Shown: positions 1 to 64,000 of the stretch, piece by piece
Numbering within the stretch: position 1 is the stretch's first letter
Layout: each line of letters begins with the position of its first letter
Assembly (NCBI GenBank): GCA_905178155.1
Contig: CAJINV010000001.1
Location: forward strand, 6,605,860 to 6,669,859
Reading direction: 5' to 3'
DNA: 64,000 nucleotides
Source of the DNA: Amoebophrya sp. A120
Taxonomy: Eukaryota > Protista > Dinoflagellata
Translations under genes and position numbers: made by a program
The notes under the pieces: generated by a model
What the model saw: only the letters and a program-made list of their open reading frames with translations
Databases searched by the model: none
Told to the model about the DNA's origin: nothing

Positions 1-320
1 ACTGCGTACGCCTGAGGGGCGCAAGAGAATCGTGAAATTTCAGAACACAGACTGCAATCGGATGGCGCATTCATCTAGCGAAAGCGACTGCGACTTTCTT
101 GGTTGGCTTCTACATAGAAATTGTGACGTCGCAAACATTTTTCCGTGTCGGGTAGTGTAGCTCTATTCGCTCCTCGTCTTCGGCGGTTGTTCGTTTTTTC
201 GAATTCATTGTTCTCGTTTGCTTGGCAAGGCACGGACAGAAACGAAACGCAATTTATGCATTGCACCACTCTCCTCGCGGTCTTTCAAGATCGATCTTCG
301 ATCTTGTCCTACGAGCGTTT

Positions 321-3300
321 CTATCCCGGCACCCCAGCGGCGGTGAGAATCCGCTTTGCGGCGGGAGACTGGGTTCGATAGCGCTGCAGGAAGGACACGA
401 GGCGTTCGGGAAGCTGCTCAGCGACGAGTCGGGGGATGCGGATACTGGCCCGGTCGTTGACTCCCGCCTCGCGGCGCAGCAGCAGGTCCGCGGCCCGCAC
501 GATCTTGTCGGCACTGTCCTTCAAAAATTGCAGTTCGTCGCTGGGAGGCAGGCCGTCGCTCGTTGTGGCAGACACGATAAACCTAGCGATTTTCTGAAAC
601 TGACGGCTCAGTTCGGGCACGGAGGGTGGCAGGGCATCTACGGAATCCATTTGCTGCTTCTGCGCGAGCCGAAGCAGTGTGGGCGAGAGGATGCGGCTCA
701 GAAAAAAGGCTCCGGTCACGGAAACTGGGTCCAGGTCGAAGTGTTCCGTACTGGCCTGAACGTATTGATAGTTTTCATAGCCTTGTAAAATCTAAATCGC
801 ATTCTTTCAGCTGCTTCAGGTCTCGTTCTAATGATTCAATACACAGAAAAGGTTTTTCTTCTCGAGGCTGCAGAGAAAGGCAACTCTTTATCTTTGTACC
901 TGAAAGATTCTTTGCAGTAGGATTACGAACGGCGCCGGGAGGTCAAGCGGCCGAGAAAGTATCGAGTCCAAGTATTCGCTGAGCGCCGCAAACATACCCC
1001 CTGACCCGCCATCCAATCCTTCGGCACGCTGCAAAAGCAATATCAGGTCGGGCTCCAACGCCATTAGTTCCGACCTGAGAGATTTCAAATTGGGATGAGC
1101 TCCTAGAGACGTAGACAATCGCTGCACACAAAGAAAAAAAAACAAAAGTGCTACAGCTACTGCAACAACGATACTTAGGAAAGGAAATACCCAGCCAGCT
1201 TCACCATAGCGGACGTGAGGGCTGCGAGAACGCTTCGGGTGCTGAACAGCGTTGCCACAGACCCCTGTGCCTGCTTCATGTCGTCATTGAGTGCGGCCTG
1301 CAGAAAGCCCGTGGCAGATCCGTCCTCTCGGGCGTTCAAGAGCTGCAGTACCGCAATGTCCACACCGGTGCGTTCGCGCGCCGGAAGTTCTCGCAGGAAC
1401 TGCAGAGTGTCGGAGTACTGCGAAGATCTTCCCCCAGCCGACCTTAGCGAATCCACCAGTTTGGCCGCGTCGACCTCAGCTGCGGTGCTGACAGGAACCC
1501 GATCGGCGGTTCGCTGCCTCGCAGCGCGACCACTGGCCGAAGCCAAATCAGGATCGTGGCGTGAGGAGGATGCGCCGGATTGACCCGTCAATAACGGACC
1601 ACCTTCCTCACGATCGACACTGCCGTCGGGCGAAAAACCAGGGGTTCCGCGCCCAGTCGGGGACGGCCGGTTGCGAAACGACGAATCGCCGCCCAGGGTC
1701 GCCGCGCCCCGCTGCGCCGCCTGCACGATCGGCCCGAAGGCACTGCGAGCGCTGCCGAGGTCGCTGCGGCTGCGCGGACTCGTGGTATCCAAAAGTGCGG
1801 GTTGCTGTTCATCGTCCCGCGGGTAGTATTGCGACGTGGTTTCCTCGTCTTGAAGATAATTCGCTTGCACAAGCGGGCTTGCGCGCGTCGGCGGACTTCG
1901 GTCGCGCTCCTGCTCGGTAGTAGGCTGGCGCACTGAGAACTGGTACTGTTCTGCGGTTTTGGAGACGCTGCCACCCCCGTCGCGCACCGGCAGATCCTGC
2001 CAGCCATCCGCCCCAGTGCGCTCGGACATTGGCGGGATGCTGCGGGGCGACACGGAGCGACCGCTCCGGTTCGTCGGCGTCGGAGAAAGCGGTCCCGGGG
2101 GCGTCGCGCTCGTCCCCACAGCTGTCGTCACCACGTCAAGATTTCCCTCGATGATGATGTCATCGTACAAAAAGCTCGGGAACCGCGCCGCGTCCATTTT
2201 CGTGTGCTGCGTGGAGAGTGCGAGAAACTGATTCATCAGCAGTTTGTGCCTCCGTGTCGCCTTCAAAAACTCGACCGGCGGGAGTGCCATCCGGGCGTGC
2301 GCGTAAAACGCGTCTCCCCATTCTTAGCACGGGGCCACCTCGTACTTTTAGAGTTTTCAAAAAGACCGGAGCACGAGTTCAAAACCGAGTTCATTACGAG
2401 TTTAATCCGAGTTCAATAATTTGCCCATTGTCAGTTGACCTAAAAAAGGGCGCAGGTCAATTGACTTTTGACGATTTCCAGGCAAAGTCAATTGACTCTT
2501 CATTTTCGTTTTATGAGAAGCCAGTTGACTTCTGAGAGCTTTTGCCAGAAAAGTCAACTGGCTTCTGCAAAAAAATTGGGCACATCCTTCAAATTTTTGC
2601 TGTCTGTTTGCGAAATGAGCCGAATTCAGGAAAAGACATTTGACTTTTTTTGAAATTAGCATAAAGTCAATTGACTTTTTTTGATGCAAATTCCGCACAA
2701 AGTCATTTGAGTTATTGCAAACCACGCAAAGCCAGCTGACTTTCGACAGAAACGCTGGCTCTTTGCGATTTTGCAACAGGTCAAATGACTTTGCGAGAAA
2801 TATAGGATTTTGTGTGCGTTCGTTTTGAACTCGCACTGAACTCATCTTTGAAGTCTTTTTGAAGTTTTTTCGAAGTACGAGGTGGCCGGATGCTAACCAT
2901 TCGAACAGTAGCAGCTGCGCGAGCAGCTCCCGCCGCAGACTCTGTAGGTACTGCAACTTCTTTTCCTGAATGTTGTGGATGGTCTGGACGCTCTGCCTCA
3001 ACACGGACTCCACACGGCGCTGGATTCCGTCGTAACTGAGGTGGATCTTCGTCAATTGGTCGTGCCGAATTTGCAACCTCTCGTAAAGAATTTTGCGGCT
3101 CTCCGCCGCGTTCGCTCCCGGCCCGGCAAGAACGTCGGAGTTGTTGATCAGCAGATTGGTGTTGCTGGACGTCGAAACTGCGGATGCAGTTCCAGCTGTT
3201 TTGTTTGTCATGAGCCCTTGCATCGCCATTTTGAACGCGTCCAGTGTGCTGACCAGCGGGTTGTCGGCCATTTCGGGGCTGGAGTGGGAACCGATGAGGA

Positions 3301-4540
3301 TGCAGTGGGAGCACAGAAGTTGCGAGGTCTTCAGACACACCGCCTCGTAACGCTCCCGCGGGTGTATTGTGCACATACCGAATTGGTAGGGGGAGTGTTC
3401 GATCCCCACCCGTCGATGCTTTTGCAACAACGGGTCTTGCCGGTGGTGCGCGTCGTCACAGGTTTCGCAGAAATGCGCCCGATCATTCAGACAATACACC
3501 GTCGCTAATTCTTCATCGCACACTTCGCAGATGAAGGGCGGCGTTCGTACTGGAATGCCGGTAAATTCCACCTCCAGTAACGCGATCGGATACACCTGCT
3601 GCGTCGCCTGCACGGTGTAGCGAAAGCCAAATTCATCCGCTGCAGCGACATTCTTGCCGCCATCACTCCCGCCCGGAGACGCGCTTCTAGACCACGCAGC
3701 ACGTCTTGCAGAAGTAGCTTTGCTGCGGTAGCCACCGAGAATGGTTTCGTCCTCGTCCTCGATGGTTCGACCTAAAGCCCCGAGCGCCCCGCCGGATTTC
3801 TCCGTGTTTCTTTCACACACTGAATCGTATCCGGGCGGGCACGGAGTCGCGTTCTGTGTCAGAAGTCCTCCACCGGCATGATCATCTTGCAGTCTATTTG
3901 TAATCGGTGATCCGGATAGTACACCACTTCGGTTCTTTGACCCCACTGCAGCTGCTGTTGAAAACAATCGCTTTTCCTCGTCGTTAATTCCGGGCGAGTA
4001 TGTTCTCCCCAATGCCACATGCACCAGCACGAACGCATGCCGTTTCGCTGCGGACCTGTCTTTCAGGTCCACGCTTCCAAAACTGAACTGGACCGCGTCG
4101 GGGTCGAAGCGAAAGTGTGCGGTGTCGGCGAAGTCCTGCGCGGTGGGCATGTCGGGCCGCAGCTCCTGTAGCGGCACCCAACACCCCACGACGGGCCCAG
4201 CGAAGAATTCCCGCGCGTACCGGTGAAAGACGGTCTGCTGAGCGGGCCCGCCGAGGCTCCATGCGCGCGCCGCGTGCAGCTCGCCGGTGCCTAGACACAC
4301 CTGCAGCCAGTACTCCCACGCCTGCGCCGTTGGGTCGCCAACGGCAATTTCTCTGGCGTCCAACCGGTATCCCTCCAGCAACTCGCGGCGCCGGGACGAG
4401 GTTGCGCCTCCAGCTTTGCTCGCGACTTGTTGGGTAGAGACATCCTCGTCGTTTTTCTGATTGTTCCCGAAACCCCTTTGTGCTGCGCCGCGCGCGCTAG
4501 CTTTGCCCTCGGCTGCGCGTGCGGGGGGAGAATTAAGCAT
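321..4540 (-). CDS. Multi-exon protein: PARP/ART-like N-terminal domain, two B-box zinc fingers, coiled coil, low-complexity linker, degenerate RasGAP-like C-terminus
   Basis: Joins ORFs 2402..4585, 1175..2290, 888..1145 and 321..719 via introner 2324-2896 (gives ...LFEW|GDAFYAHARM...) and GT-AG introns 1122-1204 and 756-899. B-boxes: CEVCDEE...CLNDRAHFCETCDDAHH and CTIH...C...LLCSHCILIGSH. ART-like motifs: VHVALGR, PPGYDSV, QVYP. The start ATG at 4540 is a guess. Confidence 0.7.
2324..2896. mobile_element. Introner/MITE, distinct family (TTAGCA...TGCTAA ends, 6-bp TSD)
   Basis: TIR TTAGCAnnnGGCCACCTCGTACTT...TTCAAAAAGAC at both ends. Direct repeat CCATTC at 2318-2323 and 2897-2902. Removal restores the host frame. 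Confidence 0.9.
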
Positions 4541-5536
4541 CTTGATCTTCGTCGTATCGTCGTCGATGCGACCATGCAATGACACACAAGGCGGTCCTCC
4601 CCGATTTCAACATAGTGATCGAGTTCGAGAGGGATTCCGTTATACGTGACGAAACGGCATGCGCAGCTCAACAACACTTTCACATGTAGAATGAACCACG
4701 ATCAAACAGAAACGAAGGCGCAGAAGGTACAGATTTGTAAAATGTTCTAGTTCTTTTGAAAAAACCGGGCTGAAGAAGATTGGCTGTAGCGGCAAGATGT
4801 ATCGATGAATCGACTGCAACCATCAAAGTCAGCAGTGAAGCTGTTAGTGCTGGAAGAAAGACAAACGACTTTAGCGATTGTACGACCTCACCTGGAAATT
4901 GTTCAAAAGAATTAATTCGAGGCACAAAATTTTCGATATGAGATTTCGCGAAAAGTTACGATGACGATTACGACCTGACCTGCCTGTGAAGCAACGCCAA
5001 GATGAAGATCGCGATGCAAAACCGAATAATAATTTATAAAGCGAAACCGGCACGACGAATTACAACGATAAAGCGAGGTGCGACTTCGATCTCATGTTCC
5101 TCGATAAACCACGACAATCTCCAGGTCTACGTACATTCCGTTTCCGTTTCCGAGTTGTATTACGTTACATCACATAAGTAAAACTGATAATGACTACGGA
5201 ATTGCATTCAAATTGTGCTGTGATAGTGATCAGTTCGTGCAACAGAACGCGACAGCCATGGTCGAAATGTCCATCATGTGTTTCTAGTTTCTTTTCTTGA
5301 ATGGCTACCGCTGGCCTCCGGTTGTTCGAAAGCAAATTCAATTTGAAGAGGAGTCTTCGTTCGTTCGCGCTCCTCCAAAAAGATACTGTCCTCTTAATCG
5401 AGGAGTTCGTCATATTGAGGCACAAGTAAGGAAGTGCCATACTTAAACTAAAAGTGCCTGGATCGCTTCGGGCTCACGAGCTTTCAGAAGCAATCGGGAC
5501 ACCTCGGTGACAATGTCAATGGCACTGCTATTGCAT

Positions 5537-8500
5537 TTACTTCAACTTCTCCTCAACTACTGAATACGATGGTGCCGCGAAATTTGCAGTACGCCGCAGC
5601 GCCGCAGCTGTTTCTGGGCCGTAGCTATCTAACATGTAATTCAAATGAGAGTCGCTGTTTTTTATCAACTCCCAAGGTGCGCCGTCCTCGGCCACTCTTC
5701 CGTCGGACATAACCAATATCCGATCGAAGTCGATGATAGTCTGCAGTCGATGCGCCACCGTGATCAGAGTGCAATCGTGAAACTTCCGGCGCACCAGACC
5801 CTGTACAAGCCGATCGGTGTGGTTGTCAATGTTAGCCGTGGGCTCGTCCATAACGACGATCGGCCGCTTTTTCAGAAGCGCGCGGGCAATCGCGAGCAAC
5901 TGCTGCTGTCCGGCTGATAGACCCAGTCGGTTCGTGTTTGCGCGAGGCTGCTGACGATTGGTTGGGGACGTCGGGGGCGATGCAGATGCTGATGCTTGCA
6001 CAGGAGACTGTTCTTTTCCGTTCGTCGACGCAGCTGGAGAGGCGGGAGGTAGGCTGGGCGAGTCCGACCCTGCTTTCAACCTGGACTTTGACGAGGTGGC
6101 ACCCTTTTCAACACCTCCGAGATCTTTACTCACCCCGTCCTTCGAGCTGACGCGCATGTGCAGCAGCTCCGGCACTTGGTCGGATCCAAAACTCAAACTT
6201 TCGTGCAGACCGACTTCCTCCAGGATCCGAATCAGTTCCTCTTCTTCGTGCTCCCCGAAAGGGTCGAGATTGTTCGCGAGCGTACCCTCCAGTAACAGCG
6301 TCTGCTGAGGAATCACGGTGATTTGCCGCCGCAATTGCTGCAGCCCCATGGAATACGTGTCAATGCCGTCGATTTTGATGTACCCAGAAGGGGAGGATTT
6401 TTCATCACCAACACCTGCCGAGCATTCTATTTCCACCAAACGGAACAAGGCAACGAGCAAGCTGCTCTTCCCCGCCCCTGTGCGTCCGATGATGCCAGTC
6501 TTTGTCCCTTTTAGAAATTTCACGTTGACGCCCTGCAAGCTAAGCGGCAGGTGGGGACGGTAGCGGAGGCAAACGTCGGAAAACTCGATGTGAACTTGCC
6601 GGACACCTCCAGTGGGCGCTGCTGCGACAAGCTGGTTCATATCTGCGACCGGAGCAGGATTTTTTCCGGCCACCACAACACCTGCGCCTGTGTACCAAGG
6701 CGGATCTTGGGGCACGAACTCCTTATCCTGCAGCTCCAGCACCCGTTCGAGACTCACCATCATGTTCAGCGTGTAGCAGATGATGAGTACCAGCAGCGAG
6801 AAGAAGTAGGGGAGCACAAAGGAGTAGGACAGCGCGATGCCCACCTCGCCCGGCTCGAAGTCGTTGCGCAGACTCAGCATCAGGATGGCCGCCGCAATGC
6901 TGATGGCGTAGGCGGCCAAGCTAGCCCAGAGGAATCCCGCGTGGGTGACGGTCTCCGCAAAATAGCGGTAGCGAAGGTATTCCGACAAAAATTCTGCCAT
7001 GCGGGTTTGAAAAAACTTTTGCAACTGCATCGAATGGATGACTTCCCGGCCGGTATTGCCGGACTCCTCCAACATCGTCATCACTGGGCCGAAGGACTGG
7101 TTGGTTAGGCGCTTCGACTCCATAGAGAGTAACGCCACCCGCTTTATGATCAAGTAGAAAGTCGCCAGCGAGACGACCAAGACCGGGATCACAATCGGCA
7201 CCACGATGGCGATGACAACGACTAGTGCCGTGACCGCAAAGAAGAAATGGGCGGAGTCGTCCAAAAAAAGCAGTAGAAAATGGTCCACGGCACTGAGATC
7301 AGCGCCGAAACGGGAGAGAATGCGGCCGGACGGGGTCTGCTCGAACCAAGTCCACCGTGCGTGCATGACTGTGGTCGCGGCGTCGTTGTGCAACTGTTTG
7401 CAGGCGCGGTTCATGGCTACCGCGTTGAACAGAGACAAGGCGAATAGGCCGCACAAGTGGGTTAGGGTTAGGCCTACGTAAACCAAAATACGCTCTGTTT
7501 GGGAGTACTTGGAATTATCGTTTTCGTTCTCGCTGGACGTGACCCAGTCGGCCAGCCACAGGTCGGTCAATGCCATGGCTGTGTAGCAACACAGTGCGAT
7601 CGAGACCACCTTCGTCAGGTACGTGTACCGCCCGAGGCTGTTGAAAAACGGCCGCAATGTCTGCGCCGTGGAAATGCGGCCCGTCTGCGCCATCTCCTTT
7701 GCAAAAACGTCGCTTTTAGTCGACCTTGTCACTGTCAGATCTTGTTTGGACGATGGGGGGTCGCCATCTTTAGAGGAGCAATCCGCAGCTTTTTTCTTTG
7801 CTGCAGAAGCATCTGCTGGGTCTTGCTTTTGCGTTGCCTTTATCTCAAAGTCAATCTCCTCTGCAACCAGCGCAGCGTCCGTTTCCGCGGGTCCTGAAGA
7901 TGAGCACAGGCCAATTTCGGGATTCGCATCCTTTTCATCTTCTGCTGTGTTTTCGGAGTAAAAGCGCCTGAGTCCGGCGCTACCCCCTTCGTCCTTTCGC
8001 AGCAACTCCGCTAGCGTTCCTTGTGCACTGATCTGCCCCTTCTCAACAAACAACACATAGTCACACCTGGGGAGAAAGTGCAGCTGATTCAGGGCGATTA
8101 TCACGGTCTGCCCAGAAAGACGTTTTGCGAAGACGTTGTCGAAGATCGCATTTGCGACGTGCCCGTCGACAGCTGATAGGGCGTCGTCGATGACCAACAA
8201 ATCTGGGTCACCATAGACAGCTCGCGCGAGCGCCAACCTTTGCTGCTGGCCTCCCGATAGCGTGGTACCTCTTTCCCCAATTTCCGTCTCCCAATTCCAC
8301 GCACCACGCTCCATATCATCAACCAGTTGGCTTTTCCGAACGGCCTCGTTGAGAAGGGCGCTCGCTTGCTCTCCTTGCTCATCCGGGTCACACCGACCCA
8401 TCGAAATGTTGTCGCGAATGGTACCGGATAAAACAAAGGGCTTTTGAGGCACGTAGCCAATGTGTGAACTCAGTGGCTGTGCGTTTGCTGTTGCTTGCAC

Positions 8501-10318
8501 TTCGTCCTCCTTCCTTTTCCATTTGTACTGAACTTTTCCTTTTCTCTTCACCATGCTACCGAGGAGGGACAGCAGCAAACTCGTTTTTCCGCAGCCAATG
8601 CTACCAACGACCGCAACCAGGTCACCTCTTCTCACTGCGAAATTCAGATTGCGAAGCAGAAACGCAGAATGGTTGCTGGCTCCGTTTTCTCCTCCTGCAA
8701 CAGGCGTTTCCACCAGAGTCGAGTTCAATTGTTTTCCAGGGCTGCTCTCCTCTTCGAGTTTGGCTGCATCCTCGGGCCTTTCTGGAGTCCAGGCAAAGGA
8801 CGCATCGACAACTTGCAGAAGTAGGTCCTCGCTGGCAGCGTCAGCGAGGTGCGCTCTAGTCGAATCTTGAACTTCACTTTGCGTTCCTTGGGATCGCTTC
8901 TTCATCCCCTGCTGCTCCGCCGTACCATCATCCGCAGCGAACACCGCTTCGTACTTTTGAAAGTTTTCCTGGTCAGGACTTTGGTGCAGATAGCTTTCCA
9001 GCCGCTGGATCACAACTTTCCACGTGAAAATCGCGTTGACGCAAATGGGCAAGGTGATCATAGGCAGCCGCAAACTCAAGAACGTCGTGATCGTGGCAAA
9101 GACGTTGGCCGCCGTCAACCGGTCTCCGCGCAGGGCCATGAAGACGAACGTGGCGCACGCCGCCATGGCAGGCGAATTCCGGCCCAGACTGATGCACATG
9201 ATTTGGTAGGCCCGGTGCCGGAGAATCTCCCGCAGTTCGCGCTTCCGTTTGTCGAACAGGAGCTGCAAGTAGTTTTCCTCCCAGGTAAGGTATTTGACCT
9301 GCTGGATCCCCGACACCATCTCGCGCATCGTTCCCAGCCGCCCGTCCGCGATCGCAGTTTCTTTCTTGATGATCGGCGCCATGACTTCGCGCGAAACGAA
9401 AGTAGAGAACACGATGTACCCCGCCATGAACCCGACGCCAACCAGCGCGGGCGCGCCCACGAAGTAGACTAAGCCAACCAGTCCACTGGCGATTCCCACC
9501 AGACTGGCGGCAAAGCCGTAAACACCGATCCGCAAGTCGTCGCACACACGCAGGAGGTCGTTGCCGATCAGTGTCAGCTCGTTGGTGCCCGTTGCAGTCG
9601 TGTTGGGCTTCGGTTTTTTTGCGGTTGATGTAGGACTAGGACTTTTATTTATTTTTCCGCTGTTACGGGTCCTTCGCATCACTTTCAAGTGCACAACCGG
9701 AATGATCCAAGCAAGCAAACCACGAACGAAATCCGCGCAAACCAGCTGCCGCAAACGGATGATCAGAATCCCCTCGGCGACCAGAATGAAGGCGAAAACA
9801 AACAGAAGGATGACCAACTCGCTTGTCTCCGTCGCTTCATCCATGGAGGCATCCACAACAAGCTTCAGAAGAACCGGGCGCGCTAGGTTGGTGAGTACCC
9901 CCTGTACGAAGGACAACGCGAGCACGACTAGGAGTGTCTTCCTGCCTTGGAACCATATTTCGTTCCACAGACCCCAGGGTTTGGCTGTCGCAGCTGGAGC
10001 GGTGGTCATCTTCTCGCCGACCTGCGAGCTGCTTCTTTCGAGCTTGGCCAAAATCTCATCCGCAAGGAAAGGCGCAGGTGGTGCAGTAGGTGATTTAGAG
10101 CCCGGGCTAGCGCCAGAATGAGAAGATCCGGGTCCATTCACAATCGAATCCGCGGAAAACTGTCGGAACTTCGGAATATCCGTTACCAGCCGCTCCGGGT
10201 CATTCGTCAGTGATAGAAAAGGCAGGATCCAAGCGAACGTCAGACTAGAGAAAAAACCTGGCTCGGGGACCTCGGTGGTGCGCGAGGAAGCGCCCGGCTT
10301 GCCGGCGTCTTCGCTCAT
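5537..10318 (-). CDS. ABCC/MRP-type ABC transporter (TMD-NBD-TMD-NBD), intronless copy
   Basis: 1593-aa ORF. Walker A GSIGCGKTS and GRTGAGKSS, signatures LSGGQ and LSAGQ, Walker B LLVIDD and VVMDEPTA, TPSGRILSRF, ITVAHRL. Confidence 0.95.
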   Translation of the reverse strand: MSEDAGKPGASSRTTEVPEPGFFSSLTFAWILPFLSLTNDPERLVTDIPKFRQFSADSIVNGPGSSHSGASPGSKSPTAPPAPFLADEILAKLERSSSQVGEKMTTAPAATAKPWGLWNEIWFQGRKTLLVVLALSFVQGVLTNLARPVLLKLVVDASMDEATETSELVILLFVFAFILVAEGILIIRLRQLVCADFVRGLLAWIIPVVHLKVMRRTRNSGKINKSPSPTSTAKKPKPNTTATGTNELTLIGNDLLRVCDDLRIGVYGFAASLVGIASGLVGLVYFVGAPALVGVGFMAGYIVFSTFVSREVMAPIIKKETAIADGRLGTMREMVSGIQQVKYLTWEENYLQLLFDKRKRELREILRHRAYQIMCISLGRNSPAMAACATFVFMALRGDRLTAANVFATITTFLSLRLPMITLPICVNAIFTWKVVIQRLESYLHQSPDQENFQKYEAVFAADDGTAEQQGMKKRSQGTQSEVQDSTRAHLADAASEDLLLQVVDASFAWTPERPEDAAKLEEESSPGKQLNSTLVETPVAGGENGASNHSAFLLRNLNFAVRRGDLVAVVGSIGCGKTSLLLSLLGSMVKRKGKVQYKWKRKEDEVQATANAQPLSSHIGYVPQKPFVLSGTIRDNISMGRCDPDEQGEQASALLNEAVRKSQLVDDMERGAWNWETEIGERGTTLSGGQQQRLALARAVYGDPDLLVIDDALSAVDGHVANAIFDNVFAKRLSGQTVIIALNQLHFLPRCDYVLFVEKGQISAQGTLAELLRKDEGGSAGLRRFYSENTAEDEKDANPEIGLCSSSGPAETDAALVAEEIDFEIKATQKQDPADASAAKKKAADCSSKDGDPPSSKQDLTVTRSTKSDVFAKEMAQTGRISTAQTLRPFFNSLGRYTYLTKVVSIALCCYTAMALTDLWLADWVTSSENENDNSKYSQTERILVYVGLTLTHLCGLFALSLFNAVAMNRACKQLHNDAATTVMHARWTWFEQTPSGRILSRFGADLSAVDHFLLLFLDDSAHFFFAVTALVVVIAIVVPIVIPVLVVSLATFYLIIKRVALLSMESKRLTNQSFGPVMTMLEESGNTGREVIHSMQLQKFFQTRMAEFLSEYLRYRYFAETVTHAGFLWASLAAYAISIAAAILMLSLRNDFEPGEVGIALSYSFVLPYFFSLLVLIICYTLNMMVSLERVLELQDKEFVPQDPPWYTGAGVVVAGKNPAPVADMNQLVAAAPTGGVRQVHIEFSDVCLRYRPHLPLSLQGVNVKFLKGTKTGIIGRTGAGKSSLLVALFRLVEIECSAGVGDEKSSPSGYIKIDGIDTYSMGLQQLRRQITVIPQQTLLLEGTLANNLDPFGEHEEEELIRILEEVGLHESLSFGSDQVPELLHMRVSSKDGVSKDLGGVEKGATSSKSRLKAGSDSPSLPPASPAASTNGKEQSPVQASASASPPTSPTNRQQPRANTNRLGLSAGQQQLLAIARALLKKRPIVVMDEPTANIDNHTDRLVQGLVRRKFHDCTLITVAHRLQTIIDFDRILVMSDGRVAEDGAPWELIKNSDSHLNYMLDSYGPETAAALRRTANFAAPSYSVVEEKLK

Positions 10319-10954
10319 TTTTTTTTTTGCTGTGGTATGGCTTCACCACTTACATATTTCGTCTTGGTCGACGTTTTCTTTAAATGCTAGATTTACTACA
10401 TGCTGTACTGTCAATATCGCCAACACGTCCCGTACACAGACACGTATGACTACGCAGCCGGTGGGAGAAAAATTGCAACACCGATGAGAAATTACCATCT
10501 CTTCAGACTTCCAAAGCGAAACCAACACCACGACTACATTTGAGATTTTCGTATGTAGGTTCCATGATCTTTCAAGACCATGAGTACGATTTTTGGCTTA
10601 GGCTTTGGGTTACGATAGCGATAGCGGAGAAAGAGCGGAACAAACAGCGATAACGGGAAAGAACAAAACGAACCAATACCAGAAGCATCGAAGTGAATAC
10701 TTGGCGGCAAGGGCGTTTGAGATGAACAGCCACTACCAGAGAACAAAGCCGAAACAGCACCGGGAGGCATCGGCTACGGAGAAAACATCAACTCAACCTG
10801 TGCGATCCTGGAGAAATCGTTTTCACTTTCGTATTAATTTTGAAGAGGAACTTCTGATTTCCTCCAAAGTAAAGTGCAATCGTTTTCGTCCGCAGTAAGT
10901 TCATTCGTCACCCGGAGAAACAGATCTTGCAGGTGTATCAAACTGTACAAGTTT

Positions 10955-13900
10955 TCAACCCGACGGAGCTGCCGAATTCGCGGTACGCCGCAGCGCCGCA
11001 GCTGTGTCTGGACCGTAGCTGTCCAACATGTAGTTCAGATGAGAGTCGCTGTTTTTTATCAGTTCCCAAGGCGCACCATCCTCGGCCACTTTTCCGTCGG
11101 ACATGACGAGAATGCGGTCAAAATCGAGAATGGTCTGCAGTCGATGCGCAACCGTGATCAAGGTGCAATCGTGAAATTTCTTTCGTACCAAAGTCTGCAC
11201 AAGCCGATCGGTGTGGTTGTCTATGTTAGCCGTGGGCTCGTCCATAACGACGATCGGCCGCTTTTTCAACAACGCGCGGGCAATCGCCAATAATTGCTGC
11301 TGTCCGGCTGACAAGCCAAGACGGGAGGTGGTTGCTTTTTGCTGTTCGTCCTTGCCACCTTGCTCTTCGTTTTTGTCCTGCGGGCTCTTCGAAGAGACCG
11401 CCGCGGCTGTTGGCGTTGGAGGATTTTCGTCCGCATTGTCCTCAGATTTTTTCTTCACCGTCACATCACCGGGTGAAACTGCCGATGAAGTCGGCGAACG
11501 GGGGCCCGTCTTCACAGGACTGCTTCCGACGACAGCGGACTTCGCCGGCGATGCGGTCTTCTTCTCATCACCAGGGTCCACTTTGCTCGCGGCTTCTTTC
11601 GAACTGAGTCTCATTTGCAACAGGTCATGTGCTTGACCAGATCCGAAACTTAAACTCTCGCGGAGTCCAACTTCCTCGAGAATACGAATCAGCTCTTCTT
11701 CCTCGTGTTCGCCAAAAGGGTCCAGGTTGTTAGCTAGCGTTCCCTCGAGCAGAAGCGTTTGCTGCGGAATCACGGTGATCTGCCGCCGCAACTGCTGCAG
11801 GCCCATGAAATGAGTGTCGACGCCGTCGATTTGAATAAACGATCCAGCGAAAGTCCCGTCGCGTTCGATCTCCACCAGACGAAACAAGGCCACCAGCAAA
11901 CTGCTTTTCCCCGCTCCCGTGCGGCCGATGATGCCATTTTTGCTCCCTTTCGGAAATGTGATATTTACACTCTCCAGGCTGAGCGGTAGATGCGGGCGGT
12001 AGCGTAGACAAACTTGCGAGAACTCGATGTGAATGTTCGGGGTTACCGGCGCGGGTGGTGATACCGATACGATAGCGATTCTTTCGTCTAGGGTGGAATT
12101 ATCTGCACTTGGTTTCATCGTTCCACCTCCAGTGCTGCTGACAACTTCAATACTGGTGTCTGTGTACCAAGGGGGGTCTTGCGGCACGAAGTCTGTATTC
12201 TGCAGCTCCAACACCCGTTCCAGACTCACCATCATGTTGACCGTGTAGCACGCAATCAGGATTAGCAGCGAGAAGAAATACGGAAGGATGAACGAGTAGG
12301 CGAGCGCCAAGCCCACCTCCCCAGGCTCGAAATCCTTCCGCAGACTCAGCATCACAATGGCCGCGGCGATGCTGATCGCGTAGGCGGCTAAGCTGGCCCA
12401 GAGGAAGCCCGCGTGTGTGACGGTCTCGGTGAAATAGCGATACCGCAGAAACTCAGACAGGTGTTCCGCCATGCGGGTTTGGAAAAATTTCTGCAGCTGC
12501 ATCGCGTGGATCACCTCCCGACCTGCGTTCCCGGACTCGCCGAGCAAGGTCATCACTGGGGCGAACGCCTGGTTCGTCAGGCGTTTCGACTCCATGGAAA
12601 GTAACGCCACGCGCTTGATCACCACGTAGAGGATGGCGAGAGAAATCACCAGTACCGGAATGACAATCGGCACCACAAAAGCGATTACTAGCGCAAGGGC
12701 GACGACCGCGAAAAACATGTGACACACGTCGTCGGAGAAAGATAGCAGGAAGTGGTCCACCGCGCTGAGATCCGCGCCAAACCGGGAGAGAATCCGCCCC
12801 GACGGGGTTTGCTCAAACCAGGTCCACTGTGCGTGCATCACCGTCGTTGCGGCTTTGTTGTGGATCTCCTTGCAGGCCCGGTTCATCGCCATTGCGTTGA
12901 AGAGCGAAAGTGCGAACAAGCCAACAAGGTGCGTCATCGTGAGGCCAATGTACACCAAGATGCGCTCCCTCTCCGAGTACTCTTCGCGATTTTTCTCCGT
13001 AGACGTCACCCAGTCGGAAAGCCACAGGTCGGTCGACGTCATCGCAGCATAGCAGATGATTGCGATGACAAGCATCTTTGCTGTGTAAGTGTACCCGCCA
13101 AGACTTTGAAAGAACGGTCGCAACGTCTGCACCGTCGAAATCCGTCCTGTTTGTGTGATCTCCTTCGCGAAAACACCGTTTGTTCTCGAAGGTGCGCCAT
13201 CTTCCGTGGGAGTTCGTGCCGCGGCAGCTGGTTTTTTCTCATTTGTGGTCGTATCATCGGAAATAACGACTGTCGTAGCTGCTTTTGTCGAAGCTTCTGG
13301 AAATGAGTTTTTCTGCTTCTGAGCTTCCTCGTTCGGACTAATGCCATCTTGATCTTGTTTGTCGACGTCAGCCTCGTCTGCTCCTGTGTTGTCGGAGTAG
13401 AAGCGGTTGAAGGCCGCAGAAACACTAGTACCAGCATCAGCCTCAGCGATGGGAGTCCTGCCACTACTTCCGAGAAGTTCTTCAAGCGTTCCCTGTGCGG
13501 CAATGCGGCCCTTCTCCACAAACAGAATGTAGTCACAGCGGGGCAGAAAATGAAGCTGATTTAGGGCGATCACCACGGTCTGGCCGGATCGGCGGCGCGT
13601 GCACACACTGTCAAAAATGGCGTTCGCTACATGGCCGTCCACCGCAGAGAGAGCGTCGTCGATAACCAAGAAATCGGGGTCGCCGTATACTGCGCGCGCG
13701 AGCGCCAATCGCTGCTGCTGGCCGCCGGACAGGGTGGTGCCCCGCTCCCCAATCTCTGTCTCCCAAGTCCACGCACCGCGATCCATGTCGTCGGCGAGCT
13801 GGCTTCCGCGGACGGCTTCGTTGAGAAGCGCGCTCGTCCTCGCAGCTGTTTCATCTTCTTCGCCGGCAGCGCCGCGACCCATCAAAATGTTGTCACGAAT

Positions 13901-16169
13901 CGTCCCGGAAAGGACGAAAGGCTTCTGTGGCACGTAACCCACGCTCGAAAATGCTGAATCGCGACCGCCTTTCTTCCAGTTGTACCGAACTTTCCCCTTT
14001 CTCCTCACCATGCTCCCTAGGAGCGACAGAAGCAAACTTGTTTTGCCACACCCAGTACTCCCAACCACGGCGACCAGATTGCCTCTGCGAACGTCAAAGC
14101 TCAGGTTGCGGAGCAGGAACTCCGTAGTCCCTGATCCAGATGTTGATGCTGTCACAGCAACTTCAGGGCTTGACGGAGCGCCTTTGTTGTCTTTATCATC
14201 TTCGGCAGGATGCCAGGAAAAAGAAGCGTCGACAACTTTTACCAAAACAGCTTCGTCAGCCGACAGAATTTCTGCAGTGCCTGCTGAACTCGGTTCCTGG
14301 TACCGCTGAAAATCCTCCTGGTCCGGACTTTGTCGCAAGTAGGAATCCAACCGTTGCATGATCACCTTCCAGGTGAAGATCGAGTTCACACAGTTCGGTA
14401 AGCTTCCGATCGGTAACCGCAAGCTCATGAACGCCGTGATCGTTGCAAATACGTTCGCTGCCGTCAACCGGTCCCCGCGCAGGGCCATCAGGACGAACGT
14501 CGCGCAAGCAGCCATCGCCGGCGCGTTGCGCCCGAAAGCCATGCAGGCGACCTGCCAGAACCGAAAGCGGAGAATTTCCCGAAGCTCCTGTTTCCGCTTG
14601 TTGAACAAAAGCTGCAGGTAATTTTCCTCCCAGGTCAAGTACTTCACTTGCTGAATCCCCGCTACCATCTCCCGCATGGTTGTCAGCCTGGAATCCGCGA
14701 TGGCAGTTTCCTTTCTCACAATCGGCGCCATAATGCTGCGAGAAACTTTTGTGGAAAACACAACGTACCCGAACATGAACAGCATGCCGACTAGTGCGGG
14801 AAAGCCGACGAGGTAGAGAAGCCCGGCAATTCCGCCAACGATGCCGACGAGACTGGCGACGAAACTGAAGAGGCCCATCCGCAAATCATCACACACACGC
14901 AGAAGGTCGTTGCCAACGAGAGTCAGTTCGTTAGTACTCGACGCCGCAGGTGGTGAACCTGCGCCTGCCGGTGCTTTTGCAGTTGTCCCTGGTGAAGTAG
15001 TGGAAGTAGGCTGATTCACAAGCTGCTTCGTTGCCGCGCAGCGCGTGTGGCGCATGACTTTCAAGTGCACGACCGGAATGACCCAGGCGAGAAAGGCGCG
15101 GACAAAATGCGCCTGCAACAGCTGTCTCACCTGCACGATCAGGACACCCTCGGAGATCAGCACGACGGTGAAAATGCACAAGAGGATGATCAGCTCAGTG
15201 GTCTTGGTCGCTGGGTTATCGAAAGAAAAAAGTGTTACAGTTACACATTGTGTTGCAGGCCAAGCAAGACAGAGCAGCTCTGTCATGCCGGATATGCATA
15301 AGAAGCTTCGTTTCATAGGTGTGTTCCCTTAGGATTTCTGCATTGCAAGTTTTCTCCCTCCTGCAGAAAAATTTGTGTTGCTGAATTGACAACACGTGTG
15401 TAACTGTAACACTTTTTTCGTGGGATATGGGTCCATGGACGCATCCACGACGAGCTTCAGCAGCACCGGACGGGCTATATCAAATGTAAAAATGTTTGGG
15501 CCTGGAAGGTTGGAGCTTGTGATGCTAACTCTGGACTCCAAAAAAATCTGTAATGCATGATCAGCAAGAGGAGTCTAGTTTGTGCTACGCGGGGAGGGCA
15601 TTTGTCATGCGGATTAGGCATCCAGAAGCCCTCGAAAAATCTGTGATGCTAGGTCATGCATTATAGACATTCTGGGCCATGCAAAATCTGCATGTCAAAC
15701 CCAGCAACATTCCAGACTGACCCAGACATTTTTACATTTGATATGCCAGATTCGTAAGCAACCCCTGGATCACCGACAGGATGAACCAGGTGACTAGATG
15801 TCTGCGTCCCCGGAGCCATACTTCGTTCCAGAGCGCCGATTGTTTACCGTCGGTTTGTCCTCCTGCTGGCGCTTCGAGTTTCGCCAGAATTTCGTCTGCA
15901 AGAAACGGAGCGGCTCGCTTTGACGTGGTAGTAGATGACGTTGCATCTTCTTCCGCTGTCGCAGTGCCAATTGTGATTGCCTCGGCGGAGTACCGTCTGA
16001 ACTTCGGTATTTCGGTGACCAACCGCTCGGGGTTCGTTGTTAAACGCAGAAAAGGCACAATCCATGCGAGCGTCAGGCCGGAGAAAAATCCCGGCCCACC
16101 TCCTAGTGCAGGAGTGACTGATGAAGGGATAGCACCCTTGATCTGCAAGTCCGGTTTCGCGTTCGTCAT
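10955..16169 (-). CDS. ABCC/MRP-type ABC transporter, tandem paralog with two introners
   Basis: Highly similar to 5537..10318. Exons ~16169-15744, 15477-15428 and 15216-10955 give LTNLARPVLLKLVVDASMDPATKTTEL, colinear with the paralog's LTNLARPVLLKLVVDASMDEATETSEL. Start ATG (MTNAK) inferred. Confidence 0.93.
15217..15427. mobile_element. Introner/MITE (211 bp), TATC...GATA ends
   Basis: TIR TATCnnAnGAAAAAAGTGTTACAGTTACACA at both ends. Perfect TSD TGGGT (15212-15216, 15428-15432). Absent from the paralog. Confidence 0.93.
15478..15743. mobile_element. Introner/MITE family A (266 bp)
   Basis: TIR TATCAAATGTAAAAATGTyTGGGyCTGGAA. Imperfect TSD GGCTA/TGCCA. Absent from the paralog. Confidence 0.92.
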
Positions 16170-16786
16170 CGTTGAAATGAAGGTTTTCAATAGGCTGGAA
16201 GACACTACTTACGCAAGACAGCTAGATTTTTTTCAAATGCATGCAGCTGTGACACAAGCTGCACTTGGCCGCCACATGGCTTCTTCAATAACTCTCGCAT
16301 TCAAGATCAAGACCCCACTCGTTCTTGTTCCCTCGTCACCCGTTTTACTTTTACTTAAGTTTACCATGCCCCGGGGAAGACTGCCGTCCTCTTTCGCACA
16401 CCGGCGCTGCGGGCTGCGGACCGCCAGAGCAGAGTTACAACTTCCACGAAACATGATAAACGCAAGTGGATGCTGTTAAAAACTCAGACTCATTTCTGCA
16501 GAAAGTTAATTTCATATCATGTTCTTGAAACAATAACAAACCATCAGAAACTTACCTTGCCCGGCTCCAGCTTGCTGCTCCTTAATTCTTGATTGCTTTC
16601 TTTGTGTTTTTCAGAGTGGATGTATCAACCTCTTGTGCGCCATCTTCTTGTCCTCGATTGACGACTCTTTAGTGCATGTGCGACGGAACTCAGATCAAAG
16701 CCAACAAGGAGAAGAGCTCTGGCTTCATTGATTTCGTGAAAAGCCACGCCGTTCAAGCTTCGTAGTTGCAAGAAGGTTGATTTTTG

Positions 16787-19700
16787 TCAAAAGCAAACAA
16801 TGCGACTATCCTTTCGTCGTCGTCTTGCGAAGAAAGACACGACTTCGTCGAAAACATCCGAACGACTTACCGGTGAGACCGCAGCTCCGGTTGAATCTTT
16901 GCTGGAGAAGTGGGTGTGGGCCGGTGGTGCCTGCTTTTCGTACGAGGGTTTCTCCGCACCTCCTTCGAGCGCCGTTTGCGCCCTCATCTCCTTCATGTAC
17001 TCGGCACACGCTTTGAACATGTCCTCGTCACTGCGATCATTCCCAATGCACAAACAGAAGCAGAACTTCAGCGACTCCGGAATCTTGTTGCCATTCGCAT
17101 CGAAGGCGACGCTGCTTCGGGGGCCGGAAATGCGGAATGCGTCTTGGTCTACTCCTGCCGCGGTTCTACTAGAGGATCCTGCGGAGGTGGTTTTCGCGAG
17201 AGAAGCTTGGTCGCTTTCTGCAGACGGCTGCACGATTGGTGTGCTGAAAAAGAACTTCGTCAGAGCCGCGCCTTTACTCACGCCCTTCAACCCCACCTGC
17301 ACGTACGTGTTGCCGTTTTCGATGGAGACCCCGGTGTATTGTCCGAGATAGTCCTCGAGCTGCTTCACCAGATTCTGAGCCTGCTGCTTCCCGAACATGG
17401 GTTCGCACCCGCCGAAGTGCCAGTAGATGCAGCTCCCGCTCTCCTCCACAAACGCACCCTGGGTGCGTTTCGCGAACGTGCTCATCAAGACCTTGGCGAT
17501 CCGTTGCCACCTTTGATTGTTCTCGATAAGAAGGTTGTTGTTGATGCAAGCCCACCGCAGATCGATGTTGACGTCCTCGACCTGGGCGTACCAATAGCCG
17601 TCTTCCGCGATAATGTGCAACCCCTGCACCTTGTGGAAAAAGCTCTCCAGCTGCTCGCGACTGCGCCCGCTGCAGACGATCACGGTGTTCTCCTTCTGGG
17701 CGCACATCTTCTGCAAGCATCGGACCAGGCCCTGGTGGATCGGGTCCAACCTGATTAATGTATAGTACAGTGAGTCGGAAAAATGAAAATCAGCATAGCC
17801 ATTAACAGGTCGAGTTCGAAATGAATAGACAAAGAGAAAGAGCAAGCAGCAATGCTAAAAAACATCGAAGAAGAACAAAATACGCCGTCCTAAATTCCTC
17901 CGTAAACTGGTAGTTCGTTTCCATGAGACTGTAGCTCAATCCACGAAACACCAGCGCTGCGTCCATATCGAATATCAGCAGCCTTCCATGCCGTCTCCTG
18001 TGCCATTCCTTCGCGCAACTGTGGTACCGTTCCTGCACCACCTTTGGGTTCAAAATCGACGTCCACGACTGCAGCAACACCTCCTGATACGGTTGCTCCT
18101 GCGAGCGCGCGAACCGCGCCGGCATCGGCAGGGGCGCAGTTGTCTCGCTACCGTGCTGCTCCTCGAAGCAAAGCTCGGTTAAGAAGTCGGACAGCCACTG
18201 GGATAAGGAAAGGGAAGAGACGTAGTTGAAGTCCTGCGCAAACCGTTCGTACCGATCCGCGTCCAACATGTTCATGGCAGAATCCATCTGCTGACAAATG
18301 TTCGGCGTGGACCAGGGATTCACACGCAAAGCACCGATCAGCGCCCGACTCGCGCCGCTGAACTCGGACAAAATTACCGCACAGTTCTCGTAGTTGCTGC
18401 GCTGTTGACCAGACGGGTTGTTCAAGTTCGTCTTGCTCGACTGCCCACTCCCACCGCCCCCGTACTGGTCCCTTTCATTCGACACAGCGGTACCCCCGGC
18501 CGACCCGCCAGCCGGTTTCTCCTTCGAGTTTTGATTTGACGACTGGTGCGGGTCGGTCTGCTGCTGCATCAGTGCCGCGGAGTTCTGCCCGTGAATCATG
18601 ATGAACTTGAATGCGGCGATGTTCAAGCCATTTTTCGTACACGTGTCGATGTAGATGTTTGCGGTCTGCAAAACCTGAAACGCCGTGGTGTCGTTGATCT
18701 GTCCAATTTGCAAATGGATGTGGTACCCAAATCGCTCGTTGATTTCCCGCGCACATTGACAAACCTCGTGCTCGAGCCGCGGCGTGTCGTCGAAAGTGAC
18801 ACTTGGCGGGTAATAGCAGTACTGCACTAGGAGGAACTTGTTGTGGTGCTGCGGGTAATTTTCCAGGAAATACCGGAACGCCTGCATTTTGTTCGTCAAC
18901 CCAGCGAAGCGCTCGATGCAGTCCACGCTTCCGAAGATGATCTTCGATTTGTGGTCGGCGGGTAAATCTGCGACGATCGAAGTTCCCGCCAACCGCGAGG
19001 GCGACATGGGACTCATGGGAACGGCGCCCGCCGCTGCGCTTCCAGTTCCCGCACTGCCCCTAGCGCTGCTGACGGTGCCGTGGTAGTGCGTGGACATGAC
19101 GTGCGAGCCTTGGGGCTGCTGCTGGGCCGTGACGGCGCTGCTGCGGTATCCTGAGCAAAAACGTACCCACACCAGAGTCAAGATGGTAAATCTGCTAGAC
19201 AAATCAACCAGCTTTGGCTGTTTCGCATGACAAGTTTGTCCTTGTAATGTAATCCTGTTTAGGTAGTTCAGCAGCATCACAGGTCTAGCATATCATGCTG
19301 ATTATAGCATCACAAATCCCAAAACACGATTAGAAAATGCCTTTCATGGGGCTCAGCGTGAGAAACTTTTTTGGCGTGCAGATTTGTATTACAACTCTGG
19401 TGTGGGTACGTTTTTACTCAGGATATGCGGCCGCCCTGCATCACGTTGCGGAACGTGTTGGGGAAGTGTTCCATATGGCGTTCTCAAACGTTACATTCTC
19501 AACTGTTACATGAAATTTGTCATGCAAGAATGGTAAAGTGTAAGTGAAAGGGAAAATGTTGCGCCTTTTGCATTACAGGTTTGGAGTAGATTGTAATGCT
19601 ATGTAGCGCGTCAAGAAGTTGTCATGCGGAGAAGGCTTGATCGTGTTAAGAGCGATAGTGATTTTGCACCTAGAATACCAAGACGCCACAAAAACCTCGA

Positions 19701-22700
19701 GGAACCATCCACAACCAAGAACCTTGGAAAAGTGGGGTCCCCGAAGTCCTGGAGGTGAGATGCGAGGGGGACGCCTATTAGCTAAAGCACTAAAAATAGC
19801 ACTAAAGCAGAGGCACAAGGAAGCGGAGTAGTCAGAAATTAACTTGGAGCCGTCCTTACGGAGGACTCCAGCAACCTCAGTCCACCACTGCCCTCGCATT
19901 CACAAAAGCAACAACACAAGAGTGTCGAAGCAACACCGGACGTCCATCCCACCGAAAGCACCACGGCAACTAAGAGCTGTCACACAATAGCACCAACGAT
20001 GAGGCAATGCCCTGGGGGGACCAGAAAAGAGGAATCCTCCCCATAATGTCTAAGAGCAGACCGCACACGTCAAGTAGTTTCAGCTCTTAGAAACAGGCTG
20101 ACGCCGTGAAAACAAGTGATTTTGCATGACAAATCATGTAACAGTTGAGAATGTAACAATTGAGAATCCCATATTCCATCACCGCGCCTTTGGTGCCCGG
20201 CGGTCCGGGCTGGGTCAAGCCACCCACACCGACCTCCGGGTCTGTGTCACTACGGCGGTATTTGTCCCGGGCCTGGCGCCCGCGCTCGCCCGGCTGGAGC
20301 AGCTGTCCGTCGGCACCGCTGACTTGCCGCTCGATCGCAAATTCCCGGTCGGGGAACATACTGTCAAAAGCGGAGTTGTTGTTGCCGCTCTCGTTGTAGC
20401 TGGAGCCCCAGGCCGCCATCAAATCGTTCTCGCGGTAGTCCATAATATCCGCCGGGTCGGATAAACTTGCCGTTGAGGACTCCGGCTGGTTCTGCTGGCT
20501 CGCACGGTACAAGTGGTCCGGCCGACCAACGACGACGGTCAATGAGCCGGGGTCATTCGACTTCCCGTAATTCGCGGGTAAGCACAAGTGTTTTGACGAC
20601 AGCTGCGTCGATTTGCCGTTGTGCTCGAGGGTGAGAAAACCGCCCATTTTGAACACGTGCTGTACGCCGAGCAGGCGGGTGCAGGCGGTGAGAAAGTGTC
20701 TCGAGTAGTCGAAGATCTGGAAGCCGACGAGGTCAAACGCCAGCATGCCGCGAAGCAAGTCGTTCCGGACTGGTAAGCACTTGAGCAAATCCGAGCTCGG
20801 CCAAGGGACGTGCACGTACAGCCCCGTCTTCACCTGCAGCGGGGCCGTTTGACCGCCGCCGGCACGCCGCGATGCGGATAATTTCCCTGATTCCATCTGC
20901 GGCGAGCCGCTGCCCCGCGCGCTCACGCCCGCTTTCGGCGACGCCAGGCTTTCGTTGTCCCCTGCGGTATGCGTCCGATCGCGGGTCCGGGCAATGAAGG
21001 CGTGCTGGTGCACGTACTTACCCAACATCAGCAACTGCCAGTCCTGCGCCCACACAATGTCGCCGGACCGCACCTTCTTGCTGCGCATCAACGTTTCCGC
21101 CCACTTCTCGTTGGCCTTTTTGTACGCATCCCAGTCCTCCTTGGCGAAATCTTTAACCTGCTGCCCCATGTGCGTGGCGGATTGGGGCATGAAGATACTG
21201 AAGTTGTGCGTGATCGGCCACAAGTAGCTGTAGCAGAAGGACTGGAACTTCTTCCAAATCTCCTTCTCCACAAACACCGGAATGCAGTCCTGCTCGAGGA
21301 ACAGACCAGTCAGATTCTCCTTCTGCGCACCGGTCAAAGGGAGGTTGTTAGAAAAGATTTTTGGCGACCCGACGAAGTACAGCCGGTACTGTTTCGCCAA
21401 TTCGTGTCTCGTTTTGTACAATGCGAAGATCATGCTGTCGTTTTCCTCTGGCAAAGGAACTAGCAGTGGCGTATCCGCCTCGTAGTGGACGCACAGCGTA
21501 TCATGAGGAAAAATGCCCCCTCCCCATATCGAAACGAAGTTTCTGATGCTGGATTTCCATACACAAATCAGATTTGTCTTGCAGTAGAGGAGTGCACGCA
21601 TGCGGCAAGCCTCAGCCGAGAGGTTTGACGTAGGCGCCTAGCATGACAAACGTGTATGCTCTGAGCCAAACAGCATCACAAACCGCCTGAAAAATGCGGA
21701 ACGCTTTCTGGACTTGCCCTCTTGCAAGACAGGCAGGATTTGAGGTCACAAATGCGCATCACAAATTTTCAGACGGATACGTTTTCGATATGGGGAGGGG
21801 GGATTTTTCTTTTTGATATAGCGGAAGACAGTGCGCGCAGATGAAAACGTTGTGGATTTTTCCATTCGGCGTGCGCGAGTTATCAAATGCAAAAATGTCT
21901 GGGTCTGGAAGAATACAAACTTGTGATGCGCATTTCAGAACACAGAAAAATCTCTCATGCATAGGTAGCAAAAGCTGCCCACTTTCTGTCACCAAAATGG
22001 GGGATTTGTAATGCGGATTCGGCATTGCGGAAGCTTCTCGAGACCTGTGATGCTAGAGCTTCCATGCCAGGCCTTATGTGTCATGCAAAAACAGCATGAC
22101 TCTTCCAGACCCAGACACTTTTACATTTGATACGAGTTGTTCGGGTGCAGTTTTGCGAGCTGCGAAAGCAGCGCGGACTCCTTTTGCACGATGTTGTATT
22201 TCGGCTCGTTCTGCGCGACCATGCTGTCGAGTAGAACTTCATTATTCCGCTGCTCCCCCGCCTGCAGAAAGCCGCGCGTCTGTCCGCCGTCGTCCTCCTG
22301 CACCATTTCCAAACCGGTGGGAACTAGGTAGTAATTCTGCTCCCGAAGCCACCGCAGATTTTTCAAATTGCTCGCTGCTGCACCTGCGGAAACGCCCAGT
22401 CCGGAGGGGTTCGCGTTGTGTCCCGATGTTGGGGTCATCATCCCGGTGAGACTATCAGCCACCTCCTGTAAAACCGGCGAGATCAGAGACGTCAATGCGC
22501 TGGTCAAGGGCTCTTGTGGGTTTTGCAGTTGTGCGTTCATCGCGAGCAGCGTTGGCGGCGAATTATTCGCCCTTGGATTCTGCAAATTGTTCCCCTCTGG
22601 CGATGACGGCAACGAATGTTGTACCACATCCGCCCGATCGGAGACTTGCACATGATGCTGAGTCGTGGGAGACGTAGCGCTTTGTCCAACGGCAGAAGAC

Positions 22701-23287
22701 TTGGAGGAGGATTTCGTACTCCTCCCGCCGCCGCCACTCCTGCCCGACCCACTCACGAACGCCGGCGCACCCTCCGTTGTCGTCGTGTCCGCGCGCGTGC
22801 TGCTCGGGGGATGGAGGGTGCCTCCAGCTCCCGCGCGCTGCTTCAAGAGCGAAGCCGAGCTGGACCCCATGCCGATCACCGGCGGCCCTGCGCCCGTCGC
22901 GCCCTGCACGACCGGCTGCTGCGCCGCGGCGGAACTGGTTGATGGGCTGGCGGCGACCTGCTGTTCGCGGGAGTGGACGAGTTGCCTTCGAAGAGTCTCT
23001 GCATTGCTTAAACTGAGCGTGTTTCCTAGACTGTCCGGGCCGTCGATCTCCTTCACCAAATAGTTGTATTCCACGCGCTGTTTCAGCGGAAGGCTGATAC
23101 TCCCTTCTTCCGTGCTCCAAAGCAACGGATTTTGCTCATTGGCAAACAACCGCACCGCGTTCCCCGCCTCCCAACTGCCGAGAGCAGAGTGAGACCCGCA
23201 GACAAATACCGCTTGGTCCAAAGGCAACGCGGCTTCCACGGCAACGCGGAAGGTGATTTTCGTCGTTAGTGCTTGCTGCTGCTCCAT
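16787..23287 (-). CDS. CBM20 starch-binding domain fused to trehalose-6-phosphate synthase/phosphatase-like protein
   Basis: CBM20: VFVCGSHSALGSW...EYNY. GT20: IVWAQDWQL, LYVHVPWPSSD, FDLVGFQ, ILSEFSGAS, LRVNPW. TPP: VIVCSGRS, IAEDG, GVSKG, IGNDRSDEDMF. Four introners plus GT-AG intron 17751-17883 join the ORFs in frame. The 3' end is uncertain. Confidence 0.88.
19147..19425. mobile_element. Introner/MITE (279 bp)
   Basis: 32-bp TIR TATCCTGAGyAAAAACGTACCCACACCAGAGT. Perfect TSD TGCGG (19142-19146, 19426-19430). Confidence 0.94.
19474..20173. mobile_element. Introner/MITE (700 bp), TATG...CATA ends, probable nested insert
   Basis: ~50-bp TIR TATGGnnTTCTCAAnnGTTACATTCTCAACTGTTACATGA(AA)TTTGTCATGCAA. 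Perfect TSD TTCCA (19469-19473, 20174-20178). Confidence 0.93.
21499..21818. mobile_element. Introner/MITE (320 bp)
   Basis: TIR TATCAnnAnGAAAAATnCCCCCTCCCCATATCGAAA. TSD CAGCG/TAGCG. Removal gives HCLPL|CVHYE. Confidence 0.92.
21881..22132. mobile_element. Introner/MITE family A (252 bp)
   Basis: TIR TATCAAATGyAAAArTGTCTGGGTCTGGAAGA. Perfect TSD CGAGT. Removal gives HPNNS|RTPNG. Confidence 0.95.
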
Positions 23288-24495
23288 TTTGATTTTGTTC
23301 TAGTGACTAGTGTTGATTGATTATAGAGGCGAGTGCCCGTGAAGAAACGAATAGAAGACCAAGACGTAGTGAAAAGCAAGGCATAATATATAGTCCTGGG
23401 CACCAATAACTCAAGCGAAGACAAACAAAGCAGGTGCACCGAAATTGAAGTCACATCGTACGTAGCTAAGCATTGCTTCAAAAGACCTTCAACGACGATT
23501 CTAGGCCTAGAGCTACGTAGTGGTAGTGGTGGAGCTTGGAAGAAATCGAAGCGAAAAGTGTCTAGTCTATCAACAATGCAGCTCGAACTTGTATAACGAC
23601 ATGCAATAGCACGAAGCAGATGTCGAGACGAAGCTGCAAAAAAAAATGGACCGCTTGTTAATGATCAGACTCTATGGGATTCGGATTACTCCCAAAATCT
23701 TTATAGAAGCACACGACAAACGAATCCTGTTCTTCGGTTGCATCGGACCCGAAAAACACATGAAGGAGGATGAGGTACTCTCTCTGTCTCCTTTGGGTGG
23801 GTGTGCACGAAAAGAGAGCGCACTCGCACCCAGGGAGCAGCGGCCACGCCTTGGGCCACGCTGTAGCTGATGCGCGCCTTTCGTTCATTGTAGTGCGGAT
23901 TCGGTACAGCTGTCGGGCGTGTCGAGGGTGTCATAGCCTTGCAGTTCGCTTGTCACGCCTAAAATGATTTGGAAAGGCTTGAACCCAAAATCATGCACGG
24001 AGTTCTTGAAGTAGTGCGAGTGGCTTGGGAACTAATACACCGCTCGGAATCTGTCATGTACATTTTGTTTCATCTGAATGAGTAGAAAGATGAAAAAAGA
24101 ATACCGCATCACCGAAATATCCTGTTTCTCTTTCCTCTAAGTAAAATCCGATCTAAAATCCAGGCCACAAATCAAGTCCGCAATCTCTTTCATCTTCCTC
24201 TATTCCGTGCGGGTTCGGGTTTCCTCAAAGTAGAAGTTAACTTTTATATTTCCTTTGGTTTTCCAAAATTGTACATGTCCTCTCCTGTATTAGTGCTGTT
24301 TTCTGCGATTTCCATGGATCCCGATCGGTAGATCGACAACAGGAAAATACGCAGAGCTACAGATTCAAAATAGTACTACTACTTTGAAAACAAAAACTTG
24401 TAAGTATGTACTGTAAAACCAAGAAAATGAATTGCGTGTGCGCTCCTGAAGGTGAGCGGAAAAAGCCTTGGCCTTCTGCATACTGAAAAGAGATT

Positions 24496-24521
24496 ATCAT
24501 CATCATCATCATCATCATCAT
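24496..24521. repeat. (ATC)n microsatellite
   Basis: About 8 tandem ATC units. Confidence 0.9.
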
Positions 24522-24741
24522 TCTCGTGCTTGTCCATTGACATTCGTGTAAATTATCTTTTCTTATTCCTCTTCAGAGTGGACGTGCACGCGATCACCGT
24601 CTTTTGACAATCAAGACGTCGCTATTCCGCCACCCAGGTACCGTCCCGGTGGCGTTAGAAAAGAAATTAATTTACATAATACAAACGTTCCTGCTAGGTC
24701 AACAAAGATGTTTTTCTTTTAACCGTTGTTGTACTTAATAG

Positions 24742-24801
24742 TAGGGAGTCGCGACTTAGGGAGTCGTAGGGAGCGCATCGACCTAGGGAGTCGCGACTTA
24801 G
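24742..24801. repeat. Short repeat cluster: TAGGGAG x4 with the palindrome AGTCGCGACT x2
   Basis: TAGGGAG at 24742, 24757, 24767 and 24784. AGTCGCGACT at 24747 and 24789. Confidence 0.8.
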
Positions 24802-25569
24802 CCTCATGCCACACCCACATGCCACGGCCAGCCCGGTATGCATAAAAAGGTCTTGCTTTTTCACTGTCGTAGTTACATTCATACATTATCATACATTTGC
24901 TCAATCAACAATTTCAATTTCAACATGGTACGCCCGGGCGCGCAAGTTCCGCACTTCTGATGGTGCAGCACGAGCACTCCCCCCGCCAGTTCCGCGCTTC
25001 TGATGGTGCGCGTCTGGTGTAGCTGCACAGCGCAGCAAAGACTTATGCTCTTAGTTCTTATACTCCTAACGGTGATTGCAGCACCAGGAGCCCAGACCAG
25101 CTGAAAGAGCTGACGCCCAGTAAAAGTTTCTCTCACTCGGGGAGAGACGCGAATCGTCTCGCGAAAGCCACAAACCTGCTTGGAATCAGTGCATTCTAGT
25201 CCCCGTTGATTCTCGTAGTCGTGGGACTAGGAGTGGGACACTCACATTAAGGAAACCTATGAAACTAAGACAAAAGGAGAAGCGACGTGTGGGCTCCTCG
25301 TTGCTGTTGATTTTGCAACTCATTGATTTCAATCAGATCGACCGGTTTGTGCACGCTCTAACTGCTCTTGAAAAGGTACCGAAGCCGCTTTTTACCTGTA
25401 TGTTGACGCAATGTTGAGAAGTGAAAGAATCATTTTTTATACCTTATCGAAACGCTTCTCGCGTCATCAGCGTGTCGTCACTTCGAGCCTCGCGGCTCTC
25501 GATCAAGAACCAACTGGGGGTAAAAAAATGCAGAGGGAAATTCTACGCTAAGACCAAGCAAACGGCAGC

Positions 25570-26052
25570 CTAGAAGATAGAATACTTCTTCCCTTTCCGC
25601 TCCTTACGCCACATGCGAAATTCATGTTCCAGATCCTTCTCTGCGATGAACTTCAGCGCCAGCTCCCGCTTGTCAGTTTTCGGCAGTTTCAAGCTCGGCC
25701 CGGCAACCTCTTCGGACTCCTCATCCTCGTCTTCGGCATCGGAGCGCTCCTCTACGCCACTTACTGTTACCACGTACTCCCCACTGCCCCAATCAAACCG
25801 ATGCACTTCCTCCTCGCCGCTGTCGACGGCGCCCTGGATCTCGTCCTCAATGTCGGAGAAGTGGATCTCCTGTCCGTACTTCGAATTCAGCTCGTCGACC
25901 ACCTCTTCAGCGGTGTCGGCCTTGAACTCATGCTCGGACTCACTGCTTTCCTCGTCCGACGCCTCGCCACCGCGTTCCCACTTCACCTGGACCGAGAACT
26001 CTTTCCACTCCATGGGAGCGTCGGAAATCACTTTGCGCTTGAGGGTGGGCAT
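25570..26052 (-). CDS. Small, highly acidic hypothetical protein (160 aa)
   Basis: ATG-initiated intronless ORF, more GC-rich than its flanks. D/E-rich core with basic N- and C-termini. Confidence 0.7.
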   Translation of the reverse strand: MPTLKRKVISDAPMEWKEFSVQVKWERGGEASDEESSESEHEFKADTAEEVVDELNSKYGQEIHFSDIEDEIQGAVDSGEEEVHRFDWGSGEYVVTVSGVEERSDAEDEDEESEEVAGPSLKLPKTDKRELALKFIAEKDLEHEFRMWRKERKGKKYSIF

Positions 26053-26054
26053 GT

Positions 26055-26124
26055 TTGAAGCGTCTTATTGCTATTATTCCGGAAGATTGTTGAAGCGTCT
26101 TATTGCTATTATTCCGGAAGATTG
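26055..26124. repeat. Perfect 35-bp tandem duplication just upstream of the acidic ORF start
   Basis: TTGAAGCGTCTTATTGCTATTATTCCGGAAGATTG x2. Confidence 0.92.
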
Positions 26125-26757
26125 TGAATAAAATAAAACTTCACACTCTCTACTTTTTCGATCGCTGGACCATGTCCATGCAAGAAATTGCGATTGCAAT
26201 GTGGATGTCAGCTCTGCAGCGTACACGTTGCAAGCAAGGCCAGACATAAATCGTGAACTGCGGGGCTGGGGTACTCTCAACACGACGACGAGTGCCATTC
26301 CATTATAACGAGAAGAATCTACTCCAACAATGAATTACTCAATTTGATTGATGATAGCTTTTCACCCCCTGCTCAATTATCAACCACACAATAGATTTCA
26401 ATTTTTCCCGGTCCATAACCAAAGGAATGCTGTGACGAAAACGAGCATGACAGATCAAATTCAACCCTTTGCTCGCATCTCATGAAACTGAAAGATCAAA
26501 TTCAAAAAAAAGCGTTCACAAACGCAGTGGTGTCGCTGGATTTAGATTGTTTGATCTACCTCAAAGAATACTTTATGAAGAGACACAAAACGCGCACCAA
26601 TTTTCCAGCGTCAAACACCATCGAGACAGGGAGAAGCTGCGGATGGAGCTTGAAGAGTCGACGAGACTTATCTGTGTTGTGGCTTTGTCGTCTTTCGTCT
26701 TTCTAAATCTTTCATTTGTTTCCGACACAAGAGCAAATTAATCTTGGAGCGGTGTTC

Positions 26758-26817
26758 ATGATGTTCATCGGAACCTCTTACAGAGCGGATGATGTTCATC
26801 GGAACCTCTTACAAAGC
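26758..26817. repeat. ~31-bp tandem duplication overlapping the P5A ATPase stop codon
   Basis: ATGATGTTCATCGGAACCTCTTACArAGC at 26758 and 26789. Confidence 0.85.
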
Positions 26818-29800
26818 ATTGCTTTTATCGTCCACGCACCACCCACGGACCCAGCTAGGTCCACAGCAAGAATCCCCGCTACCCGGTGGCGCAAATCCTC
26901 GTCTGGGATCGGGTAAAGTCCGAGCAGCCAATCTACTCCAGGGAGAACCTCGAAAATCAAGAGCAACAGCACGAAGAGGTACAAAACCCACGTGTTGCGC
27001 AAGGGTTTGTTCTCCGTAAATGCCACGAGAAAGGGGCGGCCACTGTAATTCGCCAAGAAGTTTGCCAACTGATTCACCTGGATGCAGAAGAACAGCACGG
27101 TGCCGCGCAACGTCGGCACGAATTCTGCATTTACTGGTATACCGTACGCAGTCCGGAGCTTCGGAAAGTTAAAAAGCTGCGAACTTGGTGAAGAAACTTG
27201 TTCAGGTACTATCTCTGCGTTCTCAACAGCTGCAGCTTTTCGGAGAGTAGAATTTGCGCTATTATACGCATCTACTTCCGCCAGTGCCCAGAAGATGCAG
27301 CTCAAGTGGCACACAGTCTGCAGTCCCATGCTCGCCCAGGACGCCGGATGGGATAAATTTGCGACCGGTCGCTGACGCGTGAGCGGCCCAACGCTGCTCC
27401 GGCTGATCAGGAAGAACAAGGAGGAAATGAATAAACTCTCGAGCAGTGCCTGTGCTTCACTGGTTCGCGTCCCGTCCAGCGTGACGAGGCTCAATCCACA
27501 GGCCAGAACGACACTGTTGACACCCATAATCTGGTACATTTGCAGAGTCACGCAACAGGCACCGCGGCCGGCCTGCAGCAACTTCGTGACGCACTGGATC
27601 GTTTCTCCACGGTAGGTGAAAGGGCTTGCGATTGACGCCTCGCCGAGCTGGGCAGTGGCAGAGCCGCCGGGTTTGTTTGATGAGCTCGAGCCTGCACCGC
27701 CACCTGCCATCAAATCTTGTTCGTCGATAGGCAAGAAGTCCTCCGCAGCAATACCCAGCGGATTCATATCACCAGCGTCGTCCGCCTCGGAAGCGGAAGG
27801 GGACGAGGCGGGTGGTTGACTTTTCCCTTTCTTGGAGCCCGCTGGTACCTTTTTCGAACGGGACCTCGGGAAAAATTCACCCTTTTCCGTTGAAGTGGAT
27901 AGCAGCGAAATTCCCACGTGTGCGCGCTTCAACGCGCCGACATCATTCAAACCGTCGCCGTATCAAATGCAAAGTGTCTGGGTCTGGAAAAGTGTGATGC
28001 TGTTTGTGCATGACACAGAAGGTCTAGCATGCAAGTTCTAGCAGCACAGGTTTTGAGCAGGTTAGGCGATGCCTAATCCGCATGACAAGTTCCCTCTTTT
28101 GGTGGCAAGAAGTGAGCAACTTATGCGGTCCATGCATGACAGATTTTTTTCTGGTCTCAAATACGCATAAGAAGTTTACATGTTTCCAGACCCAGACACT
28201 TTTGCATTTGATACGCCGATCATCAGGGTGATCTCGCCAGATGCGGAAAAATCATCCAGCAAGGCTTTTTTGCAGTCTGGCGTTGCGCGGGCGAAAACGG
28301 AGACATGCGGAAAGACTTTCCTCCTCCAGCTAGAGAAGTTGAAGGTACCAGTACTGCTCGCATGTAACGTTCGAAACCGGCCCAAGTCCGCGAACGAAAC
28401 GCAAAGTGCCATCGATCCGGCCTTTAGGTTCTTCAGCACTCGTTTCTCGTCCAGAGATTCACCATCAGCAGAAGAAGAATCAATTTTCCCCGCGGCCGAG
28501 CCGCCTTCGAGTCGTCGCCAGCGAACTTTGAGGCTTTTGCTCTCAACAGCGTTTGCTTGTTTATTTCCGTCCACGGTCGTGGTTTGATCAACGTGATCCG
28601 CACTATTTGAAGGATAGATGGGCGTCACGAAATCCGCATCCTGCGGCACCATCCCGCATTCTTGCGCCACATGGCAGGCAGTGGCCAGCGCGTCTCCAGT
28701 GATCATGACACACTTGTGGTCGCAGTTCTGCAACTCTCGAATGGTCTTCTTCGTGTGAGGCTTCAGGTTCGACCGCAGGGCCAGGAAGCCGGCAAACTGC
28801 AGGTTCGAATCTTCGACATCCGCGCGCTCAAAAAGACTGTCAACATTCGAGCCATTTGGTTTATTTTTCTCAACTAACAAATTTGCAACTTTTGGATTCT
28901 TCTTTACTTCGGCACTCATATCCTTCCACGCGAGGGCCAACACTCGCAACCCGTGGTGCGTCAGTCTCGTCGCTTCGCGCTCGTACGCACTTGCTTCGGA
29001 TGAGTTTTTGAAGCAGATGCGAGACCGCAGCATTTCTGGCGAGCCTTTGACAAACGCGTAGACAAAAGGGGGGGATTGTCCAGCTCCTGCGCGAGATTTG
29101 CTTGTGGTGACTGGCATTTTTGCGGCGACAACGGACATGCGCTGTAATTCCGATTGAAACGGAAACCGCTCAAGAATTTTCAACCGATTCGTGCTTGGAC
29201 CAGCAGCGCTATCCTCGGCTTGCTCTTGCACAACTGTTGGAAGCCAACCGGATGTTGAGGATGCGCCTGCGCCTGCAGGTGCTCCCTCATCGAACTTCCA
29301 GCCCGCGTACTCAAAAGCCGCCTGCTCTGCGGGGTCTCCTATGATCTCGCTTGCGCATTCGTCCACTGGCTCGCTGTCTTCTCCTGGTTGCAACATGCGC
29401 CCAATGAGTCCTGGGATCTGCCGCGACTGCTGCAGCAACTTCTTCGCAAGGCCTTGAGTGCTTGATTTTGACTGTTGCTTTTTTCCTCGTTTCAGCAACA
29501 AGGAGTGACAGGCGCCCAAGACAAAATCTGCGTGCAGCTCACTTCCCATGGAGGGGGTACCTTTCATTTGCTTCGAGTCCTTTGCTGACACCCCAGGTCC
29601 ATTCACCTCCTCGTCCTTTACAGGAACTTCAGTTACCACCGAATCGACAGTGTACTTGCTACTTGTCAAAGTGCCGGTCTTGTCGAAGCAGCAAGTTGTT
29701 ACGCGTCCGGCGTACTGGAAACGATGTGGCTCGGTGCAGAAGATGCGCAGCTTGTGCAGCGCGAACAGAAACAGCGAGGTGACAAAGGACAGAGTCGTTG

Positions 29801-32747
29801 GAAACTCGGGGGGCACCGCGGCGGTAAGAATGTGCGACACGGAGAGAAAAACTTTCCAACGGGAGCGCGGACGTGTGGAAAGGAGTGTGTCAAGAGCGGT
29901 GGTTAACCACGATGACATCTCGCCTTCGAGCAGTGACATGCCGGTAAGGTCACCGAGTGATGCTCCCTCTTCTGGCGCCACGCCCTCTGCGGCACAGGAT
30001 GAGAGCGTAGATCCGAGAACCTCATCTGTGAACAGACGGCGGCGAAAATCGTGGGCCGCAGAGGAAGGCGCGGCTCCTGCGACAGAACTGACGTTTGTAG
30101 CAGGATCTGCTGAAGCTGTCGAAGTCGTTGTGCTAGTGCCAATTTTGTCCGATGTCACGCTCGTGGAAGACAACAGCAACCGGTGAAAAGTTTCCCGGGC
30201 GCGAAGTTCTGCTGTCGCGAGCAGTGACGCGGAATCCGTGGTCTCATCTACTTCTCCTGCAAGTCCTTGTATTGCACCAGCGCATCTTGCTTCCAGTTCT
30301 CGCCAAAATCTCCCAAACACTCGCTCTCTGGCTTCCCTATGCTCCTCGGGATACCATACGAGACCGTCGTAGAGCAGGTACAGGCAAGACAGAATTCCGA
30401 AGAGCAGCAAGATAACCAGAAACCAGTAAATTTCGGTCTGCGCGTTTTCCAGCGTCGCTCGTTCCGCGTTCGACACGATTGTGCGAATCAAGCTGCCCTG
30501 CTTCGTGTCGTAGCTGGTGTTTAGAACTTTCCCGATCACGAAGGACCCGTCACCCTCATCAATTTCGTTTTGTTCGGCCTGGTGATTCTGTCCTCGTCCT
30601 CGCGACTGCGTTTTCTGAAGGAGGTGTAATTGCTTCTTGTTCTTTTGCGCAACGATGCGGAGACCGACCGACCGCATTTCGGACAAAGCTTCTTTGACCA
30701 GTGCGTCGGGAGGCAGGGAGGGACACGACGACGACGCGCTGCTGCTAACTGCAGGCGTTCCTAGCGCGTGTACGACTTTCGTGCCGGAAAACACTGTATG
30801 AGCTTTCAGAGTATTGTCCTCCGCAGCTGAAGATCCGCTGTTGTCATCGTCTTCCCGGACGAAGTGGGTGGCTAGGAAAGTCGTTGCAGTCGTTTTGTCA
30901 TCTGCGGCCTCGACACCAGCGACTGCAGCTCCTTGTCTTCCTTTTCTATTGCGCAACGACATCTGTAGTTCTCCGCCTCGCACAGAACTGGAAATCTCCT
31001 TTTCTGCTCTCGTAGTGTTACTACTACCGTCGGCATCCACAGTTCCATCGCGAATCGCAATTTTCGTTTGCGGCAGTGTCTCTCCAGTCAGCATGCTCTC
31101 GTCAGCCAGGCAACAGGACCCATGCTGCAGCACCACATCGGCAGTTTGCGGCAACGTTTCTGAGGGAAAAACCGCAACCGTGTCGCCCGGAAGGAGATCC
31201 CGGCTCCCAACGAGCTTCCAGCGCTGCGAACTTGCTTTTCCGGACGCGTCATCGGATGTCAGTAGAAGTGTCGGCACGTTTGGGAAAACCATTTGCCGCC
31301 GTAGGAGCTGCATGTCGCTCACGCGCCGAGCTGCAAATTGCACCTCCAACGCGACCAGCATGATTAGAGTGAAGAGTGAGTAGTACCAGTAGCTGTCCAG
31401 CATCCACAACAACGTGCAGGAGATTTGAAAAATGAAAAACGGGGACGTGAAATTCTCCAGTGCTGCCGTCGCCAGATCCGGAGCGGCGATGTCAAACTGA
31501 TTCGTACCGTGGAGCAAGTGGAACCGTGAGCGAAACTGGCTTCTAACCTGGCGCGCATCGGTGGCGTCTTTTTCAACTTCTTCATCCACACATACGTCCG
31601 GTGCCAATCGCAACTTACGGAAGTAAGAGGACGCGCTGTTTTTTTCTCCGTCCCGATTCTCGAGAATCATCCTCCCCTTATTCGGATCGTCGATGAGAAA
31701 GAGAGAGACGCAGGCTTGTTTCGTGCTTCTTGCTTCATCGTTTTCCTCGCAAACCACTGGTCGCAGACTGTACTGCCGCCTCGCCAAAATCCTAAAAAGT
31801 AAGCTGCTGATGCCGACTTTCCTTTTCCGCAACTCTTCGAATATCGTTGGGTGCCACACGCCGCCAAAAAGTTTTTCGACAAGGTTGCGTGGCTGGGTCA
31901 GAAGTCGAAAGAGTCCGACCTTGGCGTTGGGTTCTTCGGGCTGGACGAGACAAAGACCACCTTCCGTCCTGTCGAATGCGGAATCTGCAAAAGCATCGGC
32001 CTTCGCTCCACGCTCATCCGCCTCCTCACCCAGAAACATGATTTCAAGTGCCTTCAAGAGAATGCTCTGCTTCTTCCTGTCCGCACGGACAGTACCCTTT
32101 GACTTTCCGCCCGCAGTTGCGTCTTGTGTGGTGCGTGAAGCTGTGCTCGTTTTCCGTCCTAAATTACTCGGTGCGATCAGCGTTGCGCTACTTGTGGTTT
32201 TGGCTGCAACATTTGTTTTCGAATGCGACAGCTTTTGCAAACCAAACACGTATCTCGACGGCGATTTACCAGCAACTTCTCCAAACTCCGGATATCGGAC
32301 CTCCAGCAAAGGAAGAAGCTGGTGACTTGGGCGCCCTGTCGTTTTGTTTCCTTTGTCGCTTCTAGGGGCGACGTCAAGCGTGTCGTTGCTAGCTACTGAT
32401 TCCGAGGATAGCAAGACATGAGTGGCGTCCTCGACATTTTTGACGCGCCGGAAGCGCAGGAAGAGGCGGAGGCGCAGGTTCCACCGCGTGGCAAGCACGA
32501 GGAGCAGGTGCAGGTAGAGTGGAAGAAATATGAGGATTTTCAGCATCGCAAAATGCTCTTCGTCCGCACTTTGTTTTTCCGGCGGCAGCTCGTCGCAAAA
32601 CAGTCCGGGAAAATCGTAGGTGCACGGATCGTCCCAGGAAATACGAGCGGTAAACAGCGCGTAGGTACTAGTCCAGACATGGAGCGGCACCAGGGGAAAT
32701 CCGTCGTACCCCCAAAACTGTGCACGCTCCTGGTAAAACGTCAACAT
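26796..32747 (-). CDS. P5A-type ATPase (ATP13A1/Spf1-like)
   Basis: PFFIFQ, DESMLTGET, VPPEFP, CFDKTGTLT, KGSPE, MITGD, VFAR. Removing introner 27961-28213 restores TLMIG|DGLNDVGALKRAHVGISL. Confidence 0.93.
27961..28213. mobile_element. Introner/MITE family A (253 bp), opposite orientation to 21881-22132
   Basis: TIR TATCAAATGCAAA(A)GTGTCTGGGTCTGGAAA. Perfect TSD CGCCG. Interrupts the GDGxND hinge motif. Confidence 0.95.
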
Positions 32748-33674
32748 TCTCGCGACAGTCGATACAAAAAAGTACCTTTTAGGTGGAAGTCAAGCGAACA
32801 CTACTACATCAAATTCGCATTTTGTAGTTCCAAATGTACTACTTCTGCGTTCTTGAGAACAAGACGATACATTCCTGACAGGAATTTCATGTCTTGATCG
32901 TACTGTACTAGTATCATCTTCTACACACCATCTTTACTTTTCGACTGACAGACAAAGAAACTGAAGGTACCGTGAAGATCTTTCAAAAATGAAATCACAA
33001 CCCGCTTGCAAGGGGTGATACCACAAGGCGATCGATGCACTACTTACGCTAGAACTCATGTTTTGTCCTTCTATCTTAAACGAGATTTTTGTGGATCATT
33101 AAAGTCGAGTATCACGACGATCAAGACTTTCGCTTTCCACCTTGGTAAATGAAATACAACGTCGATCCCTTTGTCTCGGACACGTTTTCAAATGCATCCT
33201 GCTCCTCAAGATCGTGAGACAGATACTATGAAAAAAAAACGCACAACGAACGCAAAGATGAAAGTTCCGTCAAAGTGGAACTGGAACTGCAATCATGAAT
33301 CACAGAATAGTTTTTCTCATCTGCGTTTTCTGCTATTTCTTTGTACAGTGACTGAGACATGGAAAGCCTTCGTAACTTGGCATCGCGTAAAACACGTTTC
33401 GAGAGTCCTGAATTCGCTGAAACGAAAAAACTTCTGCGGCCTGAAAATCGCTGACATGGAAATTCGTAGTGAAATTGATTCTCACCCAAGTGAAGCTGTG
33501 AAATTCAAATTTTAGGTTTGAGTTAGTGTGAAACTTCAAAATTCAATTTCTGATTCCGATCGTAAAGTAGAAGTACAAGATAAAATAGTTTGTACATTTC
33601 CAAAACAAATTGGATACAGCGCCACACAACATACGACGGCTGCTTGTTAGTTTATGCAAACAAGACGCAATGAT

Positions 33675-36600
33675 TTAGAAGTAATCCTTGTAGTGAACCG
33701 GATTGAGATGCAGATGCGGCCAGTTTCCGATGAACTGTTTTCGGAAGGAAGTCACGATCCCCGAGGAGCCTGGCGCGCCAAATCGCGAACCGGTCCCTTT
33801 TCCCTCGTAGATCGCGTCTGACTGTCGCATAATGTGACGCCGCCACTGTCTGGGGTCGAATTCCGCAGGAGCGTCAGTCGGTAGCGGAGAAGCCTCTTCC
33901 TTGAGATTGCCGTTTTCACCTTGCCTATCGCCGGCCCACCCGCTGGAAGAAGATCCTGGTGTGGCTAGCGACGTCATCCCTAGCCATTTCGTCAAGTCGA
34001 CGGAGGCAGATGGTGTACTACTTCTGGCTTGCAGGGACATCAATTGCTGGCTCTCGAGACCCCCACCAGCCGCACCGGGTGGCCGCCACATGTAAGCGAC
34101 ACTCGCTGCGCTTTGTTGTGTGCCTCCGTCCGCATGTGGAGCGACGTCTCTCCTGTACAAGACCCCGAGTTTATTTTGCGCGCAGAGACCCGCCTTCTGC
34201 TTTTCATCTTCCGAAGCCGTTGTCGTTTCGTTGTCCGTTGCTCCTGCAAGGCGAAAAGAAAACTTCTGCTTTTCCACATCAGTGGATGAGTCCAGATGCG
34301 CCTGAAACGTTTTTTCGAGATACTCAACAGCAGTCTGATGCGTTTGTGATCGCCTTGCAGAACTGAGTTCATCAACATCGTCATCACTCGTATTTCCGTC
34401 CACGTCTGTTGTTTCGATTTCCGTCGCAGTCACTTCAGCGGAAGTCGTCGTGTAGTTGACATCGCGTGTCATGTTCAACTTCTCGCTCTTCCGCTTTTTG
34501 TTCTTCGGATCTGCTGTTGCGCAGCCAGCAAATGCGACCCTGGTGCAAAAATCGCCCTTCCCTGCATCAGAGGTGTGGGGAGCCGACGCCAGGGCTGGAT
34601 AATTCACTATGCGTTTTCTCGCTAGATCCTGTTTGCACTGCGCCAGGTAGGCTAACGACTGCAAAACCGTGATCGCCTCGGTTTTTCTCTGCGAGAACTG
34701 CGCTGCGGCAATCGCCCGCTCGATGTGCGCACGGATCAGCAGATTGGCAGATTCCAGAAAGACACCGATGCAAATGTATCGACGTTCCCGCCAACGACGT
34801 AGACCACCGGCGGAACGAAGATGCAACTTCGGGCCTACGAAATGAAATTTGGCAGTACGCGATTCGAATTCATATCAGTGAGCATGAAAAACTAGAGTTC
34901 AAGAAGCTGCTAATAATCCAGAAAAACAGACTGCAGATCGATGGATAATCAACCCCAGCAGTAGAAGAAAAAACTATAGAAAGTACTTTACCCTTTGGTT
35001 TTGGTGTGATTGCCATCGGGGTCATCGCGCGGGCCGCAGTCATCATCAAACCAATAGCCTTCCTCGGGCTTGTGCTTCTTTGGCTTTGCACCTCCAGCTG
35101 CACATTCTTTGCTGGCGTTGACGCGCCGACGCCTGTCGCTGCGCGCACGGGACTGTGCTCACGGCTTTCTGCCGCGGTGTTGAAGAAACGACTCACCGTT
35201 TCCTCCTCACTCGTCGTTGCTAGAGCGCCCAGCTTCGCCAACCGGTGCAGAAACAACCAGGCCCGCGTGTCCATCGCGTAAATTTGCGATGGCGGAGCTG
35301 CAGACCGGGCAGAAATTCTTGCTGGTGGTCGAGAAGCACTCGCACTACTGCTGCTGGCCAGCGCTTGCTGATCCACATTTGCAATCCCGATTCCCAACGC
35401 CTGCTGATGGACGGTCTCGTGGTGCACGCTGCGTCGCTTCTGGGGGGAGACCGAGTTGGAAGCGGAGTTCCTTCGCTGATGTTGAGCAGCCTTCCTCACT
35501 TCGTTGCGACCACGGGGTGAGGGTGAGCACCGGTCGTCTGCAACAGCAGCAGCAGCGCTAGCGCGTCCAACATTGTTAACCCCCGCCGCCACGACAGCCC
35601 CGTCTTCCGGTAAAGAGTTACCACAGGCGTTGGCGACAGGGAGATAGTACTTGTCGTAGTAGGTGGTAACCACGTCCAACTCGTCGCCCATGTCCACTTC
35701 GCCATCCCCGACAAGCGAGCCGCCGAGCAGCGTCGTAGCCCGGGTCTTCACCATGCGGTCCTTCACGACGCTTTCGTACCGGGAGGGCTTCGTGTCCGTG
35801 GCCTCAATCGCGACCGTGTGCACCCGCCGCACACAATCTTCCAACACCACACGGTCCAAAATTTCCACGGGGTTCAGGTTTTGTTTCGGAACACCAGATG
35901 TTGTGCTGGAGGAGGAAGAGCCACCGCGCTGCATTCGGTCGTACAAACCTTGGAGCCAATCGGTCAAGATCAGTCCGTTCCCCCCTCGGCCCTGCAGCGA
36001 CGCGGACTCCTCGATTTTAACCGACCTTCGCGTGGGAACAACCTGGTACCCATGATCCGAGGAGCGGCCACCAGCCGCACTTTTGTGCGTCAGCGTTTCG
36101 ACGTCGGTTTGATTCAAGTCCGTCTCTGAATCTTCGCCGCTGCCAGACTTCAACGTCACCGCCGTCGCTGTGAGGGAATCCAGATCGCCAGGGGCCACGG
36201 TACTTTGCAAAGTATCCCCAGCAGTGCCGCTGAAGCCGTTCTTGGCAAACTCCACCGCTCGACGCAGATTCTCCTCCTTTTCTCGGACACTGGGGAGCGG
36301 GTTGTTAGTATCGAAAAACAGCCCCTTTACCGGCGATTCCATGGCAACCTGCATACGCTTCTCCTGCAGTGGCGTTTGCTCCATCATCGCGATGATGCGT
36401 GCCTGCCGATCTTTTGGCGAACTTCTCGGTGGTGTCATCTTCGGCACGGGAGGTTCTGGACTTTTTGCGGTGGCGACCACTAGTTCTGGAGAAGGCGATA
36501 ATGTTGATGCAGGTTGAACACCAACTGGAACTGGCGAACGAACGGTTTCTTGTAGTGCTGCCCGCTCTTGAGACTGATGCACTTGCGTTGGCTTTTCTTG

Positions 36601-39600
36601 CAGCAGGTGAAACCCAGTTCCCGAAAATTCTTCTGCGGCTGCATTTTCCATACTGGCTGCGTCCATTTTCTGTCTAGCCGCTGTGATTTCTGAAAGTTCA
36701 GACTCGCTTCTACCCGAAAGACGTTTGACCAACGGCACTCCCTCTAGACAAGCCTCGTGCTCGTAAATGTCTTCCTTGGGGGACAGCGGCTGGGCCTTCT
36801 TTCGAACCTGCGAGAAGGAACTGCGCTTGGATCCGCGGCTGGACCCTCGTTCGGATGACTGTGGTTTCTTGCTGTGCGAGGAAGTGAGACCGTCGCGTGC
36901 GGGGTGGTGATCGTTGAAGACAGGCGGCAGAACCAATCCGTCACGGCTTTTCGGCGGGGCGGTGAAATTTGTGGTCTCGCCCTCGTCCGGAGCAAAGTGA
37001 CGATACTCAATTGCACTCTCCACCTTCGCTCCACCACGACTCTGGCTGCGACTGCCCGTAGCTACTTTCACAGGACTTGGAGATTTCTTCCGTAAGGAAG
37101 CAGAAGTCAACGCGTGTTGGTCATCTTCCATCGCAGCTACAGCTTGTGGAGACGTGGCACGCAGCAAGTCGGTCCGCCACTGCTCAACCTGCGCAAAGCG
37201 CGTTAGGTGGTCATCCGCCAAGGCGATTCCCTCGCGTTCGCGCGAGCTTAGCTGATTTCGATAAGCGGTGCGCAGATCTTCGGTCCGAAGAACGTCGATA
37301 CAGCCGGCGGCTGGCATCGGAAAGTGGTCCTCGATGACACTAGCGTCCGCCGAACCAGACACGTCTGCGAGGGATGCATCCTGGTCGCCAGAAAGTGCAG
37401 CTCCGCGCTTTCCACGGGGCCGGGGGGCATGTGTCGCGCGTGCCGGAAGGAACACGCTCGATGTTTCGTCTATGCTTTTCGACGGGGAGCGACTCGTTTC
37501 CGTGGTGGTTCTCGGGCGCTGCTGCCAGGCCAGGCTCATAGATTGGGAAACCGGGCGCGCAGACTGCTCGTGGCTCGTTCCCGGTCTTAGAACCTCGCCA
37601 AATGCAGTCAACGTATGCCGTGGAATTTTTCTGTCAAACCCAGCGCGGATGTTGGTTGGGCTGCGCGGCATGCTCCGCGACAGGACTGTTCTTGCGTCGG
37701 GAACGGACGTGGCACTGGAAGAGCTGGAGGGCGCTCGAGAAAGGTTGAATCCGCCCGCCGTCGTCGGTGTTTGCGCAGAACCCAGCCCCAAGCGCTCCCG
37801 ACTGAACACCTTGCCCGCGTCCCGGAACGTGGTGACTTTGGTCGTGTGGTTCGCGGGGGAAAGCGTATCGGGCTCGAACTTCCGTATGTCGTCGTCCTGC
37901 ATCGACGGAGACGCCAGCGCCAGGCTTGAGTTTTCAATGCTTTGACTTTCCTTCACCAGTGATTGGAGATGCGGCTGTATATCCGGTTGATCCGAGTTGA
38001 ATCCAAGCGCATGGGAGGAGGACAGCTGCGTCGCATTGATGTGCCTTTTCGCTCCTCTTCGTCCGGCCCCTCCACTTGTGCCTGCTTGCAGCCTCGGTAG
38101 GGTTCGGGCATTGTTCTGCCTGCTTCGCACGTTACGCAAAGATCCGCCGGTGCGCGCGCGCGATGGGGGGCCTCTTTGCGGCGAAAACGAACGCCCGCCC
38201 CAAATCTTTGCCTGCTGCTGGCTGTGCGGGCGATGACGGCTTTTCGTGGCGTGTGCATGGGCTAGGTGATGTGCTTGTTGACGCGATCTCAGAGCACCAG
38301 CATGACGGGAGGCGCTGCTCTGGCCAGCATACACGTTTTGCTTCATCGGATTAGAACCTGCTGCATGTGCGTCCACTACAGGTCCTGGTTGCTGCTCAAC
38401 TACAGACACGACCTTCATCATTTCCTTCTGTTCCTGCCCAGATTCCATGACCATTTCTGGGCCATGCGGTCCTTTACTGCTGCTTCGGAACTCGCCCTCC
38501 TCCAGGAAGAGGCTGTTGTCCTCCTGGTCCTGAAATTGTAACATACTAGCGCTGACATTTTCCCGTTGCAGCTCACCCGGTAGTTCTCGCATTTCCAGGC
38601 TGTTCTCGTGGATGCTCAGCATGGAAGACTCATTCAACATGGAGGAGAGCTCTGGAAGCGTCGACTCGTTATTCAACACTTTCGAGTTCGATAACAGCAT
38701 GCTCGTCGTGTTCCCCAGCAATGAGGACCCACCGGCCTCTTCTTCCGGGAGCAGGGGGTGATCTTCTTGATCTTTGCTTCCACCAAGTGATGACTTGTTC
38801 TGCAACAATTTCGATTGAGAATCCACGTCAAGTAAGCTTTGGCTCAAACTTCCTTCGCCATTGTTCAACATCGCTCTTTGCGATGTTAAATGTGACTGCG
38901 ACAACATCAGGGACTGGTCCGTCACAACCGTCGCCATTGTGGCCCCCGCGTCCAACAACGACGAGGATAGCATCGTCGACAAAGAAGGACCGCCGGCGGC
39001 CTGCGTGGAGACGATCGACGACCCGTGGAGCTGCGACTTCGAAAACGCAGAGAGCGGGGGCGGCTGCAACTCCTGCAGTAATCGAAATTTTCGCGACGTG
39101 GCCGCACTGTTCTCCTGTTCGATCTTCGTTCGTTTCGAAAACGCTCCGCTCGCAGTAACGCGTTTCTTGTCCGGGGAGTCGCGAAAGATTGGAAAATCGA
39201 CGTCAAATTGGTCCCGGTCCACCCGATCCATCGTAAGTTCTTCGCTCACGGAATTCAAGCCATATTTGTCCCTACCGTAATCCGGCCCCAGGCGAAAGCG
39301 GTCGGCCAACACGGAACGGGAAAAGGACGCGTCGTACTGCTCGAGTAGGGAGGTTGACTCGTTTTCGTTCGAGTTTGTTGTGCTCGTTTGGTGCAGCTGT
39401 CCAGCTGTTCCACTCCGGGAGCGGTTCGCGAACTGGCTAGCACCTCGGGTATGCTTGTTTTTAGCACCACCGCGGCTGCTTCCTGCGCTTCTTCGGCTAC
39501 CCCCGCCGGACAGTGTCTTCGAGTTGTTTCGATGGTCAGAAAGTTGCTTGCTGGGCTCGTTATCCGTGAAAATTGTCGAAGAAAACTGCGAACTGTAATT

Positions 39601-40539
39601 ACTCTGCAGATAATTATCTCCCTGCTGCTCCCGGGTTAGTGCTCTCCTCTGTTGCTGATGCTGCGCGATGATGGCCTCGGCCTGCATATCCACTCGGTCC
39701 AGTGCTGCATGGAGCGAGGCGTGCGCGGAGACCCTTGTGGTTGTAAATGTAGTTGTGTGATCCTCGTCGTTAAAATCGCCATCGTCATCAACAGGCGAAA
39801 ACGGGCGGCCGCGAACGTCTGCCGGCACGATAGAAATCGACTCCTCCTCCAAGTCGTCCCTAGTGTCCAAAAACAAGAGGCTGCTCAACGAGCTGGTGGT
39901 CGTAGTTTTGCTTTTCTTTTTCGGAGCTCGTCCTCGATTTTGTCCGCCTCCTGGCATTGAAGGTAATTTCGAAGATGATACCGGTTTCCTTGAGGATGCC
40001 ACGCCCTGCTTACGAGATCCACCCGCAGACGCATTGGTTGCTGCTGCCGTGCCAGCTTTGTTGTTTCCCTGGTGCGAAGATGCCATCGCCCTGGCATGAT
40101 CGCCCGAGTCTTTGCTATCAGCGGCTGACGAGAAACCAAGATCTCTATCGTGGTATTGTTCAGCGCTTGACGCGAAAAGAAAGCTGCTATTTTGTCCTGC
40201 GAAGCCACAGCCGGACGCATTGGCATTGTTCTGGGCACTATCACCTCCCACGAAGTCTTCAGAAAGCCCATCTTGCGAAGACGCTACGCTCCGAAACTGT
40301 GAGAGAGAGTTCTTGGTCTGCTGGCTGCTGTTGTTCGAAAAATGATAGCCAGCGGGGCCATTGTGCAGTGAGACGCTCGAAAAGTGATTTACGTTGGTCC
40401 GGGGGCTGCGACTGGTAGACCAGTGAGGCGGGAAACCATCGGAGTCAACCGAGCCCGCATTAGGGCCTGCAAGTCTCCGCCGCTTCGTTTGCTGGTTAGA
40501 ATCCGGTCTGGGGATTCTTCCGCCACCTAGAGCCGACAT
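33675..40539 (-). CDS. Large S/A/Q-rich low-complexity hypothetical protein (~2200 aa)
   Basis: 1891-aa and 383-aa ORFs joined in frame by GT-AG intron 34835-34991. No recognised domain. Confidence 0.75.
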
Positions 40540-41631
40540 CTTCACGACGGTGTGTATCGAATCAACATGGCCATATCGTAACGTTCATCTCCTGTAGTTG
40601 CAACCTCCGTGCTGGCCCTACCTATTTGCGCATCGGTTTCTTGGATTGCACTCATCTACTCTATCATGATCGGGCTGCTGCATCTTTGTCACTTCTGTTT
40701 GGGCCTGGTGGTCAGAATGGACGTACGAGGACTCACATGCTGCTCAAGCATTTCTCCTACATTCTGTTTCACCGTCCTTTATTCCAAAAAAGCGACCCCG
40801 ATCCTTCGATTTGCCAATGGGTTTTGGAAGTTCGAGTTGAACGCGACGCCCGTCCCTTCACGACAACGGAACAAAGATCCGAACCAAATACCGACACCCA
40901 GCCGACACAACGATCGCGCTCGAGAAGTCACCGACTTCTGAAAAAACAAACATACTTTCTGAGGTGAGCCCTTTTACAGAACGGTTTTGTTCTTGAACTT
41001 GAAGAACTTCGCACGAAGTAGACGACCGATAAAGTTTTGGATCTCTTGCGATTGATGTAGGAACCTTGACCACTTTTTTCCCATACCGAATATCTTCTGT
41101 CTCACCCCTAACGCCGTACCTCCATCATCGTTCAATACGGGAAAGCTCCGAGACGCCATCACATTCCCACGAGGTCGACAAACCACACGTCTTGCTTTTG
41201 TGCTTTTCGTTTTCCGTAGCAATTATATCTTCGGTGTTGACCTTAAAAATCCAGGCTGAAAATCTTCGAGTCAATATCAAGCTTTTTGTACAATGAAAAC
41301 AATACTCGAGAAAGTCATTTTAGGAATATCCATCAAAGAGCGACGAAAATTTCCTCCATCCTTATTGATATGGCACAGACTCACTGCTGATGAAACTATC
41401 ATACACGGTGACGGCAAACGCAAATGAATTCTCAACCATATAGTCGCGATACGGATACCGTACTGAAACGCCTCCTACTCCTTATCTTTTTTCTAGAAAC
41501 CAGATTCGAATCGATACCATTCCTACAACCATCTCAAATTTTCAGAAGAGTACGCAATTTCTTCCGGATACGAATGAATGAAAACTTCCACATGATCGGT
41601 AAATCTCCGCAAGACCGAGGTCTCTACTCCC

Positions 41632-43207
41632 CTACAACTGCGCGTCGGCGACGAGTTTCTTCATGACGTTAGCCGCCATAGCCATACTGCCGGTGAACTC
41701 CTGCAGCTTTCCCGGTCGCACTTTTCCGCCCTCCTTCCGGCACTCCTTCAGGTACAGCACCAACGGGGGCGTGCCGCCGCCCTGCAAGATGGAGTGGACA
41801 GTGCGAACCTCGGTCTTCTGCCCGGGACCCATCATGTACTTCCCGGTTCTTCCGTCCACTTTGACGATGAAGCAGATCTTGAACTTTCCGTTCTTGCCCG
41901 CACAGTACTCCAAGGACACCTTGTAGGGCAGCATCCAGCGCTTCAGCGGGTGGGTCTTGTCGATCACCTCCTGCAGCAGCGCCTCCTTCTTCATGCGCTT
42001 CGCGATGGTCCACAGGTAGCTGGTTTTGTCGTCCAAATTTCCGTTGATCACCTGCAAATTTGAAACCGAATTCGGGTCCAGCGCCCGGTAGTACGTGTCG
42101 CCCCGCATTTTTTCGATTTCGGCCACCGTGGCGGTCGCGATGTCGCGGCCGGCCTCGTCGGGGTAATCGAAATGAAAAAAGGTCGAAATCGGGAACCGCT
42201 CAATCGCCATGGTTTCCCCCATGAAGCTGAAGCTCTTGCCGTTGTCGGTCATCTGCTGGGAGATAAAACCGCGGGCTTTGTCCCCGATCCCCTTGCCCTG
42301 CGTCATGTAGTCCCAGGCCTCGTCGTCGTACGAGCGCAACCGCGGGCCGGGCACCCAGTCGACGGGCGGCGGGATGTAGGTGGACGGGGAAATTCCCGGC
42401 GCCGTCACGCCGGCGGAGCTGCCTTTCGACCCGGACTTCTTGCTCACCGTCATGCTGGGCGAGTCCCTCCACCCGGAACTCGGGGGAATGGATTGGCCTT
42501 TCGACTGCAGCTGGTTGGTCAAAAACTTGGCGCCGTCGATCTGCGTGGCGATCCACCACCCGGTGTAATTGGGCTCGCCAGCCTTCTCGTAGTAGTACAG
42601 GTACTACGACCCGTTGGTGTACGCCGGACACCCGTGGTGGGTGGAGTGAAACTTGTAGGTCCCGTCGGCAGCAGCGTCCTTGGAGTTTTTCACCTGAAAT
42701 GAAGCAACATGCACATAATTATCGATCCGGATTCGAAACTCCGCCACGAGGAGTTTCATTGTGTGAAACAACTGTCGACAACAAAGATGGAAAACTTCTA
42801 TCTAATTCACCGGAGTGCCCCGGATGCGGCTGCAAATTCAATCGTTATACCGTACACATGTCCGCGCCGCCGCCACCTCCGCCGGCGCACACTGCCTGGG
42901 TCTTCTTCACGCATTCGAAGGCGTCGCAGTTGTTCCCGACCTTCCAGCCCGCCTTCGGGGGCTGCGCGGCGTGGTTTTGCCCGACCGCGGGGTTGAACGC
43001 GCTGTAAGTGTTGCCCCCGATCTTCTGCGCGATCCACCAGCCGCGGTTGTTGAAGTGCTGTTCGTTGGCGATGATCGGGTCCCAGAAGTACATGTAGTAC
43101 CCGCGGTCGGACTTGTAGGCCCCCTTCTCGTGGAACTGGGAATGGTACTTGTACACGCCGTTCAGCTCCGGCTTGTCCCGGCAGCTCTGCACCTCGAACG
43201 ATGCCAT
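41632..43207 (-). CDS. Hypothetical protein with two ~85-aa aromatic-rich repeats; contains an in-frame TAG (possible pseudogene or readthrough)
   Basis: GT-AG intron 42694-42850. Repeat motif GxYKxHSxxH...AY...YxYx...GWWIAxxIxG...PPxxGW occurs twice. TAG at 42604-42606. Confidence 0.7.
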
Positions 43208-43875
43208 GATCTTGTTGTGGATAATTTGTCTAGAAAGTTGCTACCAACTACAGACGAGTTCTTGATGCAGACGGAGACGATAAGACCCGCTACATGAAAA
43301 ATGACAACGCGCGATTTCTTTTGTACCTCCCCCACGGCAGTTTTTTGCACGGTACTCCTGTTCACCCAAGCACGCTCACCCACTATTACCGTTCCGATTC
43401 GCCCTTATCTAGTATCAGAATGCTCAAGGCAACACCTCCTAGCGCAACACACTTGACCTCGCCCCAGAACCGGAGTTTGCAGAATGATGTTGATGTTGTA
43501 TGAGAATGTCAATGTACAACATGAAGATGAACATTATATGGTGTTTCCCGAGGAACGTAGCTAGATGTACTTTTAGCTTTTCGTTTTCACATGATGGCCG
43601 CGAGTCGGCCATTACTCTTCGCTTACCTTCGCTGCGAAACTGAATATATTAAAGTACTTTCCCCTCCCCCTGTCGTCTGTCTTCCCTCTTTGCTTTTTGT
43701 CATCATCACCATTTACATTTTCATTCTCCTCCTTCTAATTATTCTTCTTTTTGGAAAGAAACTGGCGAAGCGAAACAATCATACAAAAAACGTCACAAAC
43801 TGTAGCTGCTCGAAGCAGCATATATAATCTTCATCAACTACTACGGTGTCAGTATTTTCCATCATGCGGCTGTCC

Positions 43876-45324
43876 TCACATCACGAAAATTCGTGAAAAT
43901 GGATTGCAGCACGAACTACACCGACTTCTTTCCGGCGCCAGTTGATCCCACGACAGGTCCGCTGATCCTTGATGCCGCACCATCTTCTTCTGCTTCAACA
44001 CGTTGTGCTTATGCGCCTTTCGGGGCGCCCGAAGCTGCAAAAACTTGTAGAAAACAAACAGCGTGATCAAGATGCTCAAAACGATGTCCGCCCCATTGGT
44101 GTACATGCGTGCGAGCTTTTCCGGCCAGATTTGCAGCCGGATCAAGTACGCGAGAAGTCCCGATTCCAGTACCATCATGACCAGAATGTGCACGCTGGCG
44201 TTCAGCTGGTCCTGTGCGAGCGTGTTGTAGTCGAGCTTGGGCAGGAGCGAATCCACAACGAAGCGCAACCCGACGGAGCCAAACATCACCGCGAGGAGGT
44301 GGCTGCTGCGACTGCCGAAGTCCTGCGGCTCAAACACGAACACCATCAAACCCATCACCAGCATGGCAGCGTTAAGTTGGATGATGTTGGTCTCGTAGTA
44401 CTGGTATTTACGACAGAGCTTGATTGCGGCGACAAAAGTAAAAGAGCCAGTGAACTTGTCGTCTGGCGTTTTATTTCCCCCGCGGATCTGGCAGTCCAGG
44501 TAGTTCGGCAGAAAGAATTCCGTCAGCAGCATGCTCTCCTCGATGTTGCCGTGGGGCGGCACGCCCCGCTTATGCAAATTATCCTCGTTCACAGCGAGCT
44601 TCAGTGGGACGTGCTTGAACGCGCCGAACCGCACGGAGACGCCAATCTCCAGCACGTGCGAGTCGTAGGGGAAGTTCTGCAGCGCCTCACTGGTGATCAG
44701 GGACGGCTGCGTGAACACGGCCGAGTACTCGCAGGTCCAGCGGAGTAAAACCCGATTGGGCTCGGGTTCAATCGCGTGCACTTCGACGCCCGAGCGCCCG
44801 ACCTCGAAGGAGGAGGCGTGGGTTAAGGCGAAAGCCGGAACGTCCTCACGGATTATATCGTTTACCACAGCCCGTTCCCGCCCCTCTAGCTCCCATTTGG
44901 CGGACGTGCGCAACTTGTTGGCAGTCAGTGCCTGGATCGCTTCCAGATTTGCGTGGCTGGGGGTCCAGAAAGCCGTCAGACGAAACTTCGCGCTGAAGGT
45001 ACCGTTGATCAGATTCAGGTCGGAAATGTTCCAAACAACCAGCTTGCAACGCACTTCTTGCTTTTCGGGAGGAAGAACTTGTAGGGGAGCAGGAAGTTCT
45101 GCTGGTTCTGGACCTTTGTGCATTTGTGGCGGTACGACGCTTTTAGCTGAGGCCGTGGCTGTCGGTACCTCGTCAAACCCGAAGCTTATTTTCTTCTCCG
45201 AGTACTTGAGACGACGCGCCAGGGAGACCGCGGAATCGCTCACCGACGGGAGTTCGGACTCGCACAAGGTGGTGCTCGATTCATTCTCACTGGTCGTGTT
45301 GCTGTTCGAACGCACCCACGACAT
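43876..45324 (-). CDS. Pentameric ligand-gated ion channel, Cys-less (Pro-loop) type
   Basis: NISDLNLINGTFSAKFRLTAFW, LQNFPYDSHVLEI, four C-terminal hydrophobic helices, LPKLDYNT M2-M3 loop. Start codon uncertain. Confidence 0.8.
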   Translation of the reverse strand: MSWVRSNSNTTSENESSTTLCESELPSVSDSAVSLARRLKYSEKKISFGFDEVPTATASAKSVVPPQMHKGPEPAELPAPLQVLPPEKQEVRCKLVVWNISDLNLINGTFSAKFRLTAFWTPSHANLEAIQALTANKLRTSAKWELEGRERAVVNDIIREDVPAFALTHASSFEVGRSGVEVHAIEPEPNRVLLRWTCEYSAVFTQPSLITSEALQNFPYDSHVLEIGVSVRFGAFKHVPLKLAVNEDNLHKRGVPPHGNIEESMLLTEFFLPNYLDCQIRGGNKTPDDKFTGSFTFVAAIKLCRKYQYYETNIIQLNAAMLVMGLMVFVFEPQDFGSRSSHLLAVMFGSVGLRFVVDSLLPKLDYNTLAQDQLNASVHILVMMVLESGLLAYLIRLQIWPEKLARMYTNGADIVLSILITLFVFYKFLQLRAPRKAHKHNVLKQKKMVRHQGSADLSWDQLAPERSRCSSCCNPFSRIFVM

Positions 45325-45697
45325 CCTTTGTGATGTCCACGCAACAGCTTGAGGACGAAACTGCAATTGCTTTACGCTAAAATTGAAGCCGTTTACGTTC
45401 CTGAGCCCGCATAACCACATTGGGGTTGGTGCGTGAATTTGTATACGCGCCACGTTGCACAGAATCAATGAGAATGTGTGTCCAGATTCACTCTGTCAAC
45501 TCTGCAGTTCTTCCCTAGTCACGTCACAGCGCAACATTCAGCCTCGTTCTTTTTCACGCCCGTTCTCGTCGCTCAGTGTCACTCATAAATATGAAAACGC
45601 TTGCAGTACAGATTGGAGAACAGCTGAGTCCGCCGTCTGAAGTTCTCCTCGATTAGAGGACATGCTCACACAAATCTTCCGTTCAATCATATGTCGT

Positions 45698-48056
45698 TCA
45701 TTCGTGTTTGACTCCGTGGTACGTTTTTATCTTTTGGATGAGATCGGTCTTCTTCCCGTCCACCCGAAGGCCTACTGACTTGAGAAATTGCTTCAGGAAC
45801 GTGACTTTCATAAACTCTAGCTGGTTTTGCTGCACGGCCCGGGCCATTTGCTCCGCAGTAATCACCGGCTCCGCTGGAGACGCTGCGGCCGTCCCCGAGT
45901 CGAGCTTTTGGCGCTTGCTGCCCGCACCGCTGCTCGCTTTCGCTGCCTTCGAAGCAGCAACAGGCGCGGGCTGGTCGCAAATGGCCAGCAGTTCCGCGGC
46001 GGGTTTGCTTTTCTCCAGCGTGTCGAGTAGCATCAGCATTCCCGCGTCCGCAAAACAGTCGGGATCGGGTCGCAGCTCGTCGACCACTGGCTCGACCTCT
46101 GCCTCGCCGAGCGCGAGTGCCTGCAACGCCGCGTAGTGCTTCTGGATGGATACATTTGCCACGTCCGCCGTGTGGAAGGAGTCCAGGCAAATGCGGTTCA
46201 GCAAATGCCGCATCGCCATGCACGTGTTGGGAGCGTCTAATTCCGGTTCGCGCTTCGTATCTAACACCGGCACTGCCGTCTCCTTACGGTAGTCCTCCTT
46301 GTGCGGGAGTGGAATCAGGTTGAAAACGTCCTGATCCTCCGAAGCTATCAATGCAGACAACCGCGGCTCGGCGTTCGCCCGGGCCCGAAACCAGACCAGC
46401 ATCATCACGTTGCGCTTGCGCAGCGACGTGAGCAACGACTTGAAGAGTGCGGTGCTTCCAATAATCCGCTTCTCGTTGGGATAAACGAGGTAGGAGTGGG
46501 TGTAGTGGTGGTACGGCTTCAACTCTTTCCTGTCCAAAAACCCGATCAGCTCCATACAGGGTTCCTCGCCGAAATTCCGCAGCTTCTTGATCTCCTCGTC
46601 GGTGAAGGGAATTTTCTCACCCGCGAACTCCACATACGAAGCGAGCTCCGCGTCCCGCACGTGGTGGGTTACGGGTTGGTGATCCCCTGTTAGGTTCAAT
46701 TTTCCTCCTGGTGACTGCTGGTGGACGAGGCTGCTAGCATTCGGGTCTACTTTCGAAGAGGAGCTCGAGCTGCCGCCCGTCCCGACGATCGGGAAGTTGG
46801 TTTGCCCGGCCATGTCTTTGGTAACGGAGCCGACCGTGAAGGGCGCGCTCATCCCGTCGTCGTTCATGTCGGTCTTCAAGTAGTCAATGCGCTCCACGAG
46901 CTTCTGCTCGGCGATGACGCGGCCGTTGTCCACCGCGTGAAGCCAAACGGGAGGAGGGAGCTTCGCTTCCAGGATGTTAATGTACACAGAAACGCCCAGC
47001 GCCACGTCCGGATCCCGTTTCAGGTACAAGATCGTCCGTGTCAACGCCCGCTTCTTGAACAACCGCTTGCGGATGCGCGACTCGAGGCTCCGGAAGTTGC
47101 GCTGACCTGTTGTGTGTAGGTTTGGGACAAGCATGATGCTGTAGGTGTACGTCATGAAGAAAAGTTCTGGAAACACAGTAACAGTTTTAACAGTCGCGCT
47201 TTCGGATATTGAAGCATGTTGAAATTCACCTACTTATACCATCCTCACTCTCCGCAGTCACAATGTCCATGTTGCTACTTTTCGCCGCGTTTGGGCTGGT
47301 ATCTATCCGCGCCAGCGCGAGTTCGTCTGCCTCATCGATGTTTTCCGGCGATATCACCTTGTTCCAGAACAAGTCCAGCGAAAAAGGCCTATTGGCGCGC
47401 ACCACCGGGTAAAACTCGATTTCGAGCCCCAGGTCCTGGCAGTCGCTGACCCGCGTCAATGTGATGTCCAGTGTGGTCTGCAGGTCGCGGAGCCGAGCGG
47501 CGTCCGTCTCGCCCCGCTGACCCAGCGGATCGTCGTTGCCACTGAAGACCATCACACGACGCTTGAACGTCAGCGTTTCCCCGATTTGCAACTTGAACAT
47601 CTGTGATGCGTTCCAGAACACCTCGGCCATGACCGCGCCGGACGTGCGCCCACCCCGCTCCAATCGCCCATACCGCGTGTACTTGTCGTCGCGGATCTGC
47701 TTCACCAGCTCCGTGCCCGGCTCCTCGAAGTCGTGCAGTGTGAGGATTCCCGGGAAATTGCTGTAGTTCTTCGCGTTCTTCGTGTTGTATTTCACAATCG
47801 CGATGCGGTCATCCTTACTGGCGATAATTTTGTGGCGGACGAAACTTTCGAGGGAGCAAAACACCTCTTCGTGAAGCATATTGTCAAACTCCAGGTCCGC
47901 GTCGACCAGGAGCAGCGTGGCCTCCTTCGAAGGCTCATACCGATCTTCAAGGATGGCTTGCTCCTCGTCGACCGTAGTGTTGGGCTTGTCATCGTCGAAA
48001 AGGCCGTCGGCGTCGAAGATATCCTGGTCGTCATCTATCTCGTTGAAGAAATCCAT
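45698..48056 (-). CDS. KU70: Ku70 (NHEJ DNA end-binding protein)
   Basis: vWA domain (EATLLLVD, DRIAIVKYNT, RRVMVFSGNDDP), core (LIGF, VYPNE...IGSTALF, LIPLP, NVSIQKHY), C-terminal SAP (KVTFLKQFLKSVGL...GKKTDLI). GT-AG intron 47107-47239. Confidence 0.9.
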
Positions 48057-49020
48057 TTTGCCTTTGCTTGGGAATTTACTACAATCTAATCAAGTTATCC
48101 TTATCGATGATCATGAAGATTGATACACAAGATGGTACTTCAAGAAATAAGAAGCGGAGCTGGTTTGCTTTCAGTGTCGGAAGAAGATTTTGTAACCGCC
48201 ATATCCCGCCGACTGTCTGACTCTCGAAAGCGAATAAAGAAAAGAGAAAATGCTTCAAAAAGGCAAACACTTGCGGTGTGTGATCCAACAACGACCAACG
48301 CCCTGAAGATGGAAAAAATAGCCTTTTTAATGTCATCAGATTCAGACCACAAACATCTCCATCATGATGATAGACACATGGTACTACTTTTTTCCACCTT
48401 TTCTTGACCATCTCCGTCTTCAATGAAGGTGATATATGCAGCTGCAGCCTTCGCTGGAAAAGTAAACCGAAAAAGGCAGGATCTCCTACATCATCTTCAT
48501 CATGATCTTGCTCGGATGAAGCTCCGGCATCGTGAGTGACCACTACGAACAGACTGCGGAAGCGCACAACAAGTGAATTTATCTCCCGTCAAACTCCCAC
48601 GTAAGTTCACTACGCATACAGCTGCAAAGCCAATCGGTTTTTGATTCATCTCATCAAAGTTGTACAAAGAACGGAATATTGATTCGATTTGGGTTTTGCA
48701 ACTAAAACTGTGCGAAAGAGTCTTTGATACATTAGGACTAGGGTTCTGCTACTGGTAGGTTCTGCGTCTGCATGTGAAGTTGAGGATGACGTAGTTGAGC
48801 TTGAGTGTTGGAAAATAGAAGCTCGATGAAATTATTCGAAATGGAGATCGCAGAAAAAAGCGCCATCGCCTCTAGCTCTACCACTGCGTGTGGTGGCTTA
48901 CTTCTTGATTTATGTCTATCATCCTTCTGTTTTTTGCTGTGCCTGTGCCTGTGGTAGGAAGGGGTAGCATGAGCATAAAATTGAAATTATTGACCATGAT
49001 CACAACCTGGATACATCTTC

Positions 49021-51596
49021 TTACCTTCTGCACTGTCGCTTTGGATCAACGTCTTGGTCTTCACACTCAACTTGCTCCTGTTCGTCCACGACATAATGAT
49101 CGCCCCCAACCATCTCAACCTCCATTGGCTGCTCATGCTCATGCTCATGCGCATCCGCATCATGCTGTTCTTCTTCCTCCTCTTCGTTCCCGTTGGCGAG
49201 AGCGCCATGCAGTTGCCCGTTTCCCGCTTCCGCATTCTCGTGCGGTTGGCTTTCAGACGATTCTGCCTCCCCGTCGTAGAACACTGATTCGATCTGCAGC
49301 TGACAGTTGGTTAGTCTCTCTTCCTGTTGCTTCAATTCTTCCCGCTTCTTCACGATCTTCGGATCTTCTTTTGCAGCTGATTTGATGATGGGGTTGTTGT
49401 GCAGGGTGTTTTGAATCCAAGATGTTCGAGAATGGAGGACGCCGTTTCTCGTGTGCTTCAAAATGCTGTCGACAAAAGTTTTCGCCTCGCAGTTGAAATT
49501 GGCCTTCACGGCTTTGTGGATCTTCTGCTTGCAGTTCTCGTCCATTTCGGCGCTGCTTTGCTTGAAGGCGTACTCTTTCTTCGCAGCGCCGATAGTCTGC
49601 ATCACATCATCCACGTTCTTCAAATCGTTCCATTTTCCCGTGAGGCTCTGGCTGATCATTTTCTCCAGTGCTTCTGGAATTGCTTCCATCGCTCCAAAAG
49701 ACGCGTCGAAATAACTGTTCGCCGTACCGAACTCCGCCTCCAGGTCAAGTGCGTCGGTGCAGCTCTTGTTAAAGCGGACAGAGGTCACATCGACATTTTT
49801 GCCGGCCTCGGTAATTACTGCGCTGATCAAGCGGCCCGGTAGGGGAGTTACCGTTGGACAGGTCAGCAGTTTCTTCGTAGAAGTTGTTGCGATTTGCTTC
49901 ACATCTTTCATGTACTCCTGGAGGATGGGTCGCCATTCATCCCGGATGCGCCGAAGGCAGTCTTCAAAAACTTCTCGACCTTGGAAGACGGGACACTCGA
50001 AAGCGTTCGTGCCGAAACTCTCCGTCGTCCATTCGAACGTCAAAAGCTCCTCCTTCGCGTGCGCGCCCTCTTTGAATTTCGCAAATGCTGCTGTACTCAA
50101 CTTTTGCTGGACGTTTGTCGAACCGCTCAGCAGTATCGTCTTGACTGCCATGATCAGCTCTTGGTCGCTTTGCGGTTCTCGCCCGATTTTTTCCAGTGCT
50201 CTTTTGCACTCAGCTAACCGCAGACGAATGCTCGTCGCCAGTGCGGGGATGTGTGTCGCGATGAGGTTTGCGAACAACGGCTGGACACGTTCGCGGAAAC
50301 GGATGACCCCAACGCGCTCCTTGGGCAGATTCAACCCAACAAGCATCTCCTCCTCGCGGGTTTCCTCCATCGGCCCTTCCCCACCTTTCACGAAATTGAT
50401 CACGGCGTGCCGCCCCAGGTCGTTCCCGTTGTCCCAATCTTCACAAATCTGTATTGTTGCATCTATTTGTTTCCCCGACCATGCTGGTCCTGCATCGAAG
50501 GGAGAAAAAAAAAGCAGAGCATCAGCATAGTTAAAGATTTAGATTTTTACAATGAATCAGCAGCAACATGAACATGATCTGTTGCTGTTCTATACCCAAT
50601 CCCGGGCACGTCTCTCCGCGTCGATGGAATCGAACAAATCAAACTTGCTCAGTACATGGAGCGTTCGCGCTCCATGCTTATCGAACTCGCGAGCGACTTG
50701 GAGCGCTTCGATGTTATCCTCGGTCTCCTTGGCTTCGGAAACGATGCAGATTAGCGTCTCCTTCTTCTGCACATGCTTCTTCACCAAGGCTTCGACTTGG
50801 CTCTTCAGCCCTTCACTCTTTCCCTCGTTTTGCACGAACCCGGGTAAATCCACCAGAGTCAGGTCGCAGACTCCTGGTCCTTCTACCAGAACTTTTATCT
50901 CACCGCTGACGATCTGCTTCACGGAGGAAACGTCGTCAGGTGCTAAATGCGGAAACTCGTCCATCAGCAGCTCGTTCTGCCTTTCGGAGATTTTTTCTGC
51001 AATCTCGTCCGCACCACATTCTACGTATTTCTTGTTTCGGTCACTGATGTAGAATTTCAGCGCATTTGCTTGCTTCGAGGAACCTGATGAACACGCTGTC
51101 GCCGGCTCTGCTTCCGTACAAGAACTTGCGTCGTCCCGTCGTGTACAGTTCACGACAATGGCAGCCTTCGTGCACATTTCCGCGTCCTGCGGAAATGGCA
51201 CCCCTGGAATGAGGTTTTGTTTCCCCTTTGCTCCAAATCCAACATGCCAAACATACTACTGCAAGAATAAAGCTTCGGGCTGTCATGACTTCGCGCACAA
51301 TCAGGGCGCACTTCGGATTGGTGAATCTGATGGAGAACATCAACAACAACATGGAAAAAACTATAGCAAAATACTGCACGCACAAAATGACGCAGCAACA
51401 ACATAGATAGCGCTATGTCTGTACCGGTCAACCTCGACAGAAAGGACGATTTTCCGGCGCTCGTAGCTCCGATTACGCAAATCTGCGGCAACTGGAGCTC
51501 GTCCTTGGCCAGGGCGTCATCGCGAATTTGGCGAACGACCCGCAGGTGCTCGACATATTGTCCGTTCGCCTCCACAGCACCAGCGAACGTTGTCAT
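49021..51596 (-). CDS. Dynamin-superfamily (Mx/DRP-like) GTPase
   Basis: LPQICVIGATSAGKSS (G1), MCT (G2), LTLVDLPG (G3), SKFD (G4). GT-AG introns 51204-51424 and 50449-50595. GED-like C-terminal helix. Confidence 0.88.
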
Positions 51597-52687
51597 TGCC
51601 GCGAATTGCCTGCTCGGGATGCTTCTTGAAGTTGTTCCGTCGGGTGCAACAGGTTCAGCTCAGCTTGTTCTTACCTTCGTCCCTTGGACAATTTACAGGG
51701 ATACTGCACTCGTTGTACTGCACACGTCGCAATCGCAATCCTATCCGCTAGGAATGGCTTCTGGTTGTAATTATGTCTGTAACTGTCACTGCATAAGTCA
51801 ATCACACAACATGAAAAAATCTTTGAACATTGTACATGGGGTAGTAAGTAATCGATATGTTTCGTATCTCTCTTTTATCTGATCGGTAATCATGGAGCTC
51901 TTCTTGCATCTACCTGACTTTTGGTGAAGACGCAGATAGGAGCGCGATTGGATCCTAGTGGGAAGAAAATAGCAGAAAACTCTTCGAGTTTAGAAACAAG
52001 AGAATGATTTGTGTCGCAGCAAAACGAATTACCCCACGATGTAACCGCCGTCGGTCACCCCAGGCCATCAGTAGGAAAAAAACCTGACGATAGCTGGTCA
52101 ACAGCTCGCGAGGAAAAAAATGAAACCCAGCTCTCAAAAAAAAGCGACTAGTAAGGATCGCACTCGTCAGAACCACACCGACTGTATTTTGTACATCGGC
52201 ATGGATATCCCGGACCCTCATCGATTTCATCCTCTAGCACAACGATGACGGTATTCTACGCAGCATGAACTTAAAGCACGACTTCGGGACGAATACGAAA
52301 CTAAAAGCGATGTCGTCTTGCTTTTACTGCCGATCCTCCAGAACTCGGTCTTTTAGTTATAACCTGAAGAACACTTTTTCGCCCTCACATAAGATAGAAC
52401 TCGAACCGCACAGGATTTGCGTTGGTTGATGATCGTTGTGCGTGTAACACGTGTCGTCTTAAATATGAAGCCAAAAATATCCTACTTTCAGCAATGAATA
52501 TGGTGTCGCTTGTATGAAAATTGTCTATAGACATGACAAATGGCGAACATTGCGATCCAACTTGGTTGCTTTGCCAGGCGCGAACAAGCAGAAACCGCAT
52601 GTGAGAAGTCTAAATTCCTCTTCTTGATTCGCCGTGTTGAGACCTAATTCGATTTCGAATGAAAATCACATCGCTATCGGTTCCTTC

Positions 52688-55031
52688 CTACAGCAAGACC
52701 AGGCCGACTTCTTCGGATTTCAATTTCGGCATGCGGTAGTTGAACAGGTAATACTGCAGGTAGCCGTCGCCGCGACCGAATTTCAGTTCGGTTAAAAACT
52801 CGCTGTTGTCCATGACGTCGAGGGCGTTAAAGACGTCGAAGTCGTTCAGTCGCGCCTGGATCAGGGCCTCTGTCATTAACTGCGGCCACGTACACGTTGT
52901 TGCAACATTCAGGTAGGAATACGCCGCGTTTAGGGTTTTGTGCCTGTGGGAAGGGTTTCAGTTTGACAAAGTACTTATTTGCTTGGTTCGCGCGGCCGTA
53001 TCTCAATCTGATAATGACAACGAAACGGTTTAGTTTCTGATTGGATGATTCTGTTCAGCATTGCAACACATCAAAAGAAAAATTTACTTTTCGTGTCCCA
53101 ACACCGATGATGGCAGGTTGTAGAAGGAGAAGACGTCGGTAACTTTTCCCTGCTTTTGCTCGCGCACATACGCGTAAATCACCTTGTCCCTGGGCAAGAT
53201 CCAGTGTCCGACCTCGGACTTGTCGAGGCAGGGGTAGAGCTTGAACTTTGCGAGGTATTCCGCCAGCAATTTCTGCACCTGCGGAATGTCGCGCTCCTCC
53301 ATTTTTCGGAAGCCGTCCAGTTGATGCTGACCCGGGAGCGCCATCAACTTGATGTAGCGAGACATGGTCATGCGCTGCGGCAAGTGCGAAAACTGGCACT
53401 CGATCAGCTTCTTCGGGTTCAGGTTACGGTGGTGGTACCTGATATGATTTTGCGGCTCAAGTCTCATGCCTGGTGTCGTGCCGTAGATATGCAACGAGTA
53501 CTTTTGAAACACCAGAGAAAAAATCCAACAAACAATGAACAAAATGAAATAAGCAATTCGTGCTTTCGATATGATCCCAGGATGTCGCTCACCTGCAGGA
53601 CGCGACAGGCTTTGGTAGCACTACTCCGGCGGTATAAGCCGCCTGCCAAACGCCCTCCAAATTCACTCGCCTTGTGACCTCCTTGATCAATACAGGGGCC
53701 ATGCGTTTCGATCGCAGCTTCTTGTGGACACACAAAAAGTTGATTTCCGCGACCTGTTGAGTTCAGTTAGATGGATCTTAAAAATCTTTAGCTTTACATG
53801 ACATTCGCATTTCTGTTTTGGTAAAGCAAGACACGCAACTACATCAAAGAACTTCAACTTGTGGTAAAATTTTAATGCAATTTGCACAATACCTCAACTG
53901 GCTTCCCACAGACCTGCATTTTCGCAGGGATTCCAGAAATGAACGCGACGAACTTCTTCGTGGCCTTCACCCGGCAGGCAATGTGCCAGTGCTTTCGGTA
54001 GTGCGGGGGTGTGGTCGCCCATCTCAGAAACTCACGACTGTAGTCGAAACGGAAAGTGCCTGGTGTTGAGATAGGTTTTGTTCTTCAATCGCCACGCTAC
54101 TTACGCCCTGGTTTTTACAGGCAAGGTCAGGGAGGAAGGTCCCACATAGAGCGTGAGCCACATAAACTTTCATGTTCATCTTCAAAAACTTAAGGTAAAA
54201 ACAACTTCAAAACTTTTTTTACTGTCGTCGTCCTCCACGTAATTCTGGGACAGCAGCGTATACACTTCGTCAGCCTGTTTTGTCATGCCGAATTTGCTTC
54301 CTCCCTACTTCTCAAGTATTTCTTGTTCTATTTTGTTACCAATACCAGGTGCATGGTACATGATATAGAAAAAGACCCGCTGCCGTTGCAAAGTAAAGAT
54401 AAAGACTGAAACTGCGAGAGATGATTCAAATGCAGCATGAGGAACGCAAAGTACGTCAGCTTCGTCCATGATGTCCACCGTGTACCACTCGAAGGATTCG
54501 GGTAGAGGCAGTGGCGTTTTTCGCACGTCGCTCACGTTCTGCTCCTGCAGCGGCCCAGTTTCGCCATCCGCTGCGAGGTCTTCCTCGGCTAGCTTCGGAA
54601 CCTGGAAAAATGATGGAACAGCTTGGCGGGTGGAAAACTATTGTACTAGTAGAGCGACAAGGCAAGAAACCATCCTGGTACCGTGCAAGTAACCGAACCC
54701 GAAGACCTTTGCAAACAAAAACAACATTCTATACTGGTTGCGTATCCCAAAATGCGTGCGGCTTGTCTTTTGGTGCCTCTCGAGACTCCGCGCAGACCCT
54801 CCTTTTTGGCTGTTGCTGCAGGGAAAGCATCTGGAGCATTTTTGCCGCCGCGTCGGGCCCCATTTCCTCCTGCGCTTTCGCCAAGAGGTTCAGCACCTCA
54901 GCGCTGGCCCCTGGTGGAGCCGCAACGGCCGGTGCATTTTCCTTCGAGTCGGTTACGGCGCTCTCGGGCGTGTCTTTCGACGCGGCACCGGCGGTCGCAT
55001 TTTGATCAAGGGTGTCGCTGGCGGGAGGCAT
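52688..55031 (-). CDS. NMT: Glycylpeptide N-myristoyltransferase
   Basis: [71 protein letters not shown]-terminal VGLVLL. About six canonical GT-AG introns. Confidence 0.95.
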
Positions 55032-56178
55032 GGTTTGGTACTTGTTTCGGGCACTGGGGCTAGCTACACACTATCCGAACAGGCAACAAAACTGAAAGTA
55101 TGTTCCAAACTCTCAGCGTTGAAAAGTTCCTTAAGCCGAGGCCGCAAACTCAAAAAGTCAAATGGCTATGTTGATATCAAAGTAAGTAAATGTCGAATTA
55201 TATGTCGCTGAATCTTTGTCGTTGACCTTGTTGCTGTGCAGGAAGATTTGGCCTTTCTTTACAGGGGCAATGCCATGGACTTTTTCCTTGGCCTTCAAGC
55301 AATAGGTCGTTTCGTTGCTGAATCGCGCGATCATCCTGCTGATCACGTGTTGTCAGTGTTGGGCCACGTCGAGTGATCTTGGTGAGCAACACTAGACTGA
55401 TCTTTTTTTCGAACAATGAGAAAAATTGTAGCTGCTTACGAAAGCTCACGAGGACAACGGCCTACATCTTAAATTTGAAAACGGCAGTACAGATTCATTA
55501 AGGACCAGGCAAGTGCAGCAACAAGCCGCTTTGCATCAGTCTCTACCGGTCGATTGATTTCTTTTTGCACAGAGACTCCAGGAACCACAAATTAGTTCAG
55601 CAACGAAAAGGTTGAGGGTAGTCCGGGTAGAGGAGAAACATTTTTGGTGAAAAGTAGTGCTGCTCGTGGTAGGTTGGTGAAAGGTGCGACGTTGCGGCAG
55701 GCAGGTGTAAAAGTAGTTTCTATTTGTAGTTGTAGCCCTGAGCTGCATCAGAACTGTGTAATGTACAAGTCTAAGCTCCTGAAGCATTCCGTTCCGCTTC
55801 GCGCGCGGTTCTTCTTTGTCTTTTAAAAAAACCGACAGGCCATAACACTTTATGGTCCTTTGCAATTGCAGCCAGGTGGATTAGAAGCCAAGCTTAACTA
55901 GCATCACCGTCTGATCTTTGCCCAACACAGGACATGAGTCAGAAGATGAAGGTCAAGGTGGATGATCGAATATTGCAAAATGAGTCAAGTTTGCGTGTGA
56001 GTAGTACTTCACCAAAAGAAATGGGCACTACACTCTGATGATTGTTTTTTAGATATTTGGTTTTGGTCTATCTGTCAGTATGCGAGCAAGTACTTTGATG
56101 CTCAGAACCTACTTACCCCAGGCTCTCTGCTCTTCCTCGTTGCGCTAGCTCCTGCTAGAAGCTGCACCATCGCCTTCG

Positions 56179-59100
56179 TCAGTCCTCTTCCTTCTTGTCA
56201 GCCACATTTGCTGCGTCTACGGCCGCCTCTATCTCCGCAACTGCCGCAGCTTCGGCGTCCACGGGGGATGGAGCGGCGATAGCGGGCAGGGACGCACTGG
56301 CCTCCCCTTGTTGTTCCCCTAGTGAGCCGTCCGCGATGGCCTCGGGAATGCCCGCCAGCTGCTGTTTTCTCCTCTTTTCTAGAATGGCCTCCCGGGCTGG
56401 CGCGTCCATGAGTTTGACCAACATTGGTTTGTCGGCCGTGACCTCGTCTGTGTCCTTGTTGTGGTACAGGATATTGCCGCTCATACCTGGAGTAGCGTGG
56501 CGAGAAGCCGTTTGGGTTTGTGAAGACACATGACGAGGACATATCACTACACTACAATGTGCTTCTTGTTGTGCAAACTATAAAGTTGCTGAAAAAGAAG
56601 AAGTGAAAAAGAAGAACTGAATGCACCTGGAACGAAAGTCCACTCTTCGTCGAGGAAAGGCTCCAGATCCCGCACGTTGTCTTTCACGGTGGTGTTGACT
56701 TCTCGTAGTCTATCCTGCTTCCCCATGACGTGCTCTTGGAGCGTGTAGAGCATTCGTCGGATCTGATGTGAAATTGCTGGATTAAATTGCATCTGCGTTC
56801 ATGATACGTACACGTAGTCATGGAAGATTAGTACAAACAAGAACAACTAAATGCTGGCTGCACTCAATTATTCTCATTTTTGGTACGGCCAAAACAACAA
56901 CAAGCGTCTGAATCAATCAGCAAAAGCAAACGAGGCGCAAACAATTTTCATCATCTTGATCTTCAGTACTTCTTGCAATTGCTCCGTCAAGTCTGCGAAC
57001 TCGAACTTCATGGTGTACTTGAGAAACTGCTCGGGTTCCAGGTTTTTTGCGTCGTCGAGGGACTGCTGAATGCACTTGGCCATCAGGTACAGGGCCTGCG
57101 GGCCGTCCAGCCCGCAGCGATCAATCAAGAAATCGCGCTCGATCATCCCGTATGGATTGGAAAAATGTCTGGGTCTGGAAGGTTGGAACTTGTAATGCTA
57201 ACTTTCCATACCTAGAAAATCTGTATTGCGTAACCAACAAAAGTCGCAGCCTCTTTTGTCATGCAAAAACGCAGTTTCTCATGCGGATTTCCTATGAGAA
57301 AGCGTTTTGGGAAGTTATCATGCCGGACTGCATTCGGAAGTGTTTTTATCATGCACATTTTAGCATCACAAGTTTCCAGACCCAGTCATTTTTACATTTG
57401 ATATCCCGTTCGCGAAATCCCCCTGGAAGCTGGTTTCTAAATTCGTCACCGCCCAGGGGATATCAAATGTAAAAATGTGTGGGTCTGGAAACTTGTGATG
57501 CTGGGTGGCGTCTCATGATGAGGCTACAAATGATGGCTCAGCATGAGAAGTTTCTGAGCTCCTAGGTGTTGCCTATTCTGCATGACAAACTGCGCTTCTG
57601 CATCACACAAAAACGCAGCTCTTGGGTAACGTGCATGACAGATTTAAGAGTCATGCCAGACAAGCATGACAAACATGAATTCTTCCAGACCCAGACATTT
57701 TTACAGTTGATAGGAGGTCTCGGCGCTGTCCGACCGCGCCCGGGCCATCTTGAGGCGGACCTGACGCACGTCATTTGGGATGGGGTCCAGCCCCTGCTCC
57801 TCGAGCGCTTCGTTTTCTTCCCGTATCTTCTGCTCCTCCGAATAAAACTCGTCGCGGTCCACGAACTCTTTCAAACGGTCGTAGATCACTTCGTAGTTGA
57901 TCTGCCGTCGCTTGCCCGACATCGCGTTATGACTGTGCACAACTCCCCCACCCCTCATTTGTCATGTAAAATCCCAAACCCAGTCGCTGCCCCGTGGCAC
58001 TGTTTGCATGACAAATTTCGAAAGCCCAAACAGTACTACAGCAAGTGCATAAATTTGCCATGCACAGGCTCCAGGGTCGCTGGCGTTCGTATTGCTGTCC
58101 ATGCAATACAAATGAGGGGGAGGGGGAGCTTTGCACTGTCATACGCGTCCGTGGACTGCGACTGGGACATCAGCGTGTCGGTGAATATGTCCTTATCCAG
58201 GAAAAAACACCCATCCCCATCCATTTTTTGCATGACAAACAGTGGACTTTACGCATGTTTTGCATGACAAATTGGATCGGGATGGGTGTTTTTTCCTGGA
58301 TAGTCCTTCACCTGCTGGAAGATGGTGTGCGCGCCGCGGAAGTTGGTGTGGTGCAGCACCCCCATGTATTTGTCGTACACGAGGGCAGTGAGTAAATTCA
58401 GCACGAGGAAAACCAAAATGATGATGAAGGAGAAGAACCACAGACTCGCGATCAGTGGAGTGATCCGGTAAATCTTGTCGTAGTCGAAATCCCCGTACAC
58501 GATCTTCAAAGTCACGCCCATGGCCTTCAGCAGCGTGTTCCACTCCTCCAGCTGGGAGCCAAAGAGGATCCAACCGCCCATGCTGTAGTTCACGTACACG
58601 AGGAAAAAGACGATCAGGAAATGCAGCATGTCGTAACTGGCGTTCACCAAACTGAGCCCCATAATCGCAATGCGCGGCTGGCCGCGGAATCCCTTGAAAA
58701 AACGCATTATGATCAGCATGGAGTAGATATCCCACAGAAAAAACAAAAAGCAGGCAGGGCATATTTGTAATGCAAAAATAGATACACAGAGAAATCTGCC
58801 ATGCCTGGCCCCATAGCATGCTGTTTAGGATATGCAGTACACATTTTTTTATGTATTTATTTTTGCAATACAAATATGACGTGCCAGCTTTTTTCTGTGT
58901 GATAGTAGAAAAACCCCAAAAGCTGCACCATTTTGCGCCGGGCCTCGATATCGTCGCTCAAAGCGAAAAGCTCCAGGTTGCTGTCGTAATACGGCGTCAA
59001 ACCCGTTCCGACGCTTCCAAATTGTCCGGTACCGACAGCGCGCTGAATAGCTTGCGGCCCTGAAAAGTCGAAGTTTGCAAGAAATCGATCTTTCCTGCTT

Positions 59101-61209
59101 GCTATAATTTTTCATTCGCGCTGAGAACAACTAAGCAGCGCCAACATCGTTAGTGAGATAAATGCAGTCATGCGTGATGCCTACACAAAACCAATCTTTT
59201 TCATTCTGTGCATGTTGCCTACAGATGACAAAAATTCAAAAACTTTGTAAGTACTGTACATATACATTCTGAAAAATCACAAACCATAGAAACATATAAA
59301 TACCTATCTCGCTGAACATCCCTGCTAAATCCTTTAGGTTACTTTGCAGAGCCATGATTTCAAACACGAATGCGAAACCCATCCCGACAGAAAGCCAATC
59401 GATGAAATTCCAGAAGTCGCTCCAGTATTCGCGCAAATAGCTCCAGTAGCCCCAAGAAAACGCCTTGCCCCCGAGGAGATCTATGGTGGCTTGCACAAGC
59501 TTCATCTGCTTTATCTCCACGTACATGAGCGTGCACACCAGCACCACCTGTTTTCGTTTTGTTGTAAGTATGATCAAAAAATTAAAATGGCATCGAGCAA
59601 GATTCTTGCAATTTCTAACAAAAACTGCACCCGGATTGCATCATATCAAAACCTAGACAGGTGGCAGAAAGAAGTAGACCACGGAACAAGAGCGAGCAAA
59701 ATGAAATGAATCCAATTCAGATGAGTGTCAGTACCCAGATGACGTCGTAGACGATAGCGAGACCATTCTCATACAGATCGCTGGTCTCGGCGTGTACGGA
59801 CAAGGTGGTTTCTACCCAGCCTCCGCGGTGAAATTCGAACTCGATCTTGGTGTTCAAGTACACTTTGGTTTCCGGGTTGAAGGCAAGAAATCTTATCATC
59901 AAGTCGATGCTCGCGGAGTCGATCCATTCGCGCTGGACCAGAGTTGTCAAGTACGCGTGCTGTTGCAGTCGTACTTTCTCGGCGGAAACCGTGTTCGGCA
60001 GCGACATCACACTGGGATTGTTCTGGTCCCAAAAATTCAGGAAGGCGTAGTACCTTGATGTTGATGTTGCAGAAGTAGTGCCCGGAATAAAAGATTTTTG
60101 TGCTTTTGGTGTAGTTTCTCTCGTGTTGCTGTAAATCTACTGTGCTTTCCCTGTTGTTTCAAAAAGCAAACGATATTAAGGTTAAGGCTAACGAAAAGCA
60201 TAAGCTGAAGCTGAAGCTATACAACCTTGATCTTCATCTTCATCAGACACCCAGTCGTCTGCAAACTAGTGGAGTAACAAGTAACAAAACTATCTCTGGC
60301 ACTCCTAGCTAGCCTAGTCTTGCTCTTAAGGAGGTAGAACCAGAAATATTAAGCTCCCACTGGAAAAAGCGTGCTTATAGGGGTACTTCTCACTTACCTG
60401 AATTCCTCGGCGTTCGCGAGCCCCCCAGCCTTGTGTACGAATTCCGGGCCGAGTCCGGGGAAGGACGTGTCCAGCGGCTGGTCCGGCGGGAAGCAGTGGG
60501 CGTCGTAGAATTTTCGCAGCCCCGCATCCACGTCGCAGCTGGTTTTCTTCGCGCGACTCTGGCTCAAGACCACGGAGCCGGCGATCCGGTTGTACACCTT
60601 CACCACGGACCCGTTTATTCTGGGCAGAAACCCGTCCTGCAGCCAGTCGTTGACGTCCTCCCGAGTCTCCAAGTCGTGGATCGTCAAGGGACTGGCCGTC
60701 TCGTTGGGACTGCGGATCACCTCGATCCGCTCCAAGTCGTCCACCACACCGCGGCGCGTCAAGTACACCGCCTGAATGTTGCTGTGCACGATGACGACGA
60801 GCAGAAAGGTGATCCACAAAAACAGCGTGAAGGGCAGCGTGAGGCAGTCCTCGCGCAAAATCACCTGCTTGCGGCAGTACTCCATAAACACCTGGTTGGT
60901 CACCTTCTCCTTTTGTTTCCTCGCGATGTCCTTCCGGTGCTCCTCCACCTGCTCCTGGGTGGGCGCGCTGGAGATCGTGGCCGCCGATTTTTGGTATTTC
61001 ACGCCGCCATCCGCGTCTACGGACATGGCATTTTCGAGTTGCTGCTTCCGAAACCCCTCGATGGTGGTAAGGTATTTCAGCTGCGCGGTCTTGTTCGCGT
61101 TCCTCAGGCCCGTCACGGCCCGGCTCCACATGCTTGGGCCCTTCATCTGCGACTCCATGCGCGCCATCCGCGCGCGGTTGGCGGCTTTTATCTTCTCTCG
61201 CGGATCCAT
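56179..61209 (-). CDS. Polycystin-2/TRPP-like cation channel
   Basis: WIDSAS...FLAFNPET...FEFHRGGW (polycystin domain), DFWNFIDW, MRFFK, GWILFG, YGDFDY pore, LVLNLLTALVYDKY. Five GT-AG introns (60054-60397, 59548-59734, 59060-59303, 56793-56969, 56487-56626) and five introners. Confidence 0.87.
57151..57403. mobile_element. Introner/MITE family A (253 bp)
   Basis: Left end TATGGATTGGAAAAATGTCTGGGTCTGGAA, right end TTCCAGACCCAGTCATTTTTACATTTGATA. Perfect TSD TCCCG. Confidence 0.92.
57461..57712. mobile_element. Introner/MITE family A (252 bp), opposite orientation to 57151-57403
   Basis: TIR TATCAAmTGTAAAAATGTsTGGGTCTGGAA. Imperfect TSD GGGGA/GGAGG. Removing 5 extra nt restores the frame. 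Confidence 0.9.
57928..58143. mobile_element. Introner/MITE (216 bp), TATG...CATA ends
   Basis: TIR TATGACwGTGCAnAnCTCCCCCnCCCC(C)TCATTTGT. Perfect TSD CGCGT. Removal gives STDA|MSGK. Confidence 0.93.
58194..58302. mobile_element. Introner/MITE (109 bp, smallest)
   Basis: TIR TATCCAGGAAAAAACACCCATCCCsATCCA. Perfect TSD GTCCT. Removal gives QVKD|IFTD. Confidence 0.94.
58728..58904. mobile_element. Introner/MITE (177 bp) with a long imperfect TIR
   Basis: TATCmCACAGAAAAAA...CATATTTGTAwTGCAAAA at both ends. Perfect TSD GTAGA. Removal gives LGFFY|SMLII. Confidence 0.92.
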
Positions 61210-62297
61210 TGTCAGGCTGCGGGAGTTGTCTGTTCAGGCAGGGCAGTGACAACGAAAACAAGAGAGGACACGGAAACGAGTCTTCTAGCACGAGGCAACG
61301 CAAGTCGACGTTGCTATTTCAAAGACGCTTTTTCGTCCAACTTTAACGAGGTGATACAGGCCGCTCCTCCATCAGCCATTCTTCCCTCGTCGCCGCCGCA
61401 TCTTCGGAACAGACAAGGAAAAGACCCTTGGCCTTGCCCCTAGCATCGAAATAGTCGAACGCGGAAAAAAAGGGTCTTTACGACATTTTGGTATAACAAA
61501 CAGCACCAATACAAGCTAATTAATCTCGGGATGAATTACGTCTCCTCTACTTCTCTTCTTGAATTCGAATTCCATGTGGTCCTGGCGAAATGACAAGTTT
61601 GACAAGCTGTCCACGATAAAGTTTCGAGACGTCTTCAAGAATGCTACAACTTTCGTCGTCTCTCATAGCGTTGCGCTTTCTCAACGCCTGCTGCTGAGCT
61701 CCTGCACTCGATGTCGCGCTCCCTGATTGATGCTCGTGTTAATATCAAGAACTACTCTTGCACGATTTCGATTCCCTCAGTAAACCCGCTCGCGAATCTG
61801 TATATCTCTACTTGTTGGCCAGTGTACTGTGATTCTCTTGTTGAAAGTTCAGTATCGAGATCGAGCAACCGAGATATCTATGCTAGGGCTCGCTGAAAGA
61901 ATAAATGCTTGCTCCAAGCGCATGACCATGAGGATATGCGTTGAGTCTTGCTTGGTCATTAAACACATTTGGCCTGGGAATGTGACATTCCCCGGCCGAT
62001 CTCGATTGACCTTCCTTCCTTCCACTCAGTGGTCGCTGTTCATCATCCGATGACATCACATCATGGTTATCGTTATGCACGGCGCGCCGCGGGATGTTGA
62101 CATAGATAGTACACAGAAAAGTCCACAACTACAAAACGCCCTATTTTCGCGGCGTGCAAGTCGGAAGAAAAGCGCTGCGATATGATGCACATCAGCTTCC
62201 GATAAAATAATTGATTCCGTGAAGAAAATTTGTAGACTTGTTTCGAAGGAATGTTCCCTTGATGTAGGTCCGGCGGTCTTAAGCCGTTTCCAAATAT

Positions 62298-63740
62298 TCA
62301 TTTTTTTTTTCCGATACTGATTGTCCTCTTGACGTCCTCCAGCGCTTCTCGGCCCCTTTTGTTTCCCGCGGCGATATTTCGCAGAGCGGCGACGAGGAAA
62401 AGGAAGTGGGCGAAGAAGGGATCGTACCTGGTCGTCGAGAAAAAGATCGGTGAGAGACGTTGCAGCGCGCTGCAGAGAACAAACCCGAGTCCCGCACCCA
62501 CCACAACATCGAGAACGTGGTGGACCTGCCAGTGCACCCGCCCAAACGCCGCCAGGAAAACTAGCGACAGACAGCACACAGTGGTTGTCAGACTCCTGCT
62601 TGAGCTTGAAGACTCGATGCTGGAGGTCGACTGTTGTTCCTCGAAGAGCTCCAGAAAAGAGTAGTACACTGCGACCGCGACGCCGGTTGCACCCGCTGTG
62701 TCGCCGGAGGGAAAGCTCGCGTCCGGGTCCAGAGCGATGAACTTCGAGAAAAATTGCACCCGGTATTCCCTCCGTTGGTCTTCGGGCACGAGGAGAAGTG
62801 GTCTTCTTCTTTTCGTCACGTCTTTCACCACCATCACCGCCGCCAGACTGACGCTCCAGTACACGAGGACTCGGCGCGCGGCACTGATCGCGAGTGGCGG
62901 CGTGGAAGAAAAGGTGGAGCCTCCTGGGGAGAACAGCAAATCCACGACACCACTAAAAACGATTCCCTCCTCCTGCCAGCAGGCCTCCAGGACCAACAAC
63001 AGTATGGAAACGGCGACCGGCCCGAGCACGTACCCCCACTTGCCCCAGAAAAATTCGAAACGCCCGGCCACCTGCAGGGCCGCCGCCGGTGTTTTCACTT
63101 CTTCCTTGGAAGTGCGTGCGAGCAAAACATACATGAAGAACGTCACCAGCCAACCCGCAAGTAGGAAAAGTGCCACTGTGAGACACACCAAGTTTACCTC
63201 CTGGGCTGTTCTCGCAGCTGCCAGTGGTCCGCCAGCGTTCTTTGGATTATTTGCTTGTTGTATGATCGTGGTCGTGAGTAGACCCGGGGACCAAATTTTC
63301 GGCCGACTATTCCACGCGTCGAGCACTAGTACCAGTGTCAGCGGACACATAACCAGGCACGGAGTCGTCGAGAAAAACATTCCCGGGAACGCAAAAGCGT
63401 ACTCGAGAACGCCCAAGTTGATGCGATCCGAAATGATGCGCGATACCCATTTGTCAGCCCGATCGAGCTTCCCGCCGGCAGGAGGCCACACTTGTTGGGA
63501 ATTTGTTGTACTGGTACTAGAGGATGAGGATATTTCATAACTTTTGTTGCGCGTTGAATTGTCACGACTGCGTTCCACCTTTTTCGCACTCGTAGTCGAC
63601 GATGACGCGGCCACACTTGTTCTGCGCCCGGACGTAAATGATGAAGACGCTTTCCTTCCCGTTGACGTTGCCGGTGTAGCTCCTCTCAGACGAGCTTTGG
63701 AGGATTTATCCCCGGTGGAAGTTGTCTTCATGGTATTCAT
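62298..63740 (-). CDS. PAP2-family membrane phosphatase
   Basis: C1 KDVTKRRRP, C2 SFPSGD, C3 GRVHWQVHHVLDVVVG, multiple TM segments. Confidence 0.85.
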   Translation of the reverse strand: MNTMKTTSTGDKSSKARLRGATPATSTGRKASSSFTSGRRTSVAASSSTTSAKKVERSRDNSTRNKSYEISSSSSTSTTNSQQVWPPAGGKLDRADKWVSRIISDRINLGVLEYAFAFPGMFFSTTPCLVMCPLTLVLVLDAWNSRPKIWSPGLLTTTIIQQANNPKNAGGPLAAARTAQEVNLVCLTVALFLLAGWLVTFFMYVLLARTSKEEVKTPAAALQVAGRFEFFWGKWGYVLGPVAVSILLLVLEACWQEEGIVFSGVVDLLFSPGGSTFSSTPPLAISAARRVLVYWSVSLAAVMVVKDVTKRRRPLLLVPEDQRREYRVQFFSKFIALDPDASFPSGDTAGATGVAVAVYYSFLELFEEQQSTSSIESSSSSRSLTTTVCCLSLVFLAAFGRVHWQVHHVLDVVVGAGLGFVLCSALQRLSPIFFSTTRYDPFFAHFLFLVAALRNIAAGNKRGREALEDVKRTISIGKKK

Positions 63741-64000
63741 ATTTCAACTTTGTCGTACCGATGCTTATGTAGATTCTTGCATTTCCATATTCACTTCTGA
63801 TTCTTCGTTCGGATCCTGATCTCTTTTGCTTTTGTCTAGCAACAGTGTTTATGATCATGTAACTCAACTTAGTCCGTTATGCTTGACTCAGCAGTCGCCT
63901 GAAAATCAATTGTGTGCTCGCTTCTTGAGGCAAGCGAGTGACTGTTTACCATAGTGAGTGAGGGACTCTGAGTCACCTAAAAATCTAAGCGAAAAAAAAA

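What the first reader, a model, noticed from the sequence alone, without database searches (positions are those of the whole stretch)
2324..58904. Thirteen TIR/TSD transposon-like elements act as precise non-GT-AG introns in coding exons
Seen: 13 elements in 5 genes, none spotted in intergenic DNA or canonical introns. Each has TIRs and a 5-bp TSD (6 bp for 2324-2896). Removing the element plus one TSD restores the frame and conserved motifs, e.g. the P-type ATPase GDGxND and a segment colinear with the ABCC paralog. Sliding the junction across each TSD never gives GT...AG, and no dinucleotide pair is common to all (one allows GA-AG, some allow a GT start only). Canonical GT-AG introns coexist in the same genes. 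Known: inverted-repeat introners are reported in Amoebophrya, with no established excision mechanism that I know of. Inference: excision is defined by the terminal hairpin or a TIR-binding factor, i.e. a second splicing system beside the ordinary GT-AG pathway.
Basis: partly seen in the sequence, partly recalled or inferred. Interest (0 to 1): 0.9.

Follow-up and report, generated by a model that had tools for sequence, protein, structure and literature searches.

The report
Hairpin transposon introns without splice signals
In a parasitic dinoflagellate (Amoebophrya), thirteen small hairpin-ended transposon copies interrupt coding exons, and seven of them are shown to be missing exactly from transcript assemblies although none has normal splice signals; this oddity was published for this organism in 2021, and the machinery, likely a separate route that measures from the element's ends, is still unidentified.

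Summary
Real, and already published. The window is Amoebophrya sp. A120; 12 of 13 elements carry the TAT…ATA ends and 5-bp repeats of its introner elements (Farhat 2021). No cut position gives GT-AG in any of the 13. Transcript contigs lack exactly element+5 nt for seven (five in one channel mRNA, 4 of 4 runs of one sample, beside five GT-AG introns). DNA unitigs run into the element ends; no empty site was seen. Corrections: three duplications are imperfect. Element 2324-2896 is another family (TTAG ends, 6-bp repeat), has no RNA proof, and the public gene model keeps both repeat copies. Not found in the papers read: two imperfect duplications put the cut 3-4 nt into the repeat, if one register is shared; in 277 copies from another assembly the repeat shows no GT/AG bias, both orientations occur, and copies cluster 20-79 nt apart (55 of 160 gaps, 17 expected). 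Against my reading: no G·U wobble excess in the outer stem. Best guess: a distinct end-guided cut-and-join route (0.5); rival: a rewired spliceosome (0.35). The scan noted similar introns in other dinoflagellate DNA (untested).

The parts
2324..2896 (-). E1: different family; TTAGCA…TGCTAA ends (17/20), perfect 6-bp repeat GAATGG (mRNA sense), internal sub-repeats; in B-box protein gene
   Evidence: no listed RNA piece crosses it; no relative among 153 loci
15217..15427 (-). E2: TAT…ATA element, repeat ACCCA 5/5, in ABCC-2
   Evidence: colinear with paralogue only at +5; no listed RNA piece across it
15478..15743 (-). E3: TAT…ATA element, imperfect repeat TGGCA/TAGCC (both differences synonymous), 45-nt exon from E2
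   Evidence: no listed RNA piece across it
19147..19425 (-). E4: TAT…ATA element, repeat CCGCA 5/5, in trehalose-phosphate synthase/phosphatase gene
   Evidence: RNA contig X3 record 14 has a 43-nt gap = 48-nt spacer minus 5; matches P0001
19474..20173 (-). E5: 700-nt TAT…ATA element, repeat TGGAA 5/5
   Evidence: same RNA contig; P0001
21499..21818 (-). E6: TAT…ATA element, repeat CGCTA/CGCTG; mRNA keeps the fifth base of the downstream copy, so the cut is at most 4 nt into the repeat
   Evidence: RNA pieces end at 21494 in X3 and X4; length removed not read
21881..22132 (-). E7: TAT…ATA element, repeat ACTCG 5/5, 57-nt exon from E6
   Evidence: public protein P0001 agrees; RNA joint not shown
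27961..28213 (-). E8: same family as E7 in opposite orientation (79% internal identity), repeat CGGCG 5/5, splits the GDGxND motif of a P-type ATPase
57151..57403 (-). E9: repeat CGGGA 5/5, in polycystin-type channel gene
   Evidence: 258 nt skipped in 4 of 4 RNA runs
57461..57712 (-). E10: opposite orientation to E9, repeat CCTCC/TCCCC; mRNA keeps CCTCC, so the cut is at least 3 nt into the repeat
   Evidence: 257 nt skipped, joint 57454->57712, 4 of 4 runs
57928..58143 (-). E11: repeat ACGCG 5/5
   Evidence: 221 nt skipped, 4 of 4 runs
58194..58302 (-). E12: 109 nt, repeat AGGAC 5/5 (GA-AG possible)
   Evidence: 114 nt skipped, 4 of 4 runs
58728..58904 (-). E13: repeat TCTAC 5/5
   Evidence: 182 nt skipped, 4 of 4 runs
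17751..17883 (-). canonical GT-AG intron in the TPS gene, same transcript as E4-E6
56487..56626 (-). canonical GT-AG intron, channel gene
56763..56969 (-). canonical GT-AG intron, channel gene
59060..59303 (-). canonical GT-AG intron, channel gene
59548..59734 (-). canonical GT-AG intron, channel gene
60054..60397 (-). canonical GT-AG intron, channel gene

Best explanation
These are non-autonomous transposon copies (Amoebophrya A120 introner elements) that are missing to the base from transcript contigs, and they are likely cut out of the pre-mRNA by a route separate from GT-AG splicing, one that likely measures from the paired element ends and ignores the bases at the junction. Steps: (1) inferred: a transposase acting in trans inserts the element with a 5-bp duplication, in either orientation, often 20-80 nt from an earlier copy. 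(2) Predicted: in the transcript the two ends pair into a long stem that brings both repeat copies together. (3) Shown for E4, E5 and E9-E13: element plus 5 nt is absent from the mRNA. (4) Shown for two elements, inferred as a rule: the cut is staggered, 1-2 nt before the stem and 3-4 nt after it. Because 5' spacer + 3' spacer = 5 = duplication length, any insertion restores the original reading frame. (5) Untested: the catalyst is a dedicated nuclease/ligase-type activity, as suspected for Euglena nonconventional introns, releasing a full-length linear or circular RNA rather than a lariat.
For: Exact removal in one contig per run, 0 other letters, 4 of 4 runs (one sample label), together with five GT-AG introns; E4/E5 by contig arithmetic. 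All 13 fold with a terminal stem, z -4.5 to -14.3. One family is spliced in both orientations in one mRNA (E9/E10); 58:50 by motif orientation among 147 oriented copies elsewhere. Repeat sequence is at coding background: G[TC]-AG possible in 9 of 127 or 19 of 187 against 52 of 762 flanking 5-mers (Fisher p 0.85 and 0.12). All 6 RNA-confirmed canonical introns keep GT..AG, so the ordinary route has not simply lost stringency. E10 gives x>=3 and E6 gives x<=4. Euglena precedent for fixed spacers around paired motifs (PMC12501133, section 8) and for circular products (PMC11282704, section 6).
Against: No RNA-level signature of the outer stem: G·U versus A·C mismatches are 81:84 at TIR positions 4-16 and 53:32 (p 0.03, one of several bins) at 17-30; positions 4-7 pair in only 50-76% of copies (low power, copies are related). 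TAT deviations occur near the neutral rate, 27 seen against 31 expected. At x=4 all 12 introns begin N-U-A-U, like the GUA of 5 of 6 canonical introns here, and the predominant non-canonical motifs in Farhat Table S4 all have T second; both fit a rewired spliceosome. U1 proteins are present in A120 (Table S6). The register rests on two elements and assumes it is shared; Farhat calls the splice sites variable relative to the hairpin. Of 20 mismatched repeats, 12 give the same peptide at every register, more than a freely drifting intronic copy predicts.
Confidence: 0.5

Rival explanations
1. A rewired U2-type spliceosome removes them: the element's first bases give an N-U-A-U 5' site (+1 relaxed), and the stem replaces branch-point/AG scanning by holding the 3' site at a fixed distance.
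For: At x=4, +2 U and +3 A hold in 12 of 12. Table S4 lists N-T starts in A120 and T-T in A25. U1 snRNA was not detected while most spliceosomal proteins were (PMC7789003 section 10). Tunicate precedent of divergent U2AF and snRNA methylation (PMC13326754 abstract). In the larger set the only two 5'-arm copies lacking the first T read GC at +1/+2 (n=2, one may be a false hit).
Against: The last two intron bases and the +1 base are at background frequency, unlike the spliceosomal non-canonical cases read, which keep a consensus. No significant asymmetry between 5' and 3' arms at TIR position 1 (2 against 4, p 0.69; a smaller set gave 0 against 5). Table S4 motifs may reflect the aligner's choice among equivalent positions (inference).
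Confidence: 0.35
2. A TIR-binding protein (domesticated transposase) bound to the DNA marks the ends and directs co-transcriptional removal; RNA pairing is incidental.
For: Every signal tested is strand-symmetric. A sub-terminal motif GCATSACA/TGTSATGC has 30 of its 35 window hits inside elements (3.9 of 64 kb) and occurs in 261 of 277 other copies.
Against: Symmetry is also what transposition alone leaves. No such protein was identified, and I know no precedent (recalled, not searched).
Confidence: 0.07
3. The junctions are reverse-transcriptase template switches across a hairpin between direct repeats.
For: Hairpin plus direct repeat is the classic substrate (recalled). All RNA evidence here is cDNA-derived contigs.
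Against: Retention gives an in-frame stop in 13 of 13. Depth in the E11 and E13 bins equals what exon bases alone give, so no retained contig was laid, although contigs drop rare forms. E10 is removed at the frame-restoring length with only 3 shared letters.
Confidence: 0.04
4. The elements are excised from DNA (IES-like) before transcription.
For: Alveolate relatives do this (recalled). 468 joints were not shown, so a rare empty site is not excluded.
Against: Unitigs of the uniform-depth run X1 extend 24-35 nt into the element ends without branching (15251, 15720, 19172, 20145, 21524), which argues against a common empty allele. An organism without a separate germ-line nucleus would lose the elements (inference).
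Confidence: 0.04

Closest known systems
Introner elements among the non-canonical introns of Amoebophrya sp. A120 (Farhat et al. 2021, PMC7789003)
   Same: Same strain (P0001 and P0003 are 100% identical to the window); TAT start, A-run, inverted repeats, 5-bp direct repeats, about 250 nt, RNA-supported non-GT-AG junctions, mixed with canonical introns.
   Different: Nothing in kind for the 12 TAT elements. The sections read do not give a cut register from imperfect repeats, orientation independence, the clustering or the sub-terminal motif; Figs S19-S25 could not be seen. E1 (TTAG ends, 6-bp repeat) fits neither strain's described motif fully.
Euglena nonconventional introns (PMC12501133; review PMC11282704)
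   Same: TIR- and TSD-bearing introns without GT-AG, beside canonical introns; paired motifs at fixed distances inside both cuts, with a longer 3' spacer; unknown machinery.
   Different: The Euglena code N3CDG…CH'GN5-6|R is met by 0 of 12 window and 0 of 147 other elements at any register; different lineage; spacers here are 1-2 and 3-4 nt.
MITE-derived spliceosomal introners that carry or co-opt splice sites (Symbiodinium, Chrysochromulina, Florenciella, Aureococcus; PMC9860276 passages)
   Same: TIR and/or TSD origin; mRNA length usually unchanged.
   Different: Those take GT/GC/AG from the element or the TSD; here no register gives them and the TSD is not enriched for them.
Fritillaria borealis non-canonical introns (PMC11282704 section 6; PMC13326754 abstract)
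   Same: MITE-like origin, most introns non-GT-AG.
   Different: Fixed AG-AC/AG-AT ends and a modified spliceosome; here no terminal dinucleotide pair is conserved.
IS3EU/GingerRoot DNA transposons (PMC10045372 passages)
   Same: TA..TA termini; TAC is the commonest variant of TAT here.
   Different: Their TSD is usually 6 bp, here 5; no transposase was seen, so this is only a lead.

Membership tests
Amoebophrya A120 introner elements | host is A120 | tested here: met
   two proteins named A120 are 100% identical to window exons
Amoebophrya A120 introner elements | terminal inverted repeat starting TAT, then variable bases, then an A-run | tested here: met
   12 of 13, with the A-run on at least one arm; E1 starts TTAG and does not meet it
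Amoebophrya A120 introner elements | 3-5 nt direct repeat at the borders | tested here: met
   5 bp in 12 of 13 (9 perfect, 3 imperfect); 235 of 475 unfiltered candidates elsewhere have a perfect 5-bp repeat, at most 6 at any length of 3, 4 or 6-10; E1 has 6 bp
Amoebophrya A120 introner elements | removed from mRNA at non-GT-AG borders | tested here: met
Amoebophrya A120 introner elements | repeated in families | tested here: met
   10 of 13 have 4-101 relatives among 277 copies; E1, E5 and E13 have none
MITE (non-autonomous TIR transposon) | TIR + TSD, short, no transposase ORF | tested here: met
   109-700 nt; longest stop-free stretch 36-108 codons, 164 in E1
MITE (non-autonomous TIR transposon) | autonomous partner with the same ends | not testable with these tools
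   no genome is held for this window
U2 or U12 spliceosomal intron | GT/GC-AG or AT-AC ends at some register | tested here: not met
   0 of 13
U2 or U12 spliceosomal intron | lariat with branch adenosine | not testable with these tools
   only contigs covered the genes; raw-read run X9 gave 9 reads, none on exons
Splice-site co-opting introners | GT/GC or AG enriched in TSD or element end | tested here: not met
   9 of 127 and 19 of 187 against 52 of 762
Euglena nonconventional introns | N3CDG…CH'GN5-6|R code | tested here: not met
   0 of 12 and 0 of 147
Euglena nonconventional introns | excised as full-length circles | not testable with these tools
   needs RNase R / divergent RT-PCR
IS3EU/GingerRoot | TA..TA termini with 6-bp TSD | tested here: not met
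   TA..TA with 5 bp (12 elements) or TT..AA with 6 bp (E1)

The most novel reading that the evidence does not exclude
Amoebophrya A120 runs a second, spliceosome-independent mRNA splicing machine that reads only a TAT…ATA stem and cuts with a fixed 1+4 stagger equal to the transposon's 5-bp duplication. That would make every insertion of tens of thousands of copies silent in any orientation and any sequence: a sequence-blind, portable RNA cut-and-join code, convergent with Euglena's.
Probability: 0.35. Interest if true: 0.85.

Novelty: already known. Interest (0 to 1): 0.38.

Why it matters
The phenomenon is in print for this strain, so the finding is a rediscovery. It matters because the excision chemistry is still open: no mechanism turned up in seven literature searches. 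This window supplies testable constraints: imperfect duplications read the cut position straight from existing RNA-seq, and E9/E10 show that orientation does not matter. If the catalyst is not the spliceosome, it would be a second nuclear mRNA splicing system in alveolates and a candidate tool for scarless intron removal. In practice, gene models in this lineage can be wrong at such elements (E1 may be one).

Tried and rejected
No whole genome is held for the window, so genome-wide copy counts were not made. Summed contig depth over the elements in X1 is not a copy number and is not used as one. One search listed no holder on record as RNA. X3-X6 are treated as RNA because they skip GT-AG introns, and they share one sample label. 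In one search the joints table was swamped by other element copies (468 rows not shown), so E1, E2, E3 and E7 have no RNA verdict. The homologue search found nothing, but my query was in the wrong reading frame; the right frame is a polycystin channel. The TIR pattern had 0 hits in viral contigs. A permissive inverted-repeat scan was all noise (about 150 hits per shuffle) and was replaced. Rfam: 0 matches. Register from DNA alone was not resolved by strong/weak polarity of mismatches or by codon scores over 20 mismatched repeats. The control for strand-biased mutation had only 7 family members. An apparent restriction of first-base deviations to the 3' arm (0 against 5) faded with locus-level strand calls (2 against 4). 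The apparent lack of G at repeat position 1 and T at position 5 in the window did not hold in the larger set. A 210-nt periodicity suggested by window gaps of 210 and 420 is not supported, since a second gap peak at 350-450 can come from undetected elements or introns. Cryptic in-frame GT..AG pairs exist within about 20 nt of both ends for 10 of 13 elements, but the RNA joints do not use them.
Full report
Identity. The long ORFs I examined lie on the minus strand. Two proteins named Amoebophrya sp. A120 match window exons at 100%, with A25 orthologues at 56-60%. The five host genes are a B-box protein, an ABCC transporter, a trehalose-phosphate synthase/phosphatase, a P-type ATPase and a polycystin-type channel.

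Observation. I defined 13 elements from inverted repeat to inverted repeat. Twelve read TAT…ATA and are flanked by a 5-bp direct repeat: nine perfect, E3 3/5, E6 4/5, E10 3/5. E1 (2324-2896) reads TTAGCA…TGCTAA with a perfect 6-bp repeat. A strict scan gave 15 hits: the 12 TAT elements (11 with at least 15/20 complementarity, against 0-1 per shuffle in 30 shuffles) and 3 weak hits at noise level. Removing element plus one repeat opens the frame in 13 of 13; keeping any element adds an in-frame stop. The intronless ABCC paralogue is colinear only when 5 nt go with E2 and E3. No register gives GT-AG, GC-AG or AT-AC. All 13 fold with a terminal stem, z -4.5 to -14.3.

RNA. Laying four RNA-type contig sets on the channel gene gave one contig per run (3849-3945 nt, no other letters). 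It skips E9-E13 by 258, 257, 221, 114 and 182 nt, each exactly element+5, and skips five GT-AG introns. The four runs share one sample label, so this is one source. In the TPS gene one X3 contig leaves a 43-nt gap between its pieces, the 48-nt spacer minus 5, which fits removal of E4 and E5; it also skips a GT-AG intron. So 7 of the 12 elements in the stretches laid are shown removed, E6 is shown on one side, and E1, E2, E3 and E7 have no listed joint. The uniform-depth run X1 behaves as DNA; its unitigs run 24-35 nt into the element ends without branching, against a common empty allele, though 468 joints were not displayed.

Cut position. Perfect repeats hide the junction; imperfect ones show it. 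At E10 the mRNA keeps CCTCC, so at least 3 nt of the upstream copy stay. At E6 the fifth base comes from the downstream copy in X3 and X4, so at most 4 stay. If one register is shared, the intron starts 1-2 nt before the stem and ends 3-4 nt after it. At x=4 all twelve start N-U-A-U. This rests on two elements.

Wider sample. A 23-letter end pattern found 153 loci in metagenome contigs, all from one other assembly (the scan covered 17 of 64 parts), and none in viral contigs. With no condition on the flanks, 235 of 475 candidates have a perfect 5-bp repeat. Filtering left 277 unique elements, of which 233 had enough flank to score and 147 could be oriented (the method called 12 of 12 window elements on the right strand). 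Removing element+5 gives a coding-like frame in 76%, against 34-40% for +3, +4, +6 or +7 and 37% at random positions. The repeat is not enriched for splice dinucleotides: G[TC]-AG is possible in 9 of 127 perfect repeats, or 19 of 187 with looser orientation, against 52 of 762 background 5-mers. Both orientations occur, 58:50, and E9 and E10 are removed from one mRNA in opposite orientations. Copies cluster: 5 of 8 window gaps are 43-57 nt (simulated P 3e-5), and 55 of 160 gaps elsewhere are 20-79 nt against 17 expected, with 1 at 5-19 nt against 4 expected. The loci were picked by a family pattern, so they are not a random genome sample. A sub-terminal motif GCATSACA occurs in 11 of 12 TAT elements and 261 of 277 other copies.

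Results against my reading. G·U does not exceed A·C in the outer stem (81:84 at positions 4-16; 53:32 at 17-30, p 0.03 uncorrected), and positions 4-7 often do not pair. TAT drifts at about the neutral rate (27 against 31), with no significant difference between arms. Twelve of 20 mismatched repeats are silent at every register. So the DNA record does not prove that RNA pairing is what is read. The N-U-A start, Farhat's Table S4 and the presence of U1 proteins keep a rewired spliceosome alive.

E1. It lacks the TAT ends and the internal motif and has no relative in the loci. The public protein keeps both repeat copies, a TT-AA intron of 573 nt, while the A25 orthologue is colinear with a single copy. 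Either the gene model is wrong or this family leaves a two-residue footprint.

Literature seen. PMC7789003 (Farhat 2021): abstract, sections 10, 11, 12, 16 and 32, passages, supplement passages and part 3 of 5. Its Figs S19-S25 on repeat positions are pictures I could not see and may already bear on the register. It reports more than 60% non-canonical introns, 29,850 repeated introns in A120, IRs starting TAT, 3-5 nt direct repeats and no U1 snRNA detected. PMC11282704: passages and section 6. PMC12501133: abstract, sections 8 and 12. PMC12130899, PMC9860276, PMC12787238 and PMC10045372: passages. PMC13326754: abstract. Roy et al. 2023 and the original nucleosome-linker work were seen only as cited. 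Searches listed no paper that establishes the Amoebophrya excision mechanism; subscription journals are mostly outside the library.

Mechanism and verdict. Shown: insertion hallmarks, exact RNA-level absence for seven elements, blindness to junction sequence and to orientation. Inferred: a fixed stagger set from the element ends. Untested: the catalyst. I put a distinct end-guided cut-and-join route at 0.5, a rewired spliceosome at 0.35, a DNA-bound marker at 0.07, and RT artefact and DNA excision at 0.04 each. The elements are members of a described class in the same strain, so novelty is 'already known'. Interest is 0.38, for an open mechanism that imperfect duplications make directly testable.

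Noticed in passing
window 15428-15477, 19426-19473, 21819-21880, 57404-57460, 58144-58193; loci L001-L153: Elements come in close pairs that leave 43-57-nt micro-exons, usually between different families; the same excess (55 of 160 gaps at 20-79 nt, 17 expected) appears in another assembly. Cause unknown: a hot spot next to an existing element, or a chromatin footprint.
   Followed up: yes
inside E2-E12; L001-L153: Sub-terminal motif GCATSACA / TGTSATGC shared across otherwise dissimilar families: 30 of 35 window hits lie in elements; present in 261 of 277 other copies. Likely a transposase or other protein binding site.
   Followed up: partly
window 22540-23299: The public TPS protein starts at 22540, but the frame is open to 23299 and the N-terminus of the A25 orthologue (which carries PF00686) matches 23272-22988, so the A120 model is probably truncated.
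   Followed up: partly
window 2318-2902: Public model P0003 keeps both 6-bp copies at E1 (EWEW), whereas the A25 orthologue is colinear with one copy.
   Followed up: partly
L001-L153: The first repeat base falls on the third codon position in 60 of 127 copies (p 0.004), but on the second position in 9 of 12 window elements; unexplained.
   Followed up: partly
L004-L135 (20 mismatched repeats): Repeat mismatches at positions 1-2 are nearly all synonymous and those at 3-5 mostly not; a post hoc split of small numbers that could mean variable registers or conversion from empty alleles.
   Followed up: partly
window 5537-10342 and 10955-16170: Tandem ABCC paralogues (70-85% DNA identity in blocks); the first is intronless, so both elements entered the second after the duplication or were lost from the first.
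   Followed up: partly
window 19474-20173: E5 is 700 nt with an inner part unlike the other elements and no full-length relative among 277 copies; possibly a nested insertion.
   Followed up: no
window 34870-40584: A 1904-codon open frame with no element or intron; about 29 kb between 28213 and 57151 holds no element at all.
   Followed up: no
window 26055-26125 and 26758-26815: Two short two-copy tandem repeats (about 35 and 30 nt) in non-coding DNA.
   Followed up: no
L002:1358, L026:1711: The two copies whose upstream arm starts CAT instead of TAT both have a repeat ending in AG, giving a GC start; n=2.
   Followed up: no

What the first reader, a model, noticed from the sequence alone, without database searches (positions are those of the whole stretch)
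15217..58302. Introners come in pairs 48-62 nt apart, creating ~45-57-nt micro-exons
Seen: 10 of the 12 TAT-ended elements form five pairs. Inter-element gaps are 50 (15428-15477), 48 (19426-19473), 62 (21819-21880), 57 (57404-57460) and 50 nt (58144-58193). Partners have different TIRs in four of the five pairs and each has its own TSD, so these are independent insertions, not tandem duplications. With tens of kb of exon available, five gaps in a 15-nt range are very unlikely under random insertion. Inference: a resident element directs the next insertion at a fixed distance (transposase or targeting factor tethered to the end, or chromatin phasing), possibly combined with a minimum exon size. 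I am not aware of this being described.
Basis: partly seen in the sequence, partly recalled or inferred. Interest (0 to 1): 0.88.

Follow-up and report, generated by a model that had tools for sequence, protein, structure and literature searches.

The report
Intron-making transposons keep fifty-base spacing
In the algal parasite Amoebophrya, intron-forming transposons sit 30-70 bases from one another two to three times more often than chance and almost never closer than 20, likely because an existing intron's ends steer where new copies land, which would progressively cut genes into roughly 50-base exons.

Summary
The window is Amoebophrya sp. A120. Its 12 TAT...ATA elements are the known introner elements of Farhat 2021. 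The five gaps (50, 48, 62, 57, 50 nt) are real; the spacers are ancestral coding micro-exons of 43-57 nt. The spacing replicates in a sister lineage (assembly JACKZZ01; one protein 81% identical to A120's). There, 74 of 282 gaps fall 30-80 nt apart against 15-27 expected. Within exon blocks, pair density is 0.08 below 20 nt, 2-3 at 30-70 nt, and about 1 beyond 80 nt. Corrections: the window is about 30-70 nt, not 48-62. It is a spacing rule, not pairing, since chains reach 7. Canonical-canonical exons lack the peak (1 of 22 under 100 nt). Introners are also mildly enriched beside canonical introns (18 vs 10-13, p 0.005-0.09). Family, length, facing-end motif and transcription side have no effect, and there is no local hopping, target motif or nucleosome ladder. 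Best reading: a chromatin or protein landmark at resident intron ends biases insertion (inferred, 0.45). Rivals are splicing-assisted survival (0.25) and a tethered transposase (0.2). I found it neither in the papers searched nor in this scan's notes.

The parts
15217..15427 (.). TAT...ATA TIR introner, 211 nt, TSD 5/5
15428..15477 (-). 50-nt spacer = 45-nt coding micro-exon plus one TSD copy
   Evidence: frame opens; no RNA piece shown across it
15478..15743 (.). TIR introner of the commonest family, 266 nt, TSD 3/5
19147..19425 (.). TIR introner, 279 nt, TSD 5/5
19426..19473 (-). 48-nt spacer = 43-nt micro-exon of the trehalose-phosphate synthase/phosphatase gene (PF00982, PF02358); peptide conserved in the A25 ortholog
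19474..20173 (.). 700-nt introner: ends of a 235-nt family around an internal stretch with no library match, TSD 5/5
21499..21818 (.). TIR introner, 320 nt, TSD 4/5
21819..21880 (-). 62-nt spacer = 57-nt micro-exon of the same gene; peptide in P0001, aligned in A25 P0002
21881..22132 (.). TIR introner, commonest family, 252 nt, TSD 5/5
27961..28213 (.). solo introner, 253 nt, TSD 5/5; an RNA-type contig lacks exactly element + 5 nt
   Evidence: X4 record 20
57151..57403 (.). TIR introner, 253 nt, TSD 5/5
57404..57460 (-). 57-nt spacer = 52-nt micro-exon
57461..57712 (.). TIR introner, 252 nt, same family as its partner but not a close copy, TSD 3/5
57928..58143 (.). TIR introner, 216 nt, TSD 5/5
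58144..58193 (-). 50-nt spacer = 45-nt micro-exon
58194..58302 (.). TIR introner, 109 nt, TSD 5/5
58728..58904 (.). solo introner, 177 nt, TSD 5/5
17751..17883 (-). canonical GT-AG intron (133 nt) of the TPS/TPP gene, example of the control class

Best explanation
Amoebophrya's non-autonomous TAT...ATA introners lie 30-70 nt from a neighbouring introner 2-3 times more often than chance and almost never within 20 nt, likely because a resident intron sets up a chromatin or bound-protein landmark that shields its immediate flanks and makes the next 30-70 nt of exon the preferred cutting site. Shown: the spacing, its shape, its family independence, independent insertion with 5-bp TSDs, and that the spacers are old coding sequence. 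Inferred: one transposase serves all families (shared end layout and shared internal motif); the bias acts at insertion; the landmark is DNA-level and works on both sides; canonical introns make a weaker version of it. Each new element would then add two more favoured zones, giving chains of about 50-nt exons.
For: Pair density within exon blocks: 0.08 (<20 nt), 0.42 (20-30), 1.9-3.2 (30-70), about 1 beyond 80; 102 vs 45.3 pairs at 30-70 (335 elements in 92 blocks, window excluded). Hazard of a next element is 5.8-10.1 per kb at 30-80 against about 1 at 300-1000 (488 gaps). The gap is the same for all families (Kruskal p 0.88) and unrelated to element length. Both transcript sides are paired equally often: 143 of 443 vs 147 of 438 ends. 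The target site carries about 0.2 bits and shows no signature at 30-80 nt. Canonical introns show exclusion (<30 nt: 3 vs 8.0, p 0.04) and mild enrichment (18 vs 11.0, p 0.018; 18 vs 10.0, p 0.005), while stop codons show no peak (2 events, 46 stops). The elements already show strong exon bias: 406 in 290 kb predicted coding vs 47 in 231 kb predicted non-coding. Solo and paired elements do not differ in splice signals or TIR quality.
Against: No chromatin data were available. There is no second peak at a nucleosome repeat and no 10-bp periodicity in gaps or flanks, and dinoflagellates are reported to lack nucleosomes (PMC6313786, passages), so the landmark is unnamed. The canonical-intron effect falls to 18 vs 13.3 (p 0.09) under the strictest null and to 5 vs 3.2 (p 0.21) with the strictest intron set. 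It rests on my own ab initio gene finder (5 of 7 junctions verified in one gene). Those introns carry the element motif at about twice the shuffled rate, so some may be decayed elements. Insertion bias and survival bias cannot be separated without new or polymorphic insertions. The side-symmetry test by age (66 of 127 downstream-younger) uses a weak clock (AUC 0.57).
Confidence: 0.45

Rival explanations
1. Insertion is uniform, but survival is not. A signal-less introner is spliced better when another junction lies 30-70 nt away (cross-exon definition or EJC help), and exons under about 25 nt are skipped, so selection carves the pattern.
For: It predicts symmetry, family independence, a floor near 25 nt and an effect of canonical introns, all seen. 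U1 snRNA was not detected in these genomes (PMC7789003, section 10). EJC-assisted excision of neighbouring introns is known in Drosophila (PMC4197968, abstract and headings seen).
Against: Solo elements are common (300 singletons among 435 runs). They do not compensate with better signals: GT-AG-compatible 4 of 133 solo vs 11 of 236 paired vs 3.7% at random coding sites; TIR match 16.5 vs 16.2 of 20. There is no 3n bias in micro-exon length (57/41/47, p 0.26).
Confidence: 0.25
2. Transposase bound to the subterminal TGTVATGC sites of a resident element captures target DNA 30-70 nt outside its end.
For: All ten largest families carry the motif, mostly as direct doublets 30-33 nt apart, with the inward copy 32-33, 40-44 or 55 nt from the end; it is 23-fold enriched over flanking DNA. 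The element-element excess (2.0-2.7x) exceeds the canonical-element excess (1.35-1.8x) under every null. One family shows end asymmetry, 12 of 58 vs 28 of 60 (p 0.004, 1 of 10 families tested).
Against: Ends with no exact motif in the first 100 nt are paired as often (42 of 130) as ends with two or more (143 of 430). There is no helical periodicity in gaps and no asymmetry in the largest family (69 of 201 vs 69 of 203). Canonical introns show some of the effect. No transposase was identified; Farhat et al. found none in A120 (section 16).
Confidence: 0.2
3. Pre-existing local hot spots, local hopping, tandem duplication, or an annotation artefact produce the short gaps.
For: Element density is uneven between genes: the raw rate ratio of 7.0 shrinks to 2-3 once block density is controlled. 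Loci were chosen because they hold one family's TIR.
Against: The excess survives nulls that keep density at 400-nt scale (74 vs 27.2, maximum 40 in 500 simulations). The shape is a shell, not a decay from zero. Same-family neighbours are 12 of 85 close vs 26 of 181 far, and close same-family partners are no more alike than random. Spacers are unrelated between loci and are conserved coding sequence.
Confidence: 0.07

Closest known systems
Amoebophrya A120 introner elements (Farhat et al. 2021, PMC7789003; sections 5, 10, 11, 12, 16 read, supplement text searched)
   Same: IR starting TAT, seven variable bases, then an A run; 3-5 nt direct repeats; about 240 nt; non-canonical splice ends; same organism.
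   Different: In what I read the paper gives no inter-element distance, exon-size peak or internal shared motif. It calls families strain-specific, whereas A120's families recur at 81-97% identity in another lineage. Supplementary figures are not held as images, so a plotted distribution could have been missed.
Nucleosome-linker insertion of Micromonas and Aureococcus introners (Huff et al. 2016, not held; known from passages of PMC9860276 and recall)
   Same: DNA-transposon introners whose positions are shaped by chromatin rather than target sequence.
   Different: Nucleosome-sized spacing (recalled) would give recurrent peaks. Here there is one shell at 30-70 nt, flat beyond 80 nt, in a lineage reported to lack nucleosomes.
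Polarella and Symbiodiniaceae introner-like elements (Roy et al., bioRxiv 10.1101/2020.10.14.339549; part 1 of 4 read, whole text searched for six terms)
   Same: Dinoflagellate TIR/TSD elements from many families creating introns. Breviolum and S. microadriaticum median exons are 53 and 51 nt (PMC7789003 Table 1), the size of this peak.
   Different: Those recruit GH/AG splice sites. The text has no occurrence of 'distance', 'adjacent', 'nearby' or 'nucleosome'.
Landmark-directed integration: Ty1/Ty3 and Dictyostelium TRE5 near tRNA genes, CRISPR-associated Tn7, LEDGF-guided HIV integration in spliced genes (all recalled, no call)
   Same: Insertion in a window of tens of bases from a protein-bound landmark.
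   Different: Here the landmark appears to be an intron end, often a previous copy of the element system, so the pattern would propagate itself; no tether protein is known.

Membership tests
Amoebophrya A120 introner elements | Terminal IR beginning TAT + 7 nt + A run | tested here: met
   the A run is weak in the 216-nt and 700-nt elements
Amoebophrya A120 introner elements | 3-5 nt direct repeat at the boundaries | tested here: met
   5/5 in 9 of 12, 4/5 in 1, 3/5 in 2
Amoebophrya A120 introner elements | Removed from mRNA, frame restored | tested here: met
   RNA-type contigs across 3 of 12 elements; deposited protein across 4; all 12 in silico
Amoebophrya A120 introner elements | Repeated families genome-wide, host is A120 | tested here: met
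   depth and contig counts in DNA run X1; P0001 100% identical
MITE / non-autonomous TIR DNA transposon | TIR, fixed-length TSD, no coding capacity, either orientation | tested here: met
   (96 sense, 72 antisense in the largest family)
MITE / non-autonomous TIR DNA transposon | Cognate transposase and superfamily | tested here: inconclusive
   ORFs of the long elements were listed but not searched against families; PMC12130899 file 8 lists most of the 22 A120 rows I saw as TIR DNA, superfamily unknown
Nucleosome-phased introner insertion | Recurrent spacing at the nucleosome repeat | tested here: not met
   no second peak to 1000 nt
Nucleosome-phased introner insertion | Insertion sites in MNase-defined linkers | not testable with these tools
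   no chromatin data
Local hopping or tandem duplication | Neighbours are same-family close copies | tested here: not met
   12 of 85 vs 26 of 181; identity not above random
Composite transposon carrying the spacer | Same spacer and one outer TSD at several loci | tested here: not met
   unrelated spacers and separate TSDs in 3 recurrences examined
General short-exon preference of the genome | Same peak between canonical introns | tested here: not met
   1 of 22 under 100 nt, ab initio calls
Tethered (landmark-directed) transposition | Identified tether protein; bias present in new insertions | not testable with these tools
   needs polymorphic or de novo insertions and binding data

The most novel reading that the evidence does not exclude
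Dinoflagellate introners follow a self-propagating spacing rule. Every intron end makes the exon DNA 30-70 nt away the favoured landing site, so intron gain spreads in chains and, at saturation, yields the roughly 50-nt median exons of Symbiodiniaceae. Amoebophrya would show this process at an early stage, and the footprint would be a read-out of nucleosome-free (DVNP-type) chromatin or of the unknown machinery that marks signal-less introns.
Probability: 0.2. Interest if true: 0.88.

Novelty: new variant of a known kind. Interest (0 to 1): 0.62.

Why it matters
How introns are placed, and why dinoflagellate genes are chopped into about 50-nt exons, are open questions. A measurable exclusion zone and preferred shell around existing introns is a quantitative rule that can be tested today on the public A120, A25 and Polarella annotations. 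Whichever mechanism holds, it reports on something unknown in this lineage: chromatin without a nucleosome ladder, how a spliceosome without detectable U1 finds signal-less introns, or how an unidentified transposase picks targets. It also warns annotators that 30-70 nt exons between repeats are common here: 256 of 480 elements have such a neighbour.

Tried and rejected
No whole genome was held, so no genome-wide A120 count was made. The TIR pattern found nothing in viral contigs or genome contigs. No run was on record as an RNA holder; X3-X6 are guessed RNA, and the 2026 raw RNA run X9 laid only 10 reads. Presence/absence polymorphism between the two lineages remains untested. Dataset S3 of PMC12130899 gives starts but no lengths: 4 of 8 consecutively numbered A120 introner pairs start 298-330 nt apart, which is suggestive only. 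A first HMM training round over-called introns (956) and was discarded. Rejected: composite element, tandem duplication, local hopping; 3n bias; helical or nucleosome periodicity; gap-length compensation; age correlation between partners (rho -0.06); target-sequence hot spots. An apparent trough at 140-200 nt was not significant. One 1501-nt 'element' (L031) spans a long ORF and is probably two half-detected elements; it stayed in the counts. Nesting of elements was not measured properly, because the caller picks non-overlapping elements. The two look-ups of earlier findings gave nothing on this pattern.
Full report
Identity. The exon 20174-21493 is 100% identical to a protein of Amoebophrya sp. 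A120 (P0001, trehalose-phosphate synthase/phosphatase domains) and 60% identical to its A25 ortholog. Farhat et al. (PMC7789003; abstract and sections 5, 10, 11, 12, 16 read, supplement text searched) describe A120 introner elements with IRs that start with TAT, then seven variable bases and an A run, and 3-5 nt direct repeats. The elements themselves are therefore known.

Observation. Searches recover 12 elements and the five gaps exactly. TSDs are 5/5 in 9, 4/5 in 1 and 3/5 in 2. Removing element plus 5 nt restores a minus-strand frame in all pairs. An RNA-type contig retains 43 letters between the exons flanking pair 2, and another lacks exactly 258 nt at the solo element 27961. The micro-exon peptides of pairs 2 and 3 are in P0001 and align with A25, so the spacers are older than the elements. 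A per-gene random placement gave five such gaps about once in 100,000 runs (approximate gene lengths, range chosen after the fact).

Replication. No A120 genome was held. They merge to 129 segments, 617 kb. One of its proteins is 81% identical to the best A120 protein, and its RPB1 had no near-identical hit among the 120 listed. So it appears to be a sister lineage, yet it shares the element families. De novo calling gave 401 elements and 288 gaps: 76 at 30-79 nt, 3 below 30, 26 at 48-62. In 56 segments of at least 2 kb with two or more elements, 74 of 282 insertion-site distances (gap minus 5) fall in 30-80 nt. Expected values are 15.1 (uniform), 21.5 (1-kb local) and 27.2 (400-nt local; maximum 40 in 500 runs); 5 fall below 30 against 9.5-18.8. 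Adding elements by homology (77 good, 27 fair, 44 poor ends, 68 at contig edges, 6 dropped as overlaps) gives 488 gaps. The hazard per kb is 0.26 (<20), 1.4 (20-30), 5.8-10.1 (30-80), 2.8-4.4 (80-120) and 1.1-1.8 (120-400). Controlling for density within each exon block, pair density is 0.08, 0.42, 2.0, 2.0, 1.9, 3.2 and 1.2 for the bins up to 80 nt, then about 1. The honest effect is therefore 2-3-fold with a hard floor. In A120 itself, the DNA run's contigs join a right end to a left end at many other loci (for example 49 and 42 contigs for two joints). Two are shown with 37 letters between, but most lengths were not given.

Not pairs, not copies. Of 480 elements with both sides visible, 256 have a neighbour at 25-85 nt. 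Runs number 300 singles, 106 pairs, 17 triplets, 9 of four and one each of 5, 6 and 7, and left and right closeness are independent (OR 0.94). Same-family neighbours are no commoner when close (12 of 85 vs 26 of 181), and close partners are not more alike. Where the window's family combinations recur, spacers and TSDs differ.

Controls. A coding/intron HMM called 97 canonical introns after removing element-like ones; 5 of 7 junctions in an RPB1 gene were confirmed by an ortholog. Exons between two canonical introns: 1 of 22 under 100 nt. Element-element: 117 vs 44.0 at 30-80. Canonical-element: 18 vs 11.0 (p 0.018), split 11 vs 5.4 downstream and 7 vs 5.6 upstream (these counts include the window). 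Moving the canonical introns instead gives 18 vs 10.0 (p 0.005), 11 vs 6.5 (p 0.04) and 5 vs 3.2 (p 0.21) for stricter sets. The block-level null gives 18 vs 13.3 (p 0.09), with 3 vs 8.0 below 30 nt. These introns show no TIR remnants but about twice the shuffled rate of the loose element motif. Stop codons and long non-coding boundaries show no peak. So the peak is not a general exon-size habit. It is strongest between introners and probably present, more weakly, beside ordinary introns.

What does not matter. Family (p 0.88), element length, transcript side (143 of 443 vs 147 of 438), motif count at the facing end (42 of 130 vs 143 of 430), reading-frame length and helical phase, relative age (66 of 127, weak clock), target sequence (0.2 bits), and splice-signal or TIR quality. 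The one exception is an end asymmetry in a 149-nt family (p 0.004, 1 of 10 tests).

Anatomy. All ten largest families, otherwise dissimilar inside, carry TGTVATGC at 12.7 per kb against 0.55 outside. In nine of the ten it occurs as direct doublets 30-33 nt apart, with an end-proximal copy 32-55 nt inside each end. Three helical turns of spacing and independence from transcript direction suggest a DNA-binding protein, probably one transposase for all families (inference).

Mechanism. Shown: cut-and-paste-type anatomy, independent insertions, exclusion below about 25 nt and a 30-70 nt shell. Inferred: I favour an insertion bias from a landmark at intron ends (0.45), because the elements are already strongly exon-biased, the effect is two-sided and family-blind, and solo elements show no compensation. 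Selection through splicing help (0.25) predicts nearly the same map. The tether (0.2) is kept alive by the stronger element-element effect. These data cannot separate the three.

Literature. Searches (introner with spacing, nucleosome, exon-size and micro-exon terms) listed no paper describing this. Term searches inside PMC7789003, PMC12130899, PMC9860276, PMC11282704, PMC11453091, PMC4815162 and the Roy preprint found none. Huff 2016 was not held; Henriet 2019 and the journal version of Roy 2023 were not read; supplementary figures and bioRxiv supplements could not be seen, and any of these could bear on novelty. PMC4197968 was seen as abstract and headings; PMC6313786 and PMC2586383 as passages.

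Verdict. A real and replicated spacing rule for a known class of elements. It is broader and weaker than first described, and the mechanism is open but directly testable. New variant of a known kind, interest 0.62.

Noticed in passing
all 12 window elements, e.g. window 15478-15743 (offsets 40, 71, 125, 164); ten families in JACKZZ01 loci: Shared internal motif TGTVATGC in otherwise unrelated families, mostly as direct doublets 30-33 nt apart and phased to the ends; 23-fold enriched. Likely transposase or host-factor binding sites; not mentioned in the sections of Farhat 2021 that I read.
   Followed up: partly
window 57461-57712 vs an element in locus L068/L069: Window elements are 81-97% identical to their best copies in a lineage whose one tested protein is only 81% identical to A120's. 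This suggests families still active in both or transfer between Amoebophrya lineages, against the published view that families are strain-specific.
   Followed up: partly
window 2330-2890: A different, non-TAT inverted-repeat element of about 555 nt (arms at 2333/2887, 2356/2863, 2374/2833; internal repeats of GTCAATTGAC) between two minus-strand ORFs; the HMM places an intron there. Possibly a second introner class.
   Followed up: no
window 19474-20173; L058 10790-11761 and 15692-16187; L039 3862-4492: Long elements with normal family ends around 200-900 nt of sequence with no library match; captured DNA or remnants of autonomous elements. The ORFs are short and were not searched.
   Followed up: partly
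149-nt family in JACKZZ01 loci: One end has a close neighbour in 28 of 60 cases, the other in 12 of 58 (p 0.004, one of ten tests).
   Followed up: no
JACKZZ01 loci and window together: Elements are about 7-fold denser in predicted coding DNA than in predicted non-coding DNA, and GT-AG-compatible insertion sites are not enriched over random (15 of 369 vs 3.7%), so splicing seems indifferent to canonical signals.
   Followed up: partly
window 29000-56000: About 29 kb of gene-dense sequence with no TAT element, while three genes hold 11 of the 12: strong gene-level clustering on top of the short-range rule.
   Followed up: no
canonical introns in window and loci: 46 of 97 predicted canonical introns begin GTAT and carry the loose element motif at about twice the shuffled rate; some may be ancient introners that acquired GT-AG ends.
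   Followed up: partly
L058 (contig JACKZZ010011803.1): Encodes RNA polymerase II RPB1 with several introners and predicted canonical introns; a good locus for cross-species intron-position comparison.
   Followed up: partly

Follow-up and report, generated by a model that had tools for sequence, protein, structure and literature searches.

An internal octamer shared by introners of Amoebophrya sp. A120 with unrelated terminal inverted repeats

Repeated non-canonical introns number in the tens of thousands in Amoebophrya sp. A120 and are counted as 1,954 separate families in the available parts of Farhat et al. 2021 (PMC7789003). As described there, their inverted repeats (IRs) start with TAT and continue with seven less-conserved bases and then at least three A. 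The introners have direct repeats of 3–5 nt (5 bp in the legend to Fig. S19), and the non-canonical splice sites lie 1–5 nt from the IR (legend to Fig. S23). The same parts report no transposase for A120 and argue against general transposase-mediated mobilisation. Among the A120 introner rows listed in the accessible portion of Gozashti et al. 2025 (PMC12130899), 50 of 58 carry the label "TIR DNA, Unknown".

Here we compare with these descriptions a 64-kb stretch of A120 DNA (the window), which encodes a protein with 100% identity to Amoebophrya sp. A120, and a metagenome set of 344 independent element copies. The window elements agree with A120 introners in their TAT and A-run ends, direct repeats, non-GT-AG removal, and repetition in the genome, and the available parts of PMC7789003 already describe such an end grammar for A120 (TAT, 7 nt, A-run, 5-bp repeat). 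The part added here is an internal octamer, TGT[C/G]ATGC, which unites unrelated terminal-inverted-repeat (TIR) families of these known introners. In the text and supplement of PMC7789003, as far as available, there is no mention of an internal motif or of its spacing or phase. Nor do they describe a uniform 5-bp target-site-duplication (TSD) rule in which the cut is fixed, or any test of strand or of G-U pairs. The statement on A120 introner family 38 in PMC12130899 covers that family alone, and its accessible portion describes no shared internal motif.

Introners of the window and their ends

Twelve TAT...ATA introners of 109–700 bp lie within 15217–58904 of the window, sited in exons in either orientation (Table 1). 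They comprise eight TIR types, one of which has five copies (15478, 21881, 27961, 57151, and 57461), and all 12 have matching metagenome subfamilies or copies and are thus repeated in the genome. The 700-bp element is a 235-bp family member with ~458 extra bp, which are bounded on either side by the same 12-mer (19657 and 20115). Metagenome elements are short (median 261 bp) with TIRs and TSDs, as are miniature inverted-repeat transposable elements (MITEs).

Table 1. Introners of the window, with their duplications, octamers, and removal
Positions	Element	TSD	Octamers	Gene, removal, and other features
2324..2896	TTAG...CTAA introner, 573 bp (control)	6 bp	none	joint 2317>2897 skips 579 in X3, X4, X5
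15217..15427	TAT introner, 211 bp, 31-bp TIR	perfect, 5 bp	1	ABC-transporter gene (minus strand); joint 15211>15428 skips 216
15478..15743	TAT introner, 266 bp, five-copy family	3/5	4 (V form)	joint 15473>15745 skips 271, 2 ambiguous letters
19147..19425	TAT introner, 279 bp	perfect	3	trehalose-phosphate synthase gene; joint skips 284
19474..20173	TAT introner, 700 bp		5 (V form)	joint skips 705; insert without Pfam match in six frames
21499..21818	TAT introner, 320 bp	4/5	3	joint 21494>21820 skips 325
21881..22132	TAT introner, 252 bp, five-copy family	perfect	4 (V form)	joint skips 257
27961..28213	TAT introner, 253 bp, five-copy family	perfect	4	P-type ATPase gene; removal + 5 nt opens 1911-aa frame; no reads at this element
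57151..57403	TAT introner, 253 bp, five-copy family	perfect	3 (V form)	arms differ at positions 4–10
57461..57712	TAT introner, 252 bp, five-copy family	3/5	5	X3 contig piece begins at 57712
57928..58143	TAT introner, 216 bp	perfect	1	removal from piece arithmetic of X3 record 11
58194..58302	TAT introner, 109 bp, near-palindromic	perfect	2, 32 bp apart	removal from contig pieces
58728..58904	TAT introner, 177 bp	perfect	TGTAATGC variant only	removal from contig pieces

An earlier note on this DNA had proposed a common TATC or TATG start across at least eight TIR types, an A-run at about positions 10–15 in most ends, and a 5-bp TSD in all elements. The start was found at 24 of 24 window ends and in all eight types, and the A-run is indeed present in most; it is weak in the elements at 19474 and 57928 and at a single end of 27961. 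The 5-bp length of the duplication also stands, but the duplication is perfect in 9 of the 12 elements and imperfect in three. In the metagenome set, C or G occupies position 4 in 664 of 692 ends, and AAA falls inside positions 10–16 in 620 of 688, being largely missing in 4 of 15 clusters. Of 654 homology-called ends, just 4 have a base other than A at position 2, and position 3 is predominantly T, with C in 9. A flush 5-nt repeat was found in 256 of 333 strong-arm metagenome elements and a 6-nt repeat in none; the TSDs lie at sites of random composition, with no flank preference. Loss of the terminal T was seen once at the sense 5′ end and seven times at the 3′ end (of 327; p=0.07 only).

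Enrichment, conservation, and spacing of the octamer

The octamer occurs 30 times in the 3,288 bp of window elements (9.1/kb) vs. 5 times in the 60,712 bp outside them (0.08/kb). One hundred shuffles of the whole window gave 5.2 ± 2.1 octamers with a maximum of 11, none reaching 35, and the five copies outside elements are therefore at chance level. The individual sites listed in the earlier note are all present (15518, 15603, and 15642, five within 57461–57712, and two within 58194–58302). The C/G form is found in 11 of 12 window elements, the exception at 58728 having TGTAATGC only, and the octamer extends to RAAYYTGTVATGC. In the metagenome set, called elements totalling 95,015 bp hold 942 octamers (9.9/kb), and the ~388 kb outside them hold 87 (0.22/kb). 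For non-query families by themselves the density is 8.3/kb, with at least one octamer in 162 of 187 copies.

Such sharing might mean that the motif is functionless now and that all families retain the remains of a single ancestor's ~32-bp tandem array. Colinear sites in the five window copies of the five-copy family would fit this, as would a weak colinear likeness left in a few family pairs once the motif is masked (z ~6 for 2 of 199). However, within six subfamilies the motif core has an identity of 0.93–0.97 vs. 0.74–0.80 for the remaining interior columns, its neighbors, and the spacers drift; if decay were neutral, the motif would be affected as well. Under neutral masking of the motif, the interiors of different TIR families are unalignable (median z of 0.2 over 199 pairs, of which 4 exceed 4), although spacer length is kept between families. 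We therefore regard a functionless relic as very unlikely.

A spacing of 31–33 bp, which matches three turns of B-DNA, was found for the strict motif in 7 of 12 families, compared with 1.3 under the null (look-elsewhere p=0.005), and for the widened motif in 10 of 12. Inward-reading sites lie ~33, 43, or 55 bp from the element ends, and the first of them show a 10.5-bp phase (R=0.60, p=0.006), the spacing and phase tests not being fully independent because families may share a remote ancestor. No host-strand bias was found, with sense:antisense ratios of 381:350 inside 238 oriented copies and 52:47 outside recognised elements. Since the motif is conserved in families, strand-neutral, and helically spaced, shared trans-acting recognition of end and internal motif, as suggested in the earlier note, is supported. 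The note's single factor is not shown: TIR positions 16–30 differ from family to family, but inside each family their sequence is conserved (0.83–0.98, the two highest values being biased by the search query). Several sibling specificities fit this as well, and the family-specific positions argue against a single specificity. In our preferred reading, the RAAYYTGTVATGC array is probably a set of phased sites at which a trans-acting transposase binds double-stranded DNA, and not a splice signal. A single conserved, helically phased word would unite the A120 introner families into one system.

The same DNA-level evidence could also be read as the mark of a host DNA-binding or architectural protein that binds the phased array and either helps the elements to amplify or protects them in chromatin, while the catalytic protein reads the ends only. 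A host protein would explain why families with different positions 16–30 have one internal word, and it would explain the absence of an annotated transposase in A120 (PMC7789003, available parts). However, the motif's chance frequency in non-element window DNA leaves no other host use visible here. Moreover, the TTAG introner has a different array, as expected if each transposase owns its site: its repeated motif GTCANNTGAC is present in five copies, with none elsewhere in the window. We consider a host protein unlikely. The TTAG element suggests that each end type may have its own internal word, by which introner families could be sorted by mobilising enzyme before the enzyme is known.

Removal of the elements and pairing of their arms

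In contigs from X3–X5 (runs guessed to be RNA, from one sample), six joints correspond to removal of the element plus exactly 5 nt, so that one duplication copy drops out with the element, and piece arithmetic of contigs (X3) gives three further removals. Reading frames are open only with +5 removal among the +4, +5, and +6 tried. No exon–exon joints were seen in X6, and raw RNA reads at the window numbered 5 from X13 and 0 from X14. Joints skipping the element plus 5 nt are found in two of the three elements with imperfect TSDs. Judging from these three duplications, the upstream TSD copy is probably cut behind its third or fourth base, and splice positions would thus be set by distance from the TIR, not by GT/AG. 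Random TSD composition and a bounded cut lead to a testable splicing rule, in which the cut would lie within the duplication at a fixed TIR distance in either orientation.

The earlier note had further read the two arms as evolving under selection on pairing rather than sequence, which finds no support at the RNA level. G-U and A-C mismatches, counted on the sense strand as a sign of RNA-stem preference, are equally frequent (187 vs. 175, p=0.56). The two arms of one copy are no more than 0.05 higher in identity than shuffled arms, a difference with p<0.05 in 5 of 20 tests, and the arms agree at position 4 in just 65% of cases.

Neither GT nor AG is favored among the TSD bases (downstream positions 3–4 read AG in 14 of 201), so that a splicing signal must be within the element. 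The motif might be this signal, acting in RNA (or in DNA during transcription) to recruit a GT/AG-free removal machinery, and it would serve in both orientations since the extended word is nearly palindromic. In line with such a role, U1 snRNA is undetected in Amoebophrya (PMC7789003, available parts), and element interiors fold somewhat better than their shuffled versions, with z ranging from −0.5 to −3.5 in 11 elements (mean MFE z ~−2.3) vs. +2.0 to −1.3 in 7 canonical introns. Also, motif divergence in imperfect-TSD copies rises from 0.027 to 0.031 vs. 0.031 to 0.051 for TIR positions 16–30, and the smaller gain of the motif leaves room for host selection after insertion. However, the motif is not spared as copies diverge, its own divergence climbing with copy divergence (0.027/0.041/0.055; private-mutation rates were saturated), and the TTAG introner, a control of a single element, is spliced without it. 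The absence of sense bias inside and outside elements, the lack of G-U preference in the stem, and a spacing that fits three B-DNA turns likewise count against a splicing signal, which we judge improbable.

Candidate enzymes and related systems

Neither the 23 window ORFs nor 100 of the 215 long ORFs from metagenome loci yielded a transposase or a DDE or integrase family. Two long inserts gave no Pfam match in 12 frames. By eye, the 700-bp insert resembled part of an integrase, but this likeness had no Pfam support at E≤1 and was set aside. A search of 64 kb plus 520 kb yielded no cognate autonomous element sharing the ends. Candidates of 3,549 bp (L057:6074–9622) and 1,298 bp (L065:1903–3200) each consisted of two short copies mispaired, and a further one (L043:5060–6030) contains a poly-A-tailed insert. 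Separately, 42 orphan ends resemble decayed short copies. The exact TIR had no match in IMG/VR; with a one-site grammar, 120 of an estimated ~170 IMG/VR loci were retrieved, and all of them lacked a partner end with TSD. A two-site grammar, which recovers just 46 of the 344 elements themselves, gave none in GTDB genomes or IMG/VR, and Rfam returned no match. The motif array could serve as pull-down bait and as a signature for tracing the autonomous element.

Elements of the hAT, CACTA, Mu, and Tn7 types have end arrays of subterminal transposase-binding repeats. The elements are miniature introners bounded by inverted repeats that end in TAT, with target duplications of 5 bp, and they lie in exons either way round. 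A DDE transposase, or a sibling set, would bind the array together with the TAT(C/G) and A-run end, and only copies keeping both array and end would keep transposing. This putative enzyme would most likely be integrase-like, near IS3EU, GingerRoot, or Ginger2. Cooperative binding of a MITE's subterminal repeats by a transposase offers a precedent (PMC1636448, in the part available). A more sweeping proposal, which seems to us distinctly unlikely, is that a single undescribed lineage of integrase-like transposases (TAT..ATA, 5-bp TSD) carries all TAT introners of Amoebophrya as passengers. This lineage would read a sequence-free ruler code comprising the terminal TAT(C/G), the A-run, a family-specific tandem hexamer, and the three-turn-phased RAAYYTGTVATGC array, and the same DNA- or RNA-bound complex would also mark the ends for fixed-distance splicing in place of U1 and GT/AG.

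hAT-type termini have a purine at position 3. The 5-bp TSD of hAT5 fits (PMC12730594), but position 3 here is T, rarely C, and we rejected hAT5. We also rejected the Transib/CMCT clade, with its CA..TG termini and 2–5-bp TSD (PMC12730594), given the TAT..ATA termini here. The lead to IS3EU in the earlier note holds for its TAY..RTA termini: in the accessible parts of PMC10045372, PMC6839031, and PMC12730594, IS3EU and GingerRoot have TA..TA termini (TAYGG..CCRTA in rust IS3EU) and no strict target sequence. It does not hold for TSD length, which is usually 6 bp (PMC10045372) compared with the 5 bp found here, and GingerRoot TIRs measure 100–150 bp vs. ~30–55 bp here (same three sources). For Ginger2/TDD, the accessible parts give a TSD of 4–5 bp (PMC10045372), which 5 bp fits, or of 6 (PMC6839031); however, the TG..CA termini (PMC6839031) differ from the nearly invariant A at position 2.

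Two other systems resemble these introners in part. Euglena nonconventional introns, in the available portion of PMC12501133, are also free of GT/AG and are cut at a fixed distance from complementary end motifs. However, their code is N3CDG ... CH′GN5-6 with a purine after the intron, whereas here it is TAT...ATA with the cut inside the TSD and no flank preference. Emigrant/Lemi1 MITEs (PMC1636448, available part) are likewise short nonautonomous TIR elements with repeated internal motifs near their ends. In contrast to these, the A120 elements have one motif common to at least 12 TIR families, arrayed at 31–33 bp through the whole interior, and the element doubles as an intron.

Ends, target sites and internal word of the TAT elements

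Two scans, one for inverted repeats irrespective of their ends and one anchored on TAY, identified 12 TAT...ATA elements of eight terminal inverted repeat (TIR) types at 15217-58904 of the window, in genes on the minus strand. All 24 ends start with TATC or TATG, as the earlier note had reported for at least eight types. Its claim that every element makes a 5-bp target-site duplication (TSD) stood for length only: the copies are perfect in 9/12 elements and imperfect at 15478 (3/5), 21499 (4/5), and 57461 (3/5). The elements, 3,288 bp in all, contain 30 copies of the octamer TGT[C/G]ATGC, and the 60,712 bp outside contain 5 (expectation from window shuffles, 5.2 ± 2.1); an unbiased count ranked the octamer highest of all 8-mers, in 11 of the 12 elements. 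The proposed enrichment of element interiors was thus confirmed, also relative to canonical introns: seven of these, delimited from contig joints or contig pieces, have one octamer in 1,384 bp. Over about 28 kb (29000-57000), no TAT introners were called; the others form two clusters, one in 15-28 kb and one in 57-59 kb.

Using the commonest window TIR (the query family) in an exact scan, we retrieved 135 metagenome stretches of ~330 estimated, giving 133 loci with a merged total of 519,872 bp, a set that over-samples the query family. The best BLAST matches of these loci to the window are elements only. After removal of two calls >1 kb, the set comprised 344 elements, with TIRs in 15 clusters. 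In the output of the end-agnostic caller, elements with TAT ends and a 5-bp repeat formed the largest class (266 calls); a flush 5-nt repeat borders 256/333 strong-arm elements and a 6-nt repeat 0/333, and TIR base 4 is C or G at 664/692 ends. Octamer density was 9.9/kb within elements versus 0.22/kb outside, and 8.3/kb for non-query families only (present in 162/187 copies). Beyond recognised elements, low-GC DNA carries 0.41/kb; several of the octamer clusters there can be seen to be decayed elements. By context, the octamer lengthens to RAAYYTGTVATGC; the variant seen most often has T for A at octamer base 5.

Each end opens with TAT(C/G); positions 5-8 vary, positions 10-15 hold an A-run, and positions 16-30 form a block specific to the family. 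The A-run, noted earlier in most ends, is present in 620/688 and largely missing in four clusters. In 20 of the 42 consensus ends and in 6/12 families, the block contains a perfect 5-nt repeat with a period of 6, spelled differently in each family; it might stem from slippage, mark a tandem binding site, or be the footprint of an old excision.

Coordinates of features in the window and in merged metagenome loci (L numbers)
Feature	Location	Description
TTAG...CTAA control element	2324-2896	TTA start like the A25-type motif of PMC7789003 (available part); no homologue among 133 metagenome loci
Tandem ABC-transporter genes	5537-10342; 10955-16208	Minus strand; second has two introners near 5' end
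Period-6 5-nt word, TIR positions 16-30	15233-15244; 57476-57487; 58210-58221	Examples in window
Extra DNA in a 235-bp family	19657-20126	~458 additional bp between two 12-mer copies; either an insertion with duplication or the short form's longer ancestor; no Pfam matches
Ku70 ORF	45698-47233	100% identity across 92% of length to an Amoebophrya sp. A120 protein
C-5 cytosine DNA methylase ORF	L010:591-2090	PF00145, E 1.7e-37; metagenome relative
Long-TIR element, other type	L014:10524-11389	0 motif copies
CAC...GTG element	L031:1261-1552	GC-rich 5-bp TSD, no octamer; deletion + 5 nt gives one open frame; ends presumably Transib-like
Introner with insert	L043:5060-6030	Poly-A-tailed insert between ~19-bp duplications that include an octamer; looks like a retroposed sequence
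Long-TIR element, other type	L061:~10690-11325	1 motif copy

Removal as introns and position of the cut

Contigs from sequencing runs X3-X5, which are presumed to be RNA and come from one sample of one study, span canonical introns and six TAT elements by exon joints. Each of the six TAT joints skips the element plus 5 nt (216, 271, 284, 705, 325, and 257), and arithmetic on piece coordinates (X3 record 11) finds the element plus 5 nt missing also at 57928, 58194, and 58728. Run X1 behaves as DNA, because it passes unbroken through the canonical introns at 54000-57178; no exon-exon joints were seen in run X6, and the raw reads of runs X13 and X14 leave the region uncovered. When each element is deleted together with 5 nt, open frames of 1588, 1602, 1911, and 447 codons result; deletion with 4 or 6 nt opens none.

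On the sense strand, imperfect TSDs bound the cut to after upstream base 2-4 (15478) and 0-4 (21499), and the start of a contig piece suggests base 3-5 at 57461. A single rule for all three would place the cut after base 3 or 4. A cut after base 4 would give introns starting N-T-A-T, in agreement with the NT starts at the top of A120 table S4 in the available supplement of PMC7789003, a ranking to which aligner choice may contribute. The sense 5' end has lost its terminal T in one, and the 3' end in seven, of 327 oriented metagenome copies (p=0.07), which would be consistent with U being required at intron position +2.

Phased motif sites and their probable level of action

Once the motif is masked neutrally, alignment fails between interiors from different families (199 pairs, median z 0.2, four >4). 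By p-values that are optimistic because families may share remote ancestry, same-orientation sites of the strict motif lie 31-33 bp apart in 7/12 families (null mean 1.3; look-elsewhere p=0.005) and in 6/8 after merging possibly related families (p=0.016), and the first inward-reading sites gather at 33-34, 41-45, and 56-57 bp (R of 0.60 at 10.5 bp, p=0.006). The spacing appears in 10/12 families with the motif widened after variants had been seen. We consider that a DDE transposase acting in trans, or a set of sibling enzymes, probably binds the array at its phased sites; subterminal repeats of other MITEs offer a precedent (PMC1636448). The single trans-acting factor proposed earlier is favoured as to its action in trans, with sibling enzymes serving equally well. 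No transposase was found in 23 window ORFs, 100 of 215 long ORFs of the loci, or 12 frames of two inserts, and the two-site grammar, as a pattern catching 46/344 known elements, retrieved no prokaryotic or viral element from GTDB genomes and IMG/VR. Binding of the motif by a host DNA-binding cofactor is an unlikely reading of the same array.

Strand tests used the 238/344 copies oriented confidently by a coding model; families insert in both orientations, and TSD bases have no GT or AG bias. Motif sites in oriented copies number 381 sense and 350 antisense. The TTAG...CTAA element, our one control for splicing without the octamer, has a 6-bp TSD and is spliced out with 6 nt; it carries five copies of its own palindromic word, GTCANNTGAC, which the rest of the window lacks. 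A role of the motif as a splicing signal is doubtful. Two findings count against a DNA-site reading. Element interiors reach better folds than shuffled sequences do, and where the TSD is imperfect, divergence has built up less in the motif than in the TIR, although motif divergence does climb across divergence terciles (299/420 copies). Because of both, selection may act on the motif after insertion. The motif is very unlikely to be a neutral relic; its core identity within subfamilies is 0.93-0.97 versus 0.74-0.80 elsewhere in the interior. Selection on arm pairing rather than sequence, with covarying arms, had also been proposed and was not supported at the RNA level: sense-RNA mismatches show no G-U preference (187 G-U versus 175 A-C; 217 copies), arm identity is just 0.57-0.65 at positions 4, 7, and 8, and the identity between arms of the same copy is no more than 0.05 above that of shuffled pairs (5/20 tests at p<0.05).

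Relation to known systems

The TAT introners are real, and their element type is already known, with a published end grammar. The available part of PMC7789003 describes A120 ends as TAT, seven bases, and an A-run, with 3-5-nt repeats; it reports U1 as undetected and no A120 transposase. Among 50/58 A120 rows of Dataset S2, PMC12130899 assigns most families to TIR DNA, superfamily unknown, and lists family 38 as 'Ginger, 5-bp TSD, TA/TA Termini'. The suggested resemblance to IS3EU extends to the termini, TA..TA in IS3EU/GingerRoot as in the A120 ends, whereas the TSD described there is usually 6 bp (PMC10045372, PMC6839031, PMC12730594); membership fails because the A120 TSD is 5 bp. An integrase-like enzyme would be the best lead for the mobiliser. 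The internal motif is absent from the available parts of PMC11282704, bioRxiv 10.1101/2020.10.14.339549, and PMC12501133, and no prior report of octamer or spacing was found in the text of openly available papers. Three things appear to be new: the phased internal word that the families share, the uniform 5-bp rule, and the tests against selection on RNA pairing. They make the hunt for the mobilising factor concrete.
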